From positions 28,927 through 92,926 of the forward strand of contig CAADUZ010000023.1 in the NCBI GenBank assembly GCA_900752335.1: a DNA stretch of 64,000 nt, written 5' to 3'. The notes under the pieces were generated by a model. The model saw only the letters and a list, made by a program, of their open reading frames with translations. It was not told the DNA's origin and did not search any database. Each line of letters begins with the position of its first letter. Positions within the stretch are counted from its first letter, which is position 1. The DNA comes from Clostridia bacterium. GTDB lineage: Bacteria; Bacillota; Clostridia; TANB77; CAG-508. Positions 1 to 64,000 of the stretch are shown here, piece by piece. The position numbers and the translations under genes are program-made.

Positions 1-795
1 TTTTATATAGCATTGCTCTGCTACTACAAGTGGAAGGCTGTGTGTAAACAATTTTCTGCTTAATCCTAGTAAAATTAAATTCTTTTCTATAACGTCATTT
101 TGATCTAACTTTCCAACAGAAAATCTGTCAAAATTATCAAACTCGTCTAGTATATCTTTATATGTATCGTTTTTCTCTATTTCAAATTTTATTGGTAAAA
201 TGTTAGATATGTATTCTTCTAATACATTAAATATTTTATTATATACTTCTTGTTTTTCTCCGTCAGTAATATTATCTGCAAGCCTTATTGAATAGTGTTT
301 TAATAATCCTTTGTATAAAGATTCTGTTTCTGCACAGTAGAATTTTTTGTATCTTTCTACTAATTTTTCCTTTTCTGTTAAAACATTTTGGTAATCAAGC
401 CCTATTAAATAGATTTGTTTTCTATATTTATATTCTGCATAATTTGATTCTTTTAAATGAGTAACAACATAATATTGTGATAATGCTTCTTTTTCAAACT
501 CTGTCGCAACGTCGTTTCTTACTTTTTTATAAATCGAATCCATTATATATTTATCTATTGCTTCTAAATACAAAGCATATGCTTCATCTAGTTTTTTTGA
601 TAAAGCTTCTTTTTTGTCTTGGTCTTTAGCTGAATGTAAGTTTTCATATGCTTTTAGTATATTATTTCTTTTTATTGATATTAGCATGCCATTTATTCCA
701 ATTTTTGTTGGTATAAATAATTTGCTTATTGTGTTTGTAATCCTAGAGAAAAATGTCTTTTCCGAATCATAAATTCTTAAACTTCTTTCTTCCAT
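1..795 (-). CDS. hypothetical protein, 3' end outside window
   Basis: Not in the ORF track because no stop lies inside the window. Hand check shows no minus-frame stop from ATG (795-793) to position 1, 265 codons. RBS GGGAGG (rc of 801-806) lies 5 nt upstream. No family recognised. Confidence 0.55.
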   Translation of the reverse strand, partial: MEERSLRIYDSEKTFFSRITNTISKLFIPTKIGINGMLISIKRNNILKAYENLHSAKDQDKKEALSKKLDEAYALYLEAIDKYIMDSIYKKVRNDVATEFEKEALSQYYVVTHLKESNYAEYKYRKQIYLIGLDYQNVLTEKEKLVERYKKFYCAETESLYKGLLKHYSIRLADNITDGEKQEVYNKIFNVLEEYISNILPIKFEIEKNDTYKDILDEFDNFDRFSVGKLDQNDVIEKNLILLGLSRKLFTHSLPLVVAEQCYIK

Positions 796-830
796 TTTAT
801 CCTCCCTTTCTCTTCATTAGTGCATAATAT

Positions 831-2012
831 TTAAAAAATTATTTTTTCTTTTATTCCAATATTTTCTTCTACTTCATACGTAACTTCTACTTCTATATAT
901 TCCGCTTCTTGAACTACATTTACTTCTTTGTTTAGTATTTTCTTACCATCTAACTGTTCTTTCAAACTTTCCTTTGCTCTATCTATTCCTATTTGTTTTG
1001 CTTCTTCAAAGCTATGTACCACAAGCTTTTCCTCATATTCTTTATATGTGTATTTTACAAGTTCAAATGGTAAATAAAAATTGGAAAATAACTTTAATTT
1101 TTTATTCTCCTCTATTGTATCATATTTTTGAAATTTTGGAAGACTTTTTGGCAAATTTATTTGAAAATTATTTATCTTTACGGAATATGCATTTTTGCTT
1201 TCTCCCGTTTCTATTTTTTGAGTTTCTTTTAAATAAACTTTTTCTACTGTTTTATAGCTTACTTTTGCCTGAACCTCGCCTCTTGCATGGACATATTGCT
1301 TTCCTGTATACTTTCCTTCCATCCAGCCAGAAATCAATATATCTCCATTTGTTACAGTATCTCCCTCTTTTACTAGGGGTGTACCATTTTGAGCCGTTAC
1401 TTTTAATATTACAGCATCTCTTTCTGCCACAATGTTGCAATATTCTTCTTCGTCAATTATCTCCGGTTTTTCGTCTGCCTTTACTAATTTTATAACAGCA
1501 TTTGTCCCCTCTATATCAATTCCAACCCACGATACGTCATCTCGCTCTAATCGTATTTTATTAATTATATTTTTTGTGTCTACATTGCCTTTAAATGCAC
1601 CTACTTCTAATCCTTCTGTTTTGACCAGTTCTAGTATTTCTTCTTTTGGAATGCTACTATCTCCCTCAATTTCTATATTCCAAATAAAATTAGATAAAAT
1701 AATTATAGTTACCAGTATTAGCAACAAAAAAAGAAGAAATACTTTTCTTTTTTTGTACTTATTTATTATAAATGGCAGCCCTCTCTTGCTTTTGATTTTC
1801 ACCTTGCATTTAGTTTTTCTACATATCGACTTTATTCTTCTAAAGTCCTCTATTTTAACACAAGCAAACATTTTTATAGAATTTTCTTTTTTAATATTCC
1901 ATAAATTTATTTGTTTGGTACTGCAAATATTGATAAATTTTTCTATATAATATCCTTCTATTGCAATGCATAAATATCCGGACATGTATTCCATAATTCT
2001 ATTTTGTTTCAA
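831..2012 (-). CDS. yqfD: sporulation protein YqfD
   Basis: 393 aa with a single TM (FLLFLLLILVTIIILSNFIW) after an N-terminal domain. Length and layout are typical of YqfD, and it sits directly downstream of yqfC as in Bacillus and Clostridium. Confidence 0.85.
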   Translation of the reverse strand: MKQNRIMEYMSGYLCIAIEGYYIEKFINICSTKQINLWNIKKENSIKMFACVKIEDFRRIKSICRKTKCKVKIKSKRGLPFIINKYKKRKVFLLFLLLILVTIIILSNFIWNIEIEGDSSIPKEEILELVKTEGLEVGAFKGNVDTKNIINKIRLERDDVSWVGIDIEGTNAVIKLVKADEKPEIIDEEEYCNIVAERDAVILKVTAQNGTPLVKEGDTVTNGDILISGWMEGKYTGKQYVHARGEVQAKVSYKTVEKVYLKETQKIETGESKNAYSVKINNFQINLPKSLPKFQKYDTIEENKKLKLFSNFYLPFELVKYTYKEYEEKLVVHSFEEAKQIGIDRAKESLKEQLDGKKILNKEVNVVQEAEYIEVEVTYEVEENIGIKEKIIF

Positions 2013-2035
2013 ATGTTTTCCTCCTTCTTTCGTAA

Positions 2036-2317
2036 TTACTCTTCATCTACTACTTCTTCGAAATCTACACCTTCTATTTTTCCTGTGACTAGCAAATCGT
2101 CAGAAGTCATTTCTTCTAGTTTTAAATCAAATCCATTTATATTAATTATTCCTATATGCGTATTAACCCTAACAAAATAGTCCTGATACTCTAATATACC
2201 CATGTAATTTTCTATAAGTAGCCTTTCAAAACCAGTTATAGTAAGCTTGGGATTATCAGTACCCAGTTCTACCGGAATTTCTAATATTTCATCTAGCTTT
2301 CTTAATTTTCTTCTCAT
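2036..2317 (-). CDS. yqfC: sporulation protein YqfC
   Basis: 93 aa with a YqfC-like sequence (ITGFERLLIENYMGILEYQDYFVRVNT...LLVTGKIEGVDFEE), paired with yqfD. Confidence 0.85.
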   Translation of the reverse strand: MRRKLRKLDEILEIPVELGTDNPKLTITGFERLLIENYMGILEYQDYFVRVNTHIGIININGFDLKLEEMTSDDLLVTGKIEGVDFEEVVDEE

Positions 2318-2341
2318 GATTCCTCCTAGTTTGATAAATTT

Positions 2342-3151
2342 CTATCTTTCGAATTCGTCCAAAGTCTTAAATTCGTATCCCATATTTTTTATTTCTTTTA
2401 TACAATAATCTAAAATATTGCTATTATCCTTTGAAGTGCTATGAAGTAGCATTACTTCTCCGTTATGCACATTTTCTAATATCTTCTGCTTTCCATATTC
2501 TTCTCTACCTTGTTTATTTTCGTCCCAATCGTCATATGCAAATGACCACATTACAGTTGTATATCCTAATGTGTTTGTATATGCAACACTTGCCTCACTA
2601 TATTCACCTTTTGGAGGTCTTATATATTTCATTTCATATCCAAACTTATCATACAATGCTGTATGAAGCTCCATTACGTCTTCTTTTATCTCTTCTTCAC
2701 TAGACTCCGGCATACATATATGGTCTGCTGTATGGTTACCTATTATATGTCCATCTTCTATCATTTTTTGCACCATAGCTGCAGAGGAATTTAAATAATG
2801 CCCTGTTATAAAAAATGTAGCTTTTACGTCGTTTTGCTTTAATACTTCTAATATTTTTTCCGTATATCCAGCCTCATATCCACAGTCAAATGTTAAATAT
2901 ATGTATTTTTTCTGACTATTTCCCATAGCTATACCATTATATTTATCTATTATCCCTTTATTTTCAGTTCCTAAATCCGGTTGTTCATGGTTCTTTCCTC
3001 TTTTTATTCCCCACTCTATTTTTTTAGTACTTATTGCGCTACTAGCACTTGTTTGTACCGTTTCATTATTTACATTTATTACAGATATTGTAAATATTAC
3101 TACTAAAAAACATGTAAAAAACATTGTTAAATTTTTAATGTTTACTTTCAT
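2342..3151 (-). CDS. polysaccharide deacetylase family sporulation protein (PdaA/PdaB-like)
   Basis: NodB-type motifs YLTFDCGYE, ATFFITGHY, IGNHTADH, with an N-terminal signal/TM. Start moved to ATG 3151, which has GGAGGA upstream; ATG 3163 lacks an RBS. Confidence 0.8.
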   Translation of the reverse strand: MKVNIKNLTMFFTCFLVVIFTISVINVNNETVQTSASSAISTKKIEWGIKRGKNHEQPDLGTENKGIIDKYNGIAMGNSQKKYIYLTFDCGYEAGYTEKILEVLKQNDVKATFFITGHYLNSSAAMVQKMIEDGHIIGNHTADHICMPESSEEEIKEDVMELHTALYDKFGYEMKYIRPPKGEYSEASVAYTNTLGYTTVMWSFAYDDWDENKQGREEYGKQKILENVHNGEVMLLHSTSKDNSNILDYCIKEIKNMGYEFKTLDEFER

Positions 3152-3282
3152 ATCGTCCTCCATAAAAAATTTGATTTATAAAATTTTATTCTTAAGCCAC
3201 ATATTTATTCCTAGTACTGATATATTCGTACCTTATTCTTTCATAATTCGACAAATAAATTTATTTTTCTAAAAAATTTATA

Positions 3283-3311
3283 TTGACAAGCTAAAATTTT
3301 TAGATTATATT
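3283..3311 (+). promoter_or_regulatory. sigma-A type promoter for the LytTR regulator / kinase operon
   Basis: TTGACA (3283-3288), 17-nt spacer, TATATT (3306-3311), about 80 nt upstream of ATG 3392. Confidence 0.5.
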
Positions 3312-3391
3312 ATTATTAAAATTGGAAAAAATTGGTTGTGTTTTTTCTATTTTAGTTTTTTCGGATTTTATTTATTATACGGAGGATAAAA

Positions 3392-4145
3392 ATGTTAAGT
3401 TTTGTTTTATGTGACGATAATCAAAGCGCTATTGACAAGCTATCTAAAATGCTAGATTCAATTATTATTTCTCATAATTTAAAAGCTCAATTATCTTATG
3501 CTACAACAAATCCCATTGATTTATTACAATATACAAAAACCCACCAAACCGACGTATTATTGCTAGATATAGATTTAAAATCTTCTACTTCTGGCTTACA
3601 AATTGCCGAGCAAATTAGAGAAATAGACAAAAATGTTTACATTATTTTTGTAACAGGACATTTTGAGTTTGGATTAGTTGCATATAAATATAAAACTTTT
3701 GATTTCCTTCAAAAACCTTTGACAAAAGAACGATTTGAAGAAACTATTTTGAGGCTGTATTCTGATATTTTGCGGCAGTTCTTCGAAATACATAAGGCTG
3801 GATAATGATAGGACCGTAATTAAAGAAAACAGTATTAGATTTATAAAAAAGGAAGGTATGAAGGTAATATTCCACACGGATACACGAGATTATGAAACTT
3901 ACAGCTCTTTTACAAAGATATCTGGTATGTTACCTTATAATTTTGTCAGATGCCATAAGTCCTATATAGTAAATCTTTCAAAAATAACTGATATAGATTT
4001 TATTGATAATGAAATTACTTTTACTAAAAACGATAAATGCTATATCGGTCCAAAATATAAAAATAATTTTATGGAGGTTTTAAAAAATGAATATTTTACA
4101 AACAATTTGGTCTGCATTGACGACGCAAAGTGCGACTTTGACTAA
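3392..4145 (+). pseudogene. LytTR-family (AgrA-like) response regulator, frameshifted
   Basis: The receiver domain (3392-3805, DDN...LLLDIDL...IFVTGH) stops at 3803-3805. The LytTR domain reads in another frame, open from 3753 (SKYIRLDNDRTVIKENSIRFIKKEGMKVIFHT...FVRCHKSYIVN). One nucleotide near 3783-3790 separates the frames. Confidence 0.8.
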
Positions 4146-5439
4146 TGTTTTAGGAATACCTTTAATGTTTCTAGATTTAACTGTATGCATGTATTTCTTT
4201 ACAACTATTTTAAATATAGAAACTACTAAACGTCAAAAAATAACTTATGTACTTGTGCTTGGAACTATTGCAAATATTGCCAGCTTTATTATTCCAACGT
4301 CTTACAAAATATTTTTTAATATGATAGTTTGGCCAGTAGCAATATTTTTCATACTAAAAGCTAATATAATAAAAAGTTTCTTGGCAGAAGCAATAATTTT
4401 AGTTACTACTTCTATATTAGAATCTATCTTTATAAACATTTTGCATTTAAGTTTTAACTTATCATATAACGATATTGCTTTAACACCTATTTATAGATTA
4501 ATTTGCGTTATATCTATATACTTAATAATATTTTTATTAACAAAAGTAATTAAATATTTCAAAATTAATATAAATATAATTGACGATTTACCTACTAAAA
4601 GCAAAGTGTTATTGGGCGTAAGTATATTGCTAACTATATCTGTAATAATTTTTCAATTTATATTACTAATGTTCTACAATACAATAATGCCAACAATAGT
4701 GTCTGTAGTAAATATACTAATTTTAATTATCTATTTTTCTATAAGTATTTGTAGTATCATAAACATATCTAAACTTGCATCTACAAAACAAGATTTAGAA
4801 AGTGCTAACCTTACAATTAACTCACTTTCAATTTTGCATGATAGTGTTAGGTCTTTTAAACATGTTTTTGATAGCATTGTAAATAGTATTGGTGGCTATG
4901 TTGTAAATGAAGATATGGAAGGACTTAAGAAATATTATAATCAATTATTAGAAGAATGTCATAAAACAAATAATCTATATGCACTTTCACCAAAAGTAAT
5001 AAATCATCCTGCAATTTATCATATGCTTGCTACAAAATATTATGAAGCTGATAAAGAAAATATACAAATTAATTTAAATGTTTTCCTAGATTTAAACGAA
5101 ATCGAAGCTCGCATGAAAATTTATGATTTTACTAGAATATTAGGTATACTTTTAGATAATGCTATTGAAGCTGCAAAATTATGTGATAAAAAAGTTATCA
5201 ATGTTACTTTTAGAAAGCAGATAAGCAATGATATGATAGTAGTAATTATTCAAAATACTTATACAAATAAAGAAGTAGATACAGAAGAAATTTATCAAAA
5301 AGGTATAAGTAGCAAAGAAAATCATAGTGGACTTGGATTATGGAAAATTAGACAAATATTAATGCGTAATAATAATTTAAATTTATTTACCACTAAAGAC
5401 GACGAATATTTTACACAACAATTTGAAATATTTAAATAA
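4087..5439 (+). CDS. AgrC/ComD-type (HPK10) GHKL sensor histidine kinase
   Basis: 450 aa. The N-terminal ~200 aa are polytopic membrane; the C-terminal ATPase region has LLDNAIEA and HSGLGLWKIRQIL. GGAGG lies before ATG 4087. It is adjacent to the LytTR regulator and convergent with agrBD. Confidence 0.8.
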   Translation: MNILQTIWSALTTQSATLTNVLGIPLMFLDLTVCMYFFTTILNIETTKRQKITYVLVLGTIANIASFIIPTSYKIFFNMIVWPVAIFFILKANIIKSFLAEAIILVTTSILESIFINILHLSFNLSYNDIALTPIYRLICVISIYLIIFLLTKVIKYFKININIIDDLPTKSKVLLGVSILLTISVIIFQFILLMFYNTIMPTIVSVVNILILIIYFSISICSIINISKLASTKQDLESANLTINSLSILHDSVRSFKHVFDSIVNSIGGYVVNEDMEGLKKYYNQLLEECHKTNNLYALSPKVINHPAIYHMLATKYYEADKENIQINLNVFLDLNEIEARMKIYDFTRILGILLDNAIEAAKLCDKKVINVTFRKQISNDMIVVIIQNTYTNKEVDTEEIYQKGISSKENHSGLGLWKIRQILMRNNNLNLFTTKDDEYFTQQFEIFK

Positions 5440-5450
5440 TTATAGAACTA

Positions 5451-5480
5451 AAAATAACCTCTTTATAGAGGCTATTTTTA
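5451..5480. terminator. bidirectional rho-independent terminator between kinase and agrD
   Basis: AAAAATAACCTCT-ttat-AGAGGCTATTTTT, a 13-bp stem with one mismatch and A/T runs on both sides. Confidence 0.6.
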
Positions 5481-5540
5481 GTTTTGTCGATTTTATATTT
5501 ATTATATGGAAAATAGTTGTTATCCAATTTGATTTATTAA

Positions 5541-5660
5541 TTAATCTTTTTTTATTAATGATGCAGGCATTTTTGGTTGGTGTAATATTCCTGCGAAGAA
5601 ACACGCTGTGTTTGTTGATTTTGCATATTTTTCTGCCATTTTTGCTAGACTTTTTAACAT
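5541..5660 (-). CDS. agrD: AgrD autoinducing-peptide precursor (39 aa, below the ORF-track cutoff)
   Basis: Hand translation gives MLKSLAKMAEKYAKSTNTACFFAGILHQPKMPASLIKKD. RBS GGGGAGGAG (rc of 5669-5677) lies 8 nt upstream. It is 88 nt downstream of agrB. It has an amphipathic N-terminus, a single Cys, and an HQPKMP C-terminal recognition-type motif. Confidence 0.8.
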   Translation of the reverse strand: MLKSLAKMAEKYAKSTNTACFFAGILHQPKMPASLIKKD

Positions 5661-5748
5661 AATAAACTCCTCCCCTGTTTTTTAGTTTATATAATAAAAC
5701 ATTGCCGGCTAATGTTTTTATTATCAATATTTTTTGCTTTTGTAAACT

Positions 5749-6378
5749 TTAATTTTGTAATTCTTCCTTATATACTTCATGTCCATACTTATTGTTTGTT
5801 ATTTTATATGCTAGTCTTGATATAAATAAAGACTGCATAATTGTTCCTATTATTAATATATTTGATAATGTACTATCTTTTAAAAATATTGCTATTCCTA
5901 AAGTTATAGTAAGTATTATATATGATAGTATCTTCTTCGTTTTTCTTTCTTTTTTACTTATAATTGGTAAATTTTCTGTATCTGCTGGTGCATATAAACT
6001 TATCATAAGTATTCCAAAAACAAAACTTAAAGCTATTAATATATATTTTTCTAAACTATCTAAATTTAAAAACTTGCTCAATAATATTGTTCCATAATAT
6101 GATATTGCACTTACTGTAATGCAGCCTAAATGTGTGTGTAGATGAATTCCGCCCGATACCATTTTGTATGGCATTATTGTTATGTAGGCAAACAACATAT
6201 ACCATCCAAAACCTAATAGAAAACTTACAGCAAATAACAATAATGTTTTTGGTATTTCTCCTATTATTAGCTGTAGTCCATATTTTATTACTTCTTCTTT
6301 TTCTTTTGTTATATCTGGCATTTCTTTTTTCATTCTGTTTAGTATAAATTCACAAATTTTGTCTACCAATTTGCTCAC
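5749..6378 (-). CDS. agrB: accessory gene regulator B (AgrD-processing membrane peptidase)
   Basis: 209 aa polytopic membrane protein with the AgrB signature MVSGGIHLHTHLGC (catalytic His/Cys region). The start is uncertain: GTG 6378, or TTG 6369 preceded by GAGGTGA. Confidence 0.85.
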   Translation of the reverse strand: MSKLVDKICEFILNRMKKEMPDITKEKEEVIKYGLQLIIGEIPKTLLLFAVSFLLGFGWYMLFAYITIMPYKMVSGGIHLHTHLGCITVSAISYYGTILLSKFLNLDSLEKYILIALSFVFGILMISLYAPADTENLPIISKKERKTKKILSYIILTITLGIAIFLKDSTLSNILIIGTIMQSLFISRLAYKITNNKYGHEVYKEELQN

Positions 6379-6463
6379 CTCATTTGTACTAAAACTATAT
6401 TAATACTTTTTTTGACATTTTTTTCATTTTATATACAAAGAGGGCTATATACTTTATGAAATT

Positions 6464-6493
6464 ATTTTCGAATAAGATTATGGCATTTTCGTA
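6464..6493 (-). promoter_or_regulatory. candidate LytTR (AgrA-type) operator upstream of agrBD
   Basis: ATTTTCGAA (6464-6472) and ATTTTCGTA (6485-6493) are 9-mers differing at one position, 21 bp start to start. They lie ~90-115 nt upstream of the agrB start. Confidence 0.45.
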
Positions 6494-6543
6494 AAATTTA
6501 CATAATATTTATATTAGCATAAAAAAGAAGCTATTTCTAGCTT

Positions 6544-7231
6544 CTATAATTCTATATCTTCTATTATTTTCCAACTGCCTACTGGTTTTGGTATTGATTT
6601 AAAAATCATTTCTTCTTTAGTAATTGGGTGCAATATTTTTAATGTATATGCCCATAATGCAATTTGCTTTCCATGACCTCTTCCGCCATATTTTTGATCC
6701 CCATATATACTATGGTTTCTACTAGATAATTGTACTCGTATTTGATGGTGTCTTCCTGTATGTAAATTTATTTTTAATAACGATAAGTCTATTTCTTCAT
6801 TGTATTTTAGAACTTCATAATCAAGTGATGCGAATTTTGCATTTCTCGTACCTTCTTTTACAACTTTACTCATGTTGTTTTTCTCGTTTTTTAGCAAATA
6901 ATCTTCTAATGTACCGCTTCTTGCTCTCCATCTTTCCATTTACTATAACTAAATATGTTTTTTGAAATATTTTTTCTCTAACCTGCTCGCTTAATCTTGC
7001 TGCTGCTTTTGAAGTTTTTGCAAATACCATTACCCCACCTACTGGTCTATCTAGTCTATGAACTAACCCTAAATATACATTCCCAGGTTTGTTATACTTT
7101 TCTTTTATGTATTCTTTTATTATTGTAAGCATATCAACATCTCCAGTTTTATCGCCCTGTGATGGTATGTTTACTGGTTTTTCTACTACTATTATATGAT
7201 TATCCTCAAATATTACTTTTAAATCTTGCAT
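6544..7231 (-). pseudogene. RluA-family pseudouridine synthase, frameshifted
   Basis: The N-terminal ORF (6866-7231) has the catalytic motif GLVHRLDRPVGGVMVF. The C-terminal ORF (6544-6939) has HTGRHHQIRVQL. The frames overlap at 6866-6939. Removing one base near CGG (about 6912) gives GKMESKKGTLEDYLLK. Confidence 0.8.
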
Positions 7232-7239
7232 TTTTACCT

Positions 7240-8100
7240 CTACTTACTTTCCCATTTTCCATAAATTCCACAAGGAAGTATTAATTTGGAATTTGTCATT
7301 GGTAAGCCTATTTCTCCATGTGAAAATTGACCGTCTTCCTTTATATTTAGCCTTAAAATATTTTCTAACACTGTGCTAGAAATTCCTGTAGTATATGAAT
7401 TTATTAAGAAAAACAATGGTTTATCTGATAATACTTTTGAACATAGTTCTACTAAATCTGAAATGTTATCTTCAAATTTCCATACTTCGCCATTAGTTCC
7501 TCTACCATAAGATGGTGGATCCATTATTATTCCATCATATTTATTGCCTCTACGTATTTCTCTATTTACAAATTTAACCACGTCGTCTACTATAAATCTA
7601 ACTGGTCTTTCTCTTAAACCTGACGAAGTTAAATTTTCTTTTGCCCATGCCGTCATGCCTTTAGAGCTATCCACATGGCAAACTGATGCACCTGCATAGC
7701 TACATGCAACAGTTGCACCTCCTGTGTAAGCAAATAAATTTAAAACTTTTATTTCTCTTTTAGCACTTCTAATTTTTTGTATCATCCATTCCCAATTAAC
7801 AGCTTGCTCTGGAAATAGCCCAGTATGCTTAAATCCCATTGGTTTTATATTAAATACTAAATCTTTGTATTTTATTTGCCAATTTTCTGGAAGTTTGCTA
7901 TTGTATTTCCAAGCACCTCCACCACTAGAACTTCTATTATATCTAGCATTTGCTTTATTCCATTTTTCTGGAAATGATTTATTTTTCCAAATTATTTGTG
8001 GGTCCGGTCTTATTAAAATAATATTTCCCCATCTTTCTAGTTTTTCGCCATTTGCCATGTCTAATATTTCATAATCTTTCCAATTATTTGCTATATTCAT
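7240..8100 (-). CDS. class I SAM-dependent RNA methyltransferase (RlmI/RlmK-like)
   Basis: Contains LNLFAYTGGATVACSYAGASVCHVDSS (SAM-binding fold) and IIMDPPSYGR. Start set at ATG 8100, with GGAGAGG upstream. Confidence 0.7.
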   Translation of the reverse strand: MNIANNWKDYEILDMANGEKLERWGNIILIRPDPQIIWKNKSFPEKWNKANARYNRSSSGGGAWKYNSKLPENWQIKYKDLVFNIKPMGFKHTGLFPEQAVNWEWMIQKIRSAKREIKVLNLFAYTGGATVACSYAGASVCHVDSSKGMTAWAKENLTSSGLRERPVRFIVDDVVKFVNREIRRGNKYDGIIMDPPSYGRGTNGEVWKFEDNISDLVELCSKVLSDKPLFFLINSYTTGISSTVLENILRLNIKEDGQFSHGEIGLPMTNSKLILPCGIYGKWESK

Positions 8101-8111
8101 TTTCCTCTCCT

Positions 8112-9044
8112 TTATATACTCATATAACATTTTTCTTTTAAAAATTTACTGATTTCTTCTTCATTATTTCCTTCATAATATGAAACAAGCAAACTCTTAA
8201 ACTCTTCCGTTAATTCTACTGGAATCACTATAATCCCTTTTCCTTTTGATATTAAATAATGATTACTAAATATTACTGCTGTTCTTTTATTTCCATCAAT
8301 AAATATCTGCTTTTTCATAATATATAGTAAAATTTGAATGGCTTTATCTATGTCATCTATATTCTTTTTCAAGATTTCTTCTAAATCTTCTTTTATCACA
8401 CTTTCTATTGGTAATTCTGGTTGCCATTTTGTTCCGCCTATAGTAACAGGCACATTTCTTATTTTCCCTGCTGAATAATAAAAGCCTTCTTCTACCATTT
8501 TATTAATTTCACACAATAATGCAAAATTAGTAGGGCTTAAAATAACGTTTTTATTTAGTATAAATTCCCAAGCATGTTTTAAGTTTACTACTTTAAGTAT
8601 ATCTTCAGAGGTCATGTTATTTACTTTTCCACCTTCGATAATACTTTCTGTATCTGCGAAAGTTGTTGCCACACCTTCTAATATTGCTTGTTTGTATATT
8701 GTATCTACTAAATGTCTTTTGGCAAAATCTATATTCAGTTCTACTTTTTCTGAAAGCTCTTCTTCTTTATAATTTAGTTGTTTCAATTTTTTTGTTATTT
8801 CTCGTATTTGTCTTTTTAACTCTTTTGCCTTAATACTATTGTTTAATACTAAATTATATAATTCTTCTGAATATTCACCAACATATTTGGTTAATGCTAC
8901 ACCATTTTCTCTATAATGCACATATATATATTGATTTGAATTATTTTCTCTTATTTCAACCGAGCCATAAGCAAGAGATGCAAGTTCATTTTCAAGCATT
9001 TGCTTATTTTTAAGAAGATTCATTATTTCAACCTTTTCTTCCAT
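8112..9044 (-). CDS. Fic/DOC (Fido) family protein with degenerate active-site motif
   Basis: 310 aa. The C-terminal Fido core reads QIFIDGNKRTAVIFSNHYL in place of the canonical HxFx(D/E)GNGRxxR. Confidence 0.6.
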   Translation of the reverse strand: MEEKVEIMNLLKNKQMLENELASLAYGSVEIRENNSNQYIYVHYRENGVALTKYVGEYSEELYNLVLNNSIKAKELKRQIREITKKLKQLNYKEEELSEKVELNIDFAKRHLVDTIYKQAILEGVATTFADTESIIEGGKVNNMTSEDILKVVNLKHAWEFILNKNVILSPTNFALLCEINKMVEEGFYYSAGKIRNVPVTIGGTKWQPELPIESVIKEDLEEILKKNIDDIDKAIQILLYIMKKQIFIDGNKRTAVIFSNHYLISKGKGIIVIPVELTEEFKSLLVSYYEGNNEEEISKFLKEKCYMSI

Positions 9045-9091
9045 ATCTTTGCCCCCTTAAAATTTATTTCACAGTTATATTATATCATAAA

Positions 9092-9150
9092 AAGAAAAAA
9101 TGTGAAACATTTTTAGTGTTTTTTCTTAATTTTGTTTCACATTTTTTCTT
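9092..9150 (-). terminator. long hairpin after the 66-aa gene
   Basis: AAGAAAAAATGTGAAACA (9092-9109) pairs perfectly with TGTTTCACATTTTTTCTT (9133-9150): 18-bp stem, 23-nt loop. Confidence 0.45.
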
Positions 9151-9351
9151 TTATATTTTCATTAGCACATTTACAAAGCTTGAAATTAATAGTAAGTCTA
9201 TAACTATAAAGCTTATTGTTGCAGTTATAATTGTAGTGAACATTTTATGATTAGCTATTCCTTTTCCAATTCTAATAAATAAATTTTGCTTTTTGACATT
9301 TAAGGCTTGTCCTCCTTTAACTTCTAAAACAATATCTTTTGCATACTCCAT
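9151..9351 (-). CDS. small membrane protein, hypothetical
   Basis: 66 aa with one C-terminal TM (FTTIITATISFIVIDLLLISSFV). RBS GGGGGA (rc of 9362-9367) lies 10 nt upstream of the ATG. Confidence 0.45.
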   Translation of the reverse strand: MEYAKDIVLEVKGGQALNVKKQNLFIRIGKGIANHKMFTTIITATISFIVIDLLLISSFVNVLMKI

Positions 9352-9440
9352 AATATAAATTCCCCCTATCTATATGTGTATATTATATAGATATTCGTTT
9401 ATGCATATATTTATTCATACTTTCGTATACAAAATTATTA

Positions 9441-11273
9441 CTATTTTTGCAAACTTTCTTTTATTTTTCTAGCTAATTCTTCATTTATTCCCTTTACTTT
9501 GCTGATTTCTGCAATATCCGCTTCTGCAATTTTTTTAGTACTCCCAAATTTCTTTAAAAGTGCTTTTTTCTTTACTTCTCCAATTCCAGAGATTTCGTCT
9601 AATGCTGATTTTGTAAGTTCTTTATCACGTAATTTTTTGTGATACCCTATTGCTGTATCATGCACTGCATCTTGGAAATTTGTTATTAAATTAAATAAAT
9701 TATTTGATATTGCGAGTTCCTGCCTCTCCTTATTCATTAATGCTCTAGTTGAGTGTTTGTCATCTTTTACCATGCCAAATATTGGTATGCCCAATATATG
9801 TGTATTAAACTCGCTATTTTTATTTAGATATTCTTTTTTTAATTCTTCTATTGCCTCTAATGCTGCACGTATTTGTGTTATGCCACCATCTACTAGTATT
9901 ACGTCTGGCAAACGTCCAAATCCACCATTTGGGTTTTCTATAGAATGAATTAATCTTCTTGTAATTACCTCTTTCATGCATTTCAGATCATCTTGTCCAA
10001 ATACTGTTTTTATTCTAAATCTTCTTGATAAGTTTTTCTTTATTATTCCGTCTTGCATTACGCACATTCCTGCTACCATATTGGTACCAGAAAGGTTTGA
10101 TATATCATAGCATTCTATTTTTCTAGGAAGCTTGTCTAAATTTAGCACTTCTTTAAGTTCTGTTAAAACTTCTAACTTATCCTTTTCTTTGTTTTCCAAT
10201 GTTACTTTTGCATTATTTTCTGCCATTTCCACTAATCGCAATTTTTCGCCTTTTTGCGGTGTTTTAATTTCCACTTTTCTTCCTGCTTGTTTTGTAAATA
10301 GCTCTTGTAAAACTTCCTTATCTTCTATTTCTTCTCGTAGCATTATTTTACTTGGCATTACTTCTCTATTTATGTAATATTGCTTTATGAAAGTTGATAG
10401 TATTTCTTTTGAGTCTTCGTCTACTAAATCATTTAAAAAGAAATGCTCTCTTCCTATCATTTTGCTTTTACGTACAAAAAATATTTCTACACATACTTTT
10501 GTTTCGTTTCTTGCAAGTCCTATTACGTCAATATCGTTTTCTGATATATTAGATACTTTTTGTTTTTCTGATATTCTTTCTATTGCTAAAATTTTATCTC
10601 TTAAATATGCAGCTTTTTCATATTGCAAATTTTCTGCTGCTTCTTTTATTTCTTTATCCAACTGTTTTAATAAAGTATCTGTTTTTCCTTCTAGCACGTC
10701 AACTATTTCTTTAATCTGCTTCATGTATTCTTCCCTTGAAACATATCCCATACAAGGTGCCATACATTTTTTTATATGATAATTTAAACATGGTCTATCT
10801 TTGTATTTAAAACTCTTGCATTGTCTTATTTTAAATTTCGATTTAATAAACTCTACCATCTCTTTTGCACTACCACTATTAGCATAAGGTCCAAAGTATT
10901 TAGCACCATCATTCAAAATTCTTCTTGTCATGTATACGTCTGGATATTCTGCCTTTATGTTTACTTTTATGTATGGGTATGTTTTATCGTCCTTTAAAAG
11001 TACATTAAATTTAGGCATATTTTTCTTGATTAAATTGCATTCAAGAATAAGAGCTTCTGCTTCATTATCTGTTACAATATATTCAAAATGGTCTATTAAT
11101 GAAACCATATTCTCTATTCTTTTTGTCTTATTGGTTTTTCTAAAATATTGCCTTACTCTATTTTTTAATGAAATTGCCTTGCCAACATATATAATTTTGT
11201 CATCTTTGTCATGCATTATATATACCCCTGGTTTTCCTGGCAATTTTTTTAGTTCTTCCTCTATATTAAACAT
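9441..11273 (-). CDS. uvrC: excinuclease ABC subunit C
   Basis: N-terminal GIY-YIG (PGVYIMHDKDDKIIYVGKA), a UVR domain, an Endo V-like domain and a C-terminal HhH. Start set at the MFNIEEELKK ATG (11273). Confidence 0.9.
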   Translation of the reverse strand: MFNIEEELKKLPGKPGVYIMHDKDDKIIYVGKAISLKNRVRQYFRKTNKTKRIENMVSLIDHFEYIVTDNEAEALILECNLIKKNMPKFNVLLKDDKTYPYIKVNIKAEYPDVYMTRRILNDGAKYFGPYANSGSAKEMVEFIKSKFKIRQCKSFKYKDRPCLNYHIKKCMAPCMGYVSREEYMKQIKEIVDVLEGKTDTLLKQLDKEIKEAAENLQYEKAAYLRDKILAIERISEKQKVSNISENDIDVIGLARNETKVCVEIFFVRKSKMIGREHFFLNDLVDEDSKEILSTFIKQYYINREVMPSKIMLREEIEDKEVLQELFTKQAGRKVEIKTPQKGEKLRLVEMAENNAKVTLENKEKDKLEVLTELKEVLNLDKLPRKIECYDISNLSGTNMVAGMCVMQDGIIKKNLSRRFRIKTVFGQDDLKCMKEVITRRLIHSIENPNGGFGRLPDVILVDGGITQIRAALEAIEELKKEYLNKNSEFNTHILGIPIFGMVKDDKHSTRALMNKERQELAISNNLFNLITNFQDAVHDTAIGYHKKLRDKELTKSALDEISGIGEVKKKALLKKFGSTKKIAEADIAEISKVKGINEELARKIKESLQK

Positions 11274-11305
11274 TCTTTCACCCTTATTAAATATTAACAT
11301 AAATA

Positions 11306-11974
11306 TTATATCATACTTTTTACTAATTTTTCTATACTTTTTCTTCTATTATATTTTCTTATTTCCATTATTTCTAAATACCATAAATATGCTAAAATTA
11401 TAACTATGGCAATATTATGTATGTACAAAATTGCTATACTAGCTATGGCAGTTAATATTATCAGAATTGTTTTTGAAATAATATATGTAGTTTTATATGC
11501 AGTTTTATTTCCAAAAATTAATTTTAATACTTCATTTAAAAATCTTCCTCCATCCATTGGATATATTGGAATTAAGTTAAACATAGCAATCAAAAAATTA
11601 GAATATATTAGTAATTGATATATGCATGTATTTTGAATATTAGTACTTATGCTAGCAAAAATTATAACTAAAACTGCTAATGCTAAATTTGTAATTGGTC
11701 CTGCTAGTGCAATTATTGCTTTTTTTATGCAAAGAGTATTTCCTTTATTTACTTGTATTTTACATTCTTCACTACTCACTTTAAACTTTATTTGAAGCCC
11801 TACAGGAGAAAGTTTTATCTCTTCAGTCTTAAATCCTAAAATTAATCCCATTAATAAATGCCCTAATTCATGAATAATTGCAAATATCATTAAGGTTATG
11901 TATATTTCTATTTGCGAAGTAAGCAAAAATAAAAATAGGAACAAAAATATCTTTAAATCAATTTTTATACTCAT
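11306..11974 (-). CDS. M50 site-2 protease family (SpoIVFB-like)
   Basis: Polytopic membrane protein with HELGHLLMG (HExxH) and a later NLIPIYPMDGG motif. It lies downstream of an M23 peptidase gene. Confidence 0.7.
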   Translation of the reverse strand: MSIKIDLKIFLFLFLFLLTSQIEIYITLMIFAIIHELGHLLMGLILGFKTEEIKLSPVGLQIKFKVSSEECKIQVNKGNTLCIKKAIIALAGPITNLALAVLVIIFASISTNIQNTCIYQLLIYSNFLIAMFNLIPIYPMDGGRFLNEVLKLIFGNKTAYKTTYIISKTILIILTAIASIAILYIHNIAIVIILAYLWYLEIMEIRKYNRRKSIEKLVKSMI

Positions 11975-11985
11975 AATCTTTCCTT

Positions 11986-12921
11986 TTAATCAAACTTTAT
12001 TATCTTTTCTGGATTAATTGTTCTGTTTTCTCTTCGTATTTCAAAATGTAGATGCGGTCCTGTAGAGTTTCCTGTAGAGCCTACCTCTGCTATTTTATCT
12101 CCCTGTTTTACTTTCTGCCCTTCTTTTACTAATAATTTGCTACAATGCGCATATCTAGTTAAAATCTCGCCGTTTTCTATATCAATATGTTTTCCATATT
12201 CTCCTTCGCTCGATGAAACTGTTACTGTTCCATCCATTGCAGCATATATTGCAGTTCCAGTATCTGCTCCTATATCTATCCCTGCATGGTTTGCCGATAC
12301 AACTTCTGTTGCTTCCCTCTTTCCATATCTTGAAGTTACAGTTCCCTTTACAGGAATGATAAAGCTATAATTTTCTTTTACGTATTCAATGTCTAACTCG
12401 GCTTGTGACTTTTTTTCTTCCTTCTTTTCACCTTCATCCTCTACAACTTCATTTGTAGCAGCTCCGCCAATTCCACCTACAGTGTTCGTTTCTTCTATTT
12501 TATTTTCTGTTTCTTTATTAGTTGCCTCTTCTTCCACAGTATTAGTTTGACTATTTGCTTCGTTTGTATCTATATTCTCATTCCATAATTTATCTTTACT
12601 AGAATTTATAAATACAGAAATTTGATTTTGCAAATTTCCAAAGTTTATATCATATGACAAAAACTCTTTTGTTTTATTTATTACCTCTTCAGAAAAAATA
12701 TAGTTTCCATGCTTAATTAAATAAAAAATTATATATATCATTGCACAAATAGCAAGCTGAAGTATCATCTTTTTAAAAAGAGATACTTTTTCTTTTTTGG
12801 CTCTATTTACACTATTTCCAGCAACTCGGATTCCGCTTCCCGTTCTTCTTCTGTTATATATTTCTTCTGCTCTTCTAATTCTTTCTTCCATGCTTATTGT
12901 TCGTTCCAATATAAAAAACAC
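11986..12921 (-). CDS. M23 (LytM) family metallopeptidase, membrane anchored
   Basis: The C-terminal LytM domain has HAGIDIGADTGTAIYAAMDG and GPHLHFEIR; there is a central TM. The start codon is uncertain (GTG 12921 or ATG 12891). Confidence 0.75.
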   Translation of the reverse strand: MFFILERTISMEERIRRAEEIYNRRRTGSGIRVAGNSVNRAKKEKVSLFKKMILQLAICAMIYIIFYLIKHGNYIFSEEVINKTKEFLSYDINFGNLQNQISVFINSSKDKLWNENIDTNEANSQTNTVEEEATNKETENKIEETNTVGGIGGAATNEVVEDEGEKKEEKKSQAELDIEYVKENYSFIIPVKGTVTSRYGKREATEVVSANHAGIDIGADTGTAIYAAMDGTVTVSSSEGEYGKHIDIENGEILTRYAHCSKLLVKEGQKVKQGDKIAEVGSTGNSTGPHLHFEIRRENRTINPEKIIKFD

Positions 12922-12984
12922 CTCTTCCTTTGTTGTTTTTTACATGTATATGTGTCCGAAGTGTTTTTTATTCACGATTTAGAT

Positions 12985-13320
12985 TTAAAAAATTACTGTT
13001 AAAATAATTCCAAGCAATGTGCTGAAAAATAATAGAAAATTTAACTTTATTGAATTTTTATATTTCCTTTCCAGTCTTTTAATATTTCTCTCCTTTTTAG
13101 AGGAATTATTTTCTATTTTTTCTATATATGATTTAATTATCATTTCAGCATCTTTTACAATATATCCTGTTTTTTCTTCCTCATTTTCCTCTTTTTCTTC
13201 TTTAAAATCTACATTTTGATATTTATGTATCTTGTTATTCTCTTTTAATATTATAATTGCCTCTTCTACTAAATTAGATGGTAAGTTTTTTAAAACTATC
13301 ATATTTTTCATATGGGGCAA
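12985..13320 (-). CDS. hypothetical protein with C-terminal TM
   Basis: 111 aa with an acidic middle and a C-terminal TM (LNFLLFFSTLLGIILTVIF). No family recognised. Confidence 0.4.
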   Translation of the reverse strand: MPHMKNMIVLKNLPSNLVEEAIIILKENNKIHKYQNVDFKEEKEENEEEKTGYIVKDAEMIIKSYIEKIENNSSKKERNIKRLERKYKNSIKLNFLLFFSTLLGIILTVIF

Positions 13321-13372
13321 AACCTCCTATTTAAGTAATCTATTACTTACAGTTTTGCCATAACTTTATTTT

Positions 13373-13909
13373 TTATACAGTTTCACACATTTTATTTTTT
13401 AGAGCTTGCTTAATCCCCTGTGATACTAAATTTGCCATTTCAAATACTTCACTATATTTTATTTTTTTAAGTTCCAAGATATTATTCTGCTTGGAATTTG
13501 CATTTAAACCTATTACGCATTTTATATTGATATTAGAATAAAAACATATATTTTTTTCTAATGCTTTTCCTATTTTTATATAACCTTTGCTTAATAATAT
13601 TTTTCCAACAGTTTCTTTATTGCCCAATGCCGCGTCTATTGTAATAATATATGGATTTCTATATTTCTCATATATCTTACTTAATACTTCTCTTGCATTT
13701 TTGAAATTTATTGTATCTTTAAAATTACCATATATTTTCACATACTCATTTTCCAAATACTTTATACTTTCCCCAACTAATGGTCCTATTGCATCCCCCG
13801 CAACGCTTTTAGTTCCAATACATAAAATTACTATGTTAGAGTATTCCCTGTCTAAATCCATTAGCTTTTCTTCTAATTGCATAAGAAAATTACAATATTT
13901 ATAATACAA
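13373..13909 (-). CDS. yyaC: spore protease YyaC
   Basis: Contains VILCIGTKSVAGDAIGPLVGE, typical of the YyaC/GPR-like family. Length about 170 aa. The start may be an internal ATG. Confidence 0.7.
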   Translation of the reverse strand: MYYKYCNFLMQLEEKLMDLDREYSNIVILCIGTKSVAGDAIGPLVGESIKYLENEYVKIYGNFKDTINFKNAREVLSKIYEKYRNPYIITIDAALGNKETVGKILLSKGYIKIGKALEKNICFYSNINIKCVIGLNANSKQNNILELKKIKYSEVFEMANLVSQGIKQALKNKMCETV

Positions 13910-13946
13910 TATTTTTCTCCTTTCATTAGTTTTAAGTTATTGCATT

Positions 13947-14201
13947 CTATTCTTTATCTCTTGCAATTATGATATTTACGTTTCTATCTTTACTATATTT
14001 CTTTACAATATCTTCTGAAAAGCTAGCAATTTCATTAGTTAAAATAATAGTATCATATCTATTATTTATTAACTCTCTAATCTTATCATCTGCCTGTTCT
14101 GGCTCCACTAACTTAAAAACGTCAAAGCCTAATTTTTCTGGAACTCTAAAACTAAAATCATCTTTTGCATATTTTATCCAAGAAATTTTCATTTTTATCA
14201 C
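13947..14201 (-). CDS. hypothetical protein
   Basis: 84-aa ORF with no family recognised. Its strand matches the neighbouring genes. Confidence 0.35.
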   Translation of the reverse strand: MIKMKISWIKYAKDDFSFRVPEKLGFDVFKLVEPEQADDKIRELINNRYDTIILTNEIASFSEDIVKKYSKDRNVNIIIARDKE

Positions 14202-14250
14202 CAGTTTTATTCTTTGACATTTTTTACATTTTATTCATGAATTTGGAACT

Positions 14251-14312
14251 TGGAACAAGGGGACACACAATTTGTTTCAAAAATGAAATAAATTGTGTGT
14301 CCCCTTGTTCCA
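14251..14312. repeat. long palindromic element, copy A (also a terminator)
   Basis: TGGAACAAGGGGACACACAATTTGTTTCA (14251-14279) pairs with TGAAATAAATTGTGTGTCCCCTTGTTCCA (14284-14312): 29-bp arms with one mismatch. A near-identical element lies at 60036-60099. Confidence 0.85.
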
Positions 14313-14315
14313 GAT

Positions 14316-14816
14316 TTATTCTTCTTTACTTAATTCTGCTTTTAGGCTTTCGTCCGATATATATTCAATGGCTCTTTTATCGTTTGCAACTGCCGCCTCT
14401 GCAATTTCTTTATTTGCTCTTAATCTCTTACTTGCATATTTTAAAATTAGTCCTTTGTTTTGTACGGCCGCTAGCACTACGTCATAGTCATCTCGTAACT
14501 GTTTAGAAGCATAGTACAATTCTTGTCCATCTATTTTTACTGCGTCTAGCATTACCTCTTTGTCGTCAGCTAGCCTTTGGCTTACATAGCATGCTGTCCA
14601 GCCTACTTTTTTTATTGATTCTAATACTACTTCTTTATCATCTTTCAATTTTTGTCCAGCAAATTCTAATGCATTTCCATCCTGCTTAATTGCTGCCATT
14701 ACTACTTCTCTATCATTTTTAAGTTCGTCCGAAGCATAGTCCAACAAGCTTCCTTGCTTTTTTACCATTTCCAATACATATTCTTTATCATTAGATTTTT
14801 CTTGATCAAATTCCAT
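14316..14816 (-). CDS. DUF4116 repeat protein
   Basis: Tandem ~30-aa repeats of the form DDKEVVLxAIKxDGxALxYASxxLK, repeated five times. Confidence 0.7.
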   Translation of the reverse strand: MEFDQEKSNDKEYVLEMVKKQGSLLDYASDELKNDREVVMAAIKQDGNALEFAGQKLKDDKEVVLESIKKVGWTACYVSQRLADDKEVMLDAVKIDGQELYYASKQLRDDYDVVLAAVQNKGLILKYASKRLRANKEIAEAAVANDKRAIEYISDESLKAELSKEE

Positions 14817-14842
14817 AGTAACCTCTTTTACATAAAATATAT

Positions 14843-15892
14843 TTAAATTTCTAGAATTGGTAAATTTGTACCTTTTAAAATTTTTAGTTCAGGTTTATTT
14901 ATCATTATTCTACTTTCTTGCACTTTTATATCTCTTGTTGTTTTTAAATTAACACATTCAATAATATCAGAACAAACAGCACTTGCTGTTGGAAATTTTC
15001 CAGCACCTTTTCCATAAAACATTGTGGTTCCAACCATATCACCAGATACAATGATAGCATTGTATACGTCACTCACATTAGCAAGTGGGCTTTTTTTGCT
15101 TATTGCACATGGTGCTACAAATACCTCTAATTCAGCTTCACTTTTCCTATTTGCATAACCAATTAATTTTACCACATATCCTTCTGCTTCCGCTTCTCTT
15201 ACTTCTTCTAGAGTAAGGCTTTCTATCCCTTTAACGCTTACACTATCTGGATTTACGTATTCACCAAATGCAAGAGATGCTAGTATTGATATTTTTCTAC
15301 ATGTGTCATATCCTTTTACGTCTGCATCCGGGTTAGCTTCTGCATAGCCTAATCTTTGTGCATCTTTTAAAGCAGTATTAAAATCGACGTTTTTTTCTAT
15401 CATTTGAGTTAAAATATAGTTTGTTGTTCCATTCATTATTCCTAGTATTGTTTCTATGTTGTTAGCTTCCAAACATTGAAGCAATGGATGAATTATTGGT
15501 ATTCCTCCTCCTACTGATGCCTCAAATAGATATTTTACATTATTTTGCTTTGCTATTTCTAATAGTTCTACACCTTTCGTAGCCACTAACTCTTTATTTG
15601 ACGTAACTACACTTATCCCATTTTCTAATAACTTTTTAGTGTATTCATACGCTACTGTCGCACCACCAATTACCTCTGCTGCTATCGTTATTTCTTTATC
15701 TGAAAGAATTTTATTAAAATCTTTTATTATTTTACTTTGATATTTATCCCCTTCAAAATCCTTTATATCCAATATGTATTTTACATTTATCTCTTCGCCT
15801 GCATTTTCTTTAACTATTTTGCTATTTCTATCTAACAATTCTACAACTCCTGAACCTACTGTTCCATATCCTAATACAGCAATATTAATCAT
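14843..15892 (-). CDS. hom: homoserine dehydrogenase (no ACT domain)
   Basis: N-terminal Rossmann fold VLGYGTVGSGV and a catalytic region NGTTNYILTQM...GYAEANPDADVKGYD. Confidence 0.85.
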   Translation of the reverse strand: MINIAVLGYGTVGSGVVELLDRNSKIVKENAGEEINVKYILDIKDFEGDKYQSKIIKDFNKILSDKEITIAAEVIGGATVAYEYTKKLLENGISVVTSNKELVATKGVELLEIAKQNNVKYLFEASVGGGIPIIHPLLQCLEANNIETILGIMNGTTNYILTQMIEKNVDFNTALKDAQRLGYAEANPDADVKGYDTCRKISILASLAFGEYVNPDSVSVKGIESLTLEEVREAEAEGYVVKLIGYANRKSEAELEVFVAPCAISKKSPLANVSDVYNAIIVSGDMVGTTMFYGKGAGKFPTASAVCSDIIECVNLKTTRDIKVQESRIMINKPELKILKGTNLPILEI

Positions 15893-15913
15893 TTTTTTCT
15901 CCTTTATTACTAC

Positions 15914-16771
15914 CTATATTTTTTCATTTAATATTTTAGCCTTATATTCTCTATAAAGCAAATCGTATTTTTTGACAAAATCTGTTATCACATACTTTGT
16001 ACAGGGATATTCCTGCCTTAATTTGTTACCTAAAACATGTTTTCTTCCATTTTTATATTGAACTGTATATCCACTTATTTCTTTATTTAGTTCAATATCT
16101 TTGTATAGTGGTATTATTAATTCTCTATACATTCTCTCATAAGAAAATATGTAGGCTTTTCCTACAAAACTTTTCGGAATAAAAACTATTGGTTTATTCA
16201 CATGCATGGGCAATTCTTCTGACATATTCTCCCAACTTTCCGTTTCTCCATTCCAGCATAATTTCTTAAGTTTCACCTTTTTAGTTTGTATTTTCCACAT
16301 TTTGCACTGTTTTTGTGTATATTGTATCAACTCTTTAAAGATTATTGTGGTAATTAAATCCGAAACTTTGTCTTCTCCTACATTTGGTATTATCATTAAA
16401 AAATCGAATATATCTTCTACAAATCCAGAACCAAATATATCATCTTTTTTTAATAGTTGAACCAATGCTGTTCCATCATCTTCTCCCATGCTTTTTCCAT
16501 ATTTTGTTTCTAATGAATATCCTAGTTTTGTTTCATTTCTTTCGTGAAGATTTTGTATATATACCAATAACTCTTGATACTTTCTCTCTTTCGAAAGCTT
16601 TATTATTATATCAATAAACCTCTTTATTTGGCAATAGCACTTTTTATGAATTTCAGTATTCCCATTTTTTATTCTTAATGGGTCTATAAACAGCCTATTA
16701 TCTTTACTTAAATTTATATTTACAAAATCTAATTCTTTTGCAGGAATATGATACTTATTACTAATATTCAT
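15914..16771 (-). CDS. hypothetical protein (first gene of the variable region)
   Basis: 285 aa from ATG 16771 (GTGGAG upstream). No domain recognised. It is divergent from the 16968 operon. Confidence 0.5.
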   Translation of the reverse strand: MNISNKYHIPAKELDFVNINLSKDNRLFIDPLRIKNGNTEIHKKCYCQIKRFIDIIIKLSKERKYQELLVYIQNLHERNETKLGYSLETKYGKSMGEDDGTALVQLLKKDDIFGSGFVEDIFDFLMIIPNVGEDKVSDLITTIIFKELIQYTQKQCKMWKIQTKKVKLKKLCWNGETESWENMSEELPMHVNKPIVFIPKSFVGKAYIFSYERMYRELIIPLYKDIELNKEISGYTVQYKNGRKHVLGNKLRQEYPCTKYVITDFVKKYDLLYREYKAKILNEKI

Positions 16772-16967
16772 AATTTTAACTCCACGTTTTTTGTTTTTAG
16801 TATAGCACCCGTATTCCTTGTTCTCCAGAGCATACAACATTATGTTTTACTTTTTAGTTAATTGTATGTGTGGTTTTAATGCTCGTAGTATTGTTAGTGC
16901 AAAATAATATTTTTATTGACAATTCATTTATTAAATAATAATATTATTTTTAGGAGGGGGTGTGTGT

Positions 16968-17909
16968 ATGGATTATGAAATTTTATATGTATATATAAAA
17001 GCTGTTATCACAAATAATAAATATTTTATGGAGGTAGTAGACTCATTACAATACTGTCAAGAAGATTTTTTTAGTCAAGTCAAATCTAATTTATCTTCTG
17101 AATATAACTCATATAACAATTTAGATATTATGAATATTTTTTGCATTTGTACTGATAAATCCAAAGCTACTAAAATAAAAAGTTCTTTAGCTAATGATAT
17201 TTCAAATAAATTGAAAGGCTTAAAAGATACGTCTTTTGATATGTATAACAACTATATCAATGTATATATAGATTATTTATTAAATAATAATTTATCTCCG
17301 TTAATGTTTTCTCGTGAAATAGACGATTTGTCCATCATTTGTTTAATTGGTAGTAAAACTACTTGCTCTCAACCACCTGTTAAAGTGCAAGAAATTTTAA
17401 ATATTTGGCATAATAAAGAAAAGCCTACTCTTTTTGGAAAGCAAGTATTAACTCAACCATTTTATTATAAAACTCTCCTTAATCGAAAGACTTTAGACAT
17501 AGTTCCTAGTATTAGTGATAACAATTTATATTTATTATTGGAGGGAAATATAAAAATTAAATTAGACTATTCAGCAATTAGTCCTTTTAGCTTTGAAGAT
17601 TCTAGTGTATTTGAGGCAACAGATATACAATCTATATTATATAATCCTGTTTATTGCTTTGGATATGTATTTGAATCTCAAATTATATTTATGGACTGGT
17701 TTGATATTTATTTATATGTTATGGCATTACTGGATATTGATTTAAATGACCTAAAAAAACTTGAAGAATCATATCTTTTGTTCTTGAATTTTATTGATAA
17801 ACATATCTGCAATAAAGTTTACGAAGTCGAACCTATATGCGATAAAAATCTCTTCTTTAAATCATTAAGTAAACATATAAAAATGGCTTCTGAATTTATG
17901 AAACGGTAA
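16968..17909 (+). CDS. hypothetical protein, upstream partner of the Mrr-like nuclease
   Basis: 313 aa. AGGAGGGGG lies upstream of ATG 16968. A TTGACA-17-TAATAT promoter lies at 16916-16944. No domain recognised. Confidence 0.55.
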   Translation: MDYEILYVYIKAVITNNKYFMEVVDSLQYCQEDFFSQVKSNLSSEYNSYNNLDIMNIFCICTDKSKATKIKSSLANDISNKLKGLKDTSFDMYNNYINVYIDYLLNNNLSPLMFSREIDDLSIICLIGSKTTCSQPPVKVQEILNIWHNKEKPTLFGKQVLTQPFYYKTLLNRKTLDIVPSISDNNLYLLLEGNIKIKLDYSAISPFSFEDSSVFEATDIQSILYNPVYCFGYVFESQIIFMDWFDIYLYVMALLDIDLNDLKKLEESYLLFLNFIDKHICNKVYEVEPICDKNLFFKSLSKHIKMASEFMKR

Positions 17910-17976
17910 GGAAGAAATATCAGTTTCTAAAAATTTTATTTGTACTGTTAAAAATAAATGGATTTATATTCCCAAA

Positions 17977-18516
17977 ATGCTTTCTATATTAGAAGAAATT
18001 TATGAGAAAGAAATCACTGATTTATCTAATAGATTAGAATTTAATTCTAACTATTTTAAGAAGTTTATTAACAATTTACCTTCGAGTACAAATTATGCTA
18101 AAGGAAAAGCTTTAGAAGATTTAGTCGCTTACTTTTTTAGCTGCATTAATGAATTTAAAATTACTGGTAGAAATATTAGAAATTTTACTGAAGAAATTGA
18201 TTTATGCCTTTGTAACTGCTCAAACAATGCTCTTTTCTGGGAATTAGGACCTATTGTTTTAGTCGAATGCAAGAATCAGCATGAAAAAATAAATGTAAAA
18301 ACTATACGAAATTTAAGCTCTATTATGGAAGTAAAAGGTATTTCTACTACAATTTTGGTGACAGCTTCTGTTCTTACGAAACCAGCTATAGGAGAAATAG
18401 AAAAAGCTAAATTAACTAATAAAAATATTATCGTTATATATTTAAATGAATTATTAAGTTTAAATAAAACTCCTTTGCAATTTTTAGAAGATAAAATTTT
18501 AGAATACAGTTTATAA
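17977..18516 (+). CDS. PD-(D/E)xK nuclease, Mrr-cat-like restriction endonuclease domain
   Basis: 179 aa: GKALEDLVAYFF...EEIDLCL...IVLVECKNQ...TTILVTASVLT. This matches the Mrr catalytic-core layout (D ... E-x-K). Confidence 0.65.
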   Translation: MLSILEEIYEKEITDLSNRLEFNSNYFKKFINNLPSSTNYAKGKALEDLVAYFFSCINEFKITGRNIRNFTEEIDLCLCNCSNNALFWELGPIVLVECKNQHEKINVKTIRNLSSIMEVKGISTTILVTASVLTKPAIGEIEKAKLTNKNIIVIYLNELLSLNKTPLQFLEDKILEYSL

Positions 18517-18558
18517 ATTAAAACTACCCCTGCACTTTTTATAAATGCAGGGGATTAA

Positions 18559-20697
18559 TCAATAGGCTTCATAATTTATATTTCTACTATAATTCACTTT
18601 GTAATTTTTATTGTTTTCTTCTAAAATATCTTCGAAAATATGATAAATTTCTTTATCGTCAATAGTAATAATCGTCTGTATAATTGGTATAAACTCTTTC
18701 GTTAAGTTATTAGAGAAATATTCAATATCTTTACTAACTGTCTTATCATTGCCATCAAATTCAATTAGTTCTATTATTATTTCTAAACCAAATATCATTC
18801 CAAGAAAACCTGCAATTAAGCATTCATCTATATCACTAAACAAATCATTATCATTAAAAATATTTTTGGCTGCTATTGCATCTAAATGTATAAATTCAGA
18901 TACTTTAGCATAAAAAGTATTATACAATTTTTTATAATTTTCTCCTGCTTTTTCAGCTAATTGTTTTTTCTGAATGTCAAATTTGAATTTTTCTCCAGTT
19001 TTTATATTTTCTATTTCAAATTTGTTAATTTTTTTGTGAGTGCCATTATCAATTCCAGCAACTGGTAAAATCTTTTCCTTAAACAATTTACTGTCTTTTT
19101 TATAAGCTTTGATATTAATTAAAATTTCGAATAATATTCTGTCAACAGCCATAGCATTATCATAATATTCTCCATCTACTAATTCTTTTAATGCTTTTAA
19201 GTTAATACTTGCTTTATATGCCCCAAAAACTAAAAAATCTTTAATATCTTGAATGATAAATTTTTTATTTTTTTGTTTATCTTTAGAATAAAAATTTATA
19301 AAAACATTTAAGCAATATATCATATCATCAATCTTGTTTTGGTTCATATATTCTAAAATAAAACTTATTGCTTCTACTGCTTGTAATTCATTCCATTTAT
19401 TGCCTTTTATTTTGCTTGACATTATCTTTTTATACTCTTTCATATAGCTTTTGAATTTATATATATCTCTATCTGACAATAAATTTTCATTCTCACTTGT
19501 AAGCATAAATCCAGATTTATCTGCTGCATATAGCCAAGCTTTATCAATATCTCCTTTTCTTTTTAAGATTTTATAACCTATTGCTAAATCATTTGGCAAA
19601 ATTCCTCCAAAAATTAAATTTTCATTACCCGGCATTCTTCCAAAAATTCTTTTAAAATGCATTTGCTCATTTTCCAAAATTTCAGTTGCTATTGGATGTA
19701 CAGGTACAGATTTTATATATTCATTTTCTTTTTTAGATTTAAAATACTTCATATTTTTATTTTTACAACACTTTGCATACTTTTTTCCACTTCCACAAGG
19801 ACATTTTTCATTATCGTCCCATTCTTCCTCTTCTTCCTTTAATTTTTCAAAAATATTATCAAAATATTGTACTAACTTTTTCACAAACTGTTCATCTCTA
19901 AATTCTGTTGTTTCCTTCCATCCTTTACCGATTTTTTTAGTGATTCTGATTTCCATTTTTTCGATTATATAATGAGCAAACGAATTAACAAATAGTTCAG
20001 TTGCTTCTTTAGATTCTGAATCTATTTCTGGCATATCTATATCATTAAATAAACTCAAAAAATTATCTGGTACTTTTTTAGACTCTCCTACTAAAATACT
20101 CTTAAGCAGAAAACCAAATTGTTCAAGGCATATTTCAAAATTATCCTTGGCAGCATTTTCATTTGAATAATATATTTGAATTGAATAATTAAGATTATTT
20201 ATCACATTATAATTAGTAAACAGCATTTTATTTTTTCTATATCTATAATTAAAATAAAATATAGCTAAATGGTTAATTTTCTTACTTATAATTGAAAAAT
20301 AGTTGCATTCAGCTTCTAATATTTGCAAAGCTCTTTCCAATTCTTTAACTTCAATATGCCAGTCAGTAGATTCTGCTTCCTTAAATTGCTTAAAATAATT
20401 ATTTAAAATAAATTTTAATACTTTTAGCATATCTTTTTCTATTTCAGCATCTTCCACAATTTCTTCTGTTAACAATGCTAGTGGTGCTATCTTGTTTGGA
20501 TAGAAACTTATTACCTCATTTACCATATATTCTTTTCTTAATTTATCACTAGTACTTTTAGCTTGTTTTACAATTTCTCCTAGAAATTTATTTTGATTTT
20601 CTCTATCTTCATTTTCTATCTTACTAATAATAATTTCTAATATTTTTTTTATTTCGTCTTTTTCTGTAGTTTCAAATAATTTAACAATTTCTTCCAC
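18559..20697 (-). CDS. 712-aa SEC-C motif protein, otherwise uncharacterised
   Basis: CPCGSGKKYAKCC (nt about 19765-19803) is a SEC-C metal-binding motif. I see no Walker or nuclease motifs. It is the last gene of a three-gene minus-strand operon. Confidence 0.6.
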   Translation of the reverse strand: MEEIVKLFETTEKDEIKKILEIIISKIENEDRENQNKFLGEIVKQAKSTSDKLRKEYMVNEVISFYPNKIAPLALLTEEIVEDAEIEKDMLKVLKFILNNYFKQFKEAESTDWHIEVKELERALQILEAECNYFSIISKKINHLAIFYFNYRYRKNKMLFTNYNVINNLNYSIQIYYSNENAAKDNFEICLEQFGFLLKSILVGESKKVPDNFLSLFNDIDMPEIDSESKEATELFVNSFAHYIIEKMEIRITKKIGKGWKETTEFRDEQFVKKLVQYFDNIFEKLKEEEEEWDDNEKCPCGSGKKYAKCCKNKNMKYFKSKKENEYIKSVPVHPIATEILENEQMHFKRIFGRMPGNENLIFGGILPNDLAIGYKILKRKGDIDKAWLYAADKSGFMLTSENENLLSDRDIYKFKSYMKEYKKIMSSKIKGNKWNELQAVEAISFILEYMNQNKIDDMIYCLNVFINFYSKDKQKNKKFIIQDIKDFLVFGAYKASINLKALKELVDGEYYDNAMAVDRILFEILINIKAYKKDSKLFKEKILPVAGIDNGTHKKINKFEIENIKTGEKFKFDIQKKQLAEKAGENYKKLYNTFYAKVSEFIHLDAIAAKNIFNDNDLFSDIDECLIAGFLGMIFGLEIIIELIEFDGNDKTVSKDIEYFSNNLTKEFIPIIQTIITIDDKEIYHIFEDILEENNKNYKVNYSRNINYEAY

Positions 20698-20726
20698 TTA
20701 AACTTCTCCTTTTATGTGTTTAATGC

Positions 20727-21038
20727 TTAATTAAATATTGTTATGTTCTCTTCTTTATCCAAGTATAACTTAATTATATTTTTATATTGATTCAATTTTA
20801 TTTGGTAAATTTGTCCAAGATTTATTAAACAATTATTTTTACTTAATTTATCGCTCAACTTTAGTACCCCAAATTGGACGTCAAAAAATAGTTTATTTAT
20901 TGTATTTAAACTAGAAACTGTTCCTTCGGATTTAATAAATATTTTGCTGTTTTTAAATTTCGATAAAACATTAATCAATTCTTTTTCATTAATATCTTCC
21001 ATATCCACACCACCTATATTTTCAAAACTATATATCAT
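20727..21038 (-). CDS. hypothetical 103-aa protein
   Basis: Overlaps the upstream gene by 11 nt, suggesting translational coupling; alternatively starts at ATG 21002. No family recognised. Confidence 0.45.
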   Translation of the reverse strand: MIYSFENIGGVDMEDINEKELINVLSKFKNSKIFIKSEGTVSSLNTINKLFFDVQFGVLKLSDKLSKNNCLINLGQIYQIKLNQYKNIIKLYLDKEENITIFN

Positions 21039-21594
21039 ATAATTTAATCAATTTATTTTGCATACTAGAAATTTGCTCTTTCAATTTTTTGTCTTCTTCT
21101 AGTATTTTTAATTGCTCTTCCAGTGAGATCTCTGGAATTTCAAACTGCCTCAAACTGTCTAGTCTTATTTGATATGTTGAAGAATATCCTTTTGACATGC
21201 AATATGCCTCTTCCAAAAGTTTCTTTATGTATTTATCTGTATTTAATATTTTTGCTAAAAATATTGGATTATATAGCTCTGCTTTTACTCTTGCAAAAAT
21301 TACTCTTGCAGAATATACCACCTTTTCTTCTCCAAGATTTGTAATATTTCTTACTTGCAAACTGTTTCTAACTAGTTCTGGAAAAATTAAATCATTTTCT
21401 TTTGCTCCGTAAAAGTAAAGTAAGTTTCCCTTATTTTCTAATTCGTACTTATACTCATCTTCTAATATAACGGCCCCATTTTCCTTAATATGAGTTAATC
21501 TTAAATTGTATATATCTCCTGTTTTTGACTTATATTCATCTGGTATAGTCTTTCCTCTACTTATTACGTCACAAATATCTTCTAATTTTAACAT
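21028..21594 (-). CDS. orphan type I R-M specificity-subunit-like protein (single TRD)
   Basis: LKLEDICDVISRGKT...ENDLIFPEL...YNPIFLAKILNTDKYIKKL...LRQFEIPEISLEEQLKI plus a coiled-coil tail, the layout of one HsdS target-recognition domain with its conserved helix. No hsdM or hsdR is in the window. Confidence 0.6.
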   Translation of the reverse strand: MLKLEDICDVISRGKTIPDEYKSKTGDIYNLRLTHIKENGAVILEDEYKYELENKGNLLYFYGAKENDLIFPELVRNSLQVRNITNLGEEKVVYSARVIFARVKAELYNPIFLAKILNTDKYIKKLLEEAYCMSKGYSSTYQIRLDSLRQFEIPEISLEEQLKILEEDKKLKEQISSMQNKLIKLYDI

Positions 21595-21741
21595 TTTTAT
21601 CACCGCATGTAATATATCACATTCTCTTCATTTTGTCAAGTACATTTGTAATACTGTTTATTTTACAACGTAATAACATACGTTAGCATATTTATATAAT
21701 GCCCGTTATCACAAAAAAATGCAGATATATATCTGCATTTT

Positions 21742-22368
21742 TTATACTATATATTTACTTATTTCTTCATATAAATCAACTGTTTTTGGGTTAAGATTAT
21801 GATTATCTGCATATGCATAGCAGTCATTTGATATTTTAGTCATATCTGTCGCAAGACTGTTTACATTATCAATAAAATCGTCATCGTTAATATGATTTAA
21901 TACATTATAGAAGTTTTCATTTACATACTTTAAAATATTAAAGTATAGATCATATGTTTCAGCCAATTCTTCTGCTATCATATCTTTAGAAACTTCATTT
22001 TCTAGTGCTATATATTTTTCAAGTGCTTGAACGTCTATATTAATGTTATCGTCTAATGTATAATCTATATCTGTTACGTCAACTTTTCTAACTACGTCTG
22101 TACATTGACTTGCAATATCCCCTACTTTTTCGATTCCACTACTTGCTCTGTTACAAAATATGCTTGTAATCAATTCCTTTATGATAATTATATTCTCTTC
22201 ATTTCCTTTAGAAACAACATAATCATATGCTTCTTTATATTCTCCTTTTTTCAAGTATTCTACTGCTTTATTTAATTCATAACTTGGTTTAAGTATAATA
22301 AATACTATAGAACCTATTACCGCTAATATTAGCAAAATTATTATTCCTATTTTTATTCCTTTACTCAT
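21742..22368 (-). CDS. membrane-anchored hypothetical protein
   Basis: 208 aa with an N-terminal TM (IKIGIIILLILAVIGSIVFII). No family recognised. Confidence 0.45.
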   Translation of the reverse strand: MSKGIKIGIIILLILAVIGSIVFIILKPSYELNKAVEYLKKGEYKEAYDYVVSKGNEENIIIIKELITSIFCNRASSGIEKVGDIASQCTDVVRKVDVTDIDYTLDDNINIDVQALEKYIALENEVSKDMIAEELAETYDLYFNILKYVNENFYNVLNHINDDDFIDNVNSLATDMTKISNDCYAYADNHNLNPKTVDLYEEISKYIV

Positions 22369-22393
22369 TACTATTTCTCCTATCTAAATAAAA

Positions 22394-22741
22394 TTAATAT
22401 CCCATAATCATATCTGCCCATGCTTCCATCTGTTTGTAATGTTCATAACAATAATATTCTTTTCCGCTTACACCATCTATGCTATACGTACCTTTTTTAT
22501 TGCAACCAGATGCATCACAATAATGCGTAGTAGTCGTGGTTGTAGTTGTATAGTCATCTGTTTTTGTTGGACTACTACTGCTTGTATAGCTTTTTGGTGT
22601 AGTAGTAATTACGTCTTTTTCGCTATTATTAAAATTAAAGATAACTATTATTGCAATAATTACAATTATAACTATAATGCTTATAAATATAGCTTTTGAT
22701 TTCATACCATTTGTTGTTTTATTCATTCTTTTTCCTTCCAT
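22394..22741 (-). CDS. membrane-anchored hypothetical protein
   Basis: 115 aa with a TM, a Thr/Ser-rich linker and a Cys/His-containing C-terminus (HYCDASGCNKKG...YCYEHY). Confidence 0.4.
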   Translation of the reverse strand: MEGKRMNKTTNGMKSKAIFISIIVIIVIIAIIVIFNFNNSEKDVITTTPKSYTSSSSPTKTDDYTTTTTTTTHYCDASGCNKKGTYSIDGVSGKEYYCYEHYKQMEAWADMIMGY

Positions 22742-22784
22742 TTCTTCCCTTTCCCCTATCTAATGTTAGGTTTTAACAATATTT

Positions 22785-22979
22785 TTATAGTGACCATTTA
22801 TGACCACATTTTAAACATGTTATAACTACTTTTTTGCTTCCCAGCATTCCTCCAAGTAATCCTACTGGTCCAAGTAATAATCCACCCGCTGCGGCTTTTC
22901 CTAGTCCAAAACCTTTTCTATCTGCATAAATTTGATTGCTTCCACATTTCGGACAACATACTTCATTATTTCCTGACAT
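22785..22979 (-). CDS. small zinc-ribbon protein
   Basis: 64 aa with CPKCGS ... CLKCGHKW flanking a Gly-rich hydrophobic segment. Confidence 0.45.
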   Translation of the reverse strand: MSGNNEVCCPKCGSNQIYADRKGFGLGKAAAGGLLLGPVGLLGGMLGSKKVVITCLKCGHKWSL

Positions 22980-23102
22980 ATAACTCCCCTCCTTTAAATT
23001 TTTTCAATTTTCTATACTATACCACAAAATTTCATTTTTGTACACATTTTTGTATACTTATTTTAAATTTATTTTTGTACATAATATTAATAGGTGATTT
23101 AA

Positions 23103-23276
23103 ATGGGAAAATTAAAGATAGAAAAAGCACAAAAAAATAATGATACTATTACTAGAACCATTAGAATTAGTGGTAAAACTTTTGATAGAATTAACGAATT
23201 AGCTGAAAAGAATGATTTAAGTTTTAATAATGTAATAAATCAAATTATAGAATATGGTTTAGAAAATTTAGACTAA
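23103..23276 (+). CDS. ribbon-helix-helix (CopG/Arc-like) protein, 57 aa, below the ORF-track cutoff
   Basis: Hand translation gives MGKLKIEKAQKNNDTITRTIRISGKTFDRINELAEKNDLSFNNVINQIIEYGLENLD, a beta-strand/helix/helix pattern. AGGTGA lies upstream of the ATG. Confidence 0.6.
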   Translation: MGKLKIEKAQKNNDTITRTIRISGKTFDRINELAEKNDLSFNNVINQIIEYGLENLD

Positions 23277-23314
23277 AAATAAATGATTTCTATGTGACAA
23301 TATATGGAGGAAAA

Positions 23315-23935
23315 ATGGAAGAAATTTTATATACAATCATAGCAGCAATAGCCTTTTTAATACCAGGATTTATAACAACTACAATTGTGAAAAAAATTAT
23401 TCCTATTGTAAATAAAGAATATAAATACAATATACTTGAAAATTTTATATACAGTTTTTTAAATATATTTATATGGGCTATACCTATACACAATATCTAT
23501 CTTAATATTGATTCTTTTAAACAAAACTTTTTTTGGTTATGGTTATTAATTTTCATAATTATATTTATATCTCCAATAGTGATTGCATTAGTGATAGTAT
23601 TAATAAATAAATATGAACTTTTCAGGAAATTATGTACATATTTTAATATTACTAATATAGATATTGAACCGTCCGCCTGGGATTTTAAGTTTAAACAAAT
23701 AGAAAATGAATGGGTTATTGTAACTCTAACTAACGATAGAACTATTGCAGGTTTCATAGGAAAAAACTCTTTTATATCAGATAATCCTCAAGAAAGAGAT
23801 TTATATATTGATGAAGTATATGAAATATCTAAAAGTGGAAATTGGAAAAAAAGAGAGCGAACAGACGGAATCTGGCTAAAAAGTGATGAAATAAAGACTA
23901 TTGAATTTTATAAATGTAAAAAAGGAGATGAATAA
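23315..23935 (+). CDS. membrane protein (DUF6338-like, from memory)
   Basis: Three or four TM segments followed by a soluble C-terminus: PSAWDFKF...WVIVTLTNDRTIAGFIG...RDLYIDEVY. GGAGG lies upstream of ATG 23315. Confidence 0.5.
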   Translation: MEEILYTIIAAIAFLIPGFITTTIVKKIIPIVNKEYKYNILENFIYSFLNIFIWAIPIHNIYLNIDSFKQNFFWLWLLIFIIIFISPIVIALVIVLINKYELFRKLCTYFNITNIDIEPSAWDFKFKQIENEWVIVTLTNDRTIAGFIGKNSFISDNPQERDLYIDEVYEISKSGNWKKRERTDGIWLKSDEIKTIEFYKCKKGDE

Positions 23936-23937
23936 AA

Positions 23938-24110
23938 TGAGTAAAATTTCTAAGAGCAGTAGTTATAGTTCTTCAAGTAAAAATAAAAAATTATCTGCAA
24001 GTTCAATTTCGCAAAGAAATAAACATGGATATCGCCCAAATGGAGATAAGTCTAGCGATTGTTCAGCCCCTCCTTTTGGAGGCTCAAGTATACAAAATAA
24101 ATGCAAATAA
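23938..24110 (+). CDS. small Ser-rich hypothetical protein
   Basis: 57 aa starting MSKISKSSSYSSSSKNKK. The ATG is 2 nt after the previous stop. A hairpin AAAAGGTC-aaaa-GACCTTTT follows at 24111-24130. Confidence 0.35.
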
Positions 24111-24127
24111 AAAGGTCAAAAGACCTT

Positions 24128-24269
24128 TTTATTTATGCTTCTTATGTGAAGGCTGTCTTTGAGATAGTGCAGAACCTGCAATGGACTTTGTAGTCTTAGA
24201 AGTTCTTCCATCTTTAAGTGCCTTAGAAGCTTGACTTGCAACTCTTTTTGAAGTTTTTTTACAAGCCAT
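24128..24269 (-). CDS. 46-aa basic hypothetical protein
   Basis: Hand translation gives MACKKTSKRVASQASKALKDGRTSKTTKSIAGSALSQRQPSHKKHK. Strong RBS GAGGTGGTG (rc of 24277-24285). Confidence 0.45.
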
Positions 24270-24410
24270 ATTCATCACCACCTCTCTAGGAAAAAATCCT
24301 TCTCCATTAATTCATTCCTATTATGGTGATACATTAAATAATATATCATATTTTTTGTACAAAATCAAATTCTTGTTTGACATTTTCTAAAATTATGATA
24401 TAATAACAAT

Positions 24411-24501
24411 AGGAAATGGAGAAAACCACAAACGTGGCTTACCTCAAGTTAATATGTAAAAACACATCTAACTCGGGAAAGTTTTACAGATGTGTTTTTT
24501 T
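24411..24501 (+). ncRNA. candidate type I antitoxin sRNA 1
   Basis: Promoter TTGACA (24377-24382), 16 nt, TATAAT (24399-24404). Terminator stem AACACATCT/AGATGTGTT (24461-24496) plus a T-run. It is convergent with toxin 1 and shares that terminator hairpin. It contains the anti-SD-like GGCTTACCTC. Confidence 0.55.
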
Positions 24502-24506
24502 GTTGG

Positions 24507-24629
24507 TTATTTGCTCTTACGAAGTAGTATTACAAGTGCTATTATCGAAGTAAGAGCTATGATAGTTATTCCTATTAAAGCATAAAATAATATGTATATA
24601 ATTGTTATTAAATATCCAGTATCTATCAT
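24507..24629 (-). CDS. type I toxin-like 40-aa hydrophobic peptide 1
   Basis: MIDTGYLITIIYILFYALIGITIIALTSIIALVILLRKSK: a single TM with a basic tail. RBS GGAGGTGAGG. The upstream GCCTCC-aataa-GGAGGT hairpin can sequester the SD. Promoter TAGACA-17-TATACT (rc of 24691-24719). Confidence 0.65.
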   Translation of the reverse strand: MIDTGYLITIIYILFYALIGITIIALTSIIALVILLRKSK

Positions 24630-24870
24630 AAGCCTCACCTCCTTATTGGAGGCAAACCACATCTGCTTATTCTCATTTCCTACGCTTTCTAGTATAGTAT
24701 AATTTTACCTATTTGTCTATATAATATATCAAATTTTATTTTTTTCTTTTTAGTTTTCACTTTCTTATACTTCTCAATTAACAATAGTAATTTACTATAT
24801 TGTCCTCTATAAACAACTTAAACTTTGTTTTAGACCTTGGATTTTGTCTTATCAAATGGTTTTTACGGAT

Positions 24871-25066
24871 TTACGCACTCTTTAATTCAAGCCTCAATTT
24901 ATCAGCAATCATTGCGATAAATTCCGAATTTGTTGGCTTACCTTTTGCTGCTGATACTGTGTAGCCGAATATTCTCTCTACTACATCTTGCTTTCCCCTT
25001 CCCCATGCTACTTCTATTGCATGGCGAATTGCGCGTTCTACTCTGCTTGGGGTTGTGTGATATTTT
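24871..25066 (-). pseudogene. displaced 3' fragment of spo0A (spo0A')
   Basis: 24871-25056 aligns without gaps to 41874-42059, with 22 mismatches in 186 nt by hand. It encodes [61 protein letters not shown] plus a stop, 59/61 identical to the intact Spo0A C-terminus. There is no upstream ORF. Confidence 0.9.
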
Positions 25067-25377
25067 ATGTAGAGTTTATGATTGCAAAAATTTGACTAAA
25101 GCAATAAATATTTATAGCTTTTACCTCAATATGTTTATTGCATTGATTGTAATAGAACTTTTTTCGTTTGTCAATTTTATGAACTATACTTTTTATATTT
25201 TTTGTTATGCAAATCAAATTGCTATATACTTATACTTTTAATAATAGTTCAAAAATAAAAATAACATATTTCATTTACTGTTCTATTTCTTCTTTAATAA
25301 ATTATTATTTTAATTTACTTTTGGCTAAGAAATAAAATAAAGAATAAATGAACGATATCATTTATCCTTTATTTTTA

Positions 25378-26352
25378 TTATGATTTATTTCCCATTCCTA
25401 GCAATAAAGCCTGCCCCAAAAGTCCAATCACTTGACTATAAAACCATTGATGTTTATTAAAATGATTCCCTATCCTTTTACAAAGCCCCGTATTCTTAGC
25501 AATGTTTTTAGTTACATTCATATTATCTATGTAATCTTTGACTTCTTCTAATATTTGTTTTAATTCTTCCTTATCTTCGTTTCCCTTTTCTTCTATCTCT
25601 TTTTCTAAATGGTCAATAGAATTGTTTATTGTAACATTTGAATCTGTAATATTTCCCATATTCAAAAATCCTGTATTTGTTATATTTACTAACGGTCTAT
25701 TCATTTTTTCAATCTGCTCCATATATTTTTTCTCCCTTTCAAAATATGTTTTACCTGGATATGTTAATTCAGCACTATAAACTGTGTCAGAAGCCCAAGT
25801 AACATTTATTAATCCATTTTTAATTAGCATACCTATTATGCCTCTATTTAGCTCATCTTCTTCAATTTTATCTGATAAAAAAGTGTCTATATTCTCTTTT
25901 TTTTCATCTTTTATTATTATTTCTTTTAGTAATTCTTTTGCTTGGTCTGTTAATTCTTCAAACAATTCTTTTCTCATTCCTTTCTTTTCAAAATATGATA
26001 GAGCATCAGGTGTTAAAATTATATGCCAATCTCCACCTATATATAGTTTTCCAAAAGATATATATCCAAATAGTTTTAATCTTTCTATTATACCTTCAAT
26101 ATTGAAGTCCATATATTCAGGGAACTCATTACAATTTCCTGTAATTTGCATTATTTTACCATTATTACTTTTCGACAATAATATTAATAACATTGTTTCT
26201 TCTGTTTCCGATAATAATATCATTTTATTTGCTCCTACCAGATTATTTTTTTCTATTATTTCTTTTTGTTTATTTTGTATAATCTTGCCTATACTCTTAT
26301 TTAAATCTTTTTCAAAATTTTTTAAATTGCATTTAATTTTAATCTTTGCCAT
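25378..26352 (-). CDS. hypothetical protein with C-terminal hydrophobic helix
   Basis: 324 aa. No family recognised. C-terminus reads WFYSQVIGLLGQALLLGMG. It lies between the two type I toxin modules. Confidence 0.5.
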   Translation of the reverse strand: MAKIKIKCNLKNFEKDLNKSIGKIIQNKQKEIIEKNNLVGANKMILLSETEETMLLILLSKSNNGKIMQITGNCNEFPEYMDFNIEGIIERLKLFGYISFGKLYIGGDWHIILTPDALSYFEKKGMRKELFEELTDQAKELLKEIIIKDEKKENIDTFLSDKIEEDELNRGIIGMLIKNGLINVTWASDTVYSAELTYPGKTYFEREKKYMEQIEKMNRPLVNITNTGFLNMGNITDSNVTINNSIDHLEKEIEEKGNEDKEELKQILEEVKDYIDNMNVTKNIAKNTGLCKRIGNHFNKHQWFYSQVIGLLGQALLLGMGNKS

Positions 26353-26420
26353 ATAATACCCTTTCTAAATTATTTCTGCAAAAAGTTGACAATTTAATTA
26401 CAAATGTGTATAATAAGTAT

Positions 26421-26506
26421 AGGAAATGAAAGCCACTTTGTGGTTGCCGAAAAAAGATTTAAAAATAAACCATTTACTCGACCAAAGCAGAATGGTTTAT
26501 TTTTTA
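26421..26506 (+). ncRNA. candidate type I antitoxin sRNA 2
   Basis: Promoter TTGACA (26386-26391), 17 nt, TATAAT (26409-26414). Terminator AATAAACCATT/AATGGTTTATT (26464-26501) plus a T-run that overlaps the toxin 2 stop codon. Confidence 0.55.
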
Positions 26507-26620
26507 TTGCCTATGTAGTAAATACAAGATGATGAATACTAAGGCAAAATTTATGATAGTTACACCTACTAATCCAAAGAAAAGTAGTTTGATGATTAAC
26601 AATAATGCTGATTCTACCAT
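26504..26620 (-). CDS. type I toxin-like 38-aa hydrophobic peptide 2
   Basis: MVESALLLIIKLLFFGLVGVTIINFALVFIILYLLHRQ. RBS GGGGGTGGTG. A paralogue of toxin 1, sharing the G-(I/V)-T-I-I core. The 5' UTR is about 115 nt and starts ATAGGAAATGAGAATAAGC. Confidence 0.65.
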   Translation of the reverse strand: MVESALLLIIKLLFFGLVGVTIINFALVFIILYLLHRQ

Positions 26621-27395
26621 AGCACCACCCCCAGTTGTCAGTCTCACAAGCTAAAAGCTGTGGAAATAATATGTATACATCAAAGAGTAAAAGGTGGCAA
26701 CACACTCCGCTTATTCTCATTTCCTATGCTATCTACTATACTATATTTTTTTACAAAAAACAAGCGAACATAGTAAAGTTTTACAAATAATTTTATATGT
26801 TGTCCGTTTCTATTTCTTAATATTTTATGCTAGTTCAAAAATTAAGATAAGGTGCTTTATCTTGGGTTTATTTATAATTAAATAAACTTATATATATTAA
26901 AATAAATTCTTATTATTGGCTCAAATATAGAATAAATGAACTATGTATATAAAATTCTAATTTTATTATGCTAATAAGCTCAATGTTTTCAATAGTTCAC
27001 GGCGTCTACTTTTTAAAATGTTGTAAATTATTATATAAATTTTCATGTGATTATTTTTCTTTTCTAATATTATTATAATTTTTTGAAAGAGAAGGCTGGA
27101 GTATCTGATATAAGCCAAGTTCACTAATTCGCATAATTGCTTTTAAGGCATTTAAAATCGTGCAGACATAAAGTTATATTCCTAAAAAATAAAAAAGCCT
27201 TAAAATGGATTCTAGCAGGTCTGTTTGCTATTCACTAACTATAATTTTTGTGTTACAATTTAGAAAAGTTATAAAATATAATTTTATCTGTTTTTAATTA
27301 AATTTTATATAGTTATTTGAGTAATTTTTATATTATAAAAAACAAAAACGGTCTTTTTCTATCCTAAAAAAGAGCCGTTTTACAAATATTATATT

Positions 27396-28133
27396 TTAAT
27401 TCAAATATTCGCTAATGTCTTTACCTCCAGATATGTTTTTAAATAGTTCTTTTACACATATCTTAAATTCATCTCCTAATTTGTCAAATGCATCAAAAAA
27501 CTCGTTTATATCACTCCTTTTTTGTGTAGCTTTGTCAAATGCATCTAAATATCTATCTAAATTATTGAAATTAGTTTTATTTTTTTCCTCTAATCCTTCA
27601 ATAGCTGAAATTTCAGTCTTAAAAATTTCGACTGCCTCTTTTGTATTATTATAATATTTTCTGAGTTTTTTAAAATCTATATCATTAATTCTATATGTAT
27701 ATGTTGCAATTTCAATCTCGTCCATGTAACCGCCAAAATTATCATTTATTTTTTGATATAAATTAGTGGAAATCTTTTCTTCCATTTCATTTATTTGCTC
27801 TTGCTTAATTTTTTGCTTTTCTATTTCTTTTTGTTCTTGTATTTGTCTTTCTCTTTCTTCTTCAATAATTTCCTTAACCGTTTTTTCTAGTAATAGTGAA
27901 TTATCATTTCTCTTAATTGCTTCATTATACAATTTTTTTTCCTCATCAGTTAGCTTACTATTTGTTACTTTTTCATTGGTTTCATCTCCTGTATATTTTT
28001 GATTTAATACATTACTGAAAAATAAAAAAATACATATAATTGCTATTATAAATATAATGCTAAATATAGTTACTAATGTTATAATAAATTTATTTTTCTT
28101 TTTTCTCTCCATTTTATTTTCAATTCCTTTCAA
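27396..28133 (-). CDS. membrane-anchored coiled-coil protein
   Basis: 245 aa with an N-terminal TM and a Glu/Lys-rich coiled coil. No family recognised. Confidence 0.5.
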   Translation of the reverse strand: MKGIENKMERKKKNKFIITLVTIFSIIFIIAIICIFLFFSNVLNQKYTGDETNEKVTNSKLTDEEKKLYNEAIKRNDNSLLLEKTVKEIIEEERERQIQEQKEIEKQKIKQEQINEMEEKISTNLYQKINDNFGGYMDEIEIATYTYRINDIDFKKLRKYYNNTKEAVEIFKTEISAIEGLEEKNKTNFNNLDRYLDAFDKATQKRSDINEFFDAFDKLGDEFKICVKELFKNISGGKDISEYLN

Positions 28134-28134
28134 T

Positions 28135-28440
28135 TCATTTTATAATTTTTTTCTTAGCCTCAATTCTTAAAATCTTACTTTTTACAATAATTACTATATC
28201 TATAAAAATAATTGGTAATATAATAAAAAATATCCATACCATATTATTGAATTCGAATGCACTTTGAAAATCTAAAATCAACAAACTCTTTACTGCTCTT
28301 GTCATTCCACACAGAGGACAGCCAGTACATTGAAAATGACTAAAAAAGGATAAATACAAAAATGCAATAGTTAATATCAAATAGCTTATTAATCGTGCAT
28401 TTTGGAAATCATAATCATTTATTGTCTCTTTTATTTTCAT
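28135..28440 (-). CDS. DUF2752-like membrane protein
   Basis: 101 aa with the CTGCPLCGMTRA motif characteristic of DUF2752, plus two TMs. Confidence 0.6.
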   Translation of the reverse strand: MKIKETINDYDFQNARLISYLILTIAFLYLSFFSHFQCTGCPLCGMTRAVKSLLILDFQSAFEFNNMVWIFFIILPIIFIDIVIIVKSKILRIEAKKKIIK

Positions 28441-28819
28441 ATTCTACTTTACTCGCTAAATTTATAAAACTTCCTATTAAACTTAGTAATGGGAAAATCA
28501 TAATTATAATATAACAACATACTGTTGTAGATAAAAATAATACACATAATATAAATAATATTATTGTACTTAACAATATAATTGATACTTTGTATAATTT
28601 TGCTACTTCTTTAAATATTTTTCCTTTTAAAAATAATATAGATATAATAATTATTATTGAGCTATTTAGTATTACAATTATTGCATCTACAATAATTTCA
28701 ATATTAGTACGAATGTCATTACCTACAAATTGGTAATATAAAATAAAAATAATCATCGAAAATATTGTTAAAATATTTCCTATTAAACAAAGGAATGTTC
28801 CTGTTTTACCTGATTTCAT
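28415..28819 (-). CDS. polytopic membrane protein
   Basis: About 134 aa from ATG 28819 (AAGGAGAG upstream), with four predicted TMs. Confidence 0.5.
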   Translation of the reverse strand: MKSGKTGTFLCLIGNILTIFSMIIFILYYQFVGNDIRTNIEIIVDAIIVILNSSIIIIISILFLKGKIFKEVAKLYKVSIILLSTIILFILCVLFLSTTVCCYIIIMIFPLLSLIGSFINLASKVEYENKRDNK

Positions 28820-28832
28820 ATCTAATCTCTCC

Positions 28833-29282
28833 TTATTCATTTATAAATCTAGTTATTCTCGCAGAATTAAAAGAAAGTGTGTGTTTATCATTTTCAACTT
28901 CTGTAGCAATTTCTTTTAATAAATCCGAAGTGTAATCAAGATAACCAACAGATAAATCTGTTGCCTCAGTATTATATAAATTTCCTATATTAGTATCAAT
29001 TTTATTATCATGCAATTCCCAAACTTCTTTAAAAGTATGGTCTTTTCCTTGTTCATCTTCAAAGCTATACTGTATAATACAATAGTCACTCTCTTTGTTT
29101 ATTTTTACACTTATAATCTTAAAGCTATCTTTATATTTTAAATATTTATTTCTTTCTTGTGCCCAATCTATAATAATTTTCTCATCATCACTAGGGGTAT
29201 TGTAAAAATAAAGGCTAACTCCTAATGATGTTAGAACTACTATTATTAGAGAAATTATCCAAATTATTTTAATTTTTTTCAA
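28833..29282 (-). CDS. membrane-anchored hypothetical protein
   Basis: 149 aa. TTG start with AGGAGGA 7 nt upstream. N-terminal TM. Confidence 0.5.
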   Translation of the reverse strand: MKKIKIIWIISLIIVVLTSLGVSLYFYNTPSDDEKIIIDWAQERNKYLKYKDSFKIISVKINKESDYCIIQYSFEDEQGKDHTFKEVWELHDNKIDTNIGNLYNTEATDLSVGYLDYTSDLLKEIATEVENDKHTLSFNSARITRFINE

Positions 29283-29294
29283 TTTATTTTCCTC

Positions 29295-29876
29295 CTAGTT
29301 TTCTTGATATATAATAGAGTCTAATATATCATTAAATTCTTTTATTGGCTCTCCCTTTGGATATGTCACACCCATATAAATTATGCCTGCTCTATTTTGT
29401 ATAATATAAATATCTTCTGTAAATGCTCCTGTTTCATACTCTAATAATGTGCAATTAATAGGTTGGATTTTAGATATAGTTGTTTCTTCTCTTTTTATAA
29501 AAGTACTATTATTAAAAGATTCTCTTGTTTGTATATAATTTTGAATTTCTACTTCTTTATTATATGAGATATTTGGACTATCAGGTATATTACAAAAAAA
29601 TTCACTCCCTGCAATTTTAGGATATTCTAAATTAATCTCAGAATAATTGCCTATTGTTGGCTTTTTCAATTCTTTACTATATTTAAACTCAATTCCATAA
29701 GCCTCATTTTTATATGTTTCTAAATTAGAGTTTTCTTCTTCTGCAACATTCCCCACGTTATTATTATTGATTCCATTGTCTTCTTTTTCTCTATTTTGTA
29801 ACATTAAGACTACTGCAAAAATAACAATTATTAATATAACCAGTAAAACTATATATTTCATAATTTTATTTTTCAT
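29295..29876 (-). CDS. membrane-anchored hypothetical protein
   Basis: 193 aa with an N-terminal TM. AAGGAG lies upstream of the start. Confidence 0.5.
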   Translation of the reverse strand: MKNKIMKYIVLLVILIIVIFAVVLMLQNREKEDNGINNNNVGNVAEEENSNLETYKNEAYGIEFKYSKELKKPTIGNYSEINLEYPKIAGSEFFCNIPDSPNISYNKEVEIQNYIQTRESFNNSTFIKREETTISKIQPINCTLLEYETGAFTEDIYIIQNRAGIIYMGVTYPKGEPIKEFNDILDSIIYQEN

Positions 29877-29968
29877 TTTTTAAACATCTCCTTTTTAAAA
29901 TTAAATAATTATATTTTTTCCATTTTCTTTACTAATTTTTAATTCAATTTCTTTTATATTCTTTTGTT

Positions 29969-30265
29969 TCAAATATTTTTTAACATCTTTTTCTTAATTG
30001 ATTCAAATTCATTTTGCGTAATTGTTCCATTATCTGCTAATTTTTTGAACCTTTCTAGTTCGGCAGAATTATATAATATTTTATTTTCCTTTGTTTTATC
30101 TTTTTGTAATGCAACTATTAATAATCCTATTAAACCTAAGATAAATCCACACCAGAATCCAGTCCAATAAGAGTAACCTTTGTTATCATTAATACTTCCG
30201 CTAATTAGTCCAAAAACAAGTCCTATAAATAAATAACTAAAAATGATTATCCAAAAAATGTCCAT
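29969..30265 (-). CDS. SHOCT-domain membrane protein
   Basis: 98 aa with two TMs and a C-terminal ELERFKKLADNGTITQNEFESIKKKML (SHOCT-type short C-terminal domain). GGGAGGTG lies upstream. Confidence 0.6.
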   Translation of the reverse strand: MDIFWIIIFSYLFIGLVFGLISGSINDNKGYSYWTGFWCGFILGLIGLLIVALQKDKTKENKILYNSAELERFKKLADNGTITQNEFESIKKKMLKNI

Positions 30266-30482
30266 TTTTTAACACCTCCCTTTTATTTTCATTGCAATTT
30301 TGATTCAAACAATACTTACAATAACTTGTGCCGAAATATAGTTTGTTTTCACACTTTTTCTCTGTTTTACCCTCTAAATTTTCCACTTCCAGTCTTAAAT
30401 ATTCTTTGGCTGTATATTTGTCATCACTTAACAAACAACTTCTTATTCTATTTAAAACCTCTAAAAATCTTGTGTTTTCCAT
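30237..30482 (-). CDS. Cys-rich hypothetical protein
   Basis: 81 aa from ATG 30482 (AAAGGAG upstream). Contains CKYCLNQNC. Confidence 0.4.
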   Translation of the reverse strand: MENTRFLEVLNRIRSCLLSDDKYTAKEYLRLEVENLEGKTEKKCENKLYFGTSYCKYCLNQNCNENKREVLKNGHFLDNHF

Positions 30483-30602
30483 TCTTTTGCTCCTTTTCAA
30501 ATTCGTGAAAATTATATCATTTTTCACTCTCACTTGCAAGTGCTACCACCCATAAGTGTTATATAGTAAAATACCTAAAAATAAGCAATATGAGGTGGTA
30601 CA

Positions 30603-30822
30603 ATGATTAAATTAAATGTAGAAAAATTATTGAAGGAACAAAATAAAACTAAAACTTGGTTATGCGACCAGTTAGATATATCATTTTATAATCTTAATAA
30701 AGCCATAAAACCACGGTAAGAAAAGTATTTCATATAAGTATTTAGAAGGTTTTTGTAGAGCTTTAAATTGCAGTTTTAATGATTTAATGTCAATAACCGA
30801 TGACGACAAAGAAGTGAATTAA
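30603..30822 (+). pseudogene. small HTH (XRE/YozG-like) regulator, frameshifted
   Basis: MIKLNVEKLLKEQNKTKTWLCDQLDISFYNLNKAIKPR-stop. It continues in another frame as GKKSISYKYLEGFCRALNCSFNDLMSITDDDKEVN. One extra base lies near 30713-30717. Confidence 0.65.
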
Positions 30823-31055
30823 TTCTTTCCATAAAGAACATTGTTCATTTCTTTGTTTATTTTTTTCTCTATTTTCTTTGCTTTTTCGCTATCTTTTCCA
30901 TATTTTTCTTGTATCTTTTTGTATTCAACCATTAAATAATAAATTTTATTATTTAGAATTTTATCTATATTTTCTATTGCTCTATCTGTATTTCCATACC
31001 TTAAATCCGCTTCAATTTTTTCTAAAATATCTATTGCTATCAAATTTTCTATCAT
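30819..31055 (-). CDS. hypothetical 78-aa protein
   Basis: ORF with a plausible RBS (AAAGAGGGG upstream). No family recognised. Confidence 0.4.
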   Translation of the reverse strand: MIENLIAIDILEKIEADLRYGNTDRAIENIDKILNNKIYYLMVEYKKIQEKYGKDSEKAKKIEKKINKEMNNVLYGKN

Positions 31056-31170
31056 TTTTTACCCCTCTTTTTACAACGTATTACCTATCGTCTAATCTGT
31101 GCAACGATTATATACCAAAACTATTGTAAAATCAATTCATATTTAATAAAAAATTGGAGATAATACATTT

Positions 31171-31431
31171 ATGAATAATGGAAATAAATACAATGGAAAA
31201 TTAAATGTAATTGGTTTAAAAATAAAATATTATAGAGAGAAAAATGGTTGGTCTTTATCTGAATTATCAAATAGGCTAATGTTGCAAGGTATAGATATCC
31301 CTAAATCGTCATTGCAACGAATGGAAACTGGAGGTAGAGCAATACGAGATTATGAACTTGCTGGATTCTCAAAAGTTTTCAAGGTTTCTCCAAATATTCT
31401 TTTAAAGGATTTCTTGGAAGAAATCGAATAA
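31171..31431 (+). CDS. XRE-family HTH regulator
   Basis: 86 aa: IGLKIKYYREKNGWSLSELSNRLMLQGIDIPKSSLQRMETG, a typical HTH_3. Confidence 0.7.
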   Translation: MNNGNKYNGKLNVIGLKIKYYREKNGWSLSELSNRLMLQGIDIPKSSLQRMETGGRAIRDYELAGFSKVFKVSPNILLKDFLEEIE

Positions 31432-31574
31432 AGATTCTACTGTATTTATATAGTAGTTTCTTTTTTTGGCTAGGAGAGTACAGGTGCATATACCAAATAT
31501 ACTAAAAACTTCTTATTGGATAACTTAAAATAGGGGGGGACAAAAAGAACTAGCGATGTGCTAGCCCTCATTTT

Positions 31575-31841
31575 TTACTGCTGTATATCGATTTCAACTT
31601 CTTTGTATTTAATTAATATGTGCCATTTATTTATTATTTTAATTTTACTTACATTTTGTAAATTAACTATAATGTTTTTGTAATCTCCGTTTGAAAACAT
31701 TATTTTTCTTTTGTCTATTATAATTTTTGCATTTTCTAAAAATAAAGTAGTATTAATTATTCCATTTATTGCTATTTGTATATTAACATTTTTATAATGT
31801 TTTAAAAGTATGTACTTTAACTTATTATATTGAATTAACAT
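31575..31841 (-). CDS. hypothetical 88-aa protein
   Basis: ORF overlapping the upstream gene by 7 nt. A CTAGC/GCTAG hairpin terminator follows at about 31546-31575. Confidence 0.4.
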   Translation of the reverse strand: MLIQYNKLKYILLKHYKNVNIQIAINGIINTTLFLENAKIIIDKRKIMFSNGDYKNIIVNLQNVSKIKIINKWHILIKYKEVEIDIQQ

Positions 31842-32017
31842 CTTTTTATCCCTCTTTCCTTTAGTATAGCATAAAAGCTCGTCTTTCCTATCTTTAATGT
31901 CGAATATGTCTCAACTCCTGACTGTTCTCCATTCAAATACTTTTTCAATTCTTCTTGTAGTTTAGTTTCATTTATTACTAGTTTTGGTCTACCGACTTTG
32001 TTTTTTACCTTTTCCAT
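31835..32017 (-). CDS. small HTH DNA-binding protein (Hin/excisionase-like)
   Basis: 60 aa: GRPKLVINE...IGKTSFYAILKERG. It lies immediately downstream of the recombinase. Confidence 0.5.
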   Translation of the reverse strand: MEKVKNKVGRPKLVINETKLQEELKKYLNGEQSGVETYSTLKIGKTSFYAILKERGIKRC

Positions 32018-32036
32018 TTCTTTTTTTACCTCTTTT

Positions 32037-32885
32037 CTATAAAATATTAATTCTTTCTTTTATTTCTTCTTGTGAAGGATTTACATATATTTCTGTTGTT
32101 CTTGTACTTGCATGTCCTCCTATCATTGCTATTTCAATAAGCGAAAAGCCTTTTTTTTGCATATTAGTAAAGCAATAATGCCTTCCTCCGTGAGGTGTCA
32201 AAACACTCGAATATTTATTGAATATCTGATTTATTCTGCTACGACTTACTTTTTTTGACTGTCTACTGACAAACAAATATGAGCTGTCGCTTTTTCTTTC
32301 TTTTAGATATTCTTTTATTGCCTCCACGACTTTGTCGTTCATAAAAACTGTTCTAACTTTTCCGCCTTTTCCGTTTCTTACTATTATTTCTTTACTTGTC
32401 AAGTCAAAATCTGTCATTTGAATATTTAAGCACTCACTAATACGCAAACCTACATAAACAATTATAGTTACTATTGCATAGTCTCTTTTTGTCTCATTTT
32501 CTAATATCTGTTGTCTAAATCTTTCTATGTCTGATGCGTTTACCTTACACGGATTTATATGTTGCTTTTGTATTTTAATAAAATCGTTATCATTTAAAAC
32601 AATGTCTTGTTGTATTTCACTATCTACTAAATATTTGTTATATTTCATTATTGCTGATAAGTTAGCATTAATTGTTTCCGCTTTTAGTGTTTGTCCTTTT
32701 TTCGTTTTCTTTATATTTCGTAAGTAGCTTTTGTAATCTAATACATTAGGTCTATATATTTTTTTCAATTCCTCGCCTGTTGTATCTTTATACCATTTTT
32801 TAAAATTTTCTATGTTTTGTATGTAAGTTTGTATTGTGTTTTGTGATTTGTTTTGTTCTGATAAATAATTTTTAAAATCTTCCAT
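32037..32885 (-). CDS. tyrosine recombinase (XerC/D-like), second recombinase of the element
   Basis: 282 aa from ATG 32885 (AAAGGAGTGG upstream). Catalytic set visible: GLRISE (R), GKGGKVR (K), HGGRH (H-x-x-R), GGHAS (H), TEIY (Y). Confidence 0.8.
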   Translation of the reverse strand: MEDFKNYLSEQNKSQNTIQTYIQNIENFKKWYKDTTGEELKKIYRPNVLDYKSYLRNIKKTKKGQTLKAETINANLSAIMKYNKYLVDSEIQQDIVLNDNDFIKIQKQHINPCKVNASDIERFRQQILENETKRDYAIVTIIVYVGLRISECLNIQMTDFDLTSKEIIVRNGKGGKVRTVFMNDKVVEAIKEYLKERKSDSSYLFVSRQSKKVSRSRINQIFNKYSSVLTPHGGRHYCFTNMQKKGFSLIEIAMIGGHASTRTTEIYVNPSQEEIKERINIL

Positions 32886-33077
32886 TCGTTCCACTCCTTT
32901 CTGTGTAATTATGTTTAACTTGTTTTTTATACTTTTATATGTAATTATGCTTAACTCAATATATGAATTATACAAGTTTTAGCATTCTAGCTCAACATAA
33001 TTGACATTATGATAAACTCATTTTATTTTTTGGTTTAGGCTACTATATAATGTATAAGAAAACATAGTAGCCTTATT

Positions 33078-33140
33078 TTATCTTTTGCCCATTCCGCCTT
33101 TTAAAAGTAAAATAATAATATATATAATTATTAACGCCAT
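33078..33140 (-). CDS. 20-aa hydrophobic micropeptide (tentative)
   Basis: MALIIIYIIILLLKGGMGKR. GGAGG lies 7 nt upstream of the ATG, 18 nt after the previous stop. The hairpin AGGCTACTAT...ATAGTAGCCT (33040-33076) follows. Confidence 0.35.
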   Translation of the reverse strand: MALIIIYIIILLLKGGMGKR

Positions 33141-33158
33141 TCTTTTTCCTCCGTTTCT

Positions 33159-33410
33159 TTAATTTTCTTCTGTATCATTTAATATCATACTAACTTCGTC
33201 ATTTATTTCATCGTCAAAAATTGTGCTATGTCTTTTTAATATTTTTTTGATTTCTTCTAGTTCATTGTCACAAATGTAATTATTAAATTCAAAAAGTCCA
33301 TATCTTACATAAATATATAATGCAACATCAAATTCGTCATCATAAGAAGTTTGCCAAATATCATCTAACTTATTTATTATTGTTTCAATTCTTTTTCTTT
33401 CCATTTTCAA
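33159..33410 (-). CDS. acidic hypothetical 83-aa protein
   Basis: ORF in an operon with 33426-33965. No family recognised. Confidence 0.45.
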   Translation of the reverse strand: MKMERKRIETIINKLDDIWQTSYDDEFDVALYIYVRYGLFEFNNYICDNELEEIKKILKRHSTIFDDEINDEVSMILNDTEEN

Positions 33411-33425
33411 AAATTTCCTTTCTTA

Positions 33426-33965
33426 TTAATAATAGCAAGTCATTAAGTCATCTTGTCCATTCCATAAACTACAAAAGCCAAAACTATCAATATTTATGTA
33501 TAATGTCCCATTTTGTAATCCATTCACTCGTTTTACTGCTCCTTTTTCATTATCGACTATAAAATGGCTATTCTTCAAAAATGAGTTTTTTACTGGTCTA
33601 ACCTTGTAACTATCTAAGCCTGTTGTTTCTGCGATTTCGTATGCAATTTCTTTTATTACTACTTGTTTTGTGCCTTTTAAGGCTACCACCTGAAAATAGT
33701 TTGCGTTTGTTTGTTCGTAGCCCCAAGAAAAGTGAAAAATGTCGCCAACTTTTACACCCAAATAATTTTTTTGTTCTTTTTTTGCTATTTCTGTGTAGCT
33801 TAATTTCCTGTACCAACATTTTTTAGTATTGTGCCACCTGTAGCCATTCTTTTTTAATTCTTTTATTATGTCATATTGTGGCTTTTGCTCAAAGTATAAT
33901 TCCTCCCCCTGTTTTTCTTCATTTGTAATAATTTTGCAATTTTTTTTGATTTCTTCTAATTGCAT
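33426..33965 (-). CDS. hypothetical protein
   Basis: 179 aa from ATG 33965 (AGGTAGGTG upstream). Contains KELKKNGYRWHNTKKCWYR. The candidate promoter TTGACA-17-TAACAT lies at rc 34153-34181. Confidence 0.5.
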   Translation of the reverse strand: MQLEEIKKNCKIITNEEKQGEELYFEQKPQYDIIKELKKNGYRWHNTKKCWYRKLSYTEIAKKEQKNYLGVKVGDIFHFSWGYEQTNANYFQVVALKGTKQVVIKEIAYEIAETTGLDSYKVRPVKNSFLKNSHFIVDNEKGAVKRVNGLQNGTLYINIDSFGFCSLWNGQDDLMTCYY

Positions 33966-35495
33966 AATAAAAACACCTACCTTTCTATAAAATATTTTCA
34001 AAATACCTATTGAAAGATAAGTGCAAAATGTGTTATTATATAAATGTAAATATCTTTCAAAGGTATTTCGATGTAGCTTTTATATATGTTTGAAGTTTGG
34101 CGACCGATAACATATATAAAAGTATTTTTTTGTTCTTTATGAACTATAAAGATGTTACCATATTTCTCAAAAAATGTCAATACGAAAATCAAATATTTCC
34201 TTACAGCCTCAACGATTTTAAGTTTTGAACATTGTCAAATTAAAGCACAAGTTTTCGTATATAATATCGCAAATTTTCTGTTATCCAGCGAATTTGAAAT
34301 TTAAGTGTTTTTTATTATTATGCAAGCAAAAATAAGTATATATTACATATATTATTACTTTTAATATTAATATCATATAGCAAATCAAATAAGTATTATT
34401 TAGTACATTTATGAAATCATTATTTTAAAACAAAAAGATAATAAAGTCATAATAATATAAGTCTTTTATTTTTAATGTTCTTGCAACTTTTAAAGTTTAA
34501 ATCTGAAAATCATAAACAGGCAATAGAATATAAGTATTTCAACTATTGGCTGTTTAAAAGTTAGAAAAATAAATAGAATCTTCATATCTTAATTGTTTTA
34601 ATATTCTTTTTCTTCTTCATTTATTACCGTTGTTAGTTTTTAGCATATTTATAACACTATTTTTTGCATTTATATCTGTAGAATAATAAAAAAATTAAAT
34701 ACGCATTGTATAGTGGAATATCAAGTTCATAGAAATAGAATAACTATAATGTAGCAAAGCCATTATAGTATTTCATAGTATAATTGGCTCTTGCAGAAAC
34801 TCAAAAACTCTACAGTATTTTGACATTTAGTACAATACCACTTTTTTGAATTTTTTGCACATAGATTCTATAAACTACATATAATTATAAAAAAACATAG
34901 TAGTATATATTACTGAAGGTTTTTATTTTTCACAAATGTAGCTCTTATATAAATACGATTTACTATTATAAAAACAGTGTTTCAATTCTTATAAATTATT
35001 ACTTTCTAACAACACAACAAACTCCATATAACTCTTGCTAATTCCATTTTTTATACTTTTAAATTGATTTACAAAAGTTAGTAGTATTATTTAATACAAA
35101 TGCTACAGCAATTGTTTTTGGTTACAATAACAGTATTACAATTATTTTTATTATTTATCTACTTTTCAATAACTCTTTTTAGGCAAATCAACAAAAACAA
35201 AGTATAATAAAAATTATCGTTCATAAAATGTGTAAAAGTCTATAAGTATTTTGGATATTATTGCAGATGTAGATTCCAATGTTATATGCTAAATTTCAAT
35301 TTTTGAACTATAATAAAAGTTGTCTTATTATTGCAAATACTTTAACTACAAATAATATTATATTTTATAAATTTTAAAACACACACATTAAAAAATTCCA
35401 TTTTTCAACTTTTTGTAAATTTAAAAAAATGAAAATTTAAAAATATAGGAGCTAGTCATAATAAATATGTACTAAATAGCCCCTATATTTTAATA

Positions 35496-37058
35496 TCATA
35501 AATCTTTACTTTCCATAGCTGTTTCTTCACTGTTCTTTGCTTCTAATTCTTCTTCATTTTTACTAGTTACATCAATCTCTAAATCCTTTACAAATTCTGC
35601 CTGCTCTGCTGGAAAACCACTAAACAAATGGACTGTACAATTATATCTAAGTAGTCTTGCCCTTCCAACAGCTTGTTCTATTTCAGATTGTAAAAAATAT
35701 GTAATGATTTTTTGATAGTGTTCATTAGAATAAGTTGTAATTTTAAATGAATATTCATCATTTTCTATTCTTTGATAATGTGGTCTATCCTCTGTTATTA
35801 TCTCGCCATATAAAGAATACAAGAAAAACTTATAGACAATATCATTTAAGTAAGGCATACCTACTACAACTATGTCTTGTCCTTCTAAATTATTCAAGCC
35901 TTCGATTGCTCCAAAATTATAATCTCTTTCATTGCAAAATTTCTTAAATGTGATTAAAGGTACATTGGGATATTTTTTCCTTATTTCTTCTAATATTTGT
36001 GGAGAATTATCTAAACAAGTTCTACTATAAGAGTATGAGTAATCCTGTAATAGCTTGCCCATATATTTATCATGTGGTATTTTTATATTTTCTATGTCTC
36101 TATCTTCAAAATACTTAATATAAAAATCCTTTTCCATCGTGGCAGATAAAACATAAGTAGTCATAAATGGTATATCTCTACAAATCAAACAATGTACTAA
36201 ATCATCATCATTATAGCTGTTTTTCATTTTTTCTTTATTGGGATTATATTTATAAATTGCACTAATAGAAAGCACATCAAAAATGTTGTAAATATCTTGG
36301 TGTAAATTTGTAACTTCTTCCTCTATATCTTCAATTTCTTCTTGACTCATATATTTTTGATAAATTGGCTCTACTGCATTTATCTGTTTGTAAGGTGCTT
36401 TTAAGATTATATCTATCTTTTTTTGTAATTTATCTTTATAATGATTTTCTAATATATTACAAGTTTTTCTTAATTTAGCTAAACTATATGTTTTTACCTT
36501 TATACATTCCCTCAAAATATCTTCATCAATTATCAATTTATGTGTATAAACTAGGCACCAATGTAGATAAAATAATCTAGCCCAAGTAGTTACAATATGT
36601 CCTTCAAAGTGATTTACTGTTTCATTTTGTACTAAATAATAGGTTATGTTATTTATATCTGCATTAATTTTATTTAACTTAGCCTCATTTGTTTCCTTTT
36701 CAGCTTGTTCTTCCAATTCTTTAACTGCATTATTTAAAAATTCTTTTCTTTTTTCAACAGCACCAATTTGCATTAAATAAAAATATTCTTCTTTTATTTC
36801 TTGGTCATTGATTTCAGGAATTTCAGGAGTTTCCATTATATCTGTTACTCCCATATTAACTAAATCATTATAAACTTGATGTTTTAATTCATTAGTTGGA
36901 AGTGCTATTATGAATTTATCCCAAAAAGCATTTTTTATAACTTTTTCATATGCACTTGTTTTTCCTAAAGAAGTTTGAGCACTTACTAGTGTCAACAAAT
37001 GATTTTTACGTTGATGTTTTAAGTACTTTTCGTAGTTTTCTTTATTTGCCTCTATCAC
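35496..37058 (-). CDS. SF2 (DEAD/DEAH-like) helicase
   Basis: 520 aa. Motif I SAQTSLGKTS, motif II IIDEDI, motif III LSATM, motif VI QAVGRARL. Confidence 0.7.
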   Translation of the reverse strand: MIEANKENYEKYLKHQRKNHLLTLVSAQTSLGKTSAYEKVIKNAFWDKFIIALPTNELKHQVYNDLVNMGVTDIMETPEIPEINDQEIKEEYFYLMQIGAVEKRKEFLNNAVKELEEQAEKETNEAKLNKINADINNITYYLVQNETVNHFEGHIVTTWARLFYLHWCLVYTHKLIIDEDILRECIKVKTYSLAKLRKTCNILENHYKDKLQKKIDIILKAPYKQINAVEPIYQKYMSQEEIEDIEEEVTNLHQDIYNIFDVLSISAIYKYNPNKEKMKNSYNDDDLVHCLICRDIPFMTTYVLSATMEKDFYIKYFEDRDIENIKIPHDKYMGKLLQDYSYSYSRTCLDNSPQILEEIRKKYPNVPLITFKKFCNERDYNFGAIEGLNNLEGQDIVVVGMPYLNDIVYKFFLYSLYGEIITEDRPHYQRIENDEYSFKITTYSNEHYQKIITYFLQSEIEQAVGRARLLRYNCTVHLFSGFPAEQAEFVKDLEIDVTSKNEEELEAKNSEETAMESKDL

Positions 37059-37607
37059 TTAAAGCACCCCTTTTTTTAATGCATTCAGTAACTGTTCATA
37101 TCCTTTGTCCTTGTCTAAGTAGTTCACACTATTATTGTTTAGCTTGTAAATTTTATTTTTTGGGACAACTGTGTTAACTATGTTACGATAATGTTTGCAT
37201 TCTGCCTCAAATGGGCAAAATTTAGAACATTGCATTGCACTATAATTGCATTTTTTTGCATATTCTATTTGCATTTCCCATTTGTTATCTTTTTCTTCGT
37301 TGTACAAGTTATCATATTTTTCTATAGTCTCTAATATTCTTTTTTTGCCTCCCTCAAAATACATTAAATTGAGCGATAAGCCAAAAAGTTCTTGATGATG
37401 TAATCGCCTTTCGCCTGTTACAAATATCTTGAATAGTCGGCATTTTTCTATAACATTGTTCCAATCGTTTATCTTTACTTTTGGTAATTCAGTTTTGGTA
37501 TTGGTTGTTAAATACTTTTTTGTTTCTTCTTTTTCAGATACTTCTGTTTTTGTTTTCTTCTTTTTTACCAATGTATATTTATCTGACATTGAAATTTCAT
37601 AGAACAT
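37059..37607 (-). CDS. hypothetical protein, possible primase C-terminal-type helper
   Basis: 182 aa, abutting the helicase start (stop 37059, helicase start 37058). Cys cluster CSKFCPFEAECKH. The assignment is speculative. Confidence 0.4.
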   Translation of the reverse strand: MFYEISMSDKYTLVKKKKTKTEVSEKEETKKYLTTNTKTELPKVKINDWNNVIEKCRLFKIFVTGERRLHHQELFGLSLNLMYFEGGKKRILETIEKYDNLYNEEKDNKWEMQIEYAKKCNYSAMQCSKFCPFEAECKHYRNIVNTVVPKNKIYKLNNNSVNYLDKDKGYEQLLNALKKGVL

Positions 37608-37629
37608 TTTTTCGCCATTTTGTACGAAA

Positions 37630-38751
37630 TTACCGAACTACTATAATATAATAATATAATGATTCGGTGTTTTCGTATGCTTTATCATTCTGAAAAACTT
37701 TTTGACATACATTTCCCCTTACACAAAAATGCTGTTTTGAAAACATCTCCATATTATATGTATGCTCTTGTTCTTTTCTTAACTGTTCCTCTTGTTCTTC
37801 TGATATTTCAACTTTTCTTACGTGGAAAATGCCGTTTAGAAGATTAATCCCTGTTTTTTTTGAAAACTCTTGCATATTTTTGGAAAAATTTGCACTATCT
37901 TTCTTTTTTAAGTATTTTTCGAAACATCTAAAATATTTATCTAATTCTATACTTTTCCCAAAATGAGGATTTTTTTCTTCAATTGGTGTATTACTTCCAT
38001 GAAATTGTCTGTTCACATTTGTACAGTTACTGTCAAAATATTCAGGAAACATCGCTTGCAATAATAATATTATTCCTTGAGCTAAATCCCAACTAAAAAT
38101 AGGAACATCTGTCTTGAATATTAATCTAAATCTTTCTCCTTTTGTAGGGTCTGAAAAGGTTTTATATGCAAATAACACATTTAAGTCTAAATCAATTATT
38201 CTTTGCTTTACTTCTTTGTACATTTCGCCATATGGTGGAGTAATATCATTTTTATTTCTATCTTGTTTATGGTCTACATCAAGCCCAAAAGTTGACATTG
38301 AAATAAAATATTCTTTTGTATTTTTTACATTTCCTCCAGTTTCTAGTATTTGAATTAACCAATTAGGTGTTCCTAAAGCTATCTCACATAATCTATCCCA
38401 TGCAAAAAAAGTTTCTATTGCCATTTCATCTGACGTACATTTTCCATATGTTTTATGGTAATAATCTAAATCGAGAAAAATACACCCACAAAAAGTTTTG
38501 CCTTTGCTTGCGACTTCTTCCTCCAATTCATAAGTTTTTAGTAGTGTTGGCTGTAATTTCAAGCCATATGTAATAATACCATCTTCATTTACAGGTTTTT
38601 CAAAACGTTTTTTAGGAAATATTGAAACATACATTCCTCTTTCTGGTATTTCATCAGCTTGTCTAATAGGGGTATCATATAGCTCATATATTCTTTTTCT
38701 ACTTTCTTTTTCCTTTCTCATTATCTCTATCTCTTTTTCCCAATAGCCCAT
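37630..38751 (-). CDS. putative primase-polymerase (AEP-like) replication protein
   Basis: 373 aa. CIFLDLDY resembles AEP motif I (DxD), and GLDVDH and ERFRLIF are further candidate motifs. Its position between the Cro-like gene and the helicase matches a replication module. Family call is from memory only. Confidence 0.45.
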   Translation of the reverse strand: MGYWEKEIEIMRKEKESRKRIYELYDTPIRQADEIPERGMYVSIFPKKRFEKPVNEDGIITYGLKLQPTLLKTYELEEEVASKGKTFCGCIFLDLDYYHKTYGKCTSDEMAIETFFAWDRLCEIALGTPNWLIQILETGGNVKNTKEYFISMSTFGLDVDHKQDRNKNDITPPYGEMYKEVKQRIIDLDLNVLFAYKTFSDPTKGERFRLIFKTDVPIFSWDLAQGIILLLQAMFPEYFDSNCTNVNRQFHGSNTPIEEKNPHFGKSIELDKYFRCFEKYLKKKDSANFSKNMQEFSKKTGINLLNGIFHVRKVEISEEQEEQLRKEQEHTYNMEMFSKQHFCVRGNVCQKVFQNDKAYENTESLYYYIIVVR

Positions 38752-38830
38752 TGTTAATTCCTCCTGATATTTTCTGTATTTGGGGAAATGGCTTATTTTA
38801 AGCCATTTTTTTAGCCTCTAAAAAAGATTC

Positions 38831-39040
38831 CTAAACTAATTTTTCTCCTCTATGTTCTCTTAAAATTTTTAAAAGACTTCCCTTTTCTATTTGCCAATGA
38901 CCAATTTTAACACCAAATTTTTTTAAAAAATCTGATGCTCTATTTTCATTGATTCCAAACAAATCTGCGATTTCTTGATAACCTAAAATAATTATATTAT
39001 CTTCTTCTTTATTAATTTGTTCATTTGGTTTTTCTTCCAT
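38831..39040 (-). CDS. small HTH protein (Cro/excisionase-like)
   Basis: 69 aa from ATG 39040 (AAAGGAG 7 nt upstream). Contains LGYQEIADLFGINENRASDFLKKFG. It is the first gene of the leftward operon. Confidence 0.6.
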   Translation of the reverse strand: MEEKPNEQINKEEDNIIILGYQEIADLFGINENRASDFLKKFGVKIGHWQIEKGSLLKILREHRGEKLV

Positions 39041-39232
39041 TTTCAAGCTCCTTTCAATATATTTCTATATTTTAGTTGCTGTATGTACCTTTAATAAAAC
39101 AAGGTACTGTAGGAACTTGACAAAAAATTTTTACTACCATAACCAGTTTCATTTTTACTATTTTTTTCTTTTCTGCTTTATTTGCTTTTATTTTTCTCAC
39201 CTCTTTAATCACCAATTTAAGTACTGAAAACA

Positions 39233-39310
39233 ATAATATCACAATATTTTAGTGATGTCAATAAATTTTAGTAATTTTTTCTTGACAGCACTATTTTATT
39301 GTGATATTAT
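39233..39310. promoter_or_regulatory. back-to-back mirror-image promoters/operators of the element switch
   Basis: 27-bp inverted arms at 39235-39261 and 39282-39308 (3 or 4 mismatches). Each carries TTGACA, a 17-nt spacer containing ATTGTGATAT, and TATTAT. One faces the Cro-like gene and the other faces the CI-like gene. Confidence 0.6.
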
Positions 39311-39337
39311 GTATCTGTATTTGGAGGTGATTGAAAA

Positions 39338-40237
39338 ATGGATTTATATTATGGAGAGAAAATTAAGGAATATAGAGCTTCAAACAAATTAACACAAGAA
39401 GTATTAGCAAAACAACTTGGAATTTCTACTAGTCTGTTGAGAATGATTGAGCTTGGTCTAAGAAAACCTAATGACAAAATTAAAGAAAAAATTTTAAATT
39501 TGACTGGTATTTCCTATTATGATGAAATCATAAAACAAGTAGATAAAAAAATATCAGAACTTGTAATGAACTATATAACGTCAAATTCAACTTTTTTTTC
39601 GCCTGAAAATGTTACAAAATTAGTTAGAATTTTGAGTGCTTTATATAATACTATTAATTCTTCTAAAATAGAAATAAGGGAATATTTAGATAAAAATGAA
39701 AATAATAACATTGAATATATGGCATCTAACCTTATAAATTTGTTAGAAAATTTTTCTGCAAATGGTTTTTTCAATATAAAAGATATTTTTGGCAATAATA
39801 CAAATTTTATAAAACATTGCATTCCAATTATTCTTGATATATTAAAAACAAGCTCATCTATTATATATCAAAATAAAGAAATTCCTTTATATACCGACGA
39901 TTTGCCATTAGACATAAAAAGAAACACTGTAAAAGAGATATTATCTAAAAGCTATTTCTCTGATAAAAGTAAATTTGCCTTTATCATAAAGAATGATGAT
40001 ATGTTTCCCAAATATGAAAAGGGATATACTGCAATAGCCATTGAATGTGATGAAAAAAGTACGAGTGGTGATGTTATTTTATCTATTAACAAAGCTACTC
40101 CTATATTGAGGAAAATTAGTTTTGAGGGCTCTTATGTAATAGTTGAATCATATAATCCTCAAATAAAGACACAATTACTTACTAAAGATGAAATTAAAAT
40201 TTTAGGACAAATTATTGAAATAAGACTTTTTAATTGA
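39338..40237 (+). CDS. CI-like repressor: XRE HTH plus degenerate S24 (LexA-like) domain
   Basis: N-terminal HTH (IKEYRASNKLTQEVLAKQLGISTSLLRMIELG). C-terminal S24-like fold (IIKNDDMFPKYEKGYTAIAIE...GDVILS...ILRKISF...VESYNP). Asp replaces the nucleophilic Ser of GDSM. Confidence 0.7.
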   Translation: MDLYYGEKIKEYRASNKLTQEVLAKQLGISTSLLRMIELGLRKPNDKIKEKILNLTGISYYDEIIKQVDKKISELVMNYITSNSTFFSPENVTKLVRILSALYNTINSSKIEIREYLDKNENNNIEYMASNLINLLENFSANGFFNIKDIFGNNTNFIKHCIPIILDILKTSSSIIYQNKEIPLYTDDLPLDIKRNTVKEILSKSYFSDKSKFAFIIKNDDMFPKYEKGYTAIAIECDEKSTSGDVILSINKATPILRKISFEGSYVIVESYNPQIKTQLLTKDEIKILGQIIEIRLFN

Positions 40238-40663
40238 CTTCATTAATCAATAACTTAAATAAAAATAGAGTAATATGTTTTAGTTTGCAGACCGAACATA
40301 TTACTCCAAGCACCAAATACTTCAATATGAAAGTATTAGCTATTATTATTTTAACAAAAATAGTTCGAAAAAGCAATAAATAGCATAACTTTCCTTTGAA
40401 GTATTAAAGAAAAATAAATATTTGAAGGAGGTTTTTTATTATGGAAAAAGCGTGCTAATGGAGAAGGAACACTTTACAAAGCAATTCAAAAAAAAATAGA
40501 AAGAAATCCTCAAAAATACCCACATGAAATCTTTGAAGCTTTAGAATTAAAAAAAGCTAGTAAAGTAAATAAAGAAATGCTTAATGAATTTGAGGAATTT
40601 CTTAAAATTGACCCATTAAAAAAAGAATGATATGTAAAAATAAATACATATCATTCTTCTTTT

Positions 40664-41647
40664 TTATTTTTTTAAGTTCATTAGTGGCGAAAACCTCTGA
40701 TACTTTTTCCTTAAATCTTCTGTCTCTAAGTCTAAATAGCACTCCTCTGTTACCTTTACTGAACTATGTCCCAAAATTTTTGATAATGTATAAATATCTC
40801 CACCATTCATTAAAAATCTTTTTGCGAAATTATTTCGTAACATATGAGGATGTATATCTTTCTTCCCAATTCTCTCTCCATATACAGTAAAATTACTTTC
40901 AAAACTTCTTATTTCTAGCCTACTTCCTCTTGTAGTGCAAAAACAAAATTCACTGTCTTTGTATCTATCTCTATATTGTAGCCATCTTCTTAATTCTGTT
41001 CCCATTTGAACTGAAAAAAACACATATCTATCTTTCTTACCTTTTGTTATATCTGCTGATAAAAATATTGTTCGTTCATTAAAATTTATATCAGTTTCAT
41101 CTCTTATCATTAAACATTCGCCAACCCTCATACCAGTATCAAATATGAGTTGTGTTATAACATAATCCCTATATTCGTGAAATTTTGATAAATCAAAGCA
41201 TTTTAGTAATTTTGCAAACATTTCATCTTCTAAATAATCTTTTACCTTTCTAGGTGTTTTAATTGTTTTTATATTACTTACAGGATTGGTTTTTATTAAT
41301 CTGTTTTCATACATATAATTAAAATAAACTCTCATATTCCTAATATAATTGTTTATTGTTACTAAACTTACTTTTTTTCCAAAGTCTCCTCTGTTCTGTG
41401 GATTGTTTATCTTTTTTGATTTTTCATTATAAACAACTGTATATTTTCCCCTTTCTTTTAAGTTTTCAATATAATCTTTTAAATGTTTTTCTTTTACCTG
41501 CTCTGTTTTAGTTATATCAAATTTCTCTTTTAGATAAATAACTAAAAGTCGCAAAGACTGTTCATAACTCCCATAAGTCTTTTGTGATAGCCCCTTATAA
41601 TCACAATAATTAATAAAATCATCAATTTCTAAATCAATTTTTTCCAT
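40664..41647 (-). CDS. int: tyrosine integrase (phage integrase family)
   Basis: 327 aa from ATG 41647 (AAGGAGG upstream). N-terminal SAM-like domain. Catalytic residues: TGMRVGE (R), HPHMLRNNF (H-x-x-R), LGHSSVKVTEECY (H, Y). It is 226 nt from the spo0A stop. Confidence 0.85.
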   Translation of the reverse strand: MEKIDLEIDDFINYCDYKGLSQKTYGSYEQSLRLLVIYLKEKFDITKTEQVKEKHLKDYIENLKERGKYTVVYNEKSKKINNPQNRGDFGKKVSLVTINNYIRNMRVYFNYMYENRLIKTNPVSNIKTIKTPRKVKDYLEDEMFAKLLKCFDLSKFHEYRDYVITQLIFDTGMRVGECLMIRDETDINFNERTIFLSADITKGKKDRYVFFSVQMGTELRRWLQYRDRYKDSEFCFCTTRGSRLEIRSFESNFTVYGERIGKKDIHPHMLRNNFAKRFLMNGGDIYTLSKILGHSSVKVTEECYLDLETEDLRKKYQRFSPLMNLKK

Positions 41648-41756
41648 ACAAAAATTCCTCCTTACATTTATTATTTTTAACAAACATAAAGAGGAAATTT
41701 TTTCCATATTTCATAACCAATAAATTTTTAATTTATTGCTATCACTTAAAATAGTT

Positions 41757-41846
41757 CATTGCAATACTGGCGAATTTTTTTCTATTCTATTTCGCTTTTT
41801 ATGCAATTTATTGCAATCAGTGCGAATTTTAATATTCTATTTTCTC
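41757..41846. repeat. two ~38-nt imperfect direct repeats between int and spo0A (candidate arm-type sites)
   Basis: CATTGCAATACTGGCGAATTTTTTTCTATTCTATTTCGC (41757-41795) versus TATTGCAATCAGTGCGAATTTTAATATTCTATTTTCTC (41809-41846). Confidence 0.6.
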
Positions 41847-41873
41847 TTACTCTCTCAAGCATTATGCCATATC

Positions 41874-42692
41874 TTATGCTGTTTTTAATTCAAGCCTCAA
41901 TTTATCAGCTATCATTGCGATAAACTCTGAATTTGTTGGCTTGCCTTTTGCTGCAGACACCGTATATCCAAATATTCTTTCTACTACGTCTTGTTGTCCA
42001 CGTCCCCATGCTACTTCTATTGCATGGCGAATTGCACGTTCTACTCTGCTTGGAGTTGTTCTATATTTCTCTGCAATTTCTGGATATAGCTGTTTTGTTA
42101 TTTGATTAATCATATCAATATCGCTTACTACCATTACTATGGCTTCTCTTAAATATTGATATCCTTTAATATGAGCTGGAACTCCCACTTCATGTATTAT
42201 ATTCGTAACTAATGCTTCTAAATTTTTCTCACTTTTTTGTGTTGCTGGGGGTATATTTATATATTGTGATTTTATTTCTCTACTTATTACATTTGTCTTG
42301 TTGTTTGTTGGTTGATAATATTTTAAATCTTTTATTCTCCTTACTAATATATTTATATCAAATGGTTTTACTATGTAATATTGTGCCCCTAATTCAATGG
42401 CTTTTCTTGTTATTTTGTCTTGACCTACTGCTGATAATATGATGCACATAGGTTTTTTGCTTAAATCTGCTGTATTTAATTTTTCTAATACACCTAGTCC
42501 ATCTAAATGTGGCATTATTATGTCTAATAATGCTATGTCCGGTTTTGTTTCCACTATTTTGTTATAGGCGTCTTGCCCATCTCTTGCTATTCCTACTACT
42601 TCTAGGTCTTCGTCTTTTGATAAATAGCTAACTAAAGTTCTTGCAAAGTCTTGATTGTCATCTGATACTAAAATCTTGATTTTCTCATTCAA
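41874..42692 (-). CDS. spo0A: sporulation master regulator Spo0A (chimeric: last ~60 codons element-derived)
   Basis: 272 aa. The receiver has DDN...[11 protein letters not shown]. The C-terminal Spo0A DNA-binding domain has [17 protein letters not shown]...[15 protein letters not shown]. Confidence 0.95.
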
Positions 42693-42818
42693 TGTTTTAT
42701 CCCCCTAACAAATTTAAATTGTAAAATTTTTACAGTCAGATTATATATCTTTTTCCAAAATTTTACAATAGTTTTTTGTAATTTTTTTCATTTTCTTTTA
42801 TTTTTATTCTTCATTTGC

Positions 42819-43451
42819 TTATTTTCTTATATATTTCTTTTTCATTATTTTGTATTTTTGTATATTAGGTAGATCTTTTTCATACATATTGTTAGCTAAT
42901 ATTATGCTTTTTTCATTTTCTGTTGCTTCTATTATACAGCTTACATTTTCTTTATATTCTATATTTTTTATGTTTATATTATTTTTATTGCAATAATATT
43001 TAAATTTTTCAAATTCTTGATATTGTATTTCTAATTCTATTTCATATCCTAGTTCTTGTTCTGTTATCTCTGATTTTTCTACTGATTTTGTTGCAGCCTC
43101 TGTATATGCTCTTACTAGTCCTCCAGTTCCTAATAGTATTCCTCCAAAGTATCTTGTAACTACTATTAATACATTGCATAAATTATTTCTTTCTAGCACA
43201 TTCAAAATTGGAGAACCTGCTGTTCCACTTGGTTCTCCGTCGTCACTAAATCTTTTTAATATATTTTCTTTTTCTTGTATTATGTATGCAAAACAATTAT
43301 GTTTTGCATCATAATATTTCTTTTTAGTTTGTTTTATGGCTTCTTCTGCCTCTTCTACCGTTTCAACATAGTAAATAGATGCTATAAATCTAGAACGTTT
43401 TTCTTCTATTTCTGCCGTTTCGTTGTTTTTTATAGTTTTAAATTTTATCAT
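42819..43451 (-). CDS. yigZ: YigZ (IMPACT/UPF0029) family protein
   Basis: 210 aa: IEEKRSRFIA...AKHNCFAY...FSDDGEPSGTAGSPIL...VVTRYFGGILLGTGGLVRAY. Confidence 0.85.
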   Translation of the reverse strand: MIKFKTIKNNETAEIEEKRSRFIASIYYVETVEEAEEAIKQTKKKYYDAKHNCFAYIIQEKENILKRFSDDGEPSGTAGSPILNVLERNNLCNVLIVVTRYFGGILLGTGGLVRAYTEAATKSVEKSEITEQELGYEIELEIQYQEFEKFKYYCNKNNINIKNIEYKENVSCIIEATENEKSIILANNMYEKDLPNIQKYKIMKKKYIRK

Positions 43452-43548
43452 TATTTGTCCTTTCTTAAACTATAAATTCTATTCAATAATATCCTTAATT
43501 TTTATAATTTATTCATAATTATGTCAAAGCATATTGCGTTTTCATATT

Positions 43549-44823
43549 CTAATTCATCCCAGCTGTATACCCTGTTGAATATGCTATTTGTAAATTGAAT
43601 CCTCCTGTATAGGCGTCTACGTCTATTATCTCTCCTGCAAAGTACAAATTTTCTACTAGTTTTGATTCCATTGTTTTAGGATTTATTTCTTTTATGTTTA
43701 TTCCACCTGAAGTTATTATTGCTTCTTCTATTGGTCTAAATCCATCTATTTTTATTTCTAATTTTTTTAGCATTTGCGCTAAATTATTTCTTTCCTTTTT
43801 GGTTATTTCATTAACTTTTTTATCTGGATTTATTTTTGATAATTCTATTATTACAGGTATCATTTTCTTTGGTAATAGTTTATCCAAGCTATTTTTAAAC
43901 GCCTTATTCTTTTCTTCATTAAAGTCTCTTAAAATTCTTTCGTCTAGTTTTTCTAATGTAAGGGCTGGTTTTAGATCAATGCACAAATCTATATTTCCTT
44001 CTTGCATTAAGCTTTCTATATCTTTATATCTTAATAAATGAGCTGATGCACTTAAAATAGTAGGTCCAGACACGCCAAAATGTGTAAATAACATTTCTCC
44101 AAAGTCTTCGTATATTGTTTTATTGTTTTTTATATCTTTAAATTTTATAGAAACATTCTTTAAGCTTAATCCTTGTAAGTCTTTACATATTTTTAAGCTA
44201 ATATCTTTTTTTGCTTTTAAAGGTACTAATGATGCTTGTATTTTTGTTATAGTATGTCCTAGTTTTTTTGCTATTTCATACCCATCTCCAGTTGAACCTG
44301 TTGCTGGATAGCTTTTTCCACCGGTTGTTAAAATTATTTTATCTGCCAAAATTACTTTATTTTCATTTTCGATACATGCTTTAACACCTTTTGCAGTTTT
44401 TGTGTTATTTTTTTCTATTAAGATTTCTTCTACCTTTGTATTTAATATTACTTTTATATTTAATTTTCTTAAAATTCTTATAAACGCTTGTCTAACGTCG
44501 TCCGATTTATCTGATACTGGAAATACTCTATTTCCTCTTTCTACTTTTGTTTTCACACCTTCATTTTCTAGCATTTGTATTATATCTGTATTGCTAAAGT
44601 TATTAAAGCTACTATACATAAACATACCATTACCTGGTATGTTTTTTATAAATTCGTCTATAGGAATACTACTTGTTATGTTGCATCTTCCTTTTCCTGT
44701 TATTAGCAATTTTTTTCCAAGCATATTCATTTTTTCAAGTATTGTTACTTCGTTTCCTGTTTGAGCAGCGGAAATTGCAGCAAGCATTCCTGCTGGTCCA
44801 CCGCCAATTACTATTACTTTCAT
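43549..44823 (-). CDS. NAD(P)/FAD-dependent oxidoreductase (HI0933/BaiN-like)
   Basis: N-terminal VIVIGGGPAGMLAAI and C-terminal LYFAGEIIDVDAYTGGFNLQIAYSTG. Confidence 0.8.
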   Translation of the reverse strand: MKVIVIGGGPAGMLAAISAAQTGNEVTILEKMNMLGKKLLITGKGRCNITSSIPIDEFIKNIPGNGMFMYSSFNNFSNTDIIQMLENEGVKTKVERGNRVFPVSDKSDDVRQAFIRILRKLNIKVILNTKVEEILIEKNNTKTAKGVKACIENENKVILADKIILTTGGKSYPATGSTGDGYEIAKKLGHTITKIQASLVPLKAKKDISLKICKDLQGLSLKNVSIKFKDIKNNKTIYEDFGEMLFTHFGVSGPTILSASAHLLRYKDIESLMQEGNIDLCIDLKPALTLEKLDERILRDFNEEKNKAFKNSLDKLLPKKMIPVIIELSKINPDKKVNEITKKERNNLAQMLKKLEIKIDGFRPIEEAIITSGGINIKEINPKTMESKLVENLYFAGEIIDVDAYTGGFNLQIAYSTGYTAGMN

Positions 44824-44894
44824 TTAAAATCCTCAACATTTTATATATTTGTTACTTTATTAAACTGTTTTTCAAACAATGTAGTAATTTTAAT

Positions 44895-46139
44895 TTACTC
44901 CATATTCTGTATTGCTTTAAGTACACCTAATTTTCCATATTCATATGTAAGACCACCTTGCATAAATGCTGTATATGGAGGTCTTATTGGTCCGTCACAT
45001 GAAAGTTCTATTGAAGAACCTTGAGTGAATGCTCCTGCTGCCATAATTACTTTATCTGTATAACCTGGCATGTCCCATGGCTCTGGTATTGAATCTGAAT
45101 CTATTGGCGAACCCATTTGTATTCCTTGACAGTATTTTATTAGTTTATCTGGGGTATTAAAGTTTATGTTTTGAACTATATCTGCTCTTTCTTCATTAAA
45201 CTTTGGTTCTACTTCATATCCTAGTTTTTCTAACATTCTACTTGCAAATACTGCTGTTTTTAGGCTACTTGCTACCACTGATGGTGCCATAAATATTCCT
45301 TGTAGAAAAGATTTGGTTATTCCAAGTGATGGTCCTACTTCTTTTCCTTCTCCTGGTGCAGTTAATCTTTCTGCTGCGAGTTCAACTAATTCTTTTTTTC
45401 CTGCAATATATGCGCCATTTGGTGCTATTCCTCCACCTAAATTTTTAATTAGTGAACCTACTATAACGTCTGCTCCTACTTCTATTGGCTCTTTTTCTGT
45501 AACAAATTCGCAATAGCAATTATCTATCATGATTATTACATTTTTATCATATTCTCTTATAAATTTTATAACTTTCTCTAAATCAGATATTTTTATACTC
45601 TTTCTTGTACTATATCCTTTTGAACGTTGTATTTCGATTAATTTTATTTGTCCTTTTTTTAACCTTTCTCCTATTTTTTCATAGTCAAAGTCATTGTCTA
45701 CTAAATCTATTTTTTCAAAGTTGATTCCATATGACTTTAATGAGCTAGGATTCTCTTTTATTCCTATTACTTCGTCTAATGTATCATATGGTTTTCCAGT
45801 AATACTTAACATTGTATCGCCCGGACGTAGAAATGCAAATAGAGCAACTGTTAATGCATGTGTCCCTGATATAAATTGTCCCCTAACTAACGCATCTTCT
45901 GCTTTAAAAATATCTGCAAATACTCTTTCACAAGTATCTCTCCCGATATCTCCATAACCATATCCTGTTGTTTGATTAAAGTGCATATCCGATATTCTAT
46001 TATTTTGAAATGCTTTTAGCACTTTTAATGAATTATATTCACATACATTTTGTATTTTTTCAAAGATTGGTTCTATTTCTTTTTCTACTTCTTTTGATAA
46101 ATTAATTATTTTTTCTGATATTCCAAATTGCTGATACAT
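44895..46139 (-). CDS. methionine gamma-lyase family PLP protein (YnbB / aluminium-resistance-like)
   Basis: 414 aa: TGYGYGDIGRD...GTHALTVALF...SLIKNLGGGIAPNGAYIAG, typical of the YnbB family. Confidence 0.75.
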   Translation of the reverse strand: MYQQFGISEKIINLSKEVEKEIEPIFEKIQNVCEYNSLKVLKAFQNNRISDMHFNQTTGYGYGDIGRDTCERVFADIFKAEDALVRGQFISGTHALTVALFAFLRPGDTMLSITGKPYDTLDEVIGIKENPSSLKSYGINFEKIDLVDNDFDYEKIGERLKKGQIKLIEIQRSKGYSTRKSIKISDLEKVIKFIREYDKNVIIMIDNCYCEFVTEKEPIEVGADVIVGSLIKNLGGGIAPNGAYIAGKKELVELAAERLTAPGEGKEVGPSLGITKSFLQGIFMAPSVVASSLKTAVFASRMLEKLGYEVEPKFNEERADIVQNINFNTPDKLIKYCQGIQMGSPIDSDSIPEPWDMPGYTDKVIMAAGAFTQGSSIELSCDGPIRPPYTAFMQGGLTYEYGKLGVLKAIQNME

Positions 46140-46161
46140 TATGTTTTATTCTCCTTTAATT

Positions 46162-47910
46162 CTATTCTTCTATATCGTCTGTGTAGTAAGCATTTCCATT
46201 CCATTCTTCTAATTTATAGTATTTTCCTATAAATTTAGGACTTACTTCTTCTAATTCATAAGTAGGTTCTTGGATTATTTTTCCTTCTGAATTAACTATT
46301 CCCCACTTACCATCTTCTTTTATACCTGCGAAGCCATATTCGTTTAATTCTGTTACCATATCATATTTGTTTTCTATTACTGTATTTCCATTTTTGTCTA
46401 CAAATCCCCACTTGCCATCTTTTTCACTAGCATATATGTTGTTATTTGGAAATACTTCTTCTGCTTTTAATTCTTTTCCTGTATAGTCAAAATATTTGTT
46501 TTCATTTTCTGAATATAGTCTAATATACCCATCTTCTATGTCCATATTAGCGTCGTCCATTGTTACTACAACTTCCATATTCTTGTTAATTAAGCTAACT
46601 GTACTTGTTTCTGATATATTAGCCTGCAATAGCTCTGTGTTATCTATCTTTACGATACTATTATATTTTAATTCTACTAATGATTTTCCGCTTAAATCAA
46701 TTATTCCATTATTTCTGTTGTTTGCAACAATATAATAATTATTTCCTATTTCCTCTATATTGGTATATTGCTTGTCTATTACAATGTTTCCATTATTATC
46801 TATTATTTTGTATATTCCTTCTTCGTCATATACTATATAGTGCATTCCATCTTGTGTTGGCATTTTTGCCACATATCCATCTGTTACTTCATTTCCGTTT
46901 AAGTCTAAAATTTTGCTTTCATTGTTTTCGTCTGTTACATTAACATATATTCCACCAAAACTCATATTAGTGTATTTTGTATCTATTTTTATATTTCCAT
47001 TTCTATCTGCAATTCCTTGTTTTCCATTTCTTTGCACTATAAATACGTCATTATATGAATAATACATTATTTCTTCATATTCATAATTTAATACTACTTT
47101 TTTATTTTTTAGTAATCCTGCTTGTCCATCTTTATACGCTATTATATAAATATCGTCTTCATTTTCTATTTCTGTAACTCTTTCTATCTCTGTGTATATT
47201 GTATCTAATATTTTTTTACCTCTATAATCTACGTATCCATATCTATAGCCTTCTTCATTTATATTGCAAACTATGAAGCCTGTTTTTTGATACTTTGTTT
47301 CTGCATCATAATAGTTGTCAACAGTTATATTGTCATATTCTGGTTTTATAACTACTTTACCATTTATATTTATTACACCATATTTACCATTTTCTTTAAC
47401 AAGTAGCATTCCTTCTTTATATGTTACTGCAGATATATCTTCATAAATAGGTTCTGTAATTTCTTCTCCTTCTGTACTAATTATTCCATACTTTCCATCT
47501 TTTTTATATTTTAATACTGTATTTTCGTATGGTACGCCATCTGCTGTTGAATCTGTTGGAATTGCTTGCACATTGCTGTAACCAGTAATTATCTGCTCTC
47601 TTTTTTCATTAAGCACTTTCGTTTCATATTCTTTTGTTTCTGTGTTGTAATTAGACATACAAATAAATAGTGGTTTTGAAGGATTTGGAATTTGGATTAC
47701 ATTATATGTTGGCTCAACTACTATATTTCCATCTCCATCTATTACACCATAGCTACCATCTTTTTCTATAATGTTGTACTCTATATTGCTAACATATTCA
47801 ACGTCAAATATATATTTAGCCCTTTCTGAAAAATATATTATTAAACTTACCGCTACTGCTATAATTATTAATACTAATACAATAAATACTATTACTTTCT
47901 TTTTATTCAT
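46162..47910 (-). CDS. WG-repeat (KWG) protein, membrane anchored
   Basis: 582 aa with an N-terminal TM and many repeats of DGKYG(V/I)I(D/N)xxGxxVIxPxY. Confidence 0.8.
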   Translation of the reverse strand: MNKKKVIVFIVLVLIIIAVAVSLIIYFSERAKYIFDVEYVSNIEYNIIEKDGSYGVIDGDGNIVVEPTYNVIQIPNPSKPLFICMSNYNTETKEYETKVLNEKREQIITGYSNVQAIPTDSTADGVPYENTVLKYKKDGKYGIISTEGEEITEPIYEDISAVTYKEGMLLVKENGKYGVININGKVVIKPEYDNITVDNYYDAETKYQKTGFIVCNINEEGYRYGYVDYRGKKILDTIYTEIERVTEIENEDDIYIIAYKDGQAGLLKNKKVVLNYEYEEIMYYSYNDVFIVQRNGKQGIADRNGNIKIDTKYTNMSFGGIYVNVTDENNESKILDLNGNEVTDGYVAKMPTQDGMHYIVYDEEGIYKIIDNNGNIVIDKQYTNIEEIGNNYYIVANNRNNGIIDLSGKSLVELKYNSIVKIDNTELLQANISETSTVSLINKNMEVVVTMDDANMDIEDGYIRLYSENENKYFDYTGKELKAEEVFPNNNIYASEKDGKWGFVDKNGNTVIENKYDMVTELNEYGFAGIKEDGKWGIVNSEGKIIQEPTYELEEVSPKFIGKYYKLEEWNGNAYYTDDIEE

Positions 47911-47930
47911 ATATATTCTCCTTTGTTTGA

Positions 47931-49259
47931 TTATTCTTCTTCCTCTTTTATCTCCTCTTGGTCTTCACCATTCATGTTTCTACATACCTTAACATACTTT
48001 ATTCTTTTATCGTCAATTTCTTCTACCTTATATGTTAAATGTTCATCTTCTATTACAGGATGCTCATCTTCATCTGGTATTCTTCCTAATTTATCTATTA
48101 AGTATCCTGATAAAGTTTCGTAATCTCCTTCTGGAAGTTCAATATCAAAAATTTTCTTTAGTTCATACGAAGTAATTGTTCCGCTTAATATATATGTGTT
48201 TTCGTCTATTTTTTTGTAATCAATTTCTTCGTCGTCATATTCGTCAAATATATTTCCTACAAGTTCTTCTATTATGTCTTCCATAGTAATTAAACCTGCT
48301 GTTCCACCATATTCGTCTATAGCTATGGCTATTTGTACTTTATTTTGTTGCATTTCTTTAAATAACTCGTCTATGTCCTTTGATTCTGGTACAAAATATG
48401 GTTCTCTTATTAACTTTCTTATATCCACTTTTTTGTTGTCTTTTAATGGTTTTAATATATCTTTTACAAATAGAATTCCCTTTATGTCGTCAATATTGTC
48501 TTCATATACTGGTATTCTACTATATTTAAATTCGTCAATTTCATCCAATGTATCATTTATATCCGAGTTTATATCTATGGCATACATTTCGGTTCTAGGT
48601 GTCATTACTTCTGATACAATTATGTCATTAAATTCAAATACATTATTTAATAACTGCTTTTCTCCTCTTTCTATAGTTCCTTTTTCTTCACCTTCGTCTA
48701 TCATCATCTTTATTTCTTCTTCTGTAACAACCTCTTCTTCTGCCTCTCCTACACCGAATATTTTTGATACCATATTAGTTGAAAAAGTAAGCAATTTTAC
48801 AAATGGTGCTGTTATTATAGATATTCCTCTAATCACACCTATGGTAGCATATGAAATTTTTTCATAATACTTCATAGCTAGTCTTTTTGGAACTAGTTCG
48901 CCAAATACTAAAGTAAAGAAAGAAAGTATAATTGTAATTAATATAATTGATATTCCTCTCCATGCTTCCAAGCTTAAAAATGGCATCCATGAATTTAATA
49001 CAGGTGCTAATTTATCTGCAAATGCATCTGATGCGAATGCACTTGATAAAAATCCTGCTAATGTTATTCCTATTTGTATGGTAGCTAGAAATTTACTTGG
49101 CGATTTCAACATTTTTAGAATATTTTTTGCTTTTTTATTTCCTTCTTTTGCTTCCTTCTCTATTTTTGCATCATTCAAAGATATAAAAGCGATTTCTGTA
49201 GCCGCAAAGTACGCATTAAGTAGAATTAAAATGACTAAAACTATAATTTGTGTAAGCAT
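47931..49259 (-). CDS. hemolysin/CNNM family protein (DUF21-CBS-CorC_HlyC)
   Basis: 442 aa with N-terminal DUF21 TMs, a CBS pair (VMTPRTEM...), and a C-terminal CorC/HlyC domain. Confidence 0.85.
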   Translation of the reverse strand: MLTQIIVLVILILLNAYFAATEIAFISLNDAKIEKEAKEGNKKAKNILKMLKSPSKFLATIQIGITLAGFLSSAFASDAFADKLAPVLNSWMPFLSLEAWRGISIILITIILSFFTLVFGELVPKRLAMKYYEKISYATIGVIRGISIITAPFVKLLTFSTNMVSKIFGVGEAEEEVVTEEEIKMMIDEGEEKGTIERGEKQLLNNVFEFNDIIVSEVMTPRTEMYAIDINSDINDTLDEIDEFKYSRIPVYEDNIDDIKGILFVKDILKPLKDNKKVDIRKLIREPYFVPESKDIDELFKEMQQNKVQIAIAIDEYGGTAGLITMEDIIEELVGNIFDEYDDEEIDYKKIDENTYILSGTITSYELKKIFDIELPEGDYETLSGYLIDKLGRIPDEDEHPVIEDEHLTYKVEEIDDKRIKYVKVCRNMNGEDQEEIKEEEE

Positions 49260-49389
49260 TAAAAAATTACCTTCCTTATTTTAATTATATTACAGAACAA
49301 AAGTGAAAATTTTGAATTGTCACCCTGAACACTAACTCAAAGTTAGTGCTCTTTTTATAAAGACGTTGTTTTTAAGTTTCCACCTATTT

Positions 49390-50652
49390 CTAGGCAACCC
49401 TTTTCTTTAATGGTCGTTGTTCTCGACCAATATCCATCGCTATTTCTAGGTTTGGACTAAAGCTTTTTACATATTTTCTTAATATATTTAAACTTCCATT
49501 TATATCACTATTTATTATTTTTCCGGTATTTGTCTTAAATAAACCTCTTTTTATTCTTCTTGCCTTTTTGTAATTTTCTCTATTTATTTCTTCTTTATCT
49601 ATACTACTTACTCCTGAAGTATAACTTTCTTCTATAAATATTACTTCTTTTCCTTCTAGCTCTGCTTTATATTTTATTTTTTGTACTAATTTTTGTATTG
49701 GCATTTCTACAAATCTTTTATTGTTTTTCATTTCTTGCTTTATGTTTTTTATATTTCCTATTACTATTCTGTCACATTCGTTTTCTATTGCATAATTTAC
49801 TATCATTCTACTTGCCTTATGCATATAAGTATTGCAATATTTTCTTCTCTTTATATATATCTTTTCTATTTGTGTTGTGTTCTTATATTTTTTACTTCCT
49901 ACCATTTTCATTTGTATTCTTTCTAATCTCTCTATCTCTTTATTATAATATCTTATTTTTGATTTTATACTTTCTCCTGCTATTATTAATGTTTCATTAT
50001 TATTCATATTTGTACATGTCGCTAGATTATTTAATCCTAAATCTATTGCCATTACATTTGTTCCTTCTTTTGCTTTTTCTTCTTTTTCATATATCATTTC
50101 CATTTTATATTTATTCTCTTTATCTTTTCTTACCTTTATCATTTTTATTGCTGAAAAATTTATTAGCTTCTTTAATTTCTTTGGAATTAAAAAATTTAAA
50201 CTCTTTACTTTAAACTTTTCTTGCATTTCTTTCGATATTGATAATTTTAATTTATTTCCTTCTAGCCTTATTGCATATTTGGTAAATGTTATTTGTATTT
50301 TTCCTAAATTTTTATATTTTGGTTTTTTTGGTTCGCCTTTTATATTCTTATCCCTATTGTTATACTTTTCTTTAAGTGCTAGATATGATTTATGGTCACT
50401 TACACAATTTAAGATAATTTCTAATAATGTATGTGAATGTAAATATTTAGAATGCCAATTCTCTTTTCTGTACTTTTTATATATTTTGCTACTTTGTATA
50501 TTCAAACTTTTTTCTAATGATATTTTTTCTTTTCCTCGATATATATCATAATTTAATGTGTTATATACTTTTTCACAGTGCCACATTATATCTTCTATTA
50601 TTTCTTTTTGGATAAGATTTGGCTTAAATGTATATTGAAATATTAATCTCAT
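49390..50652 (-). CDS. tnpB: RNA-guided endonuclease TnpB (IS1341-type)
   Basis: 420 aa. RuvC-I AIDLGLNN, RuvC-II IEESYTS, RuvC-III NSDINGSLNI. There are no Cys pairs between II and III (the KRGLF subclass). Confidence 0.85.
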   Translation of the reverse strand: MRLIFQYTFKPNLIQKEIIEDIMWHCEKVYNTLNYDIYRGKEKISLEKSLNIQSSKIYKKYRKENWHSKYLHSHTLLEIILNCVSDHKSYLALKEKYNNRDKNIKGEPKKPKYKNLGKIQITFTKYAIRLEGNKLKLSISKEMQEKFKVKSLNFLIPKKLKKLINFSAIKMIKVRKDKENKYKMEMIYEKEEKAKEGTNVMAIDLGLNNLATCTNMNNNETLIIAGESIKSKIRYYNKEIERLERIQMKMVGSKKYKNTTQIEKIYIKRRKYCNTYMHKASRMIVNYAIENECDRIVIGNIKNIKQEMKNNKRFVEMPIQKLVQKIKYKAELEGKEVIFIEESYTSGVSSIDKEEINRENYKKARRIKRGLFKTNTGKIINSDINGSLNILRKYVKSFSPNLEIAMDIGREQRPLKKRVA

Positions 50653-50894
50653 TTTCTCACCACCATTCTATATGCCATATTATATCATAGTAAACACATT
50701 TTCGTAACAATATCATCTATTTTTTATAACATTTTGTTGTACTTTCTTATTAAATAAAAAATATAATATACATTAGTTTAAAATATATATCTTTTTACAT
50801 ATATAATGATAATTTATTTAGCCTTCAATGTCAAGGAAATCTAAAGAAAAACACTAAAGCAAATGCAAGAAAATATTAGGTTTTGTTTGCATTA

Positions 50895-51070
50895 GAAACT
50901 GTCTAGATTGAAAATTTAGCAGGAGCGCGTAGCGACCAAACGAGTCTTCTTTTTAGAAGACGAGTGCGATTGGAGAAACCTAGCAGATTTAAAGAAAATT
51001 TGTTTTCTTTAAATCTGCTTATATGGTTTCGACTGCAAGCGACAAAAAATTTGAAAAATAGACAGTTTTC
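50895..51070. repeat. 176-bp GC-enriched palindromic (MITE-like) element
   Basis: Terminal inverted GAAACTGTCTA (50895-50905) and TAGACAGTTTTC (51059-51070). Internal perfect hairpins: 50941-50964 (10-bp stem) and 50981-51018 (17-bp stem). Confidence 0.6.
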
Positions 51071-51084
51071 ATGCTTTTCTTTAA

Positions 51085-52362
51085 TTAAAATCCAGTCCTA
51101 GGTAAGTACTTTTCTTTTTCTCCTGTTCTTGTTATTTCCTTATCTTCTACTTCAACTTCTTTTTCTTCATCTTCTGGTTTTTCATAATTGTTTACATTTA
51201 CTGTATATTTTTGGTTTAATTCTATATCTATTTCTATTAAGTCTTTGTATAATGTATATCCTTCTGGTGCTTTTATTTCTTGTATGTAATATTTCCCTGG
51301 AAGAACTTTATCAATTACAGCTAAACCTTCTTCATTTGTTGTAATGTCTGAATATACTATATTTCCATTTGCATCCAATATATTAAATTTTGCACCTTTA
51401 AGTGGCTTTTCTGTTTCTGCATCTTTTTTTACTATTTCTATTTTAGTTTCATTTGTTGTGTATTTTATTTTTATTTTGGCATTTTCAAATTCATAATCAC
51501 CTGCTGCTAATGCATAGCTTTGTTTACTGCTATCTCCAGAGTTTCCATAGAGTATTGGCCTCGTTTTTACGTCTGCTACTGCTTCTATTTCAATTTCTCC
51601 ACTTGTATCTAATTCACTTATTGGAATTAAAACTTTAAAATTTTCTCCGCTTTTTAGTTCTGTTTTTTCTTCATTGTTTCCATCTACTATTTTAATATTA
51701 TTTATCCCTGTCTTGTTTACTTTAAGTGAATATTTATCATATTGCACATTACACAAAACCTCAAATTCTCTGCTAATATACTTGCTATCTATATTATCTA
51801 CTTTCCAGCCCTCACTTAATTCATTAATGCTAACTACCGACACCGGCTTTGTTTCTGAAGATGCTCGTGCTGCTTTTGCGATTTTTTCAGCAGCTGCTAC
51901 CACTCTATCTCCTTGTGAATTTAGACCTTCGAAATCGTCAAAATCATAATTATACATTGCATCATATACTGCCATTTTTGTTGCCGCAAATGCTTCTATA
52001 TCACTATTACAACCTAATTGTTTTGCAGTTTTAAAAGGATAACCATTTACAACTGCTCTCCAAATTTTGCTATTAGTTACTAGTTTATCAGCAGTTACTG
52101 TATAACCTTCTTCCTCTGTAACACCCGGTAAGTTTCTATTTAAGCAATATGCTGGATACTCTATCCCGTCCTTTTTATATACAACAAATTCTACCCCAAC
52201 TTTTATTCCTTGATATGTAAAGCAAACTAATTCTCCTTTTGAGTATAAATCCGCTTCTTCTATTAAATATGTTGCAGCTTTTGAGTTTGTTTTAAAAACA
52301 CTTAATGTTGTAATTATTATTACTAATATTGTAAAAATTATTAAAATATTTTTTATTTTCAT
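51085..52362 (-). CDS. surface adhesin: thioester-domain-like N-terminus plus Cna-B/SpaA-type domains, LPXTG at the extreme C-terminus
   Basis: Signal peptide from ATG 52362 (AAGGAG upstream). TED-like AYCLNRNLPG ... NGYPFKTAKQLG ... FAATKMAVY. Cna-B-like KIEIVKKDAETEKPLKGAKFNI...LPGKYYIQEIKAPEGY. The protein ends LPRTGF-stop. Confidence 0.7.
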   Translation of the reverse strand: MKIKNILIIFTILVIIITTLSVFKTNSKAATYLIEEADLYSKGELVCFTYQGIKVGVEFVVYKKDGIEYPAYCLNRNLPGVTEEEGYTVTADKLVTNSKIWRAVVNGYPFKTAKQLGCNSDIEAFAATKMAVYDAMYNYDFDDFEGLNSQGDRVVAAAEKIAKAARASSETKPVSVVSINELSEGWKVDNIDSKYISREFEVLCNVQYDKYSLKVNKTGINNIKIVDGNNEEKTELKSGENFKVLIPISELDTSGEIEIEAVADVKTRPILYGNSGDSSKQSYALAAGDYEFENAKIKIKYTTNETKIEIVKKDAETEKPLKGAKFNILDANGNIVYSDITTNEEGLAVIDKVLPGKYYIQEIKAPEGYTLYKDLIEIDIELNQKYTVNVNNYEKPEDEEKEVEVEDKEITRTGEKEKYLPRTGF

Positions 52363-52379
52363 ATATCTCCTTCTTTCTT

Positions 52380-53021
52380 TTACATAATTTCTACTGCTTG
52401 AATACACCTTCTATATTCATACATATTTTCTACACATGTTATTAGTGTTATCCTATTATCTTCTGTATTTTCTATATATGTCCAGTCAGTTTGGTGTATT
52501 ATTTTATTTAATACAACTTCATATTCTTTTCTTCCTCCATCTGTGTAATATATTATTTTATCGCCGTTTTTTAATTTTTTTATTTCTCCGAAAAAGTCGC
52601 AATTATATCCTCTATTATGCCCCGCTAAAGCTACATTGCCTTCATATTTTTCGCTTTCTTCAAAATGACCTACTGCATCTGCTAGTACCTCTTGGCTTGT
52701 CCCTTCTTTTATAGGTGCAAGTAAATTTATCTTTGGTATTTCTATTATCCATTTACTTTGGTTCATTTTTAAATTTTCCGACAAATTACTTGTTCCACTA
52801 TCTGTATCGGCTATCATTCTTTCAAAAATATCTGCTACTTTCAGTATATCTATTTTTTTATTTGCCATGGTAACTGCATCAAATTTTTTTGATAAATTAT
52901 TTTGGACATTATTTTGATTAGCTATAATTAAAGAATCTAAAAGCATGAAAGAAAATAGCATTAGAATTAAGCTTATACAAATAGAAACAATATTTATCCA
53001 TTTACTTGTATAATTTAGCAC
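52380..53021 (-). CDS. sortase (class D/E-like)
   Basis: 213 aa with an N-terminal TM, VALAGHN and RITLITC active-site motifs. It lies directly upstream of the LPXTG protein. Confidence 0.8.
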   Translation of the reverse strand: MLNYTSKWINIVSICISLILMLFSFMLLDSLIIANQNNVQNNLSKKFDAVTMANKKIDILKVADIFERMIADTDSGTSNLSENLKMNQSKWIIEIPKINLLAPIKEGTSQEVLADAVGHFEESEKYEGNVALAGHNRGYNCDFFGEIKKLKNGDKIIYYTDGGRKEYEVVLNKIIHQTDWTYIENTEDNRITLITCVENMYEYRRCIQAVEIM

Positions 53022-53313
53022 ATAAAATACACCTTCTTTATTATGAATTTGTTGATTAAAACATTGATTTTAATTTCGATTTAATTTGTAAGTTTTGAAA
53101 TTAATTTACCAGAATTAAATTTTGAAATTAAATGTAAAAGATTTTAATTAGTTTGATAAAATTGCAATTTTAAACTGCTTATATATTACTACATTTTCCA
53201 TAATTTGTAAAGAACTTTTCATAGACAAATTTCGACAAATATGTATATATTTCGGCACTTTCTTAATGTATTACTATATTATTTAGTTAGTAACATTATA
53301 AAATGTCATAAAA

Positions 53314-53361
53314 ACAGAATTATTATAATATGTTAGTGCAATAACATAAATAATAATTCTG
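53314..53361 (-). terminator. hairpin after the histidine kinase
   Basis: CAGAATTATTAT ... ATAATAATTCTG, a 12-bp outer stem, just downstream of the stop at 53375. Confidence 0.45.
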
Positions 53362-53374
53362 CTCTTCTTTCTTA

Positions 53375-54886
53375 TTATTCTCTTTCTTCCTTTTCTTCTG
53401 CTTCTTTATCTAGTTCAAAATAGAACTCTACTCCATTTTCTTTATTTATAACACCATAATCATTTTTGTAATTATTCATAATAGCCTTTACAAGTGCAAG
53501 TCCTATTCCTGTACCTCCGTCTGTTCTGTTTCTTGAAGTATCTTCTTTATAGAACCTTCCCCAAATTTTATTTAAATGTTCTTCTGGGATAGGATTTCCA
53601 GTATTAAATACAGACACTCTTATTTTATTGTCTTTTTCTTCTATGGTTATTTTTATCTTTTTTTCTTTGTTTACTTCTATTGTATGTTTTATGGCATTTG
53701 TAAAATAATTTGTTACAACTTGTTCTATGTAAAAGTCGTCTGCATTTACCATTACAGGCTTATTTGCCTCAAAGTCTATAGTAATATTTTTCTCCTCTAT
53801 CATTACTTTACATTTTCTAATAACTTCATTAATTAGTTCTACTATATTAAAGGTTTCATTATTAAATTCTCTTTTTCCATACTCTAGTTTCATTAATTCT
53901 AATAATTGTTTTACAAGAGTATCCATTTTATTTGATTCGTCTAAAATAACTTCTGCATAAAACTTTCTAGATTCGTCGTCCGTGTTTACATTTTCAAGTA
54001 ATCCTTCTGCATAGCCTTGTATTAATGCTATTGGTGTTTTTAATTCATGCGATACGTCTGAAATAAATTGCTTTCTCATTTCGTCTATTTTAGATTTTTC
54101 TTCAATATCTTTTTCTAGTTCTGAATTATTCTCTCTTAATTGCTTTATAGTTCCCTCTAGTTTATCTGACATTGTGTTTATATTTTTGCCAAGTTCATTT
54201 ATTTCGTCGTCTGTATCTGCAATTCTATATTTTTGGCTAAAATCTAATCTTGCCATTTTATTTGTAATATCATTTAGTTCCACTATTGGATTAGTAAATT
54301 TTTTTGATATATATGATGCTATAAATGCTGAAATAAGTAGAATGATAAGTCCTATTACTATTAGTGCTTGATTAGAAATCTCTACGCTTTCCTCTATTGG
54401 CACCGTAGGCATACTTATATATAAATGATATCCATTATCTAATCTTCCAGAAAGCAAAATATAGCTTATATTATTATTTTGGTCATTTATTTTTTCTACC
54501 CTTATTTCTTCGTCTTGATATATCACGCTGTCTTGATTTCCATCTTTATATCTACTAGTATCAGTTATCACTTCTAGTATAGTGTAAAAATCTCTATTGG
54601 TACTAAAAACAATTACATTTTGATCTGTTTCTATAAATATATCAAAATTATTATTAAATGCTATTCGTTGCAATTCGTCTTCAATATTGCTATCACCATT
54701 TAAGTTATAATAGTTATTAATTTTTTCATATACCCCTTTTACTGTTTGAGTTTTTGAGTATAAATAAAAAGATTCAAGTACTATACTATTTATAGCAACC
54801 AAACATAGTACAATAACTGCAATTACAAAGCATAATGTTAAAAACAACTTAAATCTTACAGATTTAAAATTACTCCTCGTTTTCAT
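53375..54886 (-). CDS. sensor histidine kinase (HAMP-HisKA-HATPase_c)
   Basis: 503 aa with two TMs flanking an extracellular domain. H-box FISDVSHELKTP, N-box NAIKH, G-box GTGIGLALV. Confidence 0.85.
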   Translation of the reverse strand: MKTRSNFKSVRFKLFLTLCFVIAVIVLCLVAINSIVLESFYLYSKTQTVKGVYEKINNYYNLNGDSNIEDELQRIAFNNNFDIFIETDQNVIVFSTNRDFYTILEVITDTSRYKDGNQDSVIYQDEEIRVEKINDQNNNISYILLSGRLDNGYHLYISMPTVPIEESVEISNQALIVIGLIILLISAFIASYISKKFTNPIVELNDITNKMARLDFSQKYRIADTDDEINELGKNINTMSDKLEGTIKQLRENNSELEKDIEEKSKIDEMRKQFISDVSHELKTPIALIQGYAEGLLENVNTDDESRKFYAEVILDESNKMDTLVKQLLELMKLEYGKREFNNETFNIVELINEVIRKCKVMIEEKNITIDFEANKPVMVNADDFYIEQVVTNYFTNAIKHTIEVNKEKKIKITIEEKDNKIRVSVFNTGNPIPEEHLNKIWGRFYKEDTSRNRTDGGTGIGLALVKAIMNNYKNDYGVINKENGVEFYFELDKEAEEKEERE

Positions 54887-54900
54887 ATTTTTCTTCCTTT

Positions 54901-55578
54901 TTATTTTATTTCAAACTTATATCCAATTCCTCTAATTGTTTGTATATACTTACCTTTTTTACCTATTTTGTGTCTTATTTTTTTAATATGGCTATCTATT
55001 GTTCTTGAATCTCCATAATAGTCGTAGTTCCAAACATTATTTAATATTTTATCCCTTGATAGAGCAATTCCCTCATTATCTACTAAATATTTTAATAATT
55101 CATACTCTCTTAAGCTCATTTCAATTTGCTTTCCATCCACAGTTACAGTTCTTCCTTCTGGGTCTATTACTATTCCTCCATAGTCCTTTAATTCTTTTAG
55201 TTCAGGGCTCGTCCTTTTTAATATTGCTTCGACTCTAGCGACCAAAATTTTAGGGCTAAATGGTTTTGATATATATTCGTCTACTCCAAGTTCAAAACCG
55301 AAAAGCTCATCTTGTTCTTCTCCTCTTGCTGTAAGCATTATAATTGGCACTTTTGAAGTTTGTCTTATTTGTCTTAAAACAGACCAACCATCAAGTTTTG
55401 GCATCATTACGTCTAAAAGAATTAATTTAATCTTATTAGAATTTTCTTCAAAAACGCTTAATGCTTCTTCTCCATCTCCTGCTTCTAGTATTGCATAACC
55501 TTTTTGCATCAAAAAATCTTTGATAAGTTTTCTCATTCTTACTTCGTCATCTACAACAAGAACTGTTATATCGCTCAT
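54901..55578 (-). CDS. OmpR-family response regulator
   Basis: Receiver VLVVDDE...LLDVMMPKLDG plus a winged-helix C-terminus (TIRGIGYKF). Start set at ATG 55578 by RBS spacing. Confidence 0.85.
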   Translation of the reverse strand: MSDITVLVVDDEVRMRKLIKDFLMQKGYAILEAGDGEEALSVFEENSNKIKLILLDVMMPKLDGWSVLRQIRQTSKVPIIMLTARGEEQDELFGFELGVDEYISKPFSPKILVARVEAILKRTSPELKELKDYGGIVIDPEGRTVTVDGKQIEMSLREYELLKYLVDNEGIALSRDKILNNVWNYDYYGDSRTIDSHIKKIRHKIGKKGKYIQTIRGIGYKFEIK

Positions 55579-55693
55579 TATATTCATCCTTTCACAATAA
55601 ACTAATGATATTATACTTTATATTTGTGTCCAAAGTATGAATTTTGTACAATTTTTAACCGCTACCATATATATAGTAACGGCTAAATTTATA

Positions 55694-56818
55694 TTATTCT
55701 TTTGTTTTCTTCTTTTTTTCTACTGTAACCTCTTTTGCTTTGCTTTTTTCGTCCTCAACTTGATGAACATATACATTTTGTCCCGGATATGCCATCTTTA
55801 TATTTTCTGATTCTAATACTTTTAAAATTTGTTCATTTACGCCTTGTCTAAATACTAAATAGTCTGCGTAATTTACAATGTCTGTATACATATATATTAT
55901 TATATTCATAGAATCTAAACCAATCGTATCAAAATGAACTTGTATCGTTTCTTTATCAACGTCGTCATTATTACTTAAAACAAATCTGATTTTCTTTGTA
56001 ATTCTTTCCATTTGGTCCACATTGGTTTCCAATGGTACTTTTATATTTAGCAAATATCGTCTTTGTTTCATCCTTGACCAATTTATTACATTTGTTGTAG
56101 TAAATACTGAATTTTGTATAGTTATAATTGTATTGTCTGAAGTTTGTATTTTAGTGCATCTAAATGATATTTCTATAACTGTTCCTTGATTTAGTCCAAC
56201 TTCAATCCAATCGCCTACTAAAAAAGGTTTATCCGACATTATAGAAAAACCAGATATAAGGTTTTTTACAAAATCTTGTGCTGCCAATGCAACTACGGCA
56301 CTTCCTACACCTAACCCTGCAATTAAGCTAGATGGGTTTATATCAAATACAGTTAATATTAATAATCCTGCACCTATGTAAATTACATATTTTAATATCT
56401 TACTTGTAAAACTAGCTACAGTTTTGTTGCCATCAATTTTGTTTTCGTCCCTCATCTTTCTAACAATGCCACGCTTTGGATCTACAAACTCTACTAGTCC
56501 CTTTGCTATTATACAAATAATTATTATTTGGAAGCCTTTTTTGCAAATATCAAGCACATTTTGTGGTGGTTTTACAATTAATATGCCTATATATATTCCT
56601 ATGCACACAATTAATGCTTTTATTGTTGCATACAAAGGGTTCTTTTTTATTTTTGATTTATCTTTTTCTTTAATATTAAACATTCTAATAAATATATATG
56701 AAATTAGCGGACTTATTATGAAAGAAACTAAAACAACTGCTGCAGCTATTCCTATATTTATTAGTTGTTCCTCTGTAATACTTCTAAAAAAGTTTATTAC
56801 ATTGTTTACAATTTCCAT
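55694..56818 (-). CDS. mechanosensitive ion channel (MscS family)
   Basis: 374 aa with N-terminal TMs and an MscS core: AQDFVKNLISGFSIMSDKPFLVGDWIEV...GTVIEISFRCTKIQT. Confidence 0.85.
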   Translation of the reverse strand: MEIVNNVINFFRSITEEQLINIGIAAAVVLVSFIISPLISYIFIRMFNIKEKDKSKIKKNPLYATIKALIVCIGIYIGILIVKPPQNVLDICKKGFQIIIICIIAKGLVEFVDPKRGIVRKMRDENKIDGNKTVASFTSKILKYVIYIGAGLLILTVFDINPSSLIAGLGVGSAVVALAAQDFVKNLISGFSIMSDKPFLVGDWIEVGLNQGTVIEISFRCTKIQTSDNTIITIQNSVFTTTNVINWSRMKQRRYLLNIKVPLETNVDQMERITKKIRFVLSNNDDVDKETIQVHFDTIGLDSMNIIIYMYTDIVNYADYLVFRQGVNEQILKVLESENIKMAYPGQNVYVHQVEDEKSKAKEVTVEKKKKTKE

Positions 56819-56833
56819 CTGTTCCTCCTTTGT

Positions 56834-57493
56834 TTACTCTATACTTGCTATTAACGCTTTTATCTTTATTCCTTGCTCTTTAAACATTTTCTCATGCTCT
56901 GTTTCGATATTTTCCCAAAAATCTATTTCATTTTCTAAATCATAAGTTTTTTTCTCAATTCTAAAACCTGAATCTTCAAAATATTTAATACTATCATTAA
57001 ATAAGCCATCATCATCTGTTTTGAAAAATACCTGGGCACCACTACTTAAAAATTCTTTATATTTTTCTAATTGTCTTGTATGAGTTAATCTTTTCTTTCT
57101 GTGCTTGCCTCGTGGCCATGGGTTACAAAAATTAATATATATTCTTTCTATTTTATCTTCTTTAGAAAATATATTATTAATCCTTTCTATATCGTATCTT
57201 GTAATATATATATTGTCTATTTCTCTATCTGCTAGCTTGTACTCTTCTTCAATTTTTCTTTTAGCTAGCCCTAGCATTGCATCTACTAAATCTATTGCGA
57301 TATAGTTTATGTATGGGTTATATACAGCTAGGTTTGAAATAAATCCACCCTTTCCACAGCCTAATTCCAAATGTATTGGATTAGAATTATTAAAAAGTTC
57401 TCTCCACTTTCCTTTATATTCTTCTGGATTATCAATATAGAATTTACTTGCTTCTAATTCTGGTCTAGCCCACGGTTTAAATCGTATTCTCAT
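56834..57493 (-). CDS. trmB: tRNA (guanine46-N7)-methyltransferase
   Basis: 219 aa: LELGCGKGGF...INFCNPWPRGKHRKKRL, typical of TrmB. Confidence 0.85.
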   Translation of the reverse strand: MRIRFKPWARPELEASKFYIDNPEEYKGKWRELFNNSNPIHLELGCGKGGFISNLAVYNPYINYIAIDLVDAMLGLAKRKIEEEYKLADREIDNIYITRYDIERINNIFSKEDKIERIYINFCNPWPRGKHRKKRLTHTRQLEKYKEFLSSGAQVFFKTDDDGLFNDSIKYFEDSGFRIEKKTYDLENEIDFWENIETEHEKMFKEQGIKIKALIASIE

Positions 57494-57668
57494 TTATAGC
57501 TTATCTTCCTCCCTTTTTATACAGCATTATTATATCATTAAATTTTAGTTGTAACAATAGTTTTTTTCGATTTATTAATGTTAATAATTTCTTAAGTTTT
57601 TCTTCCTTGCTTATTAAGATTTTTGTGTTAGTATATATTTGTAAATTTTAATAAAGGAGGATGCTATT

Positions 57669-58580
57669 ATGCAAAATTTGGTTCTAAAATGTGAAAACTT
57701 ACATAAAAGTTTTAGAAAAAAAGAGATTTTAAAAAATGTATCTCTTGAAGTCTGTAGTGGCGATATATTAGGATTTATCGGACCTAATGGTGCCGGTAAA
57801 ACTACAACAATAAAATTAATATTAGGACTTCAAAAAATCGATAGTGGAAAAGTTATTATTAATGGATATGATATACAAAAAGATTTTGAGAAAGCTATAG
57901 CAAAGGTTGGAGCAATCATCGAAAATCCCGATTTATATATGTATATGTCTGGATATGATAATTTAAAGCTAATTTCTAATTTATACCCAAATGTTGACTT
58001 AAAAAGGATAGAAGAAGTTATCGATTTAGTTGGCTTACGTAATAGGATAGACGATAAGGTTTCTAAATATTCTTTAGGTATGAGGCAACGTCTAGGTGTA
58101 GCCCAAGCTATACTTCATAAACCAAATTTATTAATTTTGGATGAGCCTACAAACGGTCTAGATCCAGAAGGAATTAAAGATTTACGTGAACTTTTAATAA
58201 GACTTGCCAAAGAAGAAGGAATGGGAATATTAATTTCAAGCCATAACCTAGCAGAACTAGAAAGTTTTTGTAATAAAGTAAGTATTATTAAAAATGGCTC
58301 TATTATGGAAACAAGTGACCTAGAAACAGTAAAGAAAGAAGCTTCGGAAGGAAATTATATAATTGAAGTAGATGATGCAAGAAAAGCTAGAATGGCTATT
58401 GGAGATATGGCAAATGCAAAAGATAACACTCATATAGAGGTTCATAGTGATAGAGAAAATATACCAAATGTTATAAAAAGATTAGTGCTTCAAGACGTTA
58501 AAATTTATTCTATTACAGAAGATATTATGAGTTTGGAAGACGCATTTTTAAGAAAGACTGGGGGTAATGTAATTGATTAA
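57669..58580 (+). CDS. ABC transporter ATP-binding protein
   Basis: Walker A GPNGAGKTT, signature YSLGMRQR, Walker B LLILDEP. AAGGAGG lies upstream. Confidence 0.9.
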   Translation: MQNLVLKCENLHKSFRKKEILKNVSLEVCSGDILGFIGPNGAGKTTTIKLILGLQKIDSGKVIINGYDIQKDFEKAIAKVGAIIENPDLYMYMSGYDNLKLISNLYPNVDLKRIEEVIDLVGLRNRIDDKVSKYSLGMRQRLGVAQAILHKPNLLILDEPTNGLDPEGIKDLRELLIRLAKEEGMGILISSHNLAELESFCNKVSIIKNGSIMETSDLETVKKEASEGNYIIEVDDARKARMAIGDMANAKDNTHIEVHSDRENIPNVIKRLVLQDVKIYSITEDIMSLEDAFLRKTGGNVID

Positions 58581-60027
58581 TTTAATTGGAAATGAATTAA
58601 AAAAAGTATTTAAGAAGAAAACGATATATATTTTATTTATAATTATTATTGGATATATCATACTTTCAAATATTATATTAAAATTAACCGATACTGGCTA
58701 TGGATATAATTATTACTATGAAGATATAGATTTTTATAAATCTTATATATCCGAATTAGACCCAAATAGTCCAGAAGATTATCCGTATTTTGCCGAATAT
58801 ACACGTCAAATTCGAGTATTGGAACTTACAAAAGAATATGGAAATAGCAGTTGGCAAGCCTATATAATAAACAATAAACTTGCTGAATATATAGATACAA
58901 TAATAGATTACGAATATTCAAAAGGTGTGAGCCAAGAGGCTTATGCCGAAGCTAAAAGTGCATATGACGAAGCTTTAGTAAAATTAGAAACTGGAGATTG
59001 GAAATACTTTGCTCAAAAAGAAATAGAATATGCAGAAAACTCTATAAAAGAGCAAGAAGCTTTATTAAATAGTACACAAGACCACGAGAGTATAAATTCA
59101 ATAAAACAAACTATTGCTAATTTAAAAGCAGATAAGCAGACTGAAGAATGGAGATTAGAAAAAAATATTAGCTATGCACCTAGCTTTCTAAATACAGCCA
59201 TTCAGCAATATTATATTAATCAAACTGCTTTAAATAGCTATCTTAATACAGATATAAGTAATTTACCAGCAGACGAATTATCATATTACAACAATGCATT
59301 AGAAAATGCAAACTTAAATAAATACTATATTGAAAATAATATTGATTTAGACTCCAATAGTAGAGAGGTTTTCATAAATTTATTTGGAAATTATGAATTA
59401 TTTATAATATTAGTAGGAATTGTAATTGCAGGCTCAATAGTTAGTGAAGAGTTTAACAGAGGAACTATAAAATTACTTCTTGTAAAACCATATAGTAGAA
59501 TAAAAATACTACTTTCTAAATTTATAGTTTGCCTTATCATTCTAGTACTTACAATAGTATTTATTTACTTATTCCAATTAATAGCTGGTGGAATAATACA
59601 TGGCTTTGATGGAATGACAACTGATGCAATAATATTTAATTTTGACACAAATAAAGTAGAAAACATAAACATATTTGCATATGTTGGATTAACTGGATTA
59701 TGCAAATTACCAATGTATATTTTACTTACTGCACTTGCATTTACATGTAGCACACTATTTACAAATACTGCAATAGCTGTATCTGTACCATTTTTAGGAT
59801 ATATAGCATCAAGTATAATAAATCAATTCGCTTTATTGTATGACATACGCCAAGTAATATATTTTGTAACCCCTAACTGGGACTTAAACTGTTATTTATT
59901 TGGTGGAACTCCAATGTTTGAAGGACTTACATTACCTTTCTCGATTGCAATTTGTACAATTTATTTGGCAATTATGCTTGTAATAAACTGTATTGTATTT
60001 AAGAAAAGAGATATAAAAAACATTTAG
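58573..60027 (+). CDS. ABC-2 type permease with a large extracytoplasmic/coiled insert
   Basis: 484 aa: one N-terminal TM, a ~250-aa soluble region, then 5 TMs. It overlaps the ATPase gene by 8 nt. Confidence 0.7.
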   Translation: MINLIGNELKKVFKKKTIYILFIIIIGYIILSNIILKLTDTGYGYNYYYEDIDFYKSYISELDPNSPEDYPYFAEYTRQIRVLELTKEYGNSSWQAYIINNKLAEYIDTIIDYEYSKGVSQEAYAEAKSAYDEALVKLETGDWKYFAQKEIEYAENSIKEQEALLNSTQDHESINSIKQTIANLKADKQTEEWRLEKNISYAPSFLNTAIQQYYINQTALNSYLNTDISNLPADELSYYNNALENANLNKYYIENNIDLDSNSREVFINLFGNYELFIILVGIVIAGSIVSEEFNRGTIKLLLVKPYSRIKILLSKFIVCLIILVLTIVFIYLFQLIAGGIIHGFDGMTTDAIIFNFDTNKVENINIFAYVGLTGLCKLPMYILLTALAFTCSTLFTNTAIAVSVPFLGYIASSIINQFALLYDIRQVIYFVTPNWDLNCYLFGGTPMFEGLTLPFSIAICTIYLAIMLVINCIVFKKRDIKNI

Positions 60028-60035
60028 GATTTGAA

Positions 60036-60099
60036 CTGGAACAAGGGGACACACATTTTGTTTCATTTTTGAAACAAAATGTGTGTCCCCTTGTTCCAG
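60036..60099. repeat. long palindromic element, copy B (bidirectional terminator)
   Basis: CTGGAACAAGGGGACACACATTTTGTTTCA-tttt-TGAAACAAAATGTGTGTCCCCTTGTTCCAG: perfect 30-bp arms, nearly identical to 14251-14312. Confidence 0.85.
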
Positions 60100-60104
60100 A
60101 ATTT

Positions 60105-61184
60105 TTAATCTCTTACATATTCATTCATTGGTTTTACTAAATATTTCAATTCGTCTAATTTATCTGTTGAAACATATCCTGGTTTTCCATTTATTACGTC
60201 TGGTATTCTATTTACAACTGTTGCACAAGTAAGCTCTACTGTTGCTGGTCTTGATACTACTATTGTTGTGTTTGGCTCTCCTTCTATTGTCCATTCATTT
60301 TTATCAAAGTCTTCTTTTGAGTATACTTTTCCTATACATTGTGTTTCTAGTGTAATGCCTTCTTTCGTTTCTGTTGTAACTACTGCACTCATTCCTGTTG
60401 CCATTCCTGCTTTTACTGTCATTCCCAATGTTGACGAATCTATGTCTTCTTTATATGTTTGTGGTACACATTTTTGTCTTTGACTTATTGGTGTTAAGCC
60501 AAGCTTCGAGCATAACCATCCATTTACATTCCACATGTATGATGGTGAATATTCTCCTGAATTTATAATTTTTTGTCTTTCCTCGTCACTTATTCTATCT
60601 ACAGATGCTATTTTTTCGTCAAATTCTTCTAAAGTTAGCCCTGCACCATGTGCTTCTGCTAGTGCTATTCCATAGTCTTCTACATTGTACGAAGAACTTC
60701 CTTTTATTTTTGTTATTTTTTGAGTAGAACCTGCTATTGCACTTATTAATTCTCCCCAATAAATATCTTGATATCCGCTTCCTGTAATTGTACAGCCATT
60801 CTTCTTTGCTAAATCGTCTATCTCGTCTGTAACTGTTGGATTTGAGTTAAATGGAAAGAATGCTTCTTCACATGTAGATATTGCATTTATTCCAAGCTTT
60901 GCACATAGCAAAAATGCATCTTTTATATCATTTAATAAACTCATTGTTTCCACAATTACTATATCTGGTTTTAATTCTTTAAGTAAAGTTTCTGCGTTTT
61001 TTACGTCTGTAACAGTCACGCCTCTTTTTTCTCCACCCATTATTTCTCCAATGTCTTTTCCAATAACTGCTGGGTTTACGTCAAGTGCTCCTACTAATTC
61101 TCCGCCTTTTTCAAAAACATAACGCATTGTATAAACTGACATTTTGCCTGCTCCATATTGTACCACTCTTACTTTTCTATCCAT
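60105..61184 (-). CDS. NAD(P)-dependent oxidoreductase, DapB-N-like (2,4-diaminopentanoate dehydrogenase-like)
   Basis: 359 aa with N-terminal VRVVQYGAGKM. The overall resemblance to the Ord/amine dehydrogenase family is from memory. Confidence 0.5.
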   Translation of the reverse strand: MDRKVRVVQYGAGKMSVYTMRYVFEKGGELVGALDVNPAVIGKDIGEIMGGEKRGVTVTDVKNAETLLKELKPDIVIVETMSLLNDIKDAFLLCAKLGINAISTCEEAFFPFNSNPTVTDEIDDLAKKNGCTITGSGYQDIYWGELISAIAGSTQKITKIKGSSSYNVEDYGIALAEAHGAGLTLEEFDEKIASVDRISDEERQKIINSGEYSPSYMWNVNGWLCSKLGLTPISQRQKCVPQTYKEDIDSSTLGMTVKAGMATGMSAVVTTETKEGITLETQCIGKVYSKEDFDKNEWTIEGEPNTTIVVSRPATVELTCATVVNRIPDVINGKPGYVSTDKLDELKYLVKPMNEYVRD

Positions 61185-61309
61185 ATTTACCTACCTTTCC
61201 AGAGCCAAAGCCCTTACAAAATTTATACCTAGATTATATCATTAATTTTATAAATCTATACACATTTATTTAAACTTTTTATCATTGAAATTATTTTTGC
61301 TTTTAAATA

Positions 61310-62002
61310 TTAGTCAAATAATCCAGTTATAAATTCCCATATTCCTTTAAATATTCCCGTTACTATTGCAATAATTATATCTATGAATGTCTTTATAATA
61401 GGGTTGCTTTCATAAAAGTTTACCATCCAATCATGTGTCGGTGGAATGAACCATAGGATTATAAAAACAACTACGATAACCCCTATGGTAATAAGTAAAT
61501 CTCTGGTATTTTCTTTTGTCCATCTATGTTTTATTCTATATCCTAAACTTCTTAAATAATTTTCATATGCATTATTGTATTCTCTATTTAAATCTTCCTG
61601 CATTTTTCTTCTTTGTTTAATCTCTTCTTCTTGAAGTTTTTTCTCATACCTTAATCTTTCTTTTTCGTAATCATAATTTGCACCGTTTACATTATTTACA
61701 GCATTATCTTGGTATTGCATATTATATCCTTGGTAATTTTGATTTACGTTTTGCTTTTGCATTTCCTCCATATTTCTTTTTTCTGCAAGTTCGCCATCAT
61801 ATCTACTTCGTTTTTCTTCATTACCTAGTATTTCATAAGCCTCATTTATCTTTTTCATCATTGCTTCTGCTTGCTTTTTATTAGCTTCTTCTTGCAAATC
61901 GGGATGGTATTTTTTTGCTAATGTCTTATATGCTTTTTCAATTATCTCGCCAGAAGCATTTTCGCTTACTTCCAATATCTCATATAATGTTTTTTCTTTC
62001 AT
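61310..62002 (-). CDS. J-domain protein with C-terminal membrane segments
   Basis: N-terminal J domain (TLYEILEV...[12 protein letters not shown]). The C-terminus has two hydrophobic helices. Confidence 0.75.
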
Positions 62003-62127
62003 CTTTTTCCCCTTAAATCAGTAATCGTTAAAATTATATCATTATTAAAATAAAAATAATAGTATTTTTTATAACTTTATGATATAATTATGTTGTTTAA
62101 GAACGAGTATTAGTGAGGTGATATTTT

Positions 62128-62907
62128 TTGAAGCTTACATCCAATGGCGAAACTTTAGCAGAAAGCAAGGTTCTTATTCTATATATTTTAAACCATATAA
62201 AATCTCCAATAACAAACAATGCGTTATACAAAATTGTACTTTCTGTGTTGGATATGAATTATTTTTACTTTCAACAATTTTTGTTAGATTTAGTTAAAAG
62301 CGAATTTGTGCTTTCATATTCACAAGAGGAACAACAACTATATTTGATTACAGACAAAGGAATTAGAACTTTAGAGCTTACAGAAGATATTATTCCAGGT
62401 ATTTTAAAATTACAAGTAGATACTAATTTAAAATATACTTTAGATAATGTAAATGAAGAAAATTCTATAGTTGCAGAATATACACCTATTAACGAAAATT
62501 ACTATAATGTAACTTGCAAAATTATGGAGAATAATGAATGTCTTTTCGAGGTTAAAACTTTTGCTGGTTCTCGTGAGCAAGCAAAGCAAATCGTAAATAA
62601 TTGGAAAAGGCATGCAGGCTCAATGTATCCTCAAATGCTAGATATCTTAACACAAGATTTTGGAGATGAGCCTATGGAAGAGCCTGAAGAAAATCACCAT
62701 TCTGAAGAGGAAATTGGCTCTCCAAGAAGTGTATATAATTATGACGTAATAAATAGAAGTATTGAAGATGCTTCAAATTCTTTAAATGACTCACAAGAAG
62801 AAAATGATAAATCAAAAGATTCGGCATCAGAAAAGAATAGTTCTTATGTAATAGAAGGTAATTTAAGTTTATTTGATATGATAAAAAATGAGCAAGATAA
62901 TAAATAA
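62128..62907 (+). CDS. DUF4364 (PadR-like winged helix) protein with acidic tail
   Basis: TTG start with GTGAGGTGA upstream. The N-terminus LAESKVLILYILNHIKSPITNNALYKIVL is typical of DUF4364. Confidence 0.6.
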   Translation: MKLTSNGETLAESKVLILYILNHIKSPITNNALYKIVLSVLDMNYFYFQQFLLDLVKSEFVLSYSQEEQQLYLITDKGIRTLELTEDIIPGILKLQVDTNLKYTLDNVNEENSIVAEYTPINENYYNVTCKIMENNECLFEVKTFAGSREQAKQIVNNWKRHAGSMYPQMLDILTQDFGDEPMEEPEENHHSEEEIGSPRSVYNYDVINRSIEDASNSLNDSQEENDKSKDSASEKNSSYVIEGNLSLFDMIKNEQDNK

Positions 62908-62944
62908 ATATACAATAAAAGAGGCTATTTTAAAGCCTCTTTTT

Positions 62945-64000
62945 TTAATACTGTCTTCCCCATACAACCATTGTTTTTGCAGGTTTTCCACAGCATACAC
63001 ATTTTTCTCCCAAATTTTCTTGTTGGAATGGAATGCATCTTGATTTTGCTCCTGTTAAATCATGTATTTTTTCTTCACATTCTGCATCTCCGCACCACAT
63101 TGTTTTTACATATCCTTGGTTATTTTTCAAATTTTCTTCAAATTCTTCTAGGTTATGAGCTATTGTAGTTTTCTCTTTTACTCTTTCTGCACATGCATTA
63201 TACATATTTTTCTGTATATCTTCTAAAATTTCTTCAAGCTTTTCGTTTAGCTCGTCTAAACTAATTTCTATTTTTTCTGAATTATCTCTTCTTACTACAA
63301 CACATTTATTATTTTCTATGTCACGTGGTCCAAGTTCTATTCTAACAGGCACGCCTCTCATTTCCCAATCATTAAACTTATATCCTGGAGAGTATTGTTC
63401 TCTAGCATCTAATTCTACTCTATACTTTTCTAATAAGCTTTTATATAATTCTTCTGCCCTTTCTTTTACACCTTCTTTATGCATAGCAACAGGAACTACA
63501 ACAGCTTGGATAGGAGCTACTCTTGGTGGCAATTTTAGCCCTCTATTATCTCCATGTGCCATAATAACTGCACCAATTAGTCTTGTGCTAATTCCCCATG
63601 AAGTTTGGTATGCATATTCTTCTTTTCCTTCTCTATTTTGGAATTTTATATCAAATGCTTTAGTAAAGTTTTGTCCAAAATAATGTGAAGTTCCTCCTTG
63701 TAAAGCTCTTCCATCATGCATTAATGTTTCTACTGTATATGTAGCTTCTGCTCCAGCAAATTGTTCTGTTTTAGTTTTTCTTCCCTTTAGCACTGGAATT
63801 GCTAGTAAATTTTCTATAATATCAGCATATACCTCTAGCATTTCCATAGTAAAGTTTTGAGCTTCTCTTTCAGTTTCATGTATTGTATGACCCTCTTGCC
63901 ATAAGAATTCCCTTGAACGCAAGAATGGTCTTGTTTCTTTTTCCCATCTTAACACATTGCACCATTGATTATATAAGAATGGTAGTTCTCTCCATGAGCT
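62945..64000 (-). CDS. proS: proline--tRNA ligase (archaeal/eukaryotic-type), 5' end outside window
   Basis: Contains LRWEKETRPFLRSREFLWQEGHT, the class II motifs and a C-terminal Zn-binding CxxC...CxxC region. The frame stays open to position 64000 (SSWRELPFLYNQWCNV). Confidence 0.9.
   Translation of the reverse strand, partial: SSWRELPFLYNQWCNVLRWEKETRPFLRSREFLWQEGHTIHETEREAQNFTMEMLEVYADIIENLLAIPVLKGRKTKTEQFAGAEATYTVETLMHDGRALQGGTSHYFGQNFTKAFDIKFQNREGKEEYAYQTSWGISTRLIGAVIMAHGDNRGLKLPPRVAPIQAVVVPVAMHKEGVKERAEELYKSLLEKYRVELDAREQYSPGYKFNDWEMRGVPVRIELGPRDIENNKCVVVRRDNSEKIEISLDELNEKLEEILEDIQKNMYNACAERVKEKTTIAHNLEEFEENLKNNQGYVKTMWCGDAECEEKIHDLTGAKSRCIPFQQENLGEKCVCCGKPAKTMVVWGRQY

What the first reader, a model, noticed from the sequence alone, without database searches (positions are those of the whole stretch)
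18559..21603. Orphan HsdS-like TRD + 103-aa protein + 712-aa SEC-C protein: candidate uncharacterised defence operon
SEEN: three tightly packed minus-strand genes, with an 11-nt overlap and then a 29-nt gap.

- The first is a half-size type I specificity-subunit-like protein. It has one target-recognition domain plus the conserved helix ending LRQFEIPEISLEEQLKI and a coiled coil.
- No methyltransferase or restriction subunit is present anywhere in the window.
- The last gene encodes a 712-aa protein whose only recognisable feature is a SEC-C zinc motif (CPCGSGKKYAKCC).
- Its C-terminal third has a ...YNTFYAKVSEFIHLD... segment that vaguely recalls AbiV/DUF5677-type proteins. This is a low-confidence recollection.

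The operon sits in a variable region next to an Mrr-like nuclease gene.

INFERENCE: a DNA-sequence reader coupled to an unknown effector, that is a possible novel anti-phage system. Alternatively it is a decayed type I R-M remnant.
Basis: partly seen in the sequence, partly recalled or inferred. Interest (0 to 1): 0.6.

Follow-up and report, generated by a model that had tools for sequence, protein, structure and literature searches.

The report
Three unrelated cargo genes, one transcript
The three genes are real and intact, but they are separate mobile cargo genes that sit side by side downstream of spo0A rather than one defence system; the large one belongs to a widespread, untested SEC-C + DUF5677 family that usually travels alone among phage-defence genes.

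Summary
There are three intact minus-strand genes with one strong promoter, good ribosome-binding sites and a terminator.
- **First gene:** a one-TRD type I S-like protein of 188 aa.
- **Second gene:** a 91-aa protein, not 103 aa, so the 11-nt overlap is really a 25-nt gap. Its model is a PH-like beta-sandwich.
- **Third gene:** a 712-aa SEC-C + DUF5677 protein. The AbiV recollection fails.

The whole genome has no HsdM or HsdR.

- DNA comparison shows two cassettes joined inside the 29-nt spacer.
- S188+p91 occurs without p712. p712 relatives occur without S188 in about nine other lineages. p91 occurs behind an integrase without S188.
- The region between hom and spo0A collects cargo from elements that integrate into the spo0A 3' end.
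- It is not a decayed R-M remnant either. dN/dS is 0.06-0.29, and S188 keeps 188 aa down to 53% identity with no hsdM or hsdR nearby.

p712 is the rare long form of a roughly 415-aa family with at least 302 clusters. Its model is confident (pLDDT 92) but has no PDB match. Its neighbours are often defence genes. It resembles Rugutis in layout but shares only the SEC-C motif with it. It is a plausible single-gene defence candidate. Function is untested.

The parts
21028..21594 (-). S188: stand-alone half-size type I specificity-subunit-like protein, one TRD plus one conserved helix (the longest ORF starts at the GTG at 21603)
   Evidence: PADLOC Specificity_I 4.5e-13 over residues 3-187. The best PDB profile hits are HsdS chains 5ybb and 3okg, weakly (E 0.055-0.062). 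There are 188-aa homologues at 84, 77, 57 and 53% identity. dN/dS is 0.13-0.29.
20727..21002 (-). p91: small basic protein (pI 9.0) with a PH-like beta-sandwich model; function unknown
   Evidence: SD AGGTGGTG lies before Met13. Homologues are 91 aa. AF2 pLDDT is 90.6. Foldseek gives weak PH, YojF and ChuX-like hits with E 5e-3 to 5e-2. dN/dS is 0-0.06. There is no Pfam, PADLOC or PHROG hit.
18559..20697 (-). p712: long form of the SEC-C + DUF5677 family. Residues 1-290 are an N-terminal extension. The SEC-C zinc knuckle is at 296-311, a middle domain at about 330-430 and DUF5677 at about 490-620.
   Evidence: Pfam SEC-C 2.9e-6 and DUF5677 1.1e-5. 91 of 97 family members hit DUF5677. AF2 pLDDT is 92.3. 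Neither PDB nor BFVD gives a match at E<=1e-3. C299, C301 and H604 are invariant; C310, C311, R354, Y390, E421, R520, E524, Y596 and D657 are nearly invariant.
21611..21639 (-). Promoter-like site TTGACA-17-TATATT with an extended -10 TG. It is the best match in the region and lies in front of S188.
   Evidence: 11 of 12 matches. It lies inside the block conserved with L009 and L053, whose upstream border is 21699.
21713..21738 (-). Perfect 20-nt palindrome ATGCAGATAT/ATATCTGCAT followed by T7. This is a terminator-like hairpin that ends the upstream p208 unit.
   Evidence: Read from the sequence. The scan did not list it because it has too few G-C pairs.
20713..20722 (.). Junction between the S188-p91 cassette and the p712 cassette, inside the 29-nt spacer
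   Evidence: L053 matches the window only from 21699 to 20713 and then jumps to hom. L003 matches the window from 20722 to 18574.
18527..18553 (-). Intrinsic-terminator-like hairpin directly after the p712 stop. It lies between the convergent p712 and Mrr genes.
   Evidence: 11-bp stem with 6 G-C pairs and a T-rich tail.

Best explanation
**Overall reading.** The three genes are real, intact, selected and probably co-transcribed in this strain. They are nevertheless separable cargo genes, not one machine.

The stretch between hom and spo0A is an accretion zone. Integrative elements that target the 3' end of spo0A have left cargo there. One 3.2-kb block in it is a fusion of two cassettes, S188+p91 and p712, joined within the 29-nt spacer.

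**p712 (inferred).** It most likely acts alone as a single-protein anti-phage or abortive-infection-type factor. The four-cysteine SEC-C zinc knuckle would serve as a docking or sensing module. The helical DUF5677 domain, with its conserved R520, E524, Y596, H604 and D657, would be the effector. The 290-residue N-terminal extension is an add-on specific to the rare long form.

**S188 (inferred).** It is a DNA-recognition module of type I S-subunit ancestry that small integrative elements carry as a stand-alone gene. This genome has no HsdM or HsdR. It therefore either waits for a type I enzyme supplied in trans, or it has a DNA-binding role of its own for the element.

**p91 (inferred).** It is a small PH-like binding protein that travels with either S188 or an integrase.

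**What is shown.** Gene integrity, purifying selection, domain content, cassette borders, independent distribution of the three genes, and absence of HsdM and HsdR.

**What is inferred.** The defence role and any biochemical activity.
For: **Operon anatomy.**

**Cassette borders.** The window and L009 (97.7% identity) share exactly 18543-21699. L053 shares 21699-20713 and then runs straight to hom with no p712. L003 shares 20722-18574.

**p712 without S188.** This is seen in L003/L054, L006, L008/L056, L012, L013, L014, L048, L055 and L057.

**S188 without p712.**
- L053 has S188 and p91 only.
- L050 and L052 carry S188 on integrase-bearing elements without p91, p712, hsdM or hsdR.

**p91 behind an integrase.** In L003, p91 follows an integrase whose DNA is 67% identical to window 40672-41662. 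Several spo0A 3' fragments in L003 (4977-5176, 7566-7773) mark serial insertions.

**The window's own inserted element.** A full spo0A lies at 41877-42692 and a duplicated 3' fragment at 24874-25065.

**Family structure of p712.**
- 544 representative clusters match; 302 have E<=1e-10.
- Most are about 415 aa and match residues 291-700.
- 91 of 97 members hit DUF5677 and 85 of 97 hit SEC-C.
- True homologues occur in only 4 of 301 genomes of the order.

**Neighbours of family members.** nSTAND3, HNH, RelB/YafQ, Mrr, a Gabija-like pair (AAA_15/OLD-TOPRIM plus UvrD), a Schlafen/AlbA_2 protein, Fic and integrases.

**Selection.** dN/dS is 0.06-0.29 for all three genes.

**Missing type I partners.** The own genome has no HsdM_N and no HSDR_N. 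Its N6_Mtase hits are PrmC and an MTS methyltransferase. HsdM_N is present in 10 of 38 genomes of the genus.
Against: - In this species the three genes share one promoter and one terminator and are inherited as a block, so functional coupling here cannot be excluded by comparison alone.
- p91 lies near a p712 relative in a second lineage (L003/L054). There a toxin-antitoxin pair and a spo0A fragment lie between them.
- No experiment supports a defence role for any DUF5677 protein. The one DUF5677 ORF tested in Enterococcus faecalis was not among the five that protected (PMC12632615).
- One short-form homologue sits among housekeeping genes (L058).
- Contexts come mostly from short metagenome contigs, so hsdM or hsdR elsewhere in those genomes cannot be ruled out.
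- The own assembly is 93% complete.
Confidence: 0.6

Rival explanations
1. First reader's model. The triad is one anti-phage system: an S188 dimer reads a DNA sequence, p91 bridges, and p712 is the effector.
For: - One promoter, tight spacing and one terminator.
- The block is inherited intact between strains while both flanks vary.
- All three genes are under purifying selection.
- The N-terminal 290 residues of p712 are specific to the long form and could be a docking domain.
Against: - The triad is seen only within one species.
- Each gene occurs without the others in other lineages. Long-form p712 with the same N-terminal domain occurs without S188 in about nine other lineages.
- The cassette junction lies in the spacer.
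Confidence: 0.12
2. Decayed type I R-M remnant. S188 is what is left of an hsdS gene after loss of hsdM and hsdR, and it is on its way to being lost.
For: - It is half-size, with one TRD.
- The genome has no HsdM or HsdR.
- Type I systems exist in 10 of 38 genomes of the genus.
Against: - dN/dS is 0.13-0.29.
- Length is exactly 188 aa in five clusters down to 53% identity, with the TRD as conserved as the helix.
- None of four independent contexts has hsdM or hsdR fragments next to it.
- It has its own strong promoter.
Confidence: 0.06
3. p712 works with the neighbouring p315 + Mrr-like nuclease pair as a three-gene system. S188 and p91 are bystanders.
For: - p315 and Mrr flank p712 in the window and in L008/L056/G278, at the same divergence as p712 (50-53% identity).
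- In L012 they are also present, in a different genomic place and in tandem orientation.
- Both are rare. p315 is in 4 and full-length p712 in 3 of 301 genomes, and they are adjacent in 2.
Against: - p712 lacks them in L003, L006, L013, L014 and L048.
- The p315-Mrr pair occurs without p712 in G166.
- The pair is largely deleted in the 97% relative L009, where p712 stays intact with dN/dS 0.17.
- In L012 the Mrr gene appears split.
Confidence: 0.1
4. p712 is not a defence protein. It is an accessory factor of another kind, for example a ribosome- or Sec-associated protein recruited through its SEC-C motif, or a function of the mobile element itself.
For: - SEC-C motifs are best known from SecA, YecA and YchJ.
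- One short-form homologue lies between queH and housekeeping genes.
- The DUF5677 ORF tested in E. faecalis did not protect.
Against: - Distribution is patchy (4 of 301 genomes).
- Family members sit repeatedly beside nSTAND3, Gabija-like, HNH, Mrr, toxin-antitoxin and integrase genes.
- SEC-C motifs also head a validated defence protein, Rugutis.
Confidence: 0.12

Closest known systems
Rugutis (Lactococcus plasmid pUCCL633A, WP_137016746, 359 aa; Grafakou et al. 2024, PMC11381338; Mosterd et al. 2025, PMC12184496)
   Same: - It is a single-gene unit on mobile DNA.
- A SEC-C zinc knuckle heads the core. The common 415-aa form of the p712 family also starts with it.
- The rest of the protein gives a confident AlphaFold model with no PDB relative.
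   Different: - Profile-profile comparison aligns only the 27 columns of the SEC-C motif.
- Rugutis and its relatives do not hit DUF5677. They have a second conserved Cys/His cluster that p712 lacks.
- p712 has an extra 290-residue N-terminal domain.
- Rugutis is experimentally validated and is triggered by a phage large terminase. p712 is untested.
Pfam DUF5677 (PF18928) proteins
   Same: The C-terminal domain of p712 (about 490-620) matches the model. Relatives pass the curated cut-off: L048 at 34.3 bits, L049 at 27.7 bits, and 91 of 97 family members match.
   Different: - The window protein itself is 1.1 bits under the cut-off.
- The family has no known function.
- Many DUF5677 proteins lack SEC-C, for example the 277-aa one in L008.
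- The one ORF tested gave no protection in E. faecalis.
Type I R-M specificity subunit HsdS, including orphan or plasmid-borne hsdS genes that use chromosomal HsdM/HsdR (known from Lactococcus; my own knowledge)
   Same: S188 has one TRD plus the conserved helix with the ...IP..S.EEQ..I motif. It is carried by mobile elements.
   Different: - It is half-size.
- The TRD is conserved across the family instead of hypervariable.
- No HsdM or HsdR is adjacent or anywhere in the genome.
- Pfam Methylase_S is below its cut-off.
AbiV (HEPN_AbiV RNase with RNA antitoxin)
   Different: - p712, its C-terminal part alone and three short-form relatives give no PADLOC hit to AbiV. The whole protein was scanned at E<=0.1 and the separate pieces and relatives at E<=10.
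- None of the 97 family members gives a Pfam HEPN_AbiV hit at E<=0.01.
- No conserved Rx4-6H motif is seen.

Membership tests
Type I R-M specificity subunit (HsdS) | Profile match to a TRD plus conserved helical region | tested here: met
   There are 27 PADLOC matches, nearly all Specificity_I models; the best is 4.5e-13 over residues 3-187. The best PDB profile hits are HsdS chains, weakly (E 0.055-0.062). Pfam Methylase_S is only 14.2 bits against a cut-off of 22.
Type I R-M specificity subunit (HsdS) | Two TRDs alternating with two conserved regions | tested here: not met
   S188 aligns to only one half of the two-TRD models (197-375 of 392). All five relatives are 188-195 aa.
Type I R-M specificity subunit (HsdS) | Partner hsdM and hsdR genes adjacent or elsewhere in the genome | tested here: not met
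   The own genome has no HsdM_N and no HSDR_N. Its N6_Mtase hits are PrmC and an MTS methyltransferase. There is no M or R next to S188 in L050, L052 or L053. The assembly is 93% complete.
SEC-C motif (PF02810) | CxC...CC/CH zinc knuckle matching the model over its cut-off | tested here: met
   27.5 bits against 20.4 at residues 296-311. C299 and C301 are invariant and C310 and C311 nearly invariant in 97 sequences.
DUF5677 (PF18928) | Match to the Pfam model over the gathering score | tested here: inconclusive
   The window protein scores 26.0 bits against 27.1. Clear homologues pass: L048 at 34.3 and L049 at 27.7 bits. 91 of 97 aligned family members match at E<=0.01. Membership at family level is sound.
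AbiV / HEPN_AbiV | Profile match to AbiV and a HEPN Rx4-6H motif | tested here: not met
   There is no PADLOC AbiV hit for the whole protein at E<=0.1. There is none at E<=10 for its three separate parts or for three short-form relatives. No Pfam HEPN family appears among the 97 members. The invariant H604 has no Arg 4-6 residues before it.
Rugutis | Homology of the effector domain to Rugutis (WP_137016746) | tested here: not met
   hhalign of the 97-sequence family against a 4-sequence Rugutis family alignment aligns only the 27 SEC-C columns.
Rugutis | Single gene sufficient for phage resistance; triggered by a phage terminase | not testable with these tools
   This needs expression and phage challenge.
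Known defence systems in PADLOC-DB v2 | Any component model matching p91 or the non-SEC-C parts of p712 | tested here: not met
   p91 has no hits. p712 hits only through the SEC-C motif (E2 and PDC-S12 models). Its three parts scanned apart give nothing at E<=10.

The most novel reading that the evidence does not exclude
The SEC-C zinc knuckle is a reusable 'head' for single-protein anti-phage factors. It would be joined to unrelated effector domains: the Rugutis domain, DUF5677, and the C-terminal ends of some CBASS E2-like proteins and of PDC-S12. The DUF5677 branch has at least 302 clusters at 50% identity and a fold without PDB relatives. It would then be a widespread, so far unrecognised defence family, and p712 would be its long form with an extra sensor domain.
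Probability: 0.3. Interest if true: 0.6.

Novelty: new variant of a known kind. Interest (0 to 1): 0.35.

Why it matters
- **Gene neighbourhoods can mislead.** A neat three-gene operon in a defence island need not be a system. Here the exact cassette borders show it was assembled from independent cargo genes.
- **A candidate family for phage-challenge tests.** The SEC-C + DUF5677 family is large, confidently modelled, has no solved relative, and sits repeatedly among defence genes. Current defence finders do not recognise it.
- **An unexplained role for a lone S-like protein.** A conserved 188-aa stand-alone S-like family lives on small integrative elements, in a genome with no type I enzyme. 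What a lone target-recognition domain does there is an open question.

Tried and rejected
- **AbiV link.** No profile support.
- **Rugutis homology.** I recovered Rugutis through a Listeria relative and pUCCL633A. Only the SEC-C motif aligns.
- **Fold searches of the p712 model.** PDB and BFVD gave nothing at E<=1e-3. Weak hints to M34 and IrrE-type peptidases (E 0.1-0.5) were not pursued, because p712 has no HExxH motif.
- **Sequence search of PDB.** It found only SEC-C peptides.
- **Phage and plasmid searches.**
  - tblastn of p712 and S188 against the phage records gave no match.
  - tblastn of the p712 core against the plasmid records gave no match. S188 was not searched against plasmids.
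  - IMG/VR scans for all three genes gave no relatives.
- **Metagenome scan for S188.** It returned only one near-identical contig.
- **Search with the deep alignment A2 in genome contigs.** It failed for lack of a conserved stretch. A1 gave four loci.
- **Paralogues in the window.** None found.
- **Phage P88.** I fetched it as a possible carrier of a SEC-C cargo gene. It carries hok/gef at that site instead.
Full report
**1. What is in the sequence**

Three minus-strand ORFs lie at 21028-21603, 20727-21038 and 18559-20697.

Reading the DNA and scanning for signals gives a complete transcription unit:
- The p208 gene upstream ends with a perfect 20-nt palindrome followed by T7 (21713-21738).
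- The best promoter match of the region follows: TTGACA-17-TATATT with an extended -10 TG, 11 of 12 matches, at 21639-21611.
- The three genes come next.
- A G+C-rich hairpin with a T tail (18553-18527) lies right after the last stop.

Two starts need correction:
- All relatives of the first protein are 188 aa, so the ATG at 21594 is the likely start.
- Relatives of the second are 91 aa. A strong SD (AGGTGGTG) precedes Met13 at 21002.

The reported 11-nt overlap is therefore really a 25-nt gap. The 29-nt spacer before the third gene is correct and holds AAAGGAGAA.

**2. What the proteins are**

*S188*
- It matches 27 PADLOC models, nearly all type I specificity-subunit models. The best is 4.5e-13. 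The match covers its whole length against one TRD plus helix of two-TRD models.
- Pfam Methylase_S is under its cut-off.
- A profile of the family finds HsdS crystal structures as its best PDB matches, but weakly (E 0.055-0.062).

*p91*
- It has no family match in Pfam, PADLOC, NCBIfam or PHROGs.
- Its AlphaFold model is confident (pLDDT 90.6).
- The model is a small beta-sandwich with an N-terminal helix. It resembles PH-like domains, YojF and ChuX-type proteins only weakly (E 5e-3 to 5e-2).

*p712*
- It has a SEC-C zinc knuckle at 296-311 (27.5 bits).
- It matches DUF5677 at 499-618, at 26.0 bits against a cut-off of 27.1.
- More distant relatives pass the DUF5677 cut-off (34.3 and 27.7 bits). 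91 of 97 aligned family members match it.
- Nothing supports AbiV.

**3. No type I partner**

The window's genome is 1.2 Mb in 50 contigs and 93% complete.
- It has no HsdM_N and no HSDR_N match.
- It has no other Methylase_S.
- Its two weak N6_Mtase hits are PrmC and an MTS-type methyltransferase.
- HsdM is present in 10 of 38 genomes of the genus. Type I systems therefore circulate in the genus, but this genome lacks one.

**4. Is the triad a unit?**

*p712 relatives.* The word-indexed search found 29 relatives, most of them 712-718 aa. I looked at their contigs and screened every locus with tblastn.
- Only the 97%-identical relative (L009-L011, and L074) has the triad.
- At 32-59% identity the large gene stands without any S-like gene in L003/L054, L006, L008/L056, L012, L013, L014, L048, L055 and L057.

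*S188 relatives.* S188 has four further clusters of relatives.
- In L053 (77% identity) S188 and p91 are followed directly by hom, with no p712.
- In L050 (53%) and L052 (57%) S188 sits on small integrase-bearing elements without p91, p712, hsdM or hsdR.

*p91 relatives.* A p91 relative (50% identity) follows an integrase in L003/L054 without S188.

*Cassette borders from DNA comparison.*
- The window and L009 share exactly 18543-21699, while both flanks differ.
- L053 shares 21699-20713.
- L003 shares 20722-18574.
- The two cassettes therefore meet inside the 29-nt spacer.

**5. Why they are neighbours**

- In the window, spo0A is complete at 41877-42692. A copy of its last 64 codons lies at 24874-25065. 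The roughly 17 kb in between carry integrase genes.
- An earlier follow-up in this scan reached the same reading of that element.
- L003 has several spo0A 3' fragments. Its integrase DNA is 67% identical to window 40672-41662.
- The zone between hom and spo0A thus collects cargo from serial integrations.
- In different genomes it holds nSTAND3, HNH, RelB/YafQ, Mrr, DUF5677 and p712 genes.

**6. Not a remnant**

- dN/dS is 0.13-0.29 for S188, 0-0.06 for p91 and 0.17 for p712.
- S188 keeps its length and its TRD sequence down to 53% identity.

**7. The p712 family**

- A profile search of 1.84 billion representatives found 544 clusters, 302 of them at E<=1e-10. Most are about 415 aa and match residues 291-700. 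They start with the SEC-C motif.
- The 290-residue N-terminal domain is confined to a few clusters.
- In a 97-sequence alignment C299, C301 and H604 are invariant. C310, C311, R354, Y390, E421, R520, E524, Y596 and D657 are nearly so.
- The AlphaFold model is confident (pLDDT 92.3, pTM 0.80). It has no match at E<=1e-3 in PDB or BFVD.
- True homologues occur in 4 of 301 genomes of the order.
- Short forms sit next to a Gabija-like pair (L061) and next to Fic (L049). One sits between housekeeping genes (L058).
- None of the three genes was found in phage records or IMG/VR.

**8. Comparison with what is known**

*Published work on the two families.*
- Full-text search found DUF5677 in two papers. 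Only one bears on defence: a preprint in which a DUF5677 ORF, enriched near serine recombinases, was tested in E. faecalis. It is not among the five ORFs that protected.
- The nearest validated system by layout is Rugutis. It is a 359-aa lactococcal single-gene Abi-like protein with an N-terminal SEC-C motif and a fold with no PDB relative. The phage c2 large terminase triggers it.

*Direct comparison with Rugutis.*
- I recovered Rugutis (pUCCL633A, WP_137016746) and three relatives.
- I compared the two families profile against profile. Only the 27 columns of the SEC-C motif align.
- Rugutis relatives do not hit DUF5677.
- p712 therefore resembles Rugutis in layout but is not a member of its family.

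**9. A second association**

- The p315 + Mrr pair flanks p712 in three lineages, once in another genomic place and orientation.
- The pair also occurs without p712 (G166). It is largely deleted in L009, where p712 stays intact.
- I rate a functional link at about 10%.

**10. Verdict**

- The coupled reader-effector model and the remnant model are both poorly supported.
- The best reading is a mosaic of separable cargo genes.
- p712 is a plausible but untested single-gene defence candidate of the SEC-C + DUF5677 family.
- S188 is a conserved stand-alone half-S protein of unknown role.

Noticed in passing
window 24871-42692: A roughly 17-kb element with integrase genes (32037-32975, 40664-41707) is inserted in the 3' end of spo0A. 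Full spo0A lies at 41877-42692, and a duplicated fragment (codons 209-272) at 24874-25065.
   Followed up: partly
window 15914-16840 (-): A 308-aa protein matches the PADLOC candidate PDC-M36A (1.7e-19) and phrog_27295 (7e-38). Its homologue in L009 is labelled DUF8370. It is another defence-candidate gene in the same island.
   Followed up: no
window 16962-18516 (+); L008 10169-11735; L012 6456-7833; L066; L067: The p315 + Mrr-like nuclease pair is a conserved two-gene unit. It sits next to p712 relatives in three lineages, but it also occurs without them (G166) and is largely deleted in L009.
   Followed up: partly
window 21742-22368 (-); L050 2867-3511: The membrane-anchored 208-aa protein upstream of S188 has a 55%-identical homologue directly upstream of the 53%-identical S188 in L050. 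This suggests an older p208-S188 pairing. L009 and L053 carry a different 217-aa membrane protein at that place.
   Followed up: partly
L003 4977-5176 and 7566-7773: Several spo0A 3' fragments lie in one locus. This indicates serial integrations at the same site, with nSTAND3, integrase-p91, RelB/YafQ and p716-HNH segments between them.
   Followed up: partly
L013 8001-12530: A p712 relative is followed after 30 nt, on the same strand, by a 784-aa nSTAND3 protein. This could be an operon in that lineage.
   Followed up: no
L008 11787-12620: A second, 277-aa DUF5677 protein without SEC-C (42.5 bits) lies in the same island as the p712 relative.
   Followed up: no
L057 6001-8126: The p712 relative matches in three tblastn pieces in different frames, so it is probably a frameshifted pseudogene in that genome.
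   Followed up: no
L050 4531-5910: A 459-aa protein with a P-loop (GNKGSGKST) lies between S188 and an integrase. It has no Pfam hit. It may be the replication or mobilisation protein of a small integrative element.
   Followed up: no
L053 2482-2579 and window 26408-26509: A 104-nt segment (82% identity) of the small toxin/sRNA-like module noted by earlier readers recurs between p91 and hom in L053.
   Followed up: no

Follow-up and report, generated by a model that had tools for sequence, protein, structure and literature searches.

A probable type I toxin-antitoxin-like module beside spo0A in a gut clostridial genome, and its apparently undescribed family

[quoted passage not shown] In hok/sok of plasmid R1 the fbi element keeps the full-length hok mRNA inert, in SprA1/SprA1AS of Staphylococcus aureus it is the 5' domain of SprA1AS that pairs with the Shine-Dalgarno sequence (SD) and the start codon, and in txpA/RatA and bsrG/SR4 of Bacillus subtilis the two RNAs overlap by roughly 75-120 nt. 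The par locus of plasmid pAD1 of Enterococcus faecalis (Fst, RNA I/RNA II) has convergent promoters and a shared bidirectional terminator (PMC7472228). SprA1 (PepA1) and SprA1AS share a 3' overlap that leaves the ORF free, and they interact through a region outside this overlap; in the txpA/RatA and bsrG/SR4 pairs the overlap extends into the toxin ORF (PMC8594479). Of the latter pairs, txpA lies on skin and bsrG on SPbeta (PMC6563280). Finally, the type I toxins of C. difficile (CD2517.1/RCd8 and others) have, according to a review, no sequence homology to the type I toxins of other bacteria (PMC6563280).

The module considered here (module 1, Table 1) lies in a window of 64,000 nucleotides, the whole stretch of clostridial DNA that was analysed. 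An earlier note, made from the letters of this DNA, had described a 40-codon ORF with a strong SD, a promoter and a 5' hairpin able to occlude the SD, facing a convergent plus-strand unit of ~90 nt with a near-consensus promoter; both transcripts were said to end in one hairpin with U-runs in both directions (24461-24496), and hence to overlap by at least 36 nt. This anatomy is indeed present at the coordinates given. The plus-strand promoter turns out to be perfect, with a TG extension, the plus-strand unit is matched by a covariance model, and the hairpin is slightly longer than had been said, with an A-run ahead and a T-run behind, although the mRNA direction reads just 5 U (a simple terminator scan with a loop limit of 8 nt missed it because its loop is longer). 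With RNA boundaries set from promoter and terminator positions, the predicted overlap is ~45 nt (about 24457-24501) and ends 6 nt before the toxin stop codon (24507-24509), so that the sRNA, with a predicted end at ~24501, does not reach the ORF.

This last point bears on the comparison with txpA/RatA and bsrG/SR4, which the earlier note took as the matching layout and which we do not retain. Module 1 has in common with them convergent toxin and sRNA genes with a 3' overlap and, through module 2, which sits on an integrative element, an association with mobile DNA; however, its overlap is confined to the terminator and excludes the ORF, and its toxin matches neither PF16935 (Hol_Tox), the TxpA/BsrG family, nor any other Pfam or NCBIfam entry. 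With an sRNA that stays clear of the ORF, the module is arranged more like par and SprA1/SprA1AS. As in par, the promoters converge, the bidirectional terminator is the sole overlap and lies outside the ORF, an intramolecular 5' stem-loop hides the SD (a prediction in module 1), the sRNA is short with a strong promoter, and the peptide is small, with a single transmembrane segment (TM) and a charged tail. Unlike Fst, this peptide has no PXXXG(C) motif, no PF13955 match and no proline, and module 1 has no Rfam match. Moreover, par has direct repeats (DRa/DRb) and an sRNA complementary to the toxin translation start, whereas our modules have inverted repeats and RNAs with identical 5' sequences; across the family the sRNA 5' region is no more complementary to the translation start than expected by chance, an SD complement being confined to the subgroup of module 1. 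This complement, of 10 nt in the sRNA tail, recalls SprA1AS, as does the 3' overlap outside the ORF, but there is no sequence relation and the SD contact is a predicted one, limited to that subgroup. With hok/sok the modules may share a toxin mRNA whose 5' end complements its own 3' end (a predicted fold-back of modest ensemble probability); Sok, however, is antisense to the 5' leader, the phylum is another one, and the module has no mok-like leader ORF.

Scans of the six toxin types found across the family against Pfam, NCBIfam and PHROGs gave nothing at or near the curated cut-offs (for six representative toxins Pfam gave no match even at E <= 10), and homologous peptides in databases carry a hypothetical annotation only, without a Pfam domain. 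No Rfam model matched the window at gathering thresholds, and relaxing the cut-off to E <= 10 for 24300-24800 yielded nothing above noise (at most 20 bits). Our literature search found no paper describing this module family.

Table 1. Features of module 1, of the paralogous module 2 and of the neighbouring spo0A remnant (positions in the window)
Feature	Position	Strand	Remarks
Cassette of module 1			~340 bp, just downstream of spo0A; 40-residue membrane peptide and convergent 91-nt antisense RNA
sRNA promoter, TTGACA-16-TG-n-TATAAT	24377..24404	+	12/12, TG extension; -10 ends 5 nt before leader
Antisense sRNA, ~91 nt (predicted)	about 24410/24411-24501	+	Covariance-model match 24410-24501, 78.7 bits, E = 3.4e-11
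sRNA parts, 5' to 3'		+	Single-stranded leader UAGGAAAUGGAG, hairpin H1 (24424-24440), tail GGCUUACCUC (24436-24445), linker, terminator
Bidirectional intrinsic terminator	24458..24499	both directions	Common to both RNAs, core of the RNA overlap
Toxin promoter, TAGACA-17-TATACT	24691..24719	-	10/12 consensus score; -10 box ends 8 nt before leader
Predicted toxin mRNA, ~227 nt	24457..24683	-	Ends placed from promoter and terminator positions
Leader TAGGAAATGAGAATAAGC, mRNA 5' end	24665..24682	-	Predicted single-stranded
5' box and anti-SD AGAUGUGGUUUGCCUCC	24648..24664	-	GCCUCC pairs with SD
GCAGAUGUG		-	Opens with the last two leader bases (24665-24666); complements 5' arm of the mRNA's own terminator
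Shine-Dalgarno region GGAGGTGAGG	24633..24642	-	In 5' stem-loop
Candidate toxin ORF, type A1, 40 aa, single TM	24507..24629	-	dN/dS 0.48 in type A1 40-mers
Displaced Spo0A C-terminal fragment, aa 209-272	24874..25065	-	tblastn, 95% identity to intact copy
Paralogous module 2, inside mobile element	26386..26760	-	Covariance-model match, 64.9 bits
Module 2 type B toxin	26504-26620	-	
Module 2 sRNA	26420-26505	+	

The product of the candidate toxin ORF is MIDTGYLITIIYILFYALIGITIIALTSIIALVILLRKSK. It has, as had been noted, one hydrophobic span (Kyte-Doolittle means of 1.6-2.6 in a 19-residue window) and a basic tail (RKSK). Many database entries start instead at an upstream in-frame ATG, giving 51 residues; we rejected this start on three grounds: it lacks an SD, it falls within the anti-SD box, and the element conserved across toxin types is the SD together with an M(I/V)E start. 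From relatives and public MAGs we parsed 111 distinct modules, of which 102 keep an intact hydrophobic ORF of 33-40 aa and 93 have this ORF together with a convergent sRNA 265-305 nt apart. The six toxin types are divergent. The dN/dS ratio is 0.23-0.66 in seven of eight type/length groups (0.48 for the type A1 40-mers, to which module 1 belongs by type and length) and 0.90 in the eighth, the six A1 39-mers. The ORF varies least at its second codon position; these substitution patterns indicate that the putative toxin ORF is under purifying selection. The loci searched contain 97 intact ORFs. Opposite 95 of them the model detects a convergent sRNA gene, and in one of the two exceptions (locus L109) the sRNA was found by pattern; conversely, three modules retain the sRNA and have lost the ORF. 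The pairing of the two genes thus appears to be obligate in this family; together with the sRNAs that have outlived their ORF, it lends indirect support to a peptide that would be toxic and an sRNA that would neutralise it.

The sRNA itself is conserved as a structure. The covariance model has 107 matches in 100 sources; compensatory changes occur at 14 of 17 sRNA stem pairs and, in the terminator, at all ten (103 distinct sRNAs), 85.5% of stem cells are paired (33-52% in slid controls), and none of 500 shuffles reached the observed structure score. Both hairpins are therefore supported by covariation. RNAalifold, applied to a plain MAFFT alignment of 73 sRNAs, failed to yield a consensus, since this alignment left the terminator classes out of register; the structures were instead taken from per-sequence folds and a model-guided alignment.

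Comparison is also what makes the promoters credible. Promoter-like matches are no more frequent in this AT-rich region than in shuffled DNA (10 observed, 8.5 +/- 2.8 in shuffles), so that a lone match, whatever its score, is not significant and the case has to rest on conservation. The sRNA promoters have at least 11 of 12 consensus matches in 73 of 77 modules (mean 11.4/12), with 5 nt between the -10 box and the leader, again in 73 of 77. The toxin promoters are weak (mean 9.1/12), and their spacing to the leader is 8 nt in 68 of the 77.

The predicted fold of the toxin mRNA suggests that its translation is restrained in cis. In module 1 the hairpin GCCUCC-AAUAA-GGAGGU is present in the minimum-free-energy folds both of the 5' UTR alone and of the full mRNA, and the SD GGAGGUGAGG would be sequestered in this 5' stem-loop, as the earlier note had anticipated. 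Predicted folds of all six toxin types have the SD window 80-90% paired with an upstream anti-SD, with SD pairing probabilities of 0.82-0.84 (0.82 in type A1 full-length mRNAs). The sequences involved vary by type, CCUCC:GGAGG versus CCAC(C):GGUGG, and the predicted masking is kept regardless. These folds thus predict a 5' UTR that masks the ribosome-binding site in each of the six types.

Whether the sRNA also touches the SD seems to depend on the subgroup. The pairing put forward in the earlier note, between the sRNA tail GGCUUACCUC and GAGGUGAGGC, is found at 9 of 10 positions, one being G-U, and in module 1 the predicted duplex is better than chance (-15.2 kcal/mol, z = -2.4, p ~0.01; RNAduplex, 100 shuffles). 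Of the 24 type-A1 modules, 7 retain an ACCU(C) motif in the sRNA; a tail with CCUC or ACCU is likewise seen in 7 of these 24, and in none of 53 other modules. Over the whole family the claim does not hold: the mean z of sRNA-SD pairing is about -1, with p <= 0.05 in only about 20% of modules, and sRNA/mRNA 5'-domain pairing (-18.5) is not better than in shuffles (-17.0 +/- 3.6). On these controls we rejected the idea that the sRNA 5' domain pairs with the mRNA 5' region or SD throughout the family, so that a second contact of this kind does not characterise the family as a whole.

A feature of another kind is common to the two RNAs. Both begin with a nearly invariant leader of 18 nt, which is present in the modules parsed. 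Of 401 sampled genomes of the order, 143 have it with at most one mismatch, frequently more than once; a reversed control gave no match. Scanning the source genome for the 9-mer core of the leader told us little, this genome being rich in AT. Ensemble predictions give nucleotides 1-12 of the toxin mRNA leader a pairing probability of 0.07-0.35. Both RNAs also carry the GUGGUUUGCC box, which co-varies identically in sRNA and cognate mRNA (GUUUGCC, GUUGCC, GCUACC, GUUACC or GUUUUGCC) and tracks the terminator class, not the toxin type. The 5' end of the toxin mRNA is complementary over 9-17 bp to its own 3' end, co-varying with terminator class, and the duplex of the box with this 3' end is predicted at -15.8 kcal/mol, versus -13.7 with other terminator classes and -9.4 +/- 2.7 in shuffles; the fold-back of the 5' box on the terminator has a probability of 0.13-0.48 in the thermodynamic ensemble. 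Since the repeats common to toxin and sRNA genes are inverted, they appear in the two RNAs with the same sequence, not with complementary ones, and the sRNA looks as if it had been copied from the mRNA 5' end in inverted orientation. Pairing of the leader AUAAGC with the start-codon region appears in minimum-free-energy folds of types A1, D and E, and is not claimed here because the partner base varies (GCUUAUG, GCGUAUG, GCAUAUG, GCCUAUG) without a compensating change in the leader. Hfq was considered as a leader-binding factor and dropped, the source genome having no Hfq gene.

We think that module 1 is probably type I toxin-antitoxin-like, encoded on the chromosome and a member of a family not described before. 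What we observe is a conserved anatomy, with covariation in the sRNA, an ORF under purifying selection and an obligate toxin-sRNA pairing; from these we infer transcription, toxicity and the mode of repression. Of the type I interpretation in the earlier note, we thus keep the conserved peptide gene, the convergent sRNA and the masking of the SD in cis, but not the B. subtilis analogues. The weak sigma-A-type promoter would give a toxin mRNA of ~227 nt, in whose folded 5' UTR the anti-SD GCCUCC and the leader end would mask the SD and start codon, and the strong near-consensus convergent promoter would give an sRNA of ~91 nt. Because both RNAs share the bidirectional terminator, the 3' 45 nt of the sRNA are perfectly complementary to the mRNA 3' end. 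As happens in par of pAD1, the two terminator stem-loops would form a kissing complex and then zip up into a duplex, and this duplex would be a substrate of RNase III (the source genome has an RNase III gene, 135 bits) and/or lock the mRNA in an untranslatable fold. In the subgroup of module 1, the sRNA tail may in addition contact the SD, as in SprA1AS and RNA II. Against this explanation speak the lack of any match between the peptide and known toxin families, the short run of 5 U at the terminator in the mRNA direction, and the fact that chromosomal type I "toxins", when expressed at their native level, often do no harm.

The peptide could instead be a small membrane protein with a physiological role (in sporulation or stationary phase, for instance), the antisense RNA tuning its expression and neutralising no poison. 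Purifying selection on the ORF would suit this idea, and so would the genomic setting. The earlier note had placed module 1 directly downstream of a displaced spo0A, and a Spo0A fragment does lie ~150 nt upstream of the toxin promoter; spo0A is present in ~38 of the fetched loci, with Spo0A proteins 66-87% identical to that of the source genome, and in the one checked (L012) the module begins ~130 nt after the spo0A stop codon, on the same strand. The site beside spo0A thus recurs for these modules, and in the source genome a mobile element has integrated there. The family is also mostly chromosomal, and blastn against phage and plasmid collections gave no match for the modules. We nevertheless consider this explanation unlikely. 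The source genome has three paralogous modules, one of them on a mobile element, copies also occur in tandem arrays (L027, L040), and the six divergent peptide types occupy interchangeable sites, all of which is typical of toxin-antitoxin modules and not of a dedicated sporulation factor; the nearly constant presence of the sRNA opposite intact ORFs argues the same way. Nor are Spo0A boxes enriched in the toxin promoters, where there are no exact ones and 13 sites with one mismatch, against 16.4 +/- 4.1 in shuffles.

Another possibility, to which we give somewhat less credit still, is that the sRNA, instead of being a classical antisense RNA, acts above all by imitating the mRNA 5' end, as a molecular mimic or decoy. 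Having the same leader and box, the two RNAs would compete for a common partner, which could be the 5' arm of the mRNA terminator (in the fold-back) or a leader-binding protein or RNase. The identical leader, the concerted variation of the box and the energy of its duplex with the mRNA 3' end all speak for such competition. But the fold-back has just the limited ensemble probability given above, the identity could stem from gene conversion between inverted repeats, no candidate binding protein was found and Hfq is absent, and the perfect 3' complementarity is already enough for antisense action. As for a chance ORF with hairpins in AT-rich intergenic DNA, forming no functional unit, it is true that short ORFs abound there and that promoter-like sites are as common as in shuffles; this view is refuted by the covariation, the purifying selection and the conservation of the whole cassette in more than 100 copies from 30 of 49 sampled genera, and we give it practically no weight.

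More tentatively, and with real doubt, one may suppose that the antitoxin gene is an inverted paralogue, and its RNA a molecular mimic, of the promoter-proximal region of the toxin gene. The two RNAs open with a common, predicted single-stranded, purine-rich leader and share the box; the mRNA box would fold onto the 5' arm of its own terminator, giving a closed form like that of hok with fbi, and the sRNA terminator would compete for this same arm. The conserved 3-nt offset of the start sites relative to the leader (5 nt from -10 box to leader for the sRNA, 8 nt for the mRNA) would leave the RNAs with different 5'-terminal nucleotides and, as a speculation, with different 5'-end-dependent decay, hence a labile antitoxin and a stable toxin mRNA. 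RppH and RNase J of Bacillus subtilis are the known background to this last idea. If this were true, the leader would be a family-wide handle, by which one factor could control all the copies in a cell.

In conclusion, these modules appear to form a large and so far undescribed family in uncultured gut Clostridia, one that escapes the curated protein and RNA libraries. Their near-invariant leader on both partners, the box copied in the sRNA and its complementarity to the terminator offer a testable model in which inverted duplication of the 5' end of a target gives rise to its antisense regulator, and in which the 5'-3' fold-back of an mRNA is coupled to antisense binding. The covariance model and the leader motif should permit the annotation of such modules in thousands of MAGs.

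Every feature that the earlier note had listed for module 1, a cassette in which a peptide ORF faces a convergent predicted sRNA gene, is found in the sequence (see the table). The ORF product, MIDTGYLITIIYILFYALIGITIIALTSIIALVILLRKSK, has a single hydrophobic span and the tail RKSK. With transcript ends inferred, the predicted sRNA covers about 24411-24501, ending 6 nt short of the toxin stop codon, and the predicted mRNA about 24683-24457; the overlap of the two 3' ends, put at 36 nt or more in that note, comes to about 45 nt. When folded with ViennaRNA, the 92-nt sRNA gives a single-stranded leader, a hairpin, a linker and the terminator (-20.1 kcal/mol), and the mRNA pairs GGAGGU with GCCUCC. 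Promoter-like matches in this AT-rich region are not significant by themselves (10 vs 8.5 +/- 2.8 in shuffles), so the case rests on comparison with other genomes.

Features of module 1 and its surroundings (window coordinates)
Feature	Position	Strand	Remark
Intact spo0A	41874-42692	-	
Displaced copy of the last 64 spo0A codons	24874-25065	-	about 150 nt ahead of the toxin promoter
Toxin promoter TAGACA-17-TATACT	24719..24691	-	
mRNA leader TAGGAAATGAGAATAAGC	24682-24665	-	8 nt past the toxin promoter
5' box and anti-SD AGATGTGGTTTGCCTCC, then loop AATAA	24664-24648	-	
SD GGAGGTGAGG	24642-24633	-	
40-codon ORF	24629-24507	-	ATG at 24629, end at 24507
Terminator hairpin	24458-24499	both RNAs	A-run on one side, T-run on the other
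Small sRNA hairpin, then tail GGCTTACCTC		+	between leader and terminator
sRNA leader TAGGAAATGGAGAA		+	5 nt past the sRNA promoter
sRNA promoter TTGACA-16-TATAAT	24377-24404	+	perfect, with TG extension
Very basic 50-aa ORF MVMNMACKKTSKRVASQASKALKDGRTSKTTK...	24129-24281	-	with SD; directly downstream of the sRNA promoter
Bidirectional terminator	24104-24135		follows the 50-aa ORF

The source genome (1.22 Mb, 29% G+C, 93% complete) has three paralogous modules: module 1, module 2 (26386-26760 of the window) and a third on its contig C35. Module DNA is matched in 50 of 61 relatives, and a 20-nt leader pattern hits at least 120 stretches of sequence in the genome collection; among the leader matches listed, nearly all belong to uncultured gut or rumen Clostridia MAGs (e.g. 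Clostridium sp. CAG:245). Within the order, the 18-nt leader with at most one mismatch is present in 143 of 401 genomes and 30 of the 49 genera sampled, and its reversed control has no match in the same genomes. The fetched loci yielded 111 distinct modules. The ORF, 33-40 aa long, is intact in 102 of them (with a few aberrant calls among these), and 93 modules combine an ORF with a convergent sRNA gene lying 265-305 nt from the leader. Six types of peptide can be told apart (module 1 is A1, module 2 is B), and tandem arrays of three modules mix them, with C and D in locus L027 and B plus two A1 in L040. Searches of phage and plasmid collections gave no DNA similar to the module.

All 75 distinct sRNAs, folded one by one, have the same architecture. 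A covariance model built from 73 sRNAs detects 107 copies in 100 sources, including 24410-24501 (78.7 bits) and 26420-26505 (64.9 bits) in the window. In the model-guided alignment, both partners have changed in 14 of 17 stem pairs, paired cells amount to 85.5% (33-52% when partners are slid by 1-3 columns), and the covariation score is reached by none of 500 shuffles. Fitting the alignment to the model introduces a bias in favour of structure; the helices are nevertheless convincing in view of the slid controls and of how strongly stem sequences differ among the six terminator classes. On this comparative evidence the predicted sRNA gene is real, and nothing similar to it is found in Rfam. 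Its promoter has on average 11.4 matches of 12 (9.1 for the toxin gene) and at least 11 in 73/77 modules (4/77 for the toxin gene); its -10 box is TATAAT in 73/77. The distance from the -10 box to the leader is 5 nt in 73/77 sRNA genes and 8 nt in 68/77 toxin genes. One class of toxin promoters carries a conserved GTTCGCTTG motif at the -35 box or a little upstream of it (many modules, e.g. those of L040, L074, L100 and L027), and another, TAGACAAATAGGTAAAATTATACTATACT, is seen in module 1 and in part of the type B and C modules; promoter classes are combined in mosaic fashion with toxin types and terminator classes.

Judged from its sequence, the peptide ORF is probably translated. Within types, pairwise dN/dS is 0.23-0.66 in seven of eight type/length groups and 0.90 in six A1 39-mers, and the second codon position is the least variable, as expected of a hydrophobic peptide. 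Homologs in a collection of 5.8 billion proteins are unnamed or "hypothetical" and lack a Pfam domain, many being called as 51-aa products from an in-frame upstream ATG without an SD. No family in Pfam, NCBIfam or PHROG matches any of the six types.

The predicted masking of the SD in cis is conserved across the family. In local 5' UTR folds of all six types the 12-nt SD window is 80-90% paired with the upstream anti-SD (mRNA nt ~30-40), and in full-length mRNA ensembles the pairing probability is 0.82-0.84 for the SD and 0.6-0.94 for the AUG. The partners are CCUCC and GGAGG in A1, and CCAC(C) and GGUGG, with a variable internal hairpin, in the other types, a difference which amounts to covariation. 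This stem is the counterpart of the 5'-SL in par RNA I (PMC7472228).

The two predicted RNAs have a common 5' leader (UAGGAAAUGAGAAUAAGC in the mRNA, UAGGAAAUGGAGAA in the sRNA), predicted to be single-stranded in each and more conserved than the coding sequence; since it is an inverted repeat in the DNA, the two RNA leaders are identical rather than complementary. The 5' box of the mRNA is likewise repeated by the 3' arm of the first sRNA hairpin plus the tail, and from one module class to another the two versions vary in step (GUGGUUUGCC, GUGGUUGCC, UGUGUGCUACC, UGUAUGUUACC, GUGGUUUUGCC). In view of this likeness, the sRNA gene resembles an inverted paralogue of the promoter-proximal region of the toxin gene. 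In three places (L146, the second module of L028, and L071) the leader of toxin 5' UTRs of different types shares an insert of about 70 nt, GGAGUAGAGCCUACGAAGAA...GGGUCUAGCCGUAAUAAGC, flanked by a duplicated AUAAGCRG; the insert is perhaps a small mobile insertion or an extra structured domain.

The box also nearly copies the terminator 3' arm (sRNA strand), so that within the mRNA it can form 9-17 bp with the terminator, namely with the 5' arm and some of the loop. The mean pairing energy of the box is -15.8 kcal/mol with its own 3' end and -13.7 with other terminator classes, against -9.4 +/- 2.7 for shuffled boxes with their own 3' end, and it tracks terminator class rather than toxin type. 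These pairings point to a 5'-3' fold-back comparable to fbi in hok mRNA; we give it as a candidate, in view of its modest probability in the mRNA ensemble (only 0.13-0.48).

The pairing of sRNA and SD claimed in the earlier note holds for module 1, where the duplex of GGAGGUGAGGCU with UGGCUUACCUCA has -15.2 kcal/mol (z = -2.4, p ~0.01), but not for the family as a whole (mean z ~-1), in which complementarity of the sRNA 5' domain to the mRNA is not above chance (-18.5 vs -17.0 +/- 3.6). ACCU(C) occupies the contact position in 7/24 A1 modules and 0/53 others, and CCAC is found in the sRNA tail of 8/53 non-A1 modules and 1/24 A1, so that the tail tends to copy the anti-SD of its cognate mRNA. 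Only the interaction through the 3' overlap is shared by all members.

Among the 97 modules of the searched loci whose ORF is intact, the model detects a convergent sRNA in 95, and in one of the other two an sRNA is found by pattern; the ORF has been lost from three modules in which the sRNA persists. The numbers are small, but such an asymmetry would be expected of a toxin and its antitoxin. A toxin-less remnant at L030:1473-1590 has the leader and 5' box GCAGATGTG joined straight to the terminator, the box and a terminator arm forming a local hairpin beside an intact convergent sRNA gene (84 bits).

The intact and displaced spo0A pieces (24871-42069) fit the insertion of a 17-kb element in the 3' end of spo0A. 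About 38 fetched loci contain spo0A (proteins 66-87% identical to that of the source genome) and hold differing toxin types; in L012, the locus checked, the module begins about 130 nt past the spo0A stop on the same strand. The association with spo0A in other loci indicates that module 1 is the resident chromosomal copy and that the type B module 2 was brought by the element. One or two spo0A' fragments occur in other loci too (e.g. L078). Spo0A boxes are not enriched in toxin promoters. The 50-aa basic ORF matches nothing in Pfam or NCBIfam.

A type I toxin-antitoxin-like module that would work like par or SprA1 is the model with the best support. A weakly transcribed mRNA would hide its own ribosome-binding site; an abundant convergent sRNA would first pair with it through the complementary terminator stem-loops, leading to RNase III cleavage and/or locking an inert fold, with an extra direct contact to the SD in the subgroup of module 1. 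The source genome (1.2 Mb) has an RNase III gene (contig C6:41253-41630), and no Hfq gene was detected in it. The analogy with txpA/RatA and bsrG/SR4 drawn in the earlier note is only partly apt, because antitoxins of those types overlap the toxin ORF, according to T1TAdb (PMC8594479), whereas the predicted sRNA of module 1 does not. Tested against Fst, TxpA/BsrG and Rfam families, the module is a member of none, and we found no paper describing this family.

The feature is real and conserved. We regard it as very likely that module 1 is a peptide/antisense-RNA module, and as probable, with somewhat less assurance, that its two products function as a genuine toxin and antitoxin. The family is a so far undescribed variation on an established type of system, and its chief interest lies in the design of common leader and mimic, and in the spo0A-linked site.

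Follow-up and report, generated by a model that had tools for sequence, protein, structure and literature searches.

Why should the last codons of spo0A occur twice within some 17 kb of one contig, once at the end of an intact gene and once on a fragment that lacks a usable start codon? The question arises in a 64,000-nt stretch, hereafter the window, of a gut Clostridia bacterium (TANB77; CAG-508; GCA_900752335.1, CAADUZ010000023.1:28,927-92,926), which derives from a metagenome contig. An initial annotation made from the sequence had aligned positions 24871-25056 without gaps to 41874-42059 and counted 22 mismatches over 186 nt by hand, exactly the number found here. The pair is the top direct repeat of the window (195 nt, 87% identity, spacing 17,003), weak similarity reaching past the 186-nt alignment to 25065/42068 (K-Y codons), and tblastn detected no other Spo0A C-terminal copies in the window. 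Among the 61 encoded residues there are only two changes, Q233K and T271S, and a stop codon closes both copies. Consistently with mostly synonymous differences, dN/dS is 0.039 over 61 codons (dS, 0.65). The longest identical block lies where it had been reported and is 33 nt long (25000-25032) rather than 32; the 32-mer occurs twice in the window, compared with 0 expected occurrences in 100 shuffles. The remnant copy is preceded by a stop in the same frame, and translation from its first ATG would cover just 13 codons.

Ten contigs of the same species (L002-L011) carry a single spo0A, no integrase, and no 17-kb insert, with flanks 98 to 99% identical to those of the window. Their spo0A runs straight into the flank found below 24871 in the window, with coordinates continuous across the junction, which indicates a clean insertion of 17,003 bp. 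Spo0A of the window is full length (272 aa) and matches the species allele at 99.6% identity. Together, the uninterrupted reading frame and the empty sites bear out the earlier proposal that an element occupies the 3' end of spo0A, keeps the gene intact, and need not excise to restore it; all 10 contigs without the integrase have one spo0A rather than both copies. In our view, the locus very probably represents a 17,003-bp integrative element placed by its own Xer-like tyrosine integrase in a short conserved core near the spo0A 3' end. Neither an excised circle nor a repaired attB of this element was seen, and a scan of JGI metagenomes for the P-arm junction was empty. The empty site had been predicted to join the sequence from 42070 upward to a remnant-type 3' end, but the empty-site alleles are closer to the functional copy (7 to 14 differences in 186 positions) than to the remnant (16 to 23).

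The identical blocks of 32 and 17 nt are simply the most constrained codons and not the place of the crossover; the exchange most likely took place ~80 nt further 3', at GCAATGAT, the codons for Ala259-Met260-Ile261. Phasing with the empty allele L002 shows a functional copy that is identical to it over positions 1 to 205 of the last 260 nt of the gene and element-type thereafter; in the remnant, the sequence up to position 191 is not that of the host, and identity to the host runs from position 225 through 120 nt downstream. The assignment of the core leans on L083, a single 1.7-kb contig with 1.8x coverage and possibly a chimeric assembly, in which the same element end (405/405 nt identical) follows a different Spo0A_C-type gene; the two sequences are unrelated before the boundary, and identity with the window begins at the base following position 215. 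ATGAT is the sole block identical in all 11 copy pairs from related loci, and in L016, L024, L027, and L028 the copy mismatches begin directly after it. This core needs a host allele with 206A/209G/215C, of which 206A/209G is present in L008 and 215C in no empty site; if L083 is set aside, a crossover at positions 192 to 205 would be slightly more parsimonious.

The attachment site of the element would accordingly comprise ~195 nt of spo0A-like sequence, divided by the core into a P arm of 51 codons on its upstream side and a P' arm with 11 codons and the stop codon on its downstream side. Recombination at the core would join the host gene to the 11 codons of the element and yield a full 272-codon spo0A with one change, S271T, while the last 37 nt of the host's own gene would end up 17 kb distant, attached to the P arm in a noncoding remnant. 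The T271 of the element-supplied end replaces the S271 usual in the species. The replacement Spo0A C terminus that had been ascribed to the element therefore exists, but its extent is limited to 11 codons, the stop codon, and the 3' UTR. Likewise, only 24871-24907 is a displaced pseudo-3' end, whereas 24916-25066 is the element's own P arm, which has 17 mismatches to the host copy (dN, 0.019; dS, 0.67), is unlike every one of the 10 empty-site alleles, and shares its boundary sequence with the L016 element. The features of the locus are listed in Table 1.

Table 1. Features of the spo0A-integrated element and its target gene (window coordinates)
Feature	Coordinates	Strand	Basis or remark
Displaced host end: original last 11 codons and stop	24871..24907	-	Identical to L002
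attR core GCAATGAT	24908..24915	-	Copy-pair and L083 comparison
P arm: element-borne spo0A-like sequence, residues 209-259, no start codon	24916..25066	-	Differs from host alleles
Cargo: small membrane and secreted proteins (SHOCT, PsbP_2-like, others), 324-aa function-unknown protein	25378..30539	-	
Second HTH_3 regulator	31171..31431	+	Heads module also in 6.6-kb L016 element
Second Xer-like tyrosine recombinase	32037..32975	-	PF00589, 7.9e-33
ORF-free 1.3 kb, 22% G+C, downstream of helicase; candidate replication origin	34200..35495	.	
SF2 DEAD/DEAH-type helicase, 520 aa	35496..37058	-	PF00270 match on P-loop, sub-threshold
182-aa protein of replication trio	37059..37607	-	Apparently fused to prim-pol in ~577-aa homologues
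373-aa protein, AEP primase-polymerase-like core (tentative)	37630..38751	-	Motif and fold match
Two small ORFs, 56 and 71 aa, at head of rightward operon; candidate Cro/excisionase	38831..39242	-	
Divergent promoter/operator region	39233..39310	.	Two 11/12 sigma-70 matches, extended -10, within 33-nt inverted repeat
Repressor, HTH_3 and Peptidase_S24-like C-terminal domain, convergent with int	39338..40237	+	Domain searches
Xer-like tyrosine integrase (int), 327 aa from ATG at 41647	40664..41647	-	PF00589, 1.8e-31; phrog_1 integrase; XerA/C/D-like
19-bp hairpin	41655..41696	-	3' arm holds int Shine-Dalgarno; TTTTTGT then ATG next
P' arm (new spo0A 3' UTR)	41697..41873	-	Two 35-nt repeats; motif conserved in related loci
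Candidate integrase arm sites ATTGCAAT-N4-GCGAATTTT-N4-TATTCTATT	41758-41792 and 41810-41843		Two 35-nt repeats in P' arm
Element-supplied spo0A end	41874..41910	-	Third base of I261, 11 codons, stop
attL core/crossover region GCAATGAT	41911..41918	-	A259-M260-I261; L083 identity boundary and ATGAT block
Functional spo0A, 272 aa	41874..42692	-	Response_reg and Spo0A_C domains; chimeric, host part down to core, element-derived last 11 codons and stop

The integrase does lie 226 nt from the spo0A stop codon, as initially annotated, but it is its start codon, on the same strand as spo0A, rather than its end that faces the gene. Relatives of this integrase (46 to 92% identity) have a full spo0A ending ~170 to 250 nt upstream in 33 of 39 genome loci, which cover Clostridia, Oscillospirales, and one Bacillus relative (Ureibacillus). 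The related loci include small elements of 4.5 to 7 kb, tandem arrays, and true temperate phages with an attP-like spo0A-fragment junction. We found no paper that describes spo0A as an integration site, and a family of integrases targeting the spo0A end across many spore-formers is apparently undescribed.

In E. coli, e14 and phage 21 are tyrosine-integrase elements that enter the 3' end of icd and bring a diverged copy of it, so that integration rebuilds the open reading frame and leaves a displaced pseudo-3' end at the far junction. The analogy drawn earlier with these elements holds for the mechanism: the integrase lies by one junction, the gene end is repeated at both, the reading frame is intact, and empty sites exist. 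The present element differs from e14 and phage 21 in its target, spo0A of Firmicutes; in a crossover only 37 nt from the end of homology, with ~150 nt of duplicated coding sequence on the side not needed for rebuilding the gene; and in a short, Xer-like integrase transcribed away from the target. The dusA-specific integrases form a clade defined by one conserved coding target and used by prophages and genomic islands (Farrugia et al. 2015, PMC4482086). Both families serve prophages and islands in many species through one coding target that is restored upon integration, although the dusA elements are proteobacterial and restore the 5' end of their target, a gene for tRNA modification, whereas the present family restores the 3' end of a master regulator of development in Firmicutes. 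Mobile elements tied to sporulation genes of endospore formers are also known in skin, SPbeta, and other intervening elements, in sigK, spsM, and yabG (the "yin" element; PMC10747680); they interrupt their gene, which is rebuilt only upon excision, as a rule in the mother cell. A skin-type intervening element was rejected here, as spo0A reads uninterrupted to its stop codon. The mechanism is of a known kind, while the target and the integrase family look new.

What, then, does the element carry? The CI/Cro-type switch, the helicase, and the second recombinase named in the initial annotation were all confirmed, while the primase-like gene stands tentatively, by a fold match and a DxD motif. In the 373-aa protein, D158-x-D160 and H251 are invariant in 20 homologues; the core of its AlphaFold model has pLDDT 70 to 94 (mean pLDDT of the model, 57.7), and the top PDB matches in Foldseek, at weak E-values, are the PrimPol AEP domains 6zp9_A (probability 0.98, E 0.018) and 7nqd_A. 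Homologues of the helicase match PF00270/PF04851 and are named DEAD/DEAH helicase. The 56- and 71-aa ORFs had no family match, and the ORF-free region had no Rfam match; in L164/L165 a gap of ~1.5 kb occupies the equivalent position. At the position of the second recombinase these two loci encode a 204-aa serine resolvase, and the recombinase probably serves multimer resolution rather than integration. The cargo is partly common to L016 and L164. The prim-pol/helicase module would replicate the element after excision, and the element is probably replicative once excised.

The reported lack of recognizable virion, lysis, or conjugation genes agrees with profile searches. No structural or lysis PHROG match (capsid, terminase, tail, lysis) was obtained in 25067-41873, whereas related 30- to 60-kb phages do carry structural and lysis genes. 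Scans against Pfam, PHROGs, and NCBIfam gave no match to terS, capsid-size redirection, or cos/pac functions for any ORF scanned, many of which are of unknown function. There was also no match to a relaxase, coupling protein, or T4SS, apart from sub-threshold hits to ICE membrane proteins (E 0.003 to 0.007; 15 to 17 bits versus cutoffs of 138 to 241). Because no virion or conjugation genes were recognized, cell-to-cell transfer would most likely proceed by hitchhiking on a helper phage or another mobilizing element, and induction may be SOS independent or helper dependent.

One tentative reading of this lifestyle is a PICI-like phage satellite, which would stay repressed until a helper infects and then excise, replicate by its prim-pol/helicase module, and be packaged in helper capsids. 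Like PICIs and SaPIs, the element is of similar size (17 kb) and has a terminal int, a repressor gene convergent to it with divergent promoters, a (tentative) primase and a helicase, an att site in a conserved gene, and no virion genes, with no match to capsid, terminase, tail, or lysis functions. The integrase family and its site are shared with true phages, and the repressor S24 domain, read by eye, has NDDM versus the LexA-type GDSM, which may hint at a lack of self-cleavage. Unlike PICIs and SaPIs, it has an extra resolution recombinase and an S24-like repressor domain; the HTH-S24 repressor does not resemble known PICI Stl proteins. No packaging or capsid-redirecting genes (terS, capsid remodeling, cos, or pac) were recognized, no helper is known, and a search of 50,697 phage records gave no relative of the helicase. 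We consider equally possible, and hold just as cautiously, an integrative plasmid-like or mobilizable element, or an immobile decayed relic, whose circle would replicate after excision and be moved, if at all, by a conjugative helper. The replication module with its dedicated resolution recombinase, the plasmid-like trait of a resolution slot that holds a tyrosine recombinase in this element and a serine resolvase in L164/L165, the small ORFs of a type-I-toxin-like kind, and the membrane-protein cargo are in line with this, whereas relaxase, T4SS, and coupling-protein matches were not obtained and the helicase is without a relative in 72,556 plasmid records.

Receiver-less Spo0A C-terminal coding sequences on phages and other mobile elements of gut Firmicutes have been observed before. 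Truncated spo0A "homologs" in human gut phages were proposed to manipulate sporulation (Schwartz et al. 2023, PMC10294663), and the Spo0A_C Pfam is enriched in gut MGEs (Jiang et al. 2019, PMC6907783). Both studies, which share this base observation with ours, view the fragments as cargo or regulators, and the words "integrase" and "attachment" do not occur in the text of the former (PMC10294663). On IMG/VR phage contigs we found the gene order tape measure, endolysin, spo0A fragment (residues 203-268), and int, which is the layout expected of attP, although such contigs could instead be tandem lysogens. Among the best 80 IMG/VR loci, 11 short fragments (start residue 178-208) have a family integrase ~205 to 218 nt downstream and look like att sites, and 48 fragments, most of them longer (start residue 118-178), are without an adjacent family integrase. 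The one inspected among the 48, L152, is a stand-alone ORF of 126 aa that starts at an ATG of its own and has the look of a genuine gene. Virome Spo0A_C matches thus mix att fragments with genuine stand-alone effector-domain genes and should be read with caution.

Could the remnant of the window itself be a functional receiver-less Spo0A gene for manipulating sporulation, in the sense of PMC10294663? Its dN/dS of 0.04 and the existence of stand-alone effector-domain ORFs in phages, e.g., that of L152 (126 aa), and in L083 (159 aa) speak for such a gene, but the copy in the window extends over residues 209-272 only, under half of the Spo0A C-terminal part (149-272) matched by the L083 ORF; a stop in the same frame immediately precedes it, and no start codon is available ahead of Met260; and an arm copied from the functional spo0A of another lineage would be expected to show a low dN/dS, all of which makes this reading very unlikely. 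Hardly credible at all is an assembly artefact or plain segmental duplication without site-specific recombination: the window does come from a metagenome contig, but the same junction occurs on four independent contigs, the architecture recurs in dozens of independent assemblies of different species, and copies diverged by 12% would be neither collapsed nor duplicated by an assembler.

The strong hairpin at the end of the new spo0A 3' UTR resembles a transcription terminator of spo0A, and its formation would mask the ribosome-binding site of int as well; together with the T-run, it is predicted to stop spo0A transcripts and keep int silent. The same architecture, with differing sequence, is found in 18 of 19 integrase-family loci (median z, -5.7). 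Since the element swaps the spo0A 3' UTR/terminator and a C-terminal residue, and int sits behind an RBS-sequestering hairpin in the path of spo0A transcription, the target might tie the element to the sporulation decision, beyond its convenience as a conserved site. We regard this, and the related reading that P arms descend from receiver-less Spo0A genes, as unlikely. Under the former, expression of Spo0A as cells begin to sporulate could modulate excision, or the element in turn could modulate the amount of Spo0A; under the latter, long P arms may be vestiges of receiver-less Spo0A genes, or in some relatives still be such genes, the 3' end of which would double as attP and link the published "phage-encoded spo0A" to integration.

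Spo0A is the sporulation switch and, in many Firmicutes, also governs toxin, solvent, and biofilm programs, and gut studies commonly rely on spo0A to mark spore-formers. The site and its integrase are a possible broad-host-range, nondisruptive tool for hard-to-engineer anaerobes. Part of the truncated spo0A and Spo0A_C sequences published from gut phages and mobile elements is explained as attachment-site fragments and not regulators, and the last codons of spo0A are a new entry among integration hotspots, used in gut Clostridia and Oscillospirales by phages, small islands, and tandem arrays.

The duplicated spo0A 3′ end reported in the initial annotation was borne out by gapless alignment of 24871-25056 with 41874-42059: there are 22 mismatches, each copy ends in a stop codon, and only two of the 61 encoded residues differ (Q233K and T271S). 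In a repeat search of the window it ranked first among direct repeats (195 nt at 87% identity, copies spaced by 17,003), and the 32-mer common to both copies occurs twice in the window versus 0 times expected in shuffled sequences. The dN/dS ratio of the pair is 0.039 (dS 0.65). The remnant, the copy distant from the rest of the gene, is not an ORF, as it has an in-frame stop just upstream and its first start codon is Met260; no additional, older spo0A end was found in the window by tblastn with Spo0A or by 32-mer counting. The duplication is real, and its main initial reading, an element inserted at the 3′ end of spo0A, is correct.

The window belongs to ENA metagenome contig ERZ27263529, k119_119627, and its Spo0A falls into a 90%-identity cluster of 21 sequences. 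The commonest of these, P0122, is found on 102 contigs and ends in ...LKSA, while the window version, an allele also present in three further samples, ends in ...LKTA. Ten contigs with P0122 (L002 to L011) share the upstream gene order of the window (Met-gamma-lyase, HI0933-like flavoprotein, Impact_N protein, spo0A), and spo0A is followed directly by the genes from below window position 24871, up to those for a DUF8370 protein and homoserine dehydrogenase. In BLASTN comparisons both flanks were 98 to 99% identical to the window, and the coordinates of L002 run on continuously from window 41884 to window 25056, with an overlap equal to the repeat length. These contigs have a single spo0A and lack the integrase; thus, the 17 kb is a strain-variable insertion, and the refuting case named initially, that int-less relatives keep both copies, does not hold for L002 to L011. 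Another contig of the same species, L012 (ERZ16268053 scaffold_1225), encodes a Spo0A cut to 212 amino acids; a further insertion was ruled out as the cause, which is a 13-nt deletion (AGAAATATAGAAC) at ~822-823, about codon 208, seen in one metagenome. The deletion site coincides exactly with the start of the element's homology, and the sequence is either a natural spo0A-null variant or an assembly error.

To describe which part of each copy is host derived, the last 260 nt of spo0A were numbered, with position p lying at 42134-p (functional copy) or 25131-p (remnant). Over positions 1 to 205 the functional copy equals the empty allele L002; it differs from it at 206, 209, 215, 251, 253, 254, and 257, and diverges completely beyond the stop codon. 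The remnant is unrelated to L002 before position 66, has 16 differences between 72 and 191 and more at 215 and 224, and is identical to L002 from position 225 through at least 120 nt downstream. This pattern indicates that the remnant is a chimera, the 5′ two-thirds of which are non-host and only the tail host. An empty site with a remnant-type 3′ end had been predicted, but the opposite was found: empty alleles are nearer to the functional copy (7 to 14 mismatches per 186 nt) than to the remnant (16 to 23 per 186 nt). The empty-site allele of L008 has the synonymous 206A and 209G of the window's functional copy, which may be ordinary polymorphism or the footprint of an earlier exchange with an element arm.

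From the window alone, the crossover lies somewhere in positions 192 to 250. A placement in the identical blocks of 32/33 nt or 17 nt was rejected, as both lie upstream of every phase-informative site. A first estimate from the empty-site comparison alone, AAGCCAACAAATTC at positions 192 to 205, was also dropped, since the host-type bases of L083 reach 215. L083, a contig recovered by a pattern scan of metagenome contigs, is identical to the window over 405 of 405 nt, from position 216 through the stop codon and the intergenic arm into the first 45 int codons. Upstream of 215 it carries a different gene behind an Fe-alcohol-dehydrogenase gene, namely, a stand-alone, receiver-less Spo0A_C-type ORF of 159 amino acids with its own start codon (L083 923-1402), an alternative integration target of the same element. 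The same element end on a different target places the exchange at or after 215/216, and a much later point is disfavored because the two genes, just 53% identical, would then have to agree over a long stretch by chance.

Across the window and ten related loci, ATGAT (positions 219 to 223) is the sole block identical in all 11 copy pairs, and it is bordered by the variable third-codon positions 218 and 224. In four of the related loci (L016, L024, L027, and L028) the copies are identical for 50 to 150 nt upstream of ATGAT, and mismatches start right after it. On the basis of the L083 junction and the conserved ATGAT, we place the putative core at GCAATGAT, codons Ala259-Met260-Ile261 (window 41911-41918 and 24908-24915), where the single Met codon would provide a sequence-invariant anchor. 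This assignment leans on L083, one contig at 1.8x coverage, and it requires a host allele with 206A/209G/215C; 206A/209G is known in L008, and 215C occurs in no empty site. Under this model, 37 nt of spo0A, from the last base of codon I261 through the next 11 codons to the stop, would come from the element, as would the 3′ UTR. The 37 nt that formerly ended the host gene would now lie at 24871-24907, and 24916-25066 would represent a spo0A-like P arm belonging to the element.

The P arm comprises 51 codons and differs from the host copy at 17 nucleotides (dN 0.019, dS 0.67). The sequence at its outer edge (AATCATA.AC.CTACATAAAATAT) is found again at the corresponding position of the L016 element, the integrase of which is 90% identical; therefore, the P arm travels with the element. 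Such purely synonymous divergence would be expected if the arm had been copied from a functional spo0A of a different lineage, and it is no proof of present translation. Across the family the P arm starts at residue 209, 213, 221, 223, 229, or 243 to 245, with a minimum of ~29 codons. Through homologous exchange, the long direct repeats would let host sequence gradually replace the arm, starting at the core and moving outward, which is consistent with the copy pairs that show identity close to the core. A scan of JGI metagenomes for the P-arm junction gave zero matches.

A scan with Int over one genome per species (185,579 species) yielded 43 loci, 39 of them at 46% identity or more. A full-length spo0A on the same strand ends ~170 to 250 nt upstream of int in 33 of these 39; two others start within the spo0A 3′ end, three lack upstream DNA, and one (L046) has upstream DNA but no spo0A. 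In the four outgroup loci (Bdellovibrionota, 30 to 35% Int identity) spo0A is absent upstream. The hosts, whose Spo0A proteins are just 39 to 92% identical to that of the window, include Clostridium MAGs, Subdoligranulum, Faecalibacterium, Eubacterium, and the isolate Ureibacillus aquaedulcis. A second, partial spo0A copy lies 4.5 to 7 kb downstream in 11 loci, so many members of the family are very small. Past the stop of the remnant, L021 and L032 carry sequence matching the int-proximal arm of a further element, suggesting tandem arrays.

Features of the element in the window
Feature	Coordinates	Strand	Remark
Int	40664-41647	-	Tyrosine integrase
19-bp hairpin	41655-41696	-	Immediately 5′ of int start codon; the Shine-Dalgarno sequence AAGGAGGAA forms the 3′ arm, with TTTTTGT and ATG after it
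Repressor, HTH + S24-like	39338-40237	+	Convergent with int
Divergent promoters, near-consensus	39233-39310		Within 33-nt inverted repeat
Two small ORFs (56/71 aa)	38831-39242	-	Heading the operon
373-aa protein	37630-38751	-	D158-x-D160 and H251 invariant in 20 homologues
182-aa partner	37059-37607	-	Next to 373-aa protein
SF2 helicase, 520 aa	35496-37058	-	Homologues carry PF00270/PF04851
ORF-free AT-rich stretch, 1.3 kb	34200-35495		
Second Xer-like recombinase	32037-32975	-	
Second HTH regulator	31171-31431	+	
Cargo, ~6 kb	25378-30539	-	Small membrane proteins or proteins annotated without function

The hairpin in the int leader is a family trait. When the same 75 nt were folded in 18 other family loci (from among L013 to L045, and L080), including high-G+C phage loci, a stable hairpin pairing the Shine-Dalgarno sequence, with a T-run and the start codon after it, was present in 18 of 19 loci including the window, the exception being L038. 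Folded per sequence, the hairpins have a median z of -5.7 versus mononucleotide shuffles. The structure is kept while the stem sequences differ; RNAalifold on a MAFFT alignment found no common structure, as the hairpins differ in length and register and their stems are unalignable. The hairpin is read as a putative element-supplied spo0A terminator that would also occlude the int ribosome-binding site. In the empty site, a simple scan of the 1 kb downstream of spo0A detected no terminator-like site, and an Rfam search of 22000-44000 (E ≤ 0.1) returned nothing.

The confident model core of the 373-aa protein best matched the PrimPol AEP domains 6zp9_A and 7nqd_A (prob 0.98 and 0.80; E 0.018), while sequence searches of the PDB with the 373- and 520-aa proteins gave no match. 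The helicase had no match in phage and plasmid collections, no convincing iteron family was found in 34200-35495, and PADLOC detected no defense system in the cargo. In BLASTP with E. coli LexA the S24 domains did not align; read by eye, the repressor has an apparent Ser-to-Asp change ("NDDM"). Two elements of another species at the same site (L164 and L165) share the order spo0A, int, S24 repressor, prim-pol, 181-aa protein, DEAD helicase, gap, recombinase, regulators, and PsbP_2, and are collinear with the window except that a 204-aa serine resolvase (L164 13950-14564; L165 8405-9019) fills the slot of the second tyrosine recombinase. From this non-orthologous replacement, the second recombinase is taken to resolve multimers rather than to act as a further integrase. 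In L016 only the integrase and the left-hand cargo module are present; thus, the family is modular. Searches of the element for capsid, terminase, tail, lysis, relaxase, and T4SS genes gave no match, indicating neither a complete prophage nor an ICE. It may be a phage satellite or, equally, a plasmid-like mobilizable island.

Two small hydrophobic ORFs whose C-termini are basic, one in flanking host DNA (24507-24662, minus strand, 51 aa) and one within the element (26504-26647, minus strand, 47 aa), each lie just downstream of a common 45-nt repeat (24662-24706 and 26706-26750, 87% identical). The L020/L021 elements have an ORF 71 to 73% identical that adjoins int. The two ORFs of the window resemble type I toxin genes. 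Just past the element, ~1.07 kb (23293-24368) including a 213-aa membrane-protein ORF (23294-23935, plus strand) is absent from the four empty-site or related contigs aligned (L002, L003, L005, and L012) and represents a second indel. An IS605-family OrfB/TnpB insertion with a Cas12f-like TNB domain (~49302-50748; TnpB ORF ~49390-50652, minus strand) is likewise absent from the empty-site contigs. Two copies of an intergenic hairpin with a near-perfect 29- to 30-bp stem (TGGAACAAGGGGACACACA...) lie 45.7 kb apart (14251-14313 and 60036-60098), possibly a REP-like or IS200/IS605-end-like element. An RluA-type pseudouridine synthase (6544-7231, minus strand) appears to be divided between a pair of overlapping ORFs, 6866-7231 and 6544-6939, which suggests a frameshift or a sequencing error.

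Relatives of Int (~51% identical) also occur on 22 IMG/VR contigs of 7.8 to 89 kb (most 30 to 60 kb), one of them with a full spo0A upstream. Four contigs (32 to 45 kb) have only Spo0A residues 203 to 268, behind genes for a tape measure, a Hoc-like head-decoration protein, and an endolysin; this order would be expected of the attP of a free phage genome, with tandem lysogens as the alternative. Among INPHARED phages no integrase exceeded 30% identity, and in the four Spo0A_C records fetched (H1, H2, H4, and H9), which are unverified fecal contigs, the match spans nearly the whole spo0A.

PF08769 (Spo0A_C) was found to be enriched in mobile elements of gut Firmicutes and classed as sporulation cargo (Jiang et al. 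2019, PMC6907783), and 29 truncated, effector-domain-only spo0A homologues have been reported in gut phages, with a proposed role in sporulation regulation (Schwartz et al. 2023, PMC10294663); the words integrase and attachment are absent from the latter paper. Scanning IMG/VR with the last 70 Spo0A residues gave 345 matches, and 65 of the best 80 loci were fragments without the rest of the gene. A family integrase lies ~205 to 218 nt downstream of 11 of the 65, nine of which start at residue 203 to 208 and two at 178. Forty-eight have no family integrase nearby; most of these are longer (starting at residue 118 to 178) and span a larger share of the effector domain than those of the att type. 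The remaining six lack downstream DNA. The sole long fragment inspected as an ORF, L152 2854-3234, is a stand-alone, receiver-less Spo0A_C ORF of 126 amino acids that has an ATG of its own and is located in a phage early region. With 11 att-type versus 48 integrase-less fragments, attachment-site fragments appear to explain part, not all, of the published phage spo0A signal.

A full-text search of open-access papers found none describing integration at spo0A, and an earlier description elsewhere is possible. Integration that restores a gene end by the same mechanism is already known from the icd and dusA systems. What is new here is the spo0A target, the dedicated and widespread integrase family, the conserved hairpin that sequesters the Shine-Dalgarno sequence, and a corrected anatomy, in which, judged from the junctions, an 11-codon replacement would be combined with a long element-borne P arm.

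Follow-up and report, generated by a model that had tools for sequence, protein, structure and literature searches.

A putative type I toxin-antitoxin module on a spo0A-integrated element, probably one of a large unannotated family in small-genome gut Clostridia

Introduction

[quoted passage not shown] Its class is defined by the DRa/DRb repeats, a second complementarity that covers the Shine-Dalgarno (SD) sequence and the start codon, and by a peptide with a PXXXG motif, which in Fst is combined with a charged tail. In txpA/RatA and bsrG/SR4 of Bacillus subtilis (skin, SPbeta) a longer antisense RNA reaches into the 3' part of the toxin ORF (PMC8594479); the skin element interrupts the sporulation gene sigK (PMC6563280). 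The type I TAs of Clostridioides difficile, CD0956.2/RCd10, CD0977.1/RCd11 and others (PMC5961336, PMC7699646, PMC6563280), sit on prophages and the skin element and have been shown to stabilize mobile elements.

The locus described here is module 2 of the window, the whole stretch of 64 kb of DNA that was analyzed. It shares with par the convergent promoters and common bidirectional intrinsic terminator, the complementary terminator stem-loops able to form a kissing complex, an antisense RNA that overlaps the 3' end of the mRNA and not the ORF, an intramolecular 5' stem-loop hiding the SD, and the combination of a short antitoxin RNA with a single-helix membrane peptide of 30-40 aa. The two defining features of the par/Fst class are lacking, however, as no DRa/DRb-like second complementarity is detectable in module 2 and its peptide family is without proline and without a match to the Fst family. 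The 5' end also seems to be closed differently, by an upstream helix in par and by a predicted folding of the UTR onto the terminator arm in module 2. Like txpA/RatA and bsrG/SR4, module 2 is Gram-positive, has a 3'-overlapping antisense RNA and a peptide of similar size, is carried on an integrated element, and is proposed to act by duplex-driven mRNA decay. Its antisense overlap ends at the stop codon, unlike in those two systems, with which it has no protein or RNA family in common. The C. difficile systems are likewise clostridial, convergent, overlapping gene pairs, but they come from a different host clade and are set apart by the description of their toxin tail (PMC6563280), which does not fit the short, weakly charged HRQ tail of the module 2 peptide. 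Most described type I toxins have a tail far more charged than HRQ.

The hok/sok system of R1 is Gram-negative, has an antisense RNA that acts at the 5' leader via the mok frame, and belongs to a different toxin family. Module 2 resembles it in the 5'-to-3' long-distance pairing of the toxin mRNA beside an SD-occluding structure, whereas hok is activated by 3' processing, and the likeness is one of possible working only, not of family membership. The hok fold-back to which we compare was reportedly described by Franch et al. in 1997 (cited in PMC8594479).

Module 2 combines a hydrophobic peptide of <60 aa with a predicted transmembrane helix, a convergent unit with a complementary RNA, recognized by sequence only, and a stronger antitoxin promoter together with an mRNA structure predicted to hold back toxin translation. 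We consider it probable (roughly 0.7) that module 2 belongs to a large, unannotated type I TA family of small-genome gut Clostridia and that it stabilizes its element. The best reading of the module family as a whole is that of a putative new family within the type I TA kind. Rfam covariance models gave no match at the gathering threshold in the window, and at E <= 10 over 24000-27400 only chance matches to eukaryotic and viral families were obtained. No family in Pfam, NCBIfam, PHROGs or PDB sequences matches the module 2 peptide, no toxin family of Pfam/NCBIfam does so at E <= 10, and a collection of 5.8 billion proteins holds only two relatives of it. In the literature, including PMC6563280, PMC7472228 and PMC8594479, no description of such a family was found.

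Results and Discussion

Architecture of module 2

The whole unit covers ~380 bases (26386-26763; Table 1). Its start agrees with the original prediction, whose end at 26760 leaves out 3 nt of the toxin promoter. The predicted 38-codon ORF on the minus strand and its G-rich SD are both present, the SD being followed by a 2-nt spacer (CT) and ATG. The toxin promoter, a weak sigma-A-type promoter, sets the 5' end of the mRNA at ~26727, right before TAGGAAATGAGAATAAGC, and the predicted transcript is ~270 nt long. Measured from the conserved 5' end, its leader is ~106-108 nt and not ~115 nt as first estimated. The peptide was modeled by AlphaFold2 with the family alignment as one continuous helix of residues 2-37 (pLDDT 96.4).

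Table 1. Positions of the features of module 2 and of the surrounding element in the window
Feature	Position	Strand	Basis or remark
Toxin-like ORF, 38 aa, MVESALLLIIKLLFFGLVGVTIINFALVFIILYLLHRQ	26504-26620	-	single predicted transmembrane helix
SD of the toxin ORF, GGGGGTGGTG = GGGGGUGGUG	26623-26632	-	read from sequence
Toxin mRNA 5' end, conserved 18-mer TAGGAAATGAGAATAAGC = UAGGAAAUGAGAAUAAGC	26709-26726	-	
Toxin promoter, TTGTTT-17-TATAGT, 9/12	26735-26763	-	read from sequence; -35 TTGTTT 26763-26758, -10 TATAGT 26740-26735
Anti-SD UUGCCACC in the 5' UTR, pairs with the SD	26693-26700	-	co-variation across subfamilies
5' UTR segment AAGCGGAGUGUGUU, complementary to the ascending arm of the own mRNA terminator (26485-26498)	26699-26712	-	
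sRNA (antitoxin) promoter, TTGACA-17-TATAAT, 12/12	26386-26414	+	
Predicted sRNA, ~85 nt: 5' AUAGGAAAUG, HP1, A/U-rich linker, terminator hairpin	26419-26503	+	ends predicted
sRNA 5' hairpin HP1, AGCCAC-UUU-GUGGUU, 6 bp, then GCC	26431-26445	+	folding
Bidirectional intrinsic terminator, 14-bp stem	26462-26503	both	A and U runs on each side
spo0A	41874-42692	-	
Tyrosine integrase, next after spo0A	40664-41707		
Duplicate of the last 186 nt of spo0A	24871-25056		~88% identical

On the plus strand, the perfect sRNA promoter that had been noted is the sole match to TTGACA-17-TATAAT in the window, where 0.08 would be expected by chance. The sRNA folds with -17.2 kcal/mol (z = -2.55). Its terminator lies, as predicted, at the end of the toxin ORF, with a U tail extending to the toxin stop codon (26504-26506). 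An A run before and a U run after the hairpin are found on the minus strand too, indicating that the hairpin can terminate both transcripts. A simple terminator scan missed it, as the scan requires >=3 G-C pairs and the terminator is A/U-rich.

A family of modules with a conserved coding signal

The original prediction had proposed searching other Clostridia for the peptide family, which proved to be widespread. A scan of one genome per species for the 18-mer of the mRNA 5' end gave at least 120 loci, nearly all in MAGs of uncultured gut Clostridia; the hosts among the matches listed include the rabbit, chicken, ruminant and human gut. Within the order, the 18-mer (<=1 mismatch) is carried by 143 of 401 genomes, about a third, in 1-6 copies each, and most of the carriers belong to the window's own family. 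A reversed control pattern gave no matches in the 401 genomes of the order, and among 289 genomes of the class from outside the order the 18-mer turned up in only 2. In the genome of the window it also stands at the head of module 1 (24665-24682) and of a third copy, on contig C35, and profile searches found exactly three module copies in this 93%-complete, 1.2-Mb assembly.

Among the matches listed, 88 of the 97 loci with enough flank have a hydrophobic ORF of 33-40 aa behind a strong SD, nearly always 53-107 nt away from the 18-mer. The convergent sRNA unit is kept in 84 of these 88 ORF-bearing loci: a promoter close to consensus precedes a 5' AUAGGAAAU and a hairpin with GCC after it, and an A/U linker leads to the common terminator. 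Such a recurrence of the whole architecture is beyond chance. When 79 distinct sRNAs were folded singly, HP1 formed in 78 and the terminator in all 79. The asymmetry between the two promoters is equally general: the sRNA promoter averages 11.5/12 across the family and is perfect in 49 of 81 modules, the toxin promoter averages 8.9/12, and the former beats the latter in 77/81 (12/12 versus 9/12 in module 2).

The 80 distinct homologous peptides fall into six subfamilies and none contains a proline. Three types occur in the genome of the window, ending in ...HRQ (module 2), ...SKSK (module 1) and ...LSK (the C35 copy). The G-(I/V)-T-I-I core ascribed to the module 1 and 2 peptides is indeed common to both, at an overall identity of 34%. 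Since conservation is highest in RNA features, namely the 18-nt 5' end, the 5' motif of the sRNA and the terminator, the ORF might be untranslated and the locus a convergent pair of non-coding RNAs. Such a pair is hardly credible in view of the coding signal. The ORF is intact in the 88 of 97 loci despite leaders that differ in length by non-multiples of three, it is preceded by a strong SD at the correct spacing, codon position 2, which specifies hydrophobicity, is the least variable across the family, and pN/pS lies between 0.28 and 0.69, below 1 in all six subfamilies, although the constraint on the subfamily A peptide is modest (0.69). This comparative signal indicates that the module 2 ORF is coding. 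Degenerate copies are found as well, either with nonsense or frameshifted toxins or as relics that have lost the toxin, the UTR being joined directly to the start of the sRNA. In multi-copy genomes they account together for ~11 of 40 loci, a frequency of toxin decay that fits a costly gene.

Pairing at the shared terminator and folding of the toxin mRNA

The terminator is the only region of sRNA:mRNA complementarity in module 2, and over its ~42-45 nt the complementarity is perfect. The cognate terminator duplex of module 2 has an energy of -64.9 kcal/mol, compared with -16.5 and -23.1 kcal/mol with the other two sRNAs of the genome. For all three modules of the genome, cognate duplexes lie at -65 to -72 kcal/mol and cross pairs at -12 to -23 kcal/mol; between modules 1 and 2 the values are ~-65 (cognate) and -16.5 to -17.7 kcal/mol (cross). 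In ten other multi-copy genomes the median cross/cognate duplex ratio is 0.34. The three terminators are thus orthogonal, so each sRNA should control its own toxin only, and the module family offers a natural series of orthogonal RNA-RNA pairs. Recombination between the copies, one of two explanations first offered for the presence of two modules, is not supported because of these orthogonal terminators, and the two modules also belong to different subfamilies (34% identity).

The anti-SD in the 5' UTR is a feature of the family. Its pairs with the SD co-vary between subfamilies (CCUCC:GGAGG, CCACC:GGUGG, CCGCCC:GGCGGG), and the helix is found in the RNAalifold consensus of subfamilies A, B, C and D. 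Next to the anti-SD on its 5' side, the UTR has a segment that can pair with the ascending arm of the terminator of the same mRNA and with the adjoining loop. The duplex has an energy of -15.1 kcal/mol in module 2 and a family mean of -15.3 kcal/mol, compared with -5.3 +/- 2.3 kcal/mol for shuffles. It tracks the terminator class across subfamilies and is part of the alifold consensus in subfamilies B, D and E. The UTR pairs more strongly with the arm of its own mRNA than with the near-identical arm of the sRNA in 72 of 73 modules, which, together with the consensus helix, points to an intramolecular 5'-3' fold-back. The family may therefore serve as a Gram-positive case for testing the control of a toxin mRNA by 5'-3' fold-back.

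The minimum-energy fold of the module 2 mRNA alone does not contain the anti-SD helix; in it GGAAAUGA pairs with UUAUUUCC, a candidate for a par-type upstream helix at the extreme 5' end, whereas the leaders of subfamily B lack such a segment. The frequency of this fold is only 0.0002, and because the single-sequence fold is so poorly determined the comparative folds were relied on. Aligning all sRNAs with MAFFT for a consensus fold yielded no structure, as the terminator classes misalign, and the per-sequence folds were used in its place. The HP1 stem of the sRNA shows compensating changes between subfamilies (ACCAC/GUGGU, CCACA/UGUG, AUACA/UGUAU).

As candidates for a par-like second pairing site in module 2, the leader, the translation-initiation region and the UTR all failed. 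Pairing of the sRNA 5' half with the whole leader is no better than that of shuffles, and nucleotides 1-42 of the sRNA reach -13.3 kcal/mol with the cognate translation-initiation region, compared with -11.7 +/- 3.1 for shuffled and -13.0 for non-cognate sequences. The 5' arm of HP1 reaches only -6.2 with the UTR in module 2, which is not above shuffles; the GUGGUUU class alone reaches -12.5 for this pairing, a modest signal. A mok-like upstream ORF starting from the AUG within the 18-mer is not general, with lengths varying from 10 to 69 codons. In 39 of 75 modules its frame stops close to the start of the toxin, versus 0 and 15 in the two control frames, but not in subfamily A or in module 2.

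The 5' half of the sRNA resembles the toxin mRNA in the same sense. Its first ~35 nt are a copy of the toxin 5' UTR: the first 9 nt of the 18-mer are also the 5' start of the sRNA, and both RNAs have a AUAGGAAAU start and then a GUGG...GCC block that leads into the anti-SD in the mRNA. The score for similarity is 20.6 for cognate pairs of sRNA and UTR, 15.5 for other subfamilies and 11.7 +/- 2.4 for shuffles, indicating that the copy co-evolves with its cognate UTR across subfamilies. This likeness might stem from gene conversion between inverted repeats or from a shared reader of the 5' end. The antitoxin could also be a molecular mimic that pairs as antisense through one end and serves as a decoy through the other, with the sRNA competing with the mRNA for a 5'-end reader such as the ribosome standby site, an RNase or an RNA-binding protein, and with a hok-like fold-back of the UTR onto its own terminator arm, the place where the sRNA binds, keeping the mRNA closed. 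We regard this extension as doubtful at best. If true, a two-pronged antisense and decoy antitoxin would be of a kind for which we know of no described case.

If module 2 is a type I TA module that stabilizes its element, it might work as follows. A weak promoter would yield an mRNA for a membrane peptide whose SD is locked by the anti-SD of its own 5' UTR, and the segment upstream of the anti-SD could fold back on the ascending arm of the mRNA's own terminator. From the opposite strand, a consensus promoter would yield the sRNA, whose terminator hairpin is the exact complement of that of the mRNA. The abundant sRNA would meet the mRNA via the complementary terminator loops and zip into a long duplex, which would either mark the mRNA for RNase III-type decay or hold it in a closed, untranslatable fold. 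In this way a purely 3' duplex could block translation. Should the element be lost or transcription of the sRNA cease, the sRNA would decay first and the peptide would be made and damage the membrane, so that the module would stabilize the spo0A-integrated element.

Genomic context and the mobile element

The element is bounded by spo0A and by a duplication of its 3' end, with the tyrosine integrase adjoining spo0A. It further contains an S24-HTH repressor-like gene, a second integrase, a membrane-protein cassette, a DEAD-box helicase-like gene that scores below the Pfam cut-off, and a weakly matching SieB-like membrane protein (21.5 bits, compared with a cut-off of 26). Module 2 is situated 1.3-1.7 kb inside the distal end of the element and module 1 lies 189 nt past the displaced spo0A end. 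For the placement of one copy on each side of attR, the explanation differs from those originally given. In 17 of 93 loci a module is found 107-855 nt downstream of the 3' end of spo0A, which is full-length in 16 of these 17. This places module 1 in a conserved chromosomal slot. Module 2 is, by its surroundings in related genomes, an arrival with the element. The HRQ subtype is joined directly to element-end sequence and a spo0A remnant, without the 324-aa ORF, in locus L074, and adjoins the same membrane-protein cargo as in the window in L066; it also fills the post-spo0A slot in L037, L046 and L078. Membership in one family explains the two look-alike modules that flank the element junction. 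The view of module 2 as a type I TA-like module carried by the element, put forward in the original prediction, finds good comparative support in the conserved coding signal, the promoter asymmetry, the co-varying SD helix, the 3' overlap and the context in L074 and L066.

Because of the recurrent position after spo0A, a tie to sporulation can be proposed, in which the small membrane protein would serve the physiology of the cell without being toxic and a cis-antisense RNA would tune it. Apart from the 17 modules directly downstream of spo0A, this would agree with the short, weakly charged C-terminal tail and with the existence of small membrane proteins controlling sporulation in C. difficile (PMC13724677), but these are 58 aa long, riboswitch-controlled and found in that species only (PMC13724677). 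As many modules (18/93) have tRNA genes nearby, at most 1 kb away and often tRNA-Gly plus tRNA-Cys, both places being integration hot spots. A copy number of 0-6 with a patchy presence in 143 of 401 genomes, the frequent pseudogenes and relics and the orthogonality of co-resident copies also speak against a physiological role, as does the rarity of an exact Spo0A box, TGNCGAA, a candidate motif of the conserved terminator loop that is present in only 1 of 66 loops. A non-toxic role is on balance unlikely. Because the family is associated with hot spots, namely the spo0A 3' end and tRNA genes, it can help to locate mobile elements, and the scars they leave, in MAGs.

No match to the module was found in deposited phage and plasmid records, so the link to mobile elements is drawn entirely from the MAG context. 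Two matches to the 18-mer in IMG/VR were rejected as chance, having neither promoter nor module. The lack of a copy in deposited phage genomes also tells against the idea that a type I TA module was selected for abortive infection, or for excluding competitors at the same attachment site, and not for stabilization. The weak SieB-like protein of the element, the clustering of modules at contested integration sites with nested remnants of older elements, and chromosomal copies without any element, such as that on contig C35, would all be in keeping with selection of this kind, to which we assign a slim chance. A role in abortive infection or exclusion would be compatible with stabilization.

For the stabilizing TA module that we favor, the context fits a selfish, element-borne module that may often outlive its element. 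The repeated occupation of the site that was first suggested is found in relatives and not in the window itself, which holds only one spo0A remnant. Two spo0A' remnants are present in L049, and integrase remnants in L010, L044, L058 and L119; as read from these sequences, the doubled spo0A ends and the integrase remnants show serial use of the site.

Relationship between the sRNA and the toxin leader

In all three modules of the genome, both RNAs, the predicted sRNA and the toxin mRNA, start with AUAGGAAAU. Past this shared start, the 5' half of the sRNA and the 5' UTR of its cognate toxin are same-sense relatives, and the two co-vary across peptide subfamilies, with a similarity score of 20.6 for cognate pairs compared with 15.5 for non-cognate pairs and 11.7 for shuffled sequences. 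A weak partial match to the sRNA 5' half (E = 0.087) lies at one end of contig C29, which is 1 kb long, and may be a fourth module copy that is truncated there.

The conserved 18-mer at the 5' end of the toxin mRNA contains an AUG that opens a short frame, MRIS..., in the window (26709-26720) as well as family-wide. For 39 of 75 modules, this frame stops no more than 30 nt from the start of the toxin ORF, versus 0 and 15 in the two control frames. The stop has no such closeness to the toxin start in subfamily A, and at several D-type loci the frame continues in frame into the toxin ORF. The leaders of two related loci, L119 and L042, carry an insertion of ~70 nt that directly follows the 18-mer and ends in a duplication of ATAAGC, giving leader lengths of 123 and 175 nt.

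Toxin-less relics and genomic setting

Toxin-less relics with the same structure are present in two separate genomes (loci L133 and L142). In both, the 18-mer and AGA(A/T)GTGGTTT are joined directly to CTCC(G/A)TTTCCTAT together with the sRNA promoter, the arrangement expected if a deletion between copies of the short direct repeat GTGGTTT had removed the ORF and terminator.

The order tRNA-Gly, tRNA-Cys, module within a few hundred bases recurs at nine loci (L005, L007, L011, L038, L048, L061, L073, L105, and L113), and the tRNA-Gly and tRNA-Cys site joins the 3' end of spo0A as a second module hot spot. At L011, three tandem modules of different subtypes directly follow the two tRNA genes.

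Between module 2 and the end of the spo0A-integrated element lies a 324-aa ORF, for which a Pfam search returned no match. Because it is missing from the L074 junction, which is otherwise collinear with the window, this ORF is a variable cargo gene. Other genes of the element include one for a second tyrosine integrase and one for a membrane protein.

Location of modules, relics, and element genes
Feature	Location	Strand	Remark
Module 1	window 24378-24720		
Module 2	window 26386-26763		
Third module	contig C35:3220-3580		
Partial sRNA match	contig C29:26-64		
Relic L133	G237:C10:19652-20232		toxin-less
Relic L142	G089:C1:136129-136709		toxin-less
Tandem modules	L011 4858-6250		
324-aa ORF	window 25378-26352	minus	
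Second tyrosine integrase	window 32037-32975	minus	
Membrane protein	window 27396-28133	minus	weak SieB (superinfection exclusion) match, below Pfam cut-off
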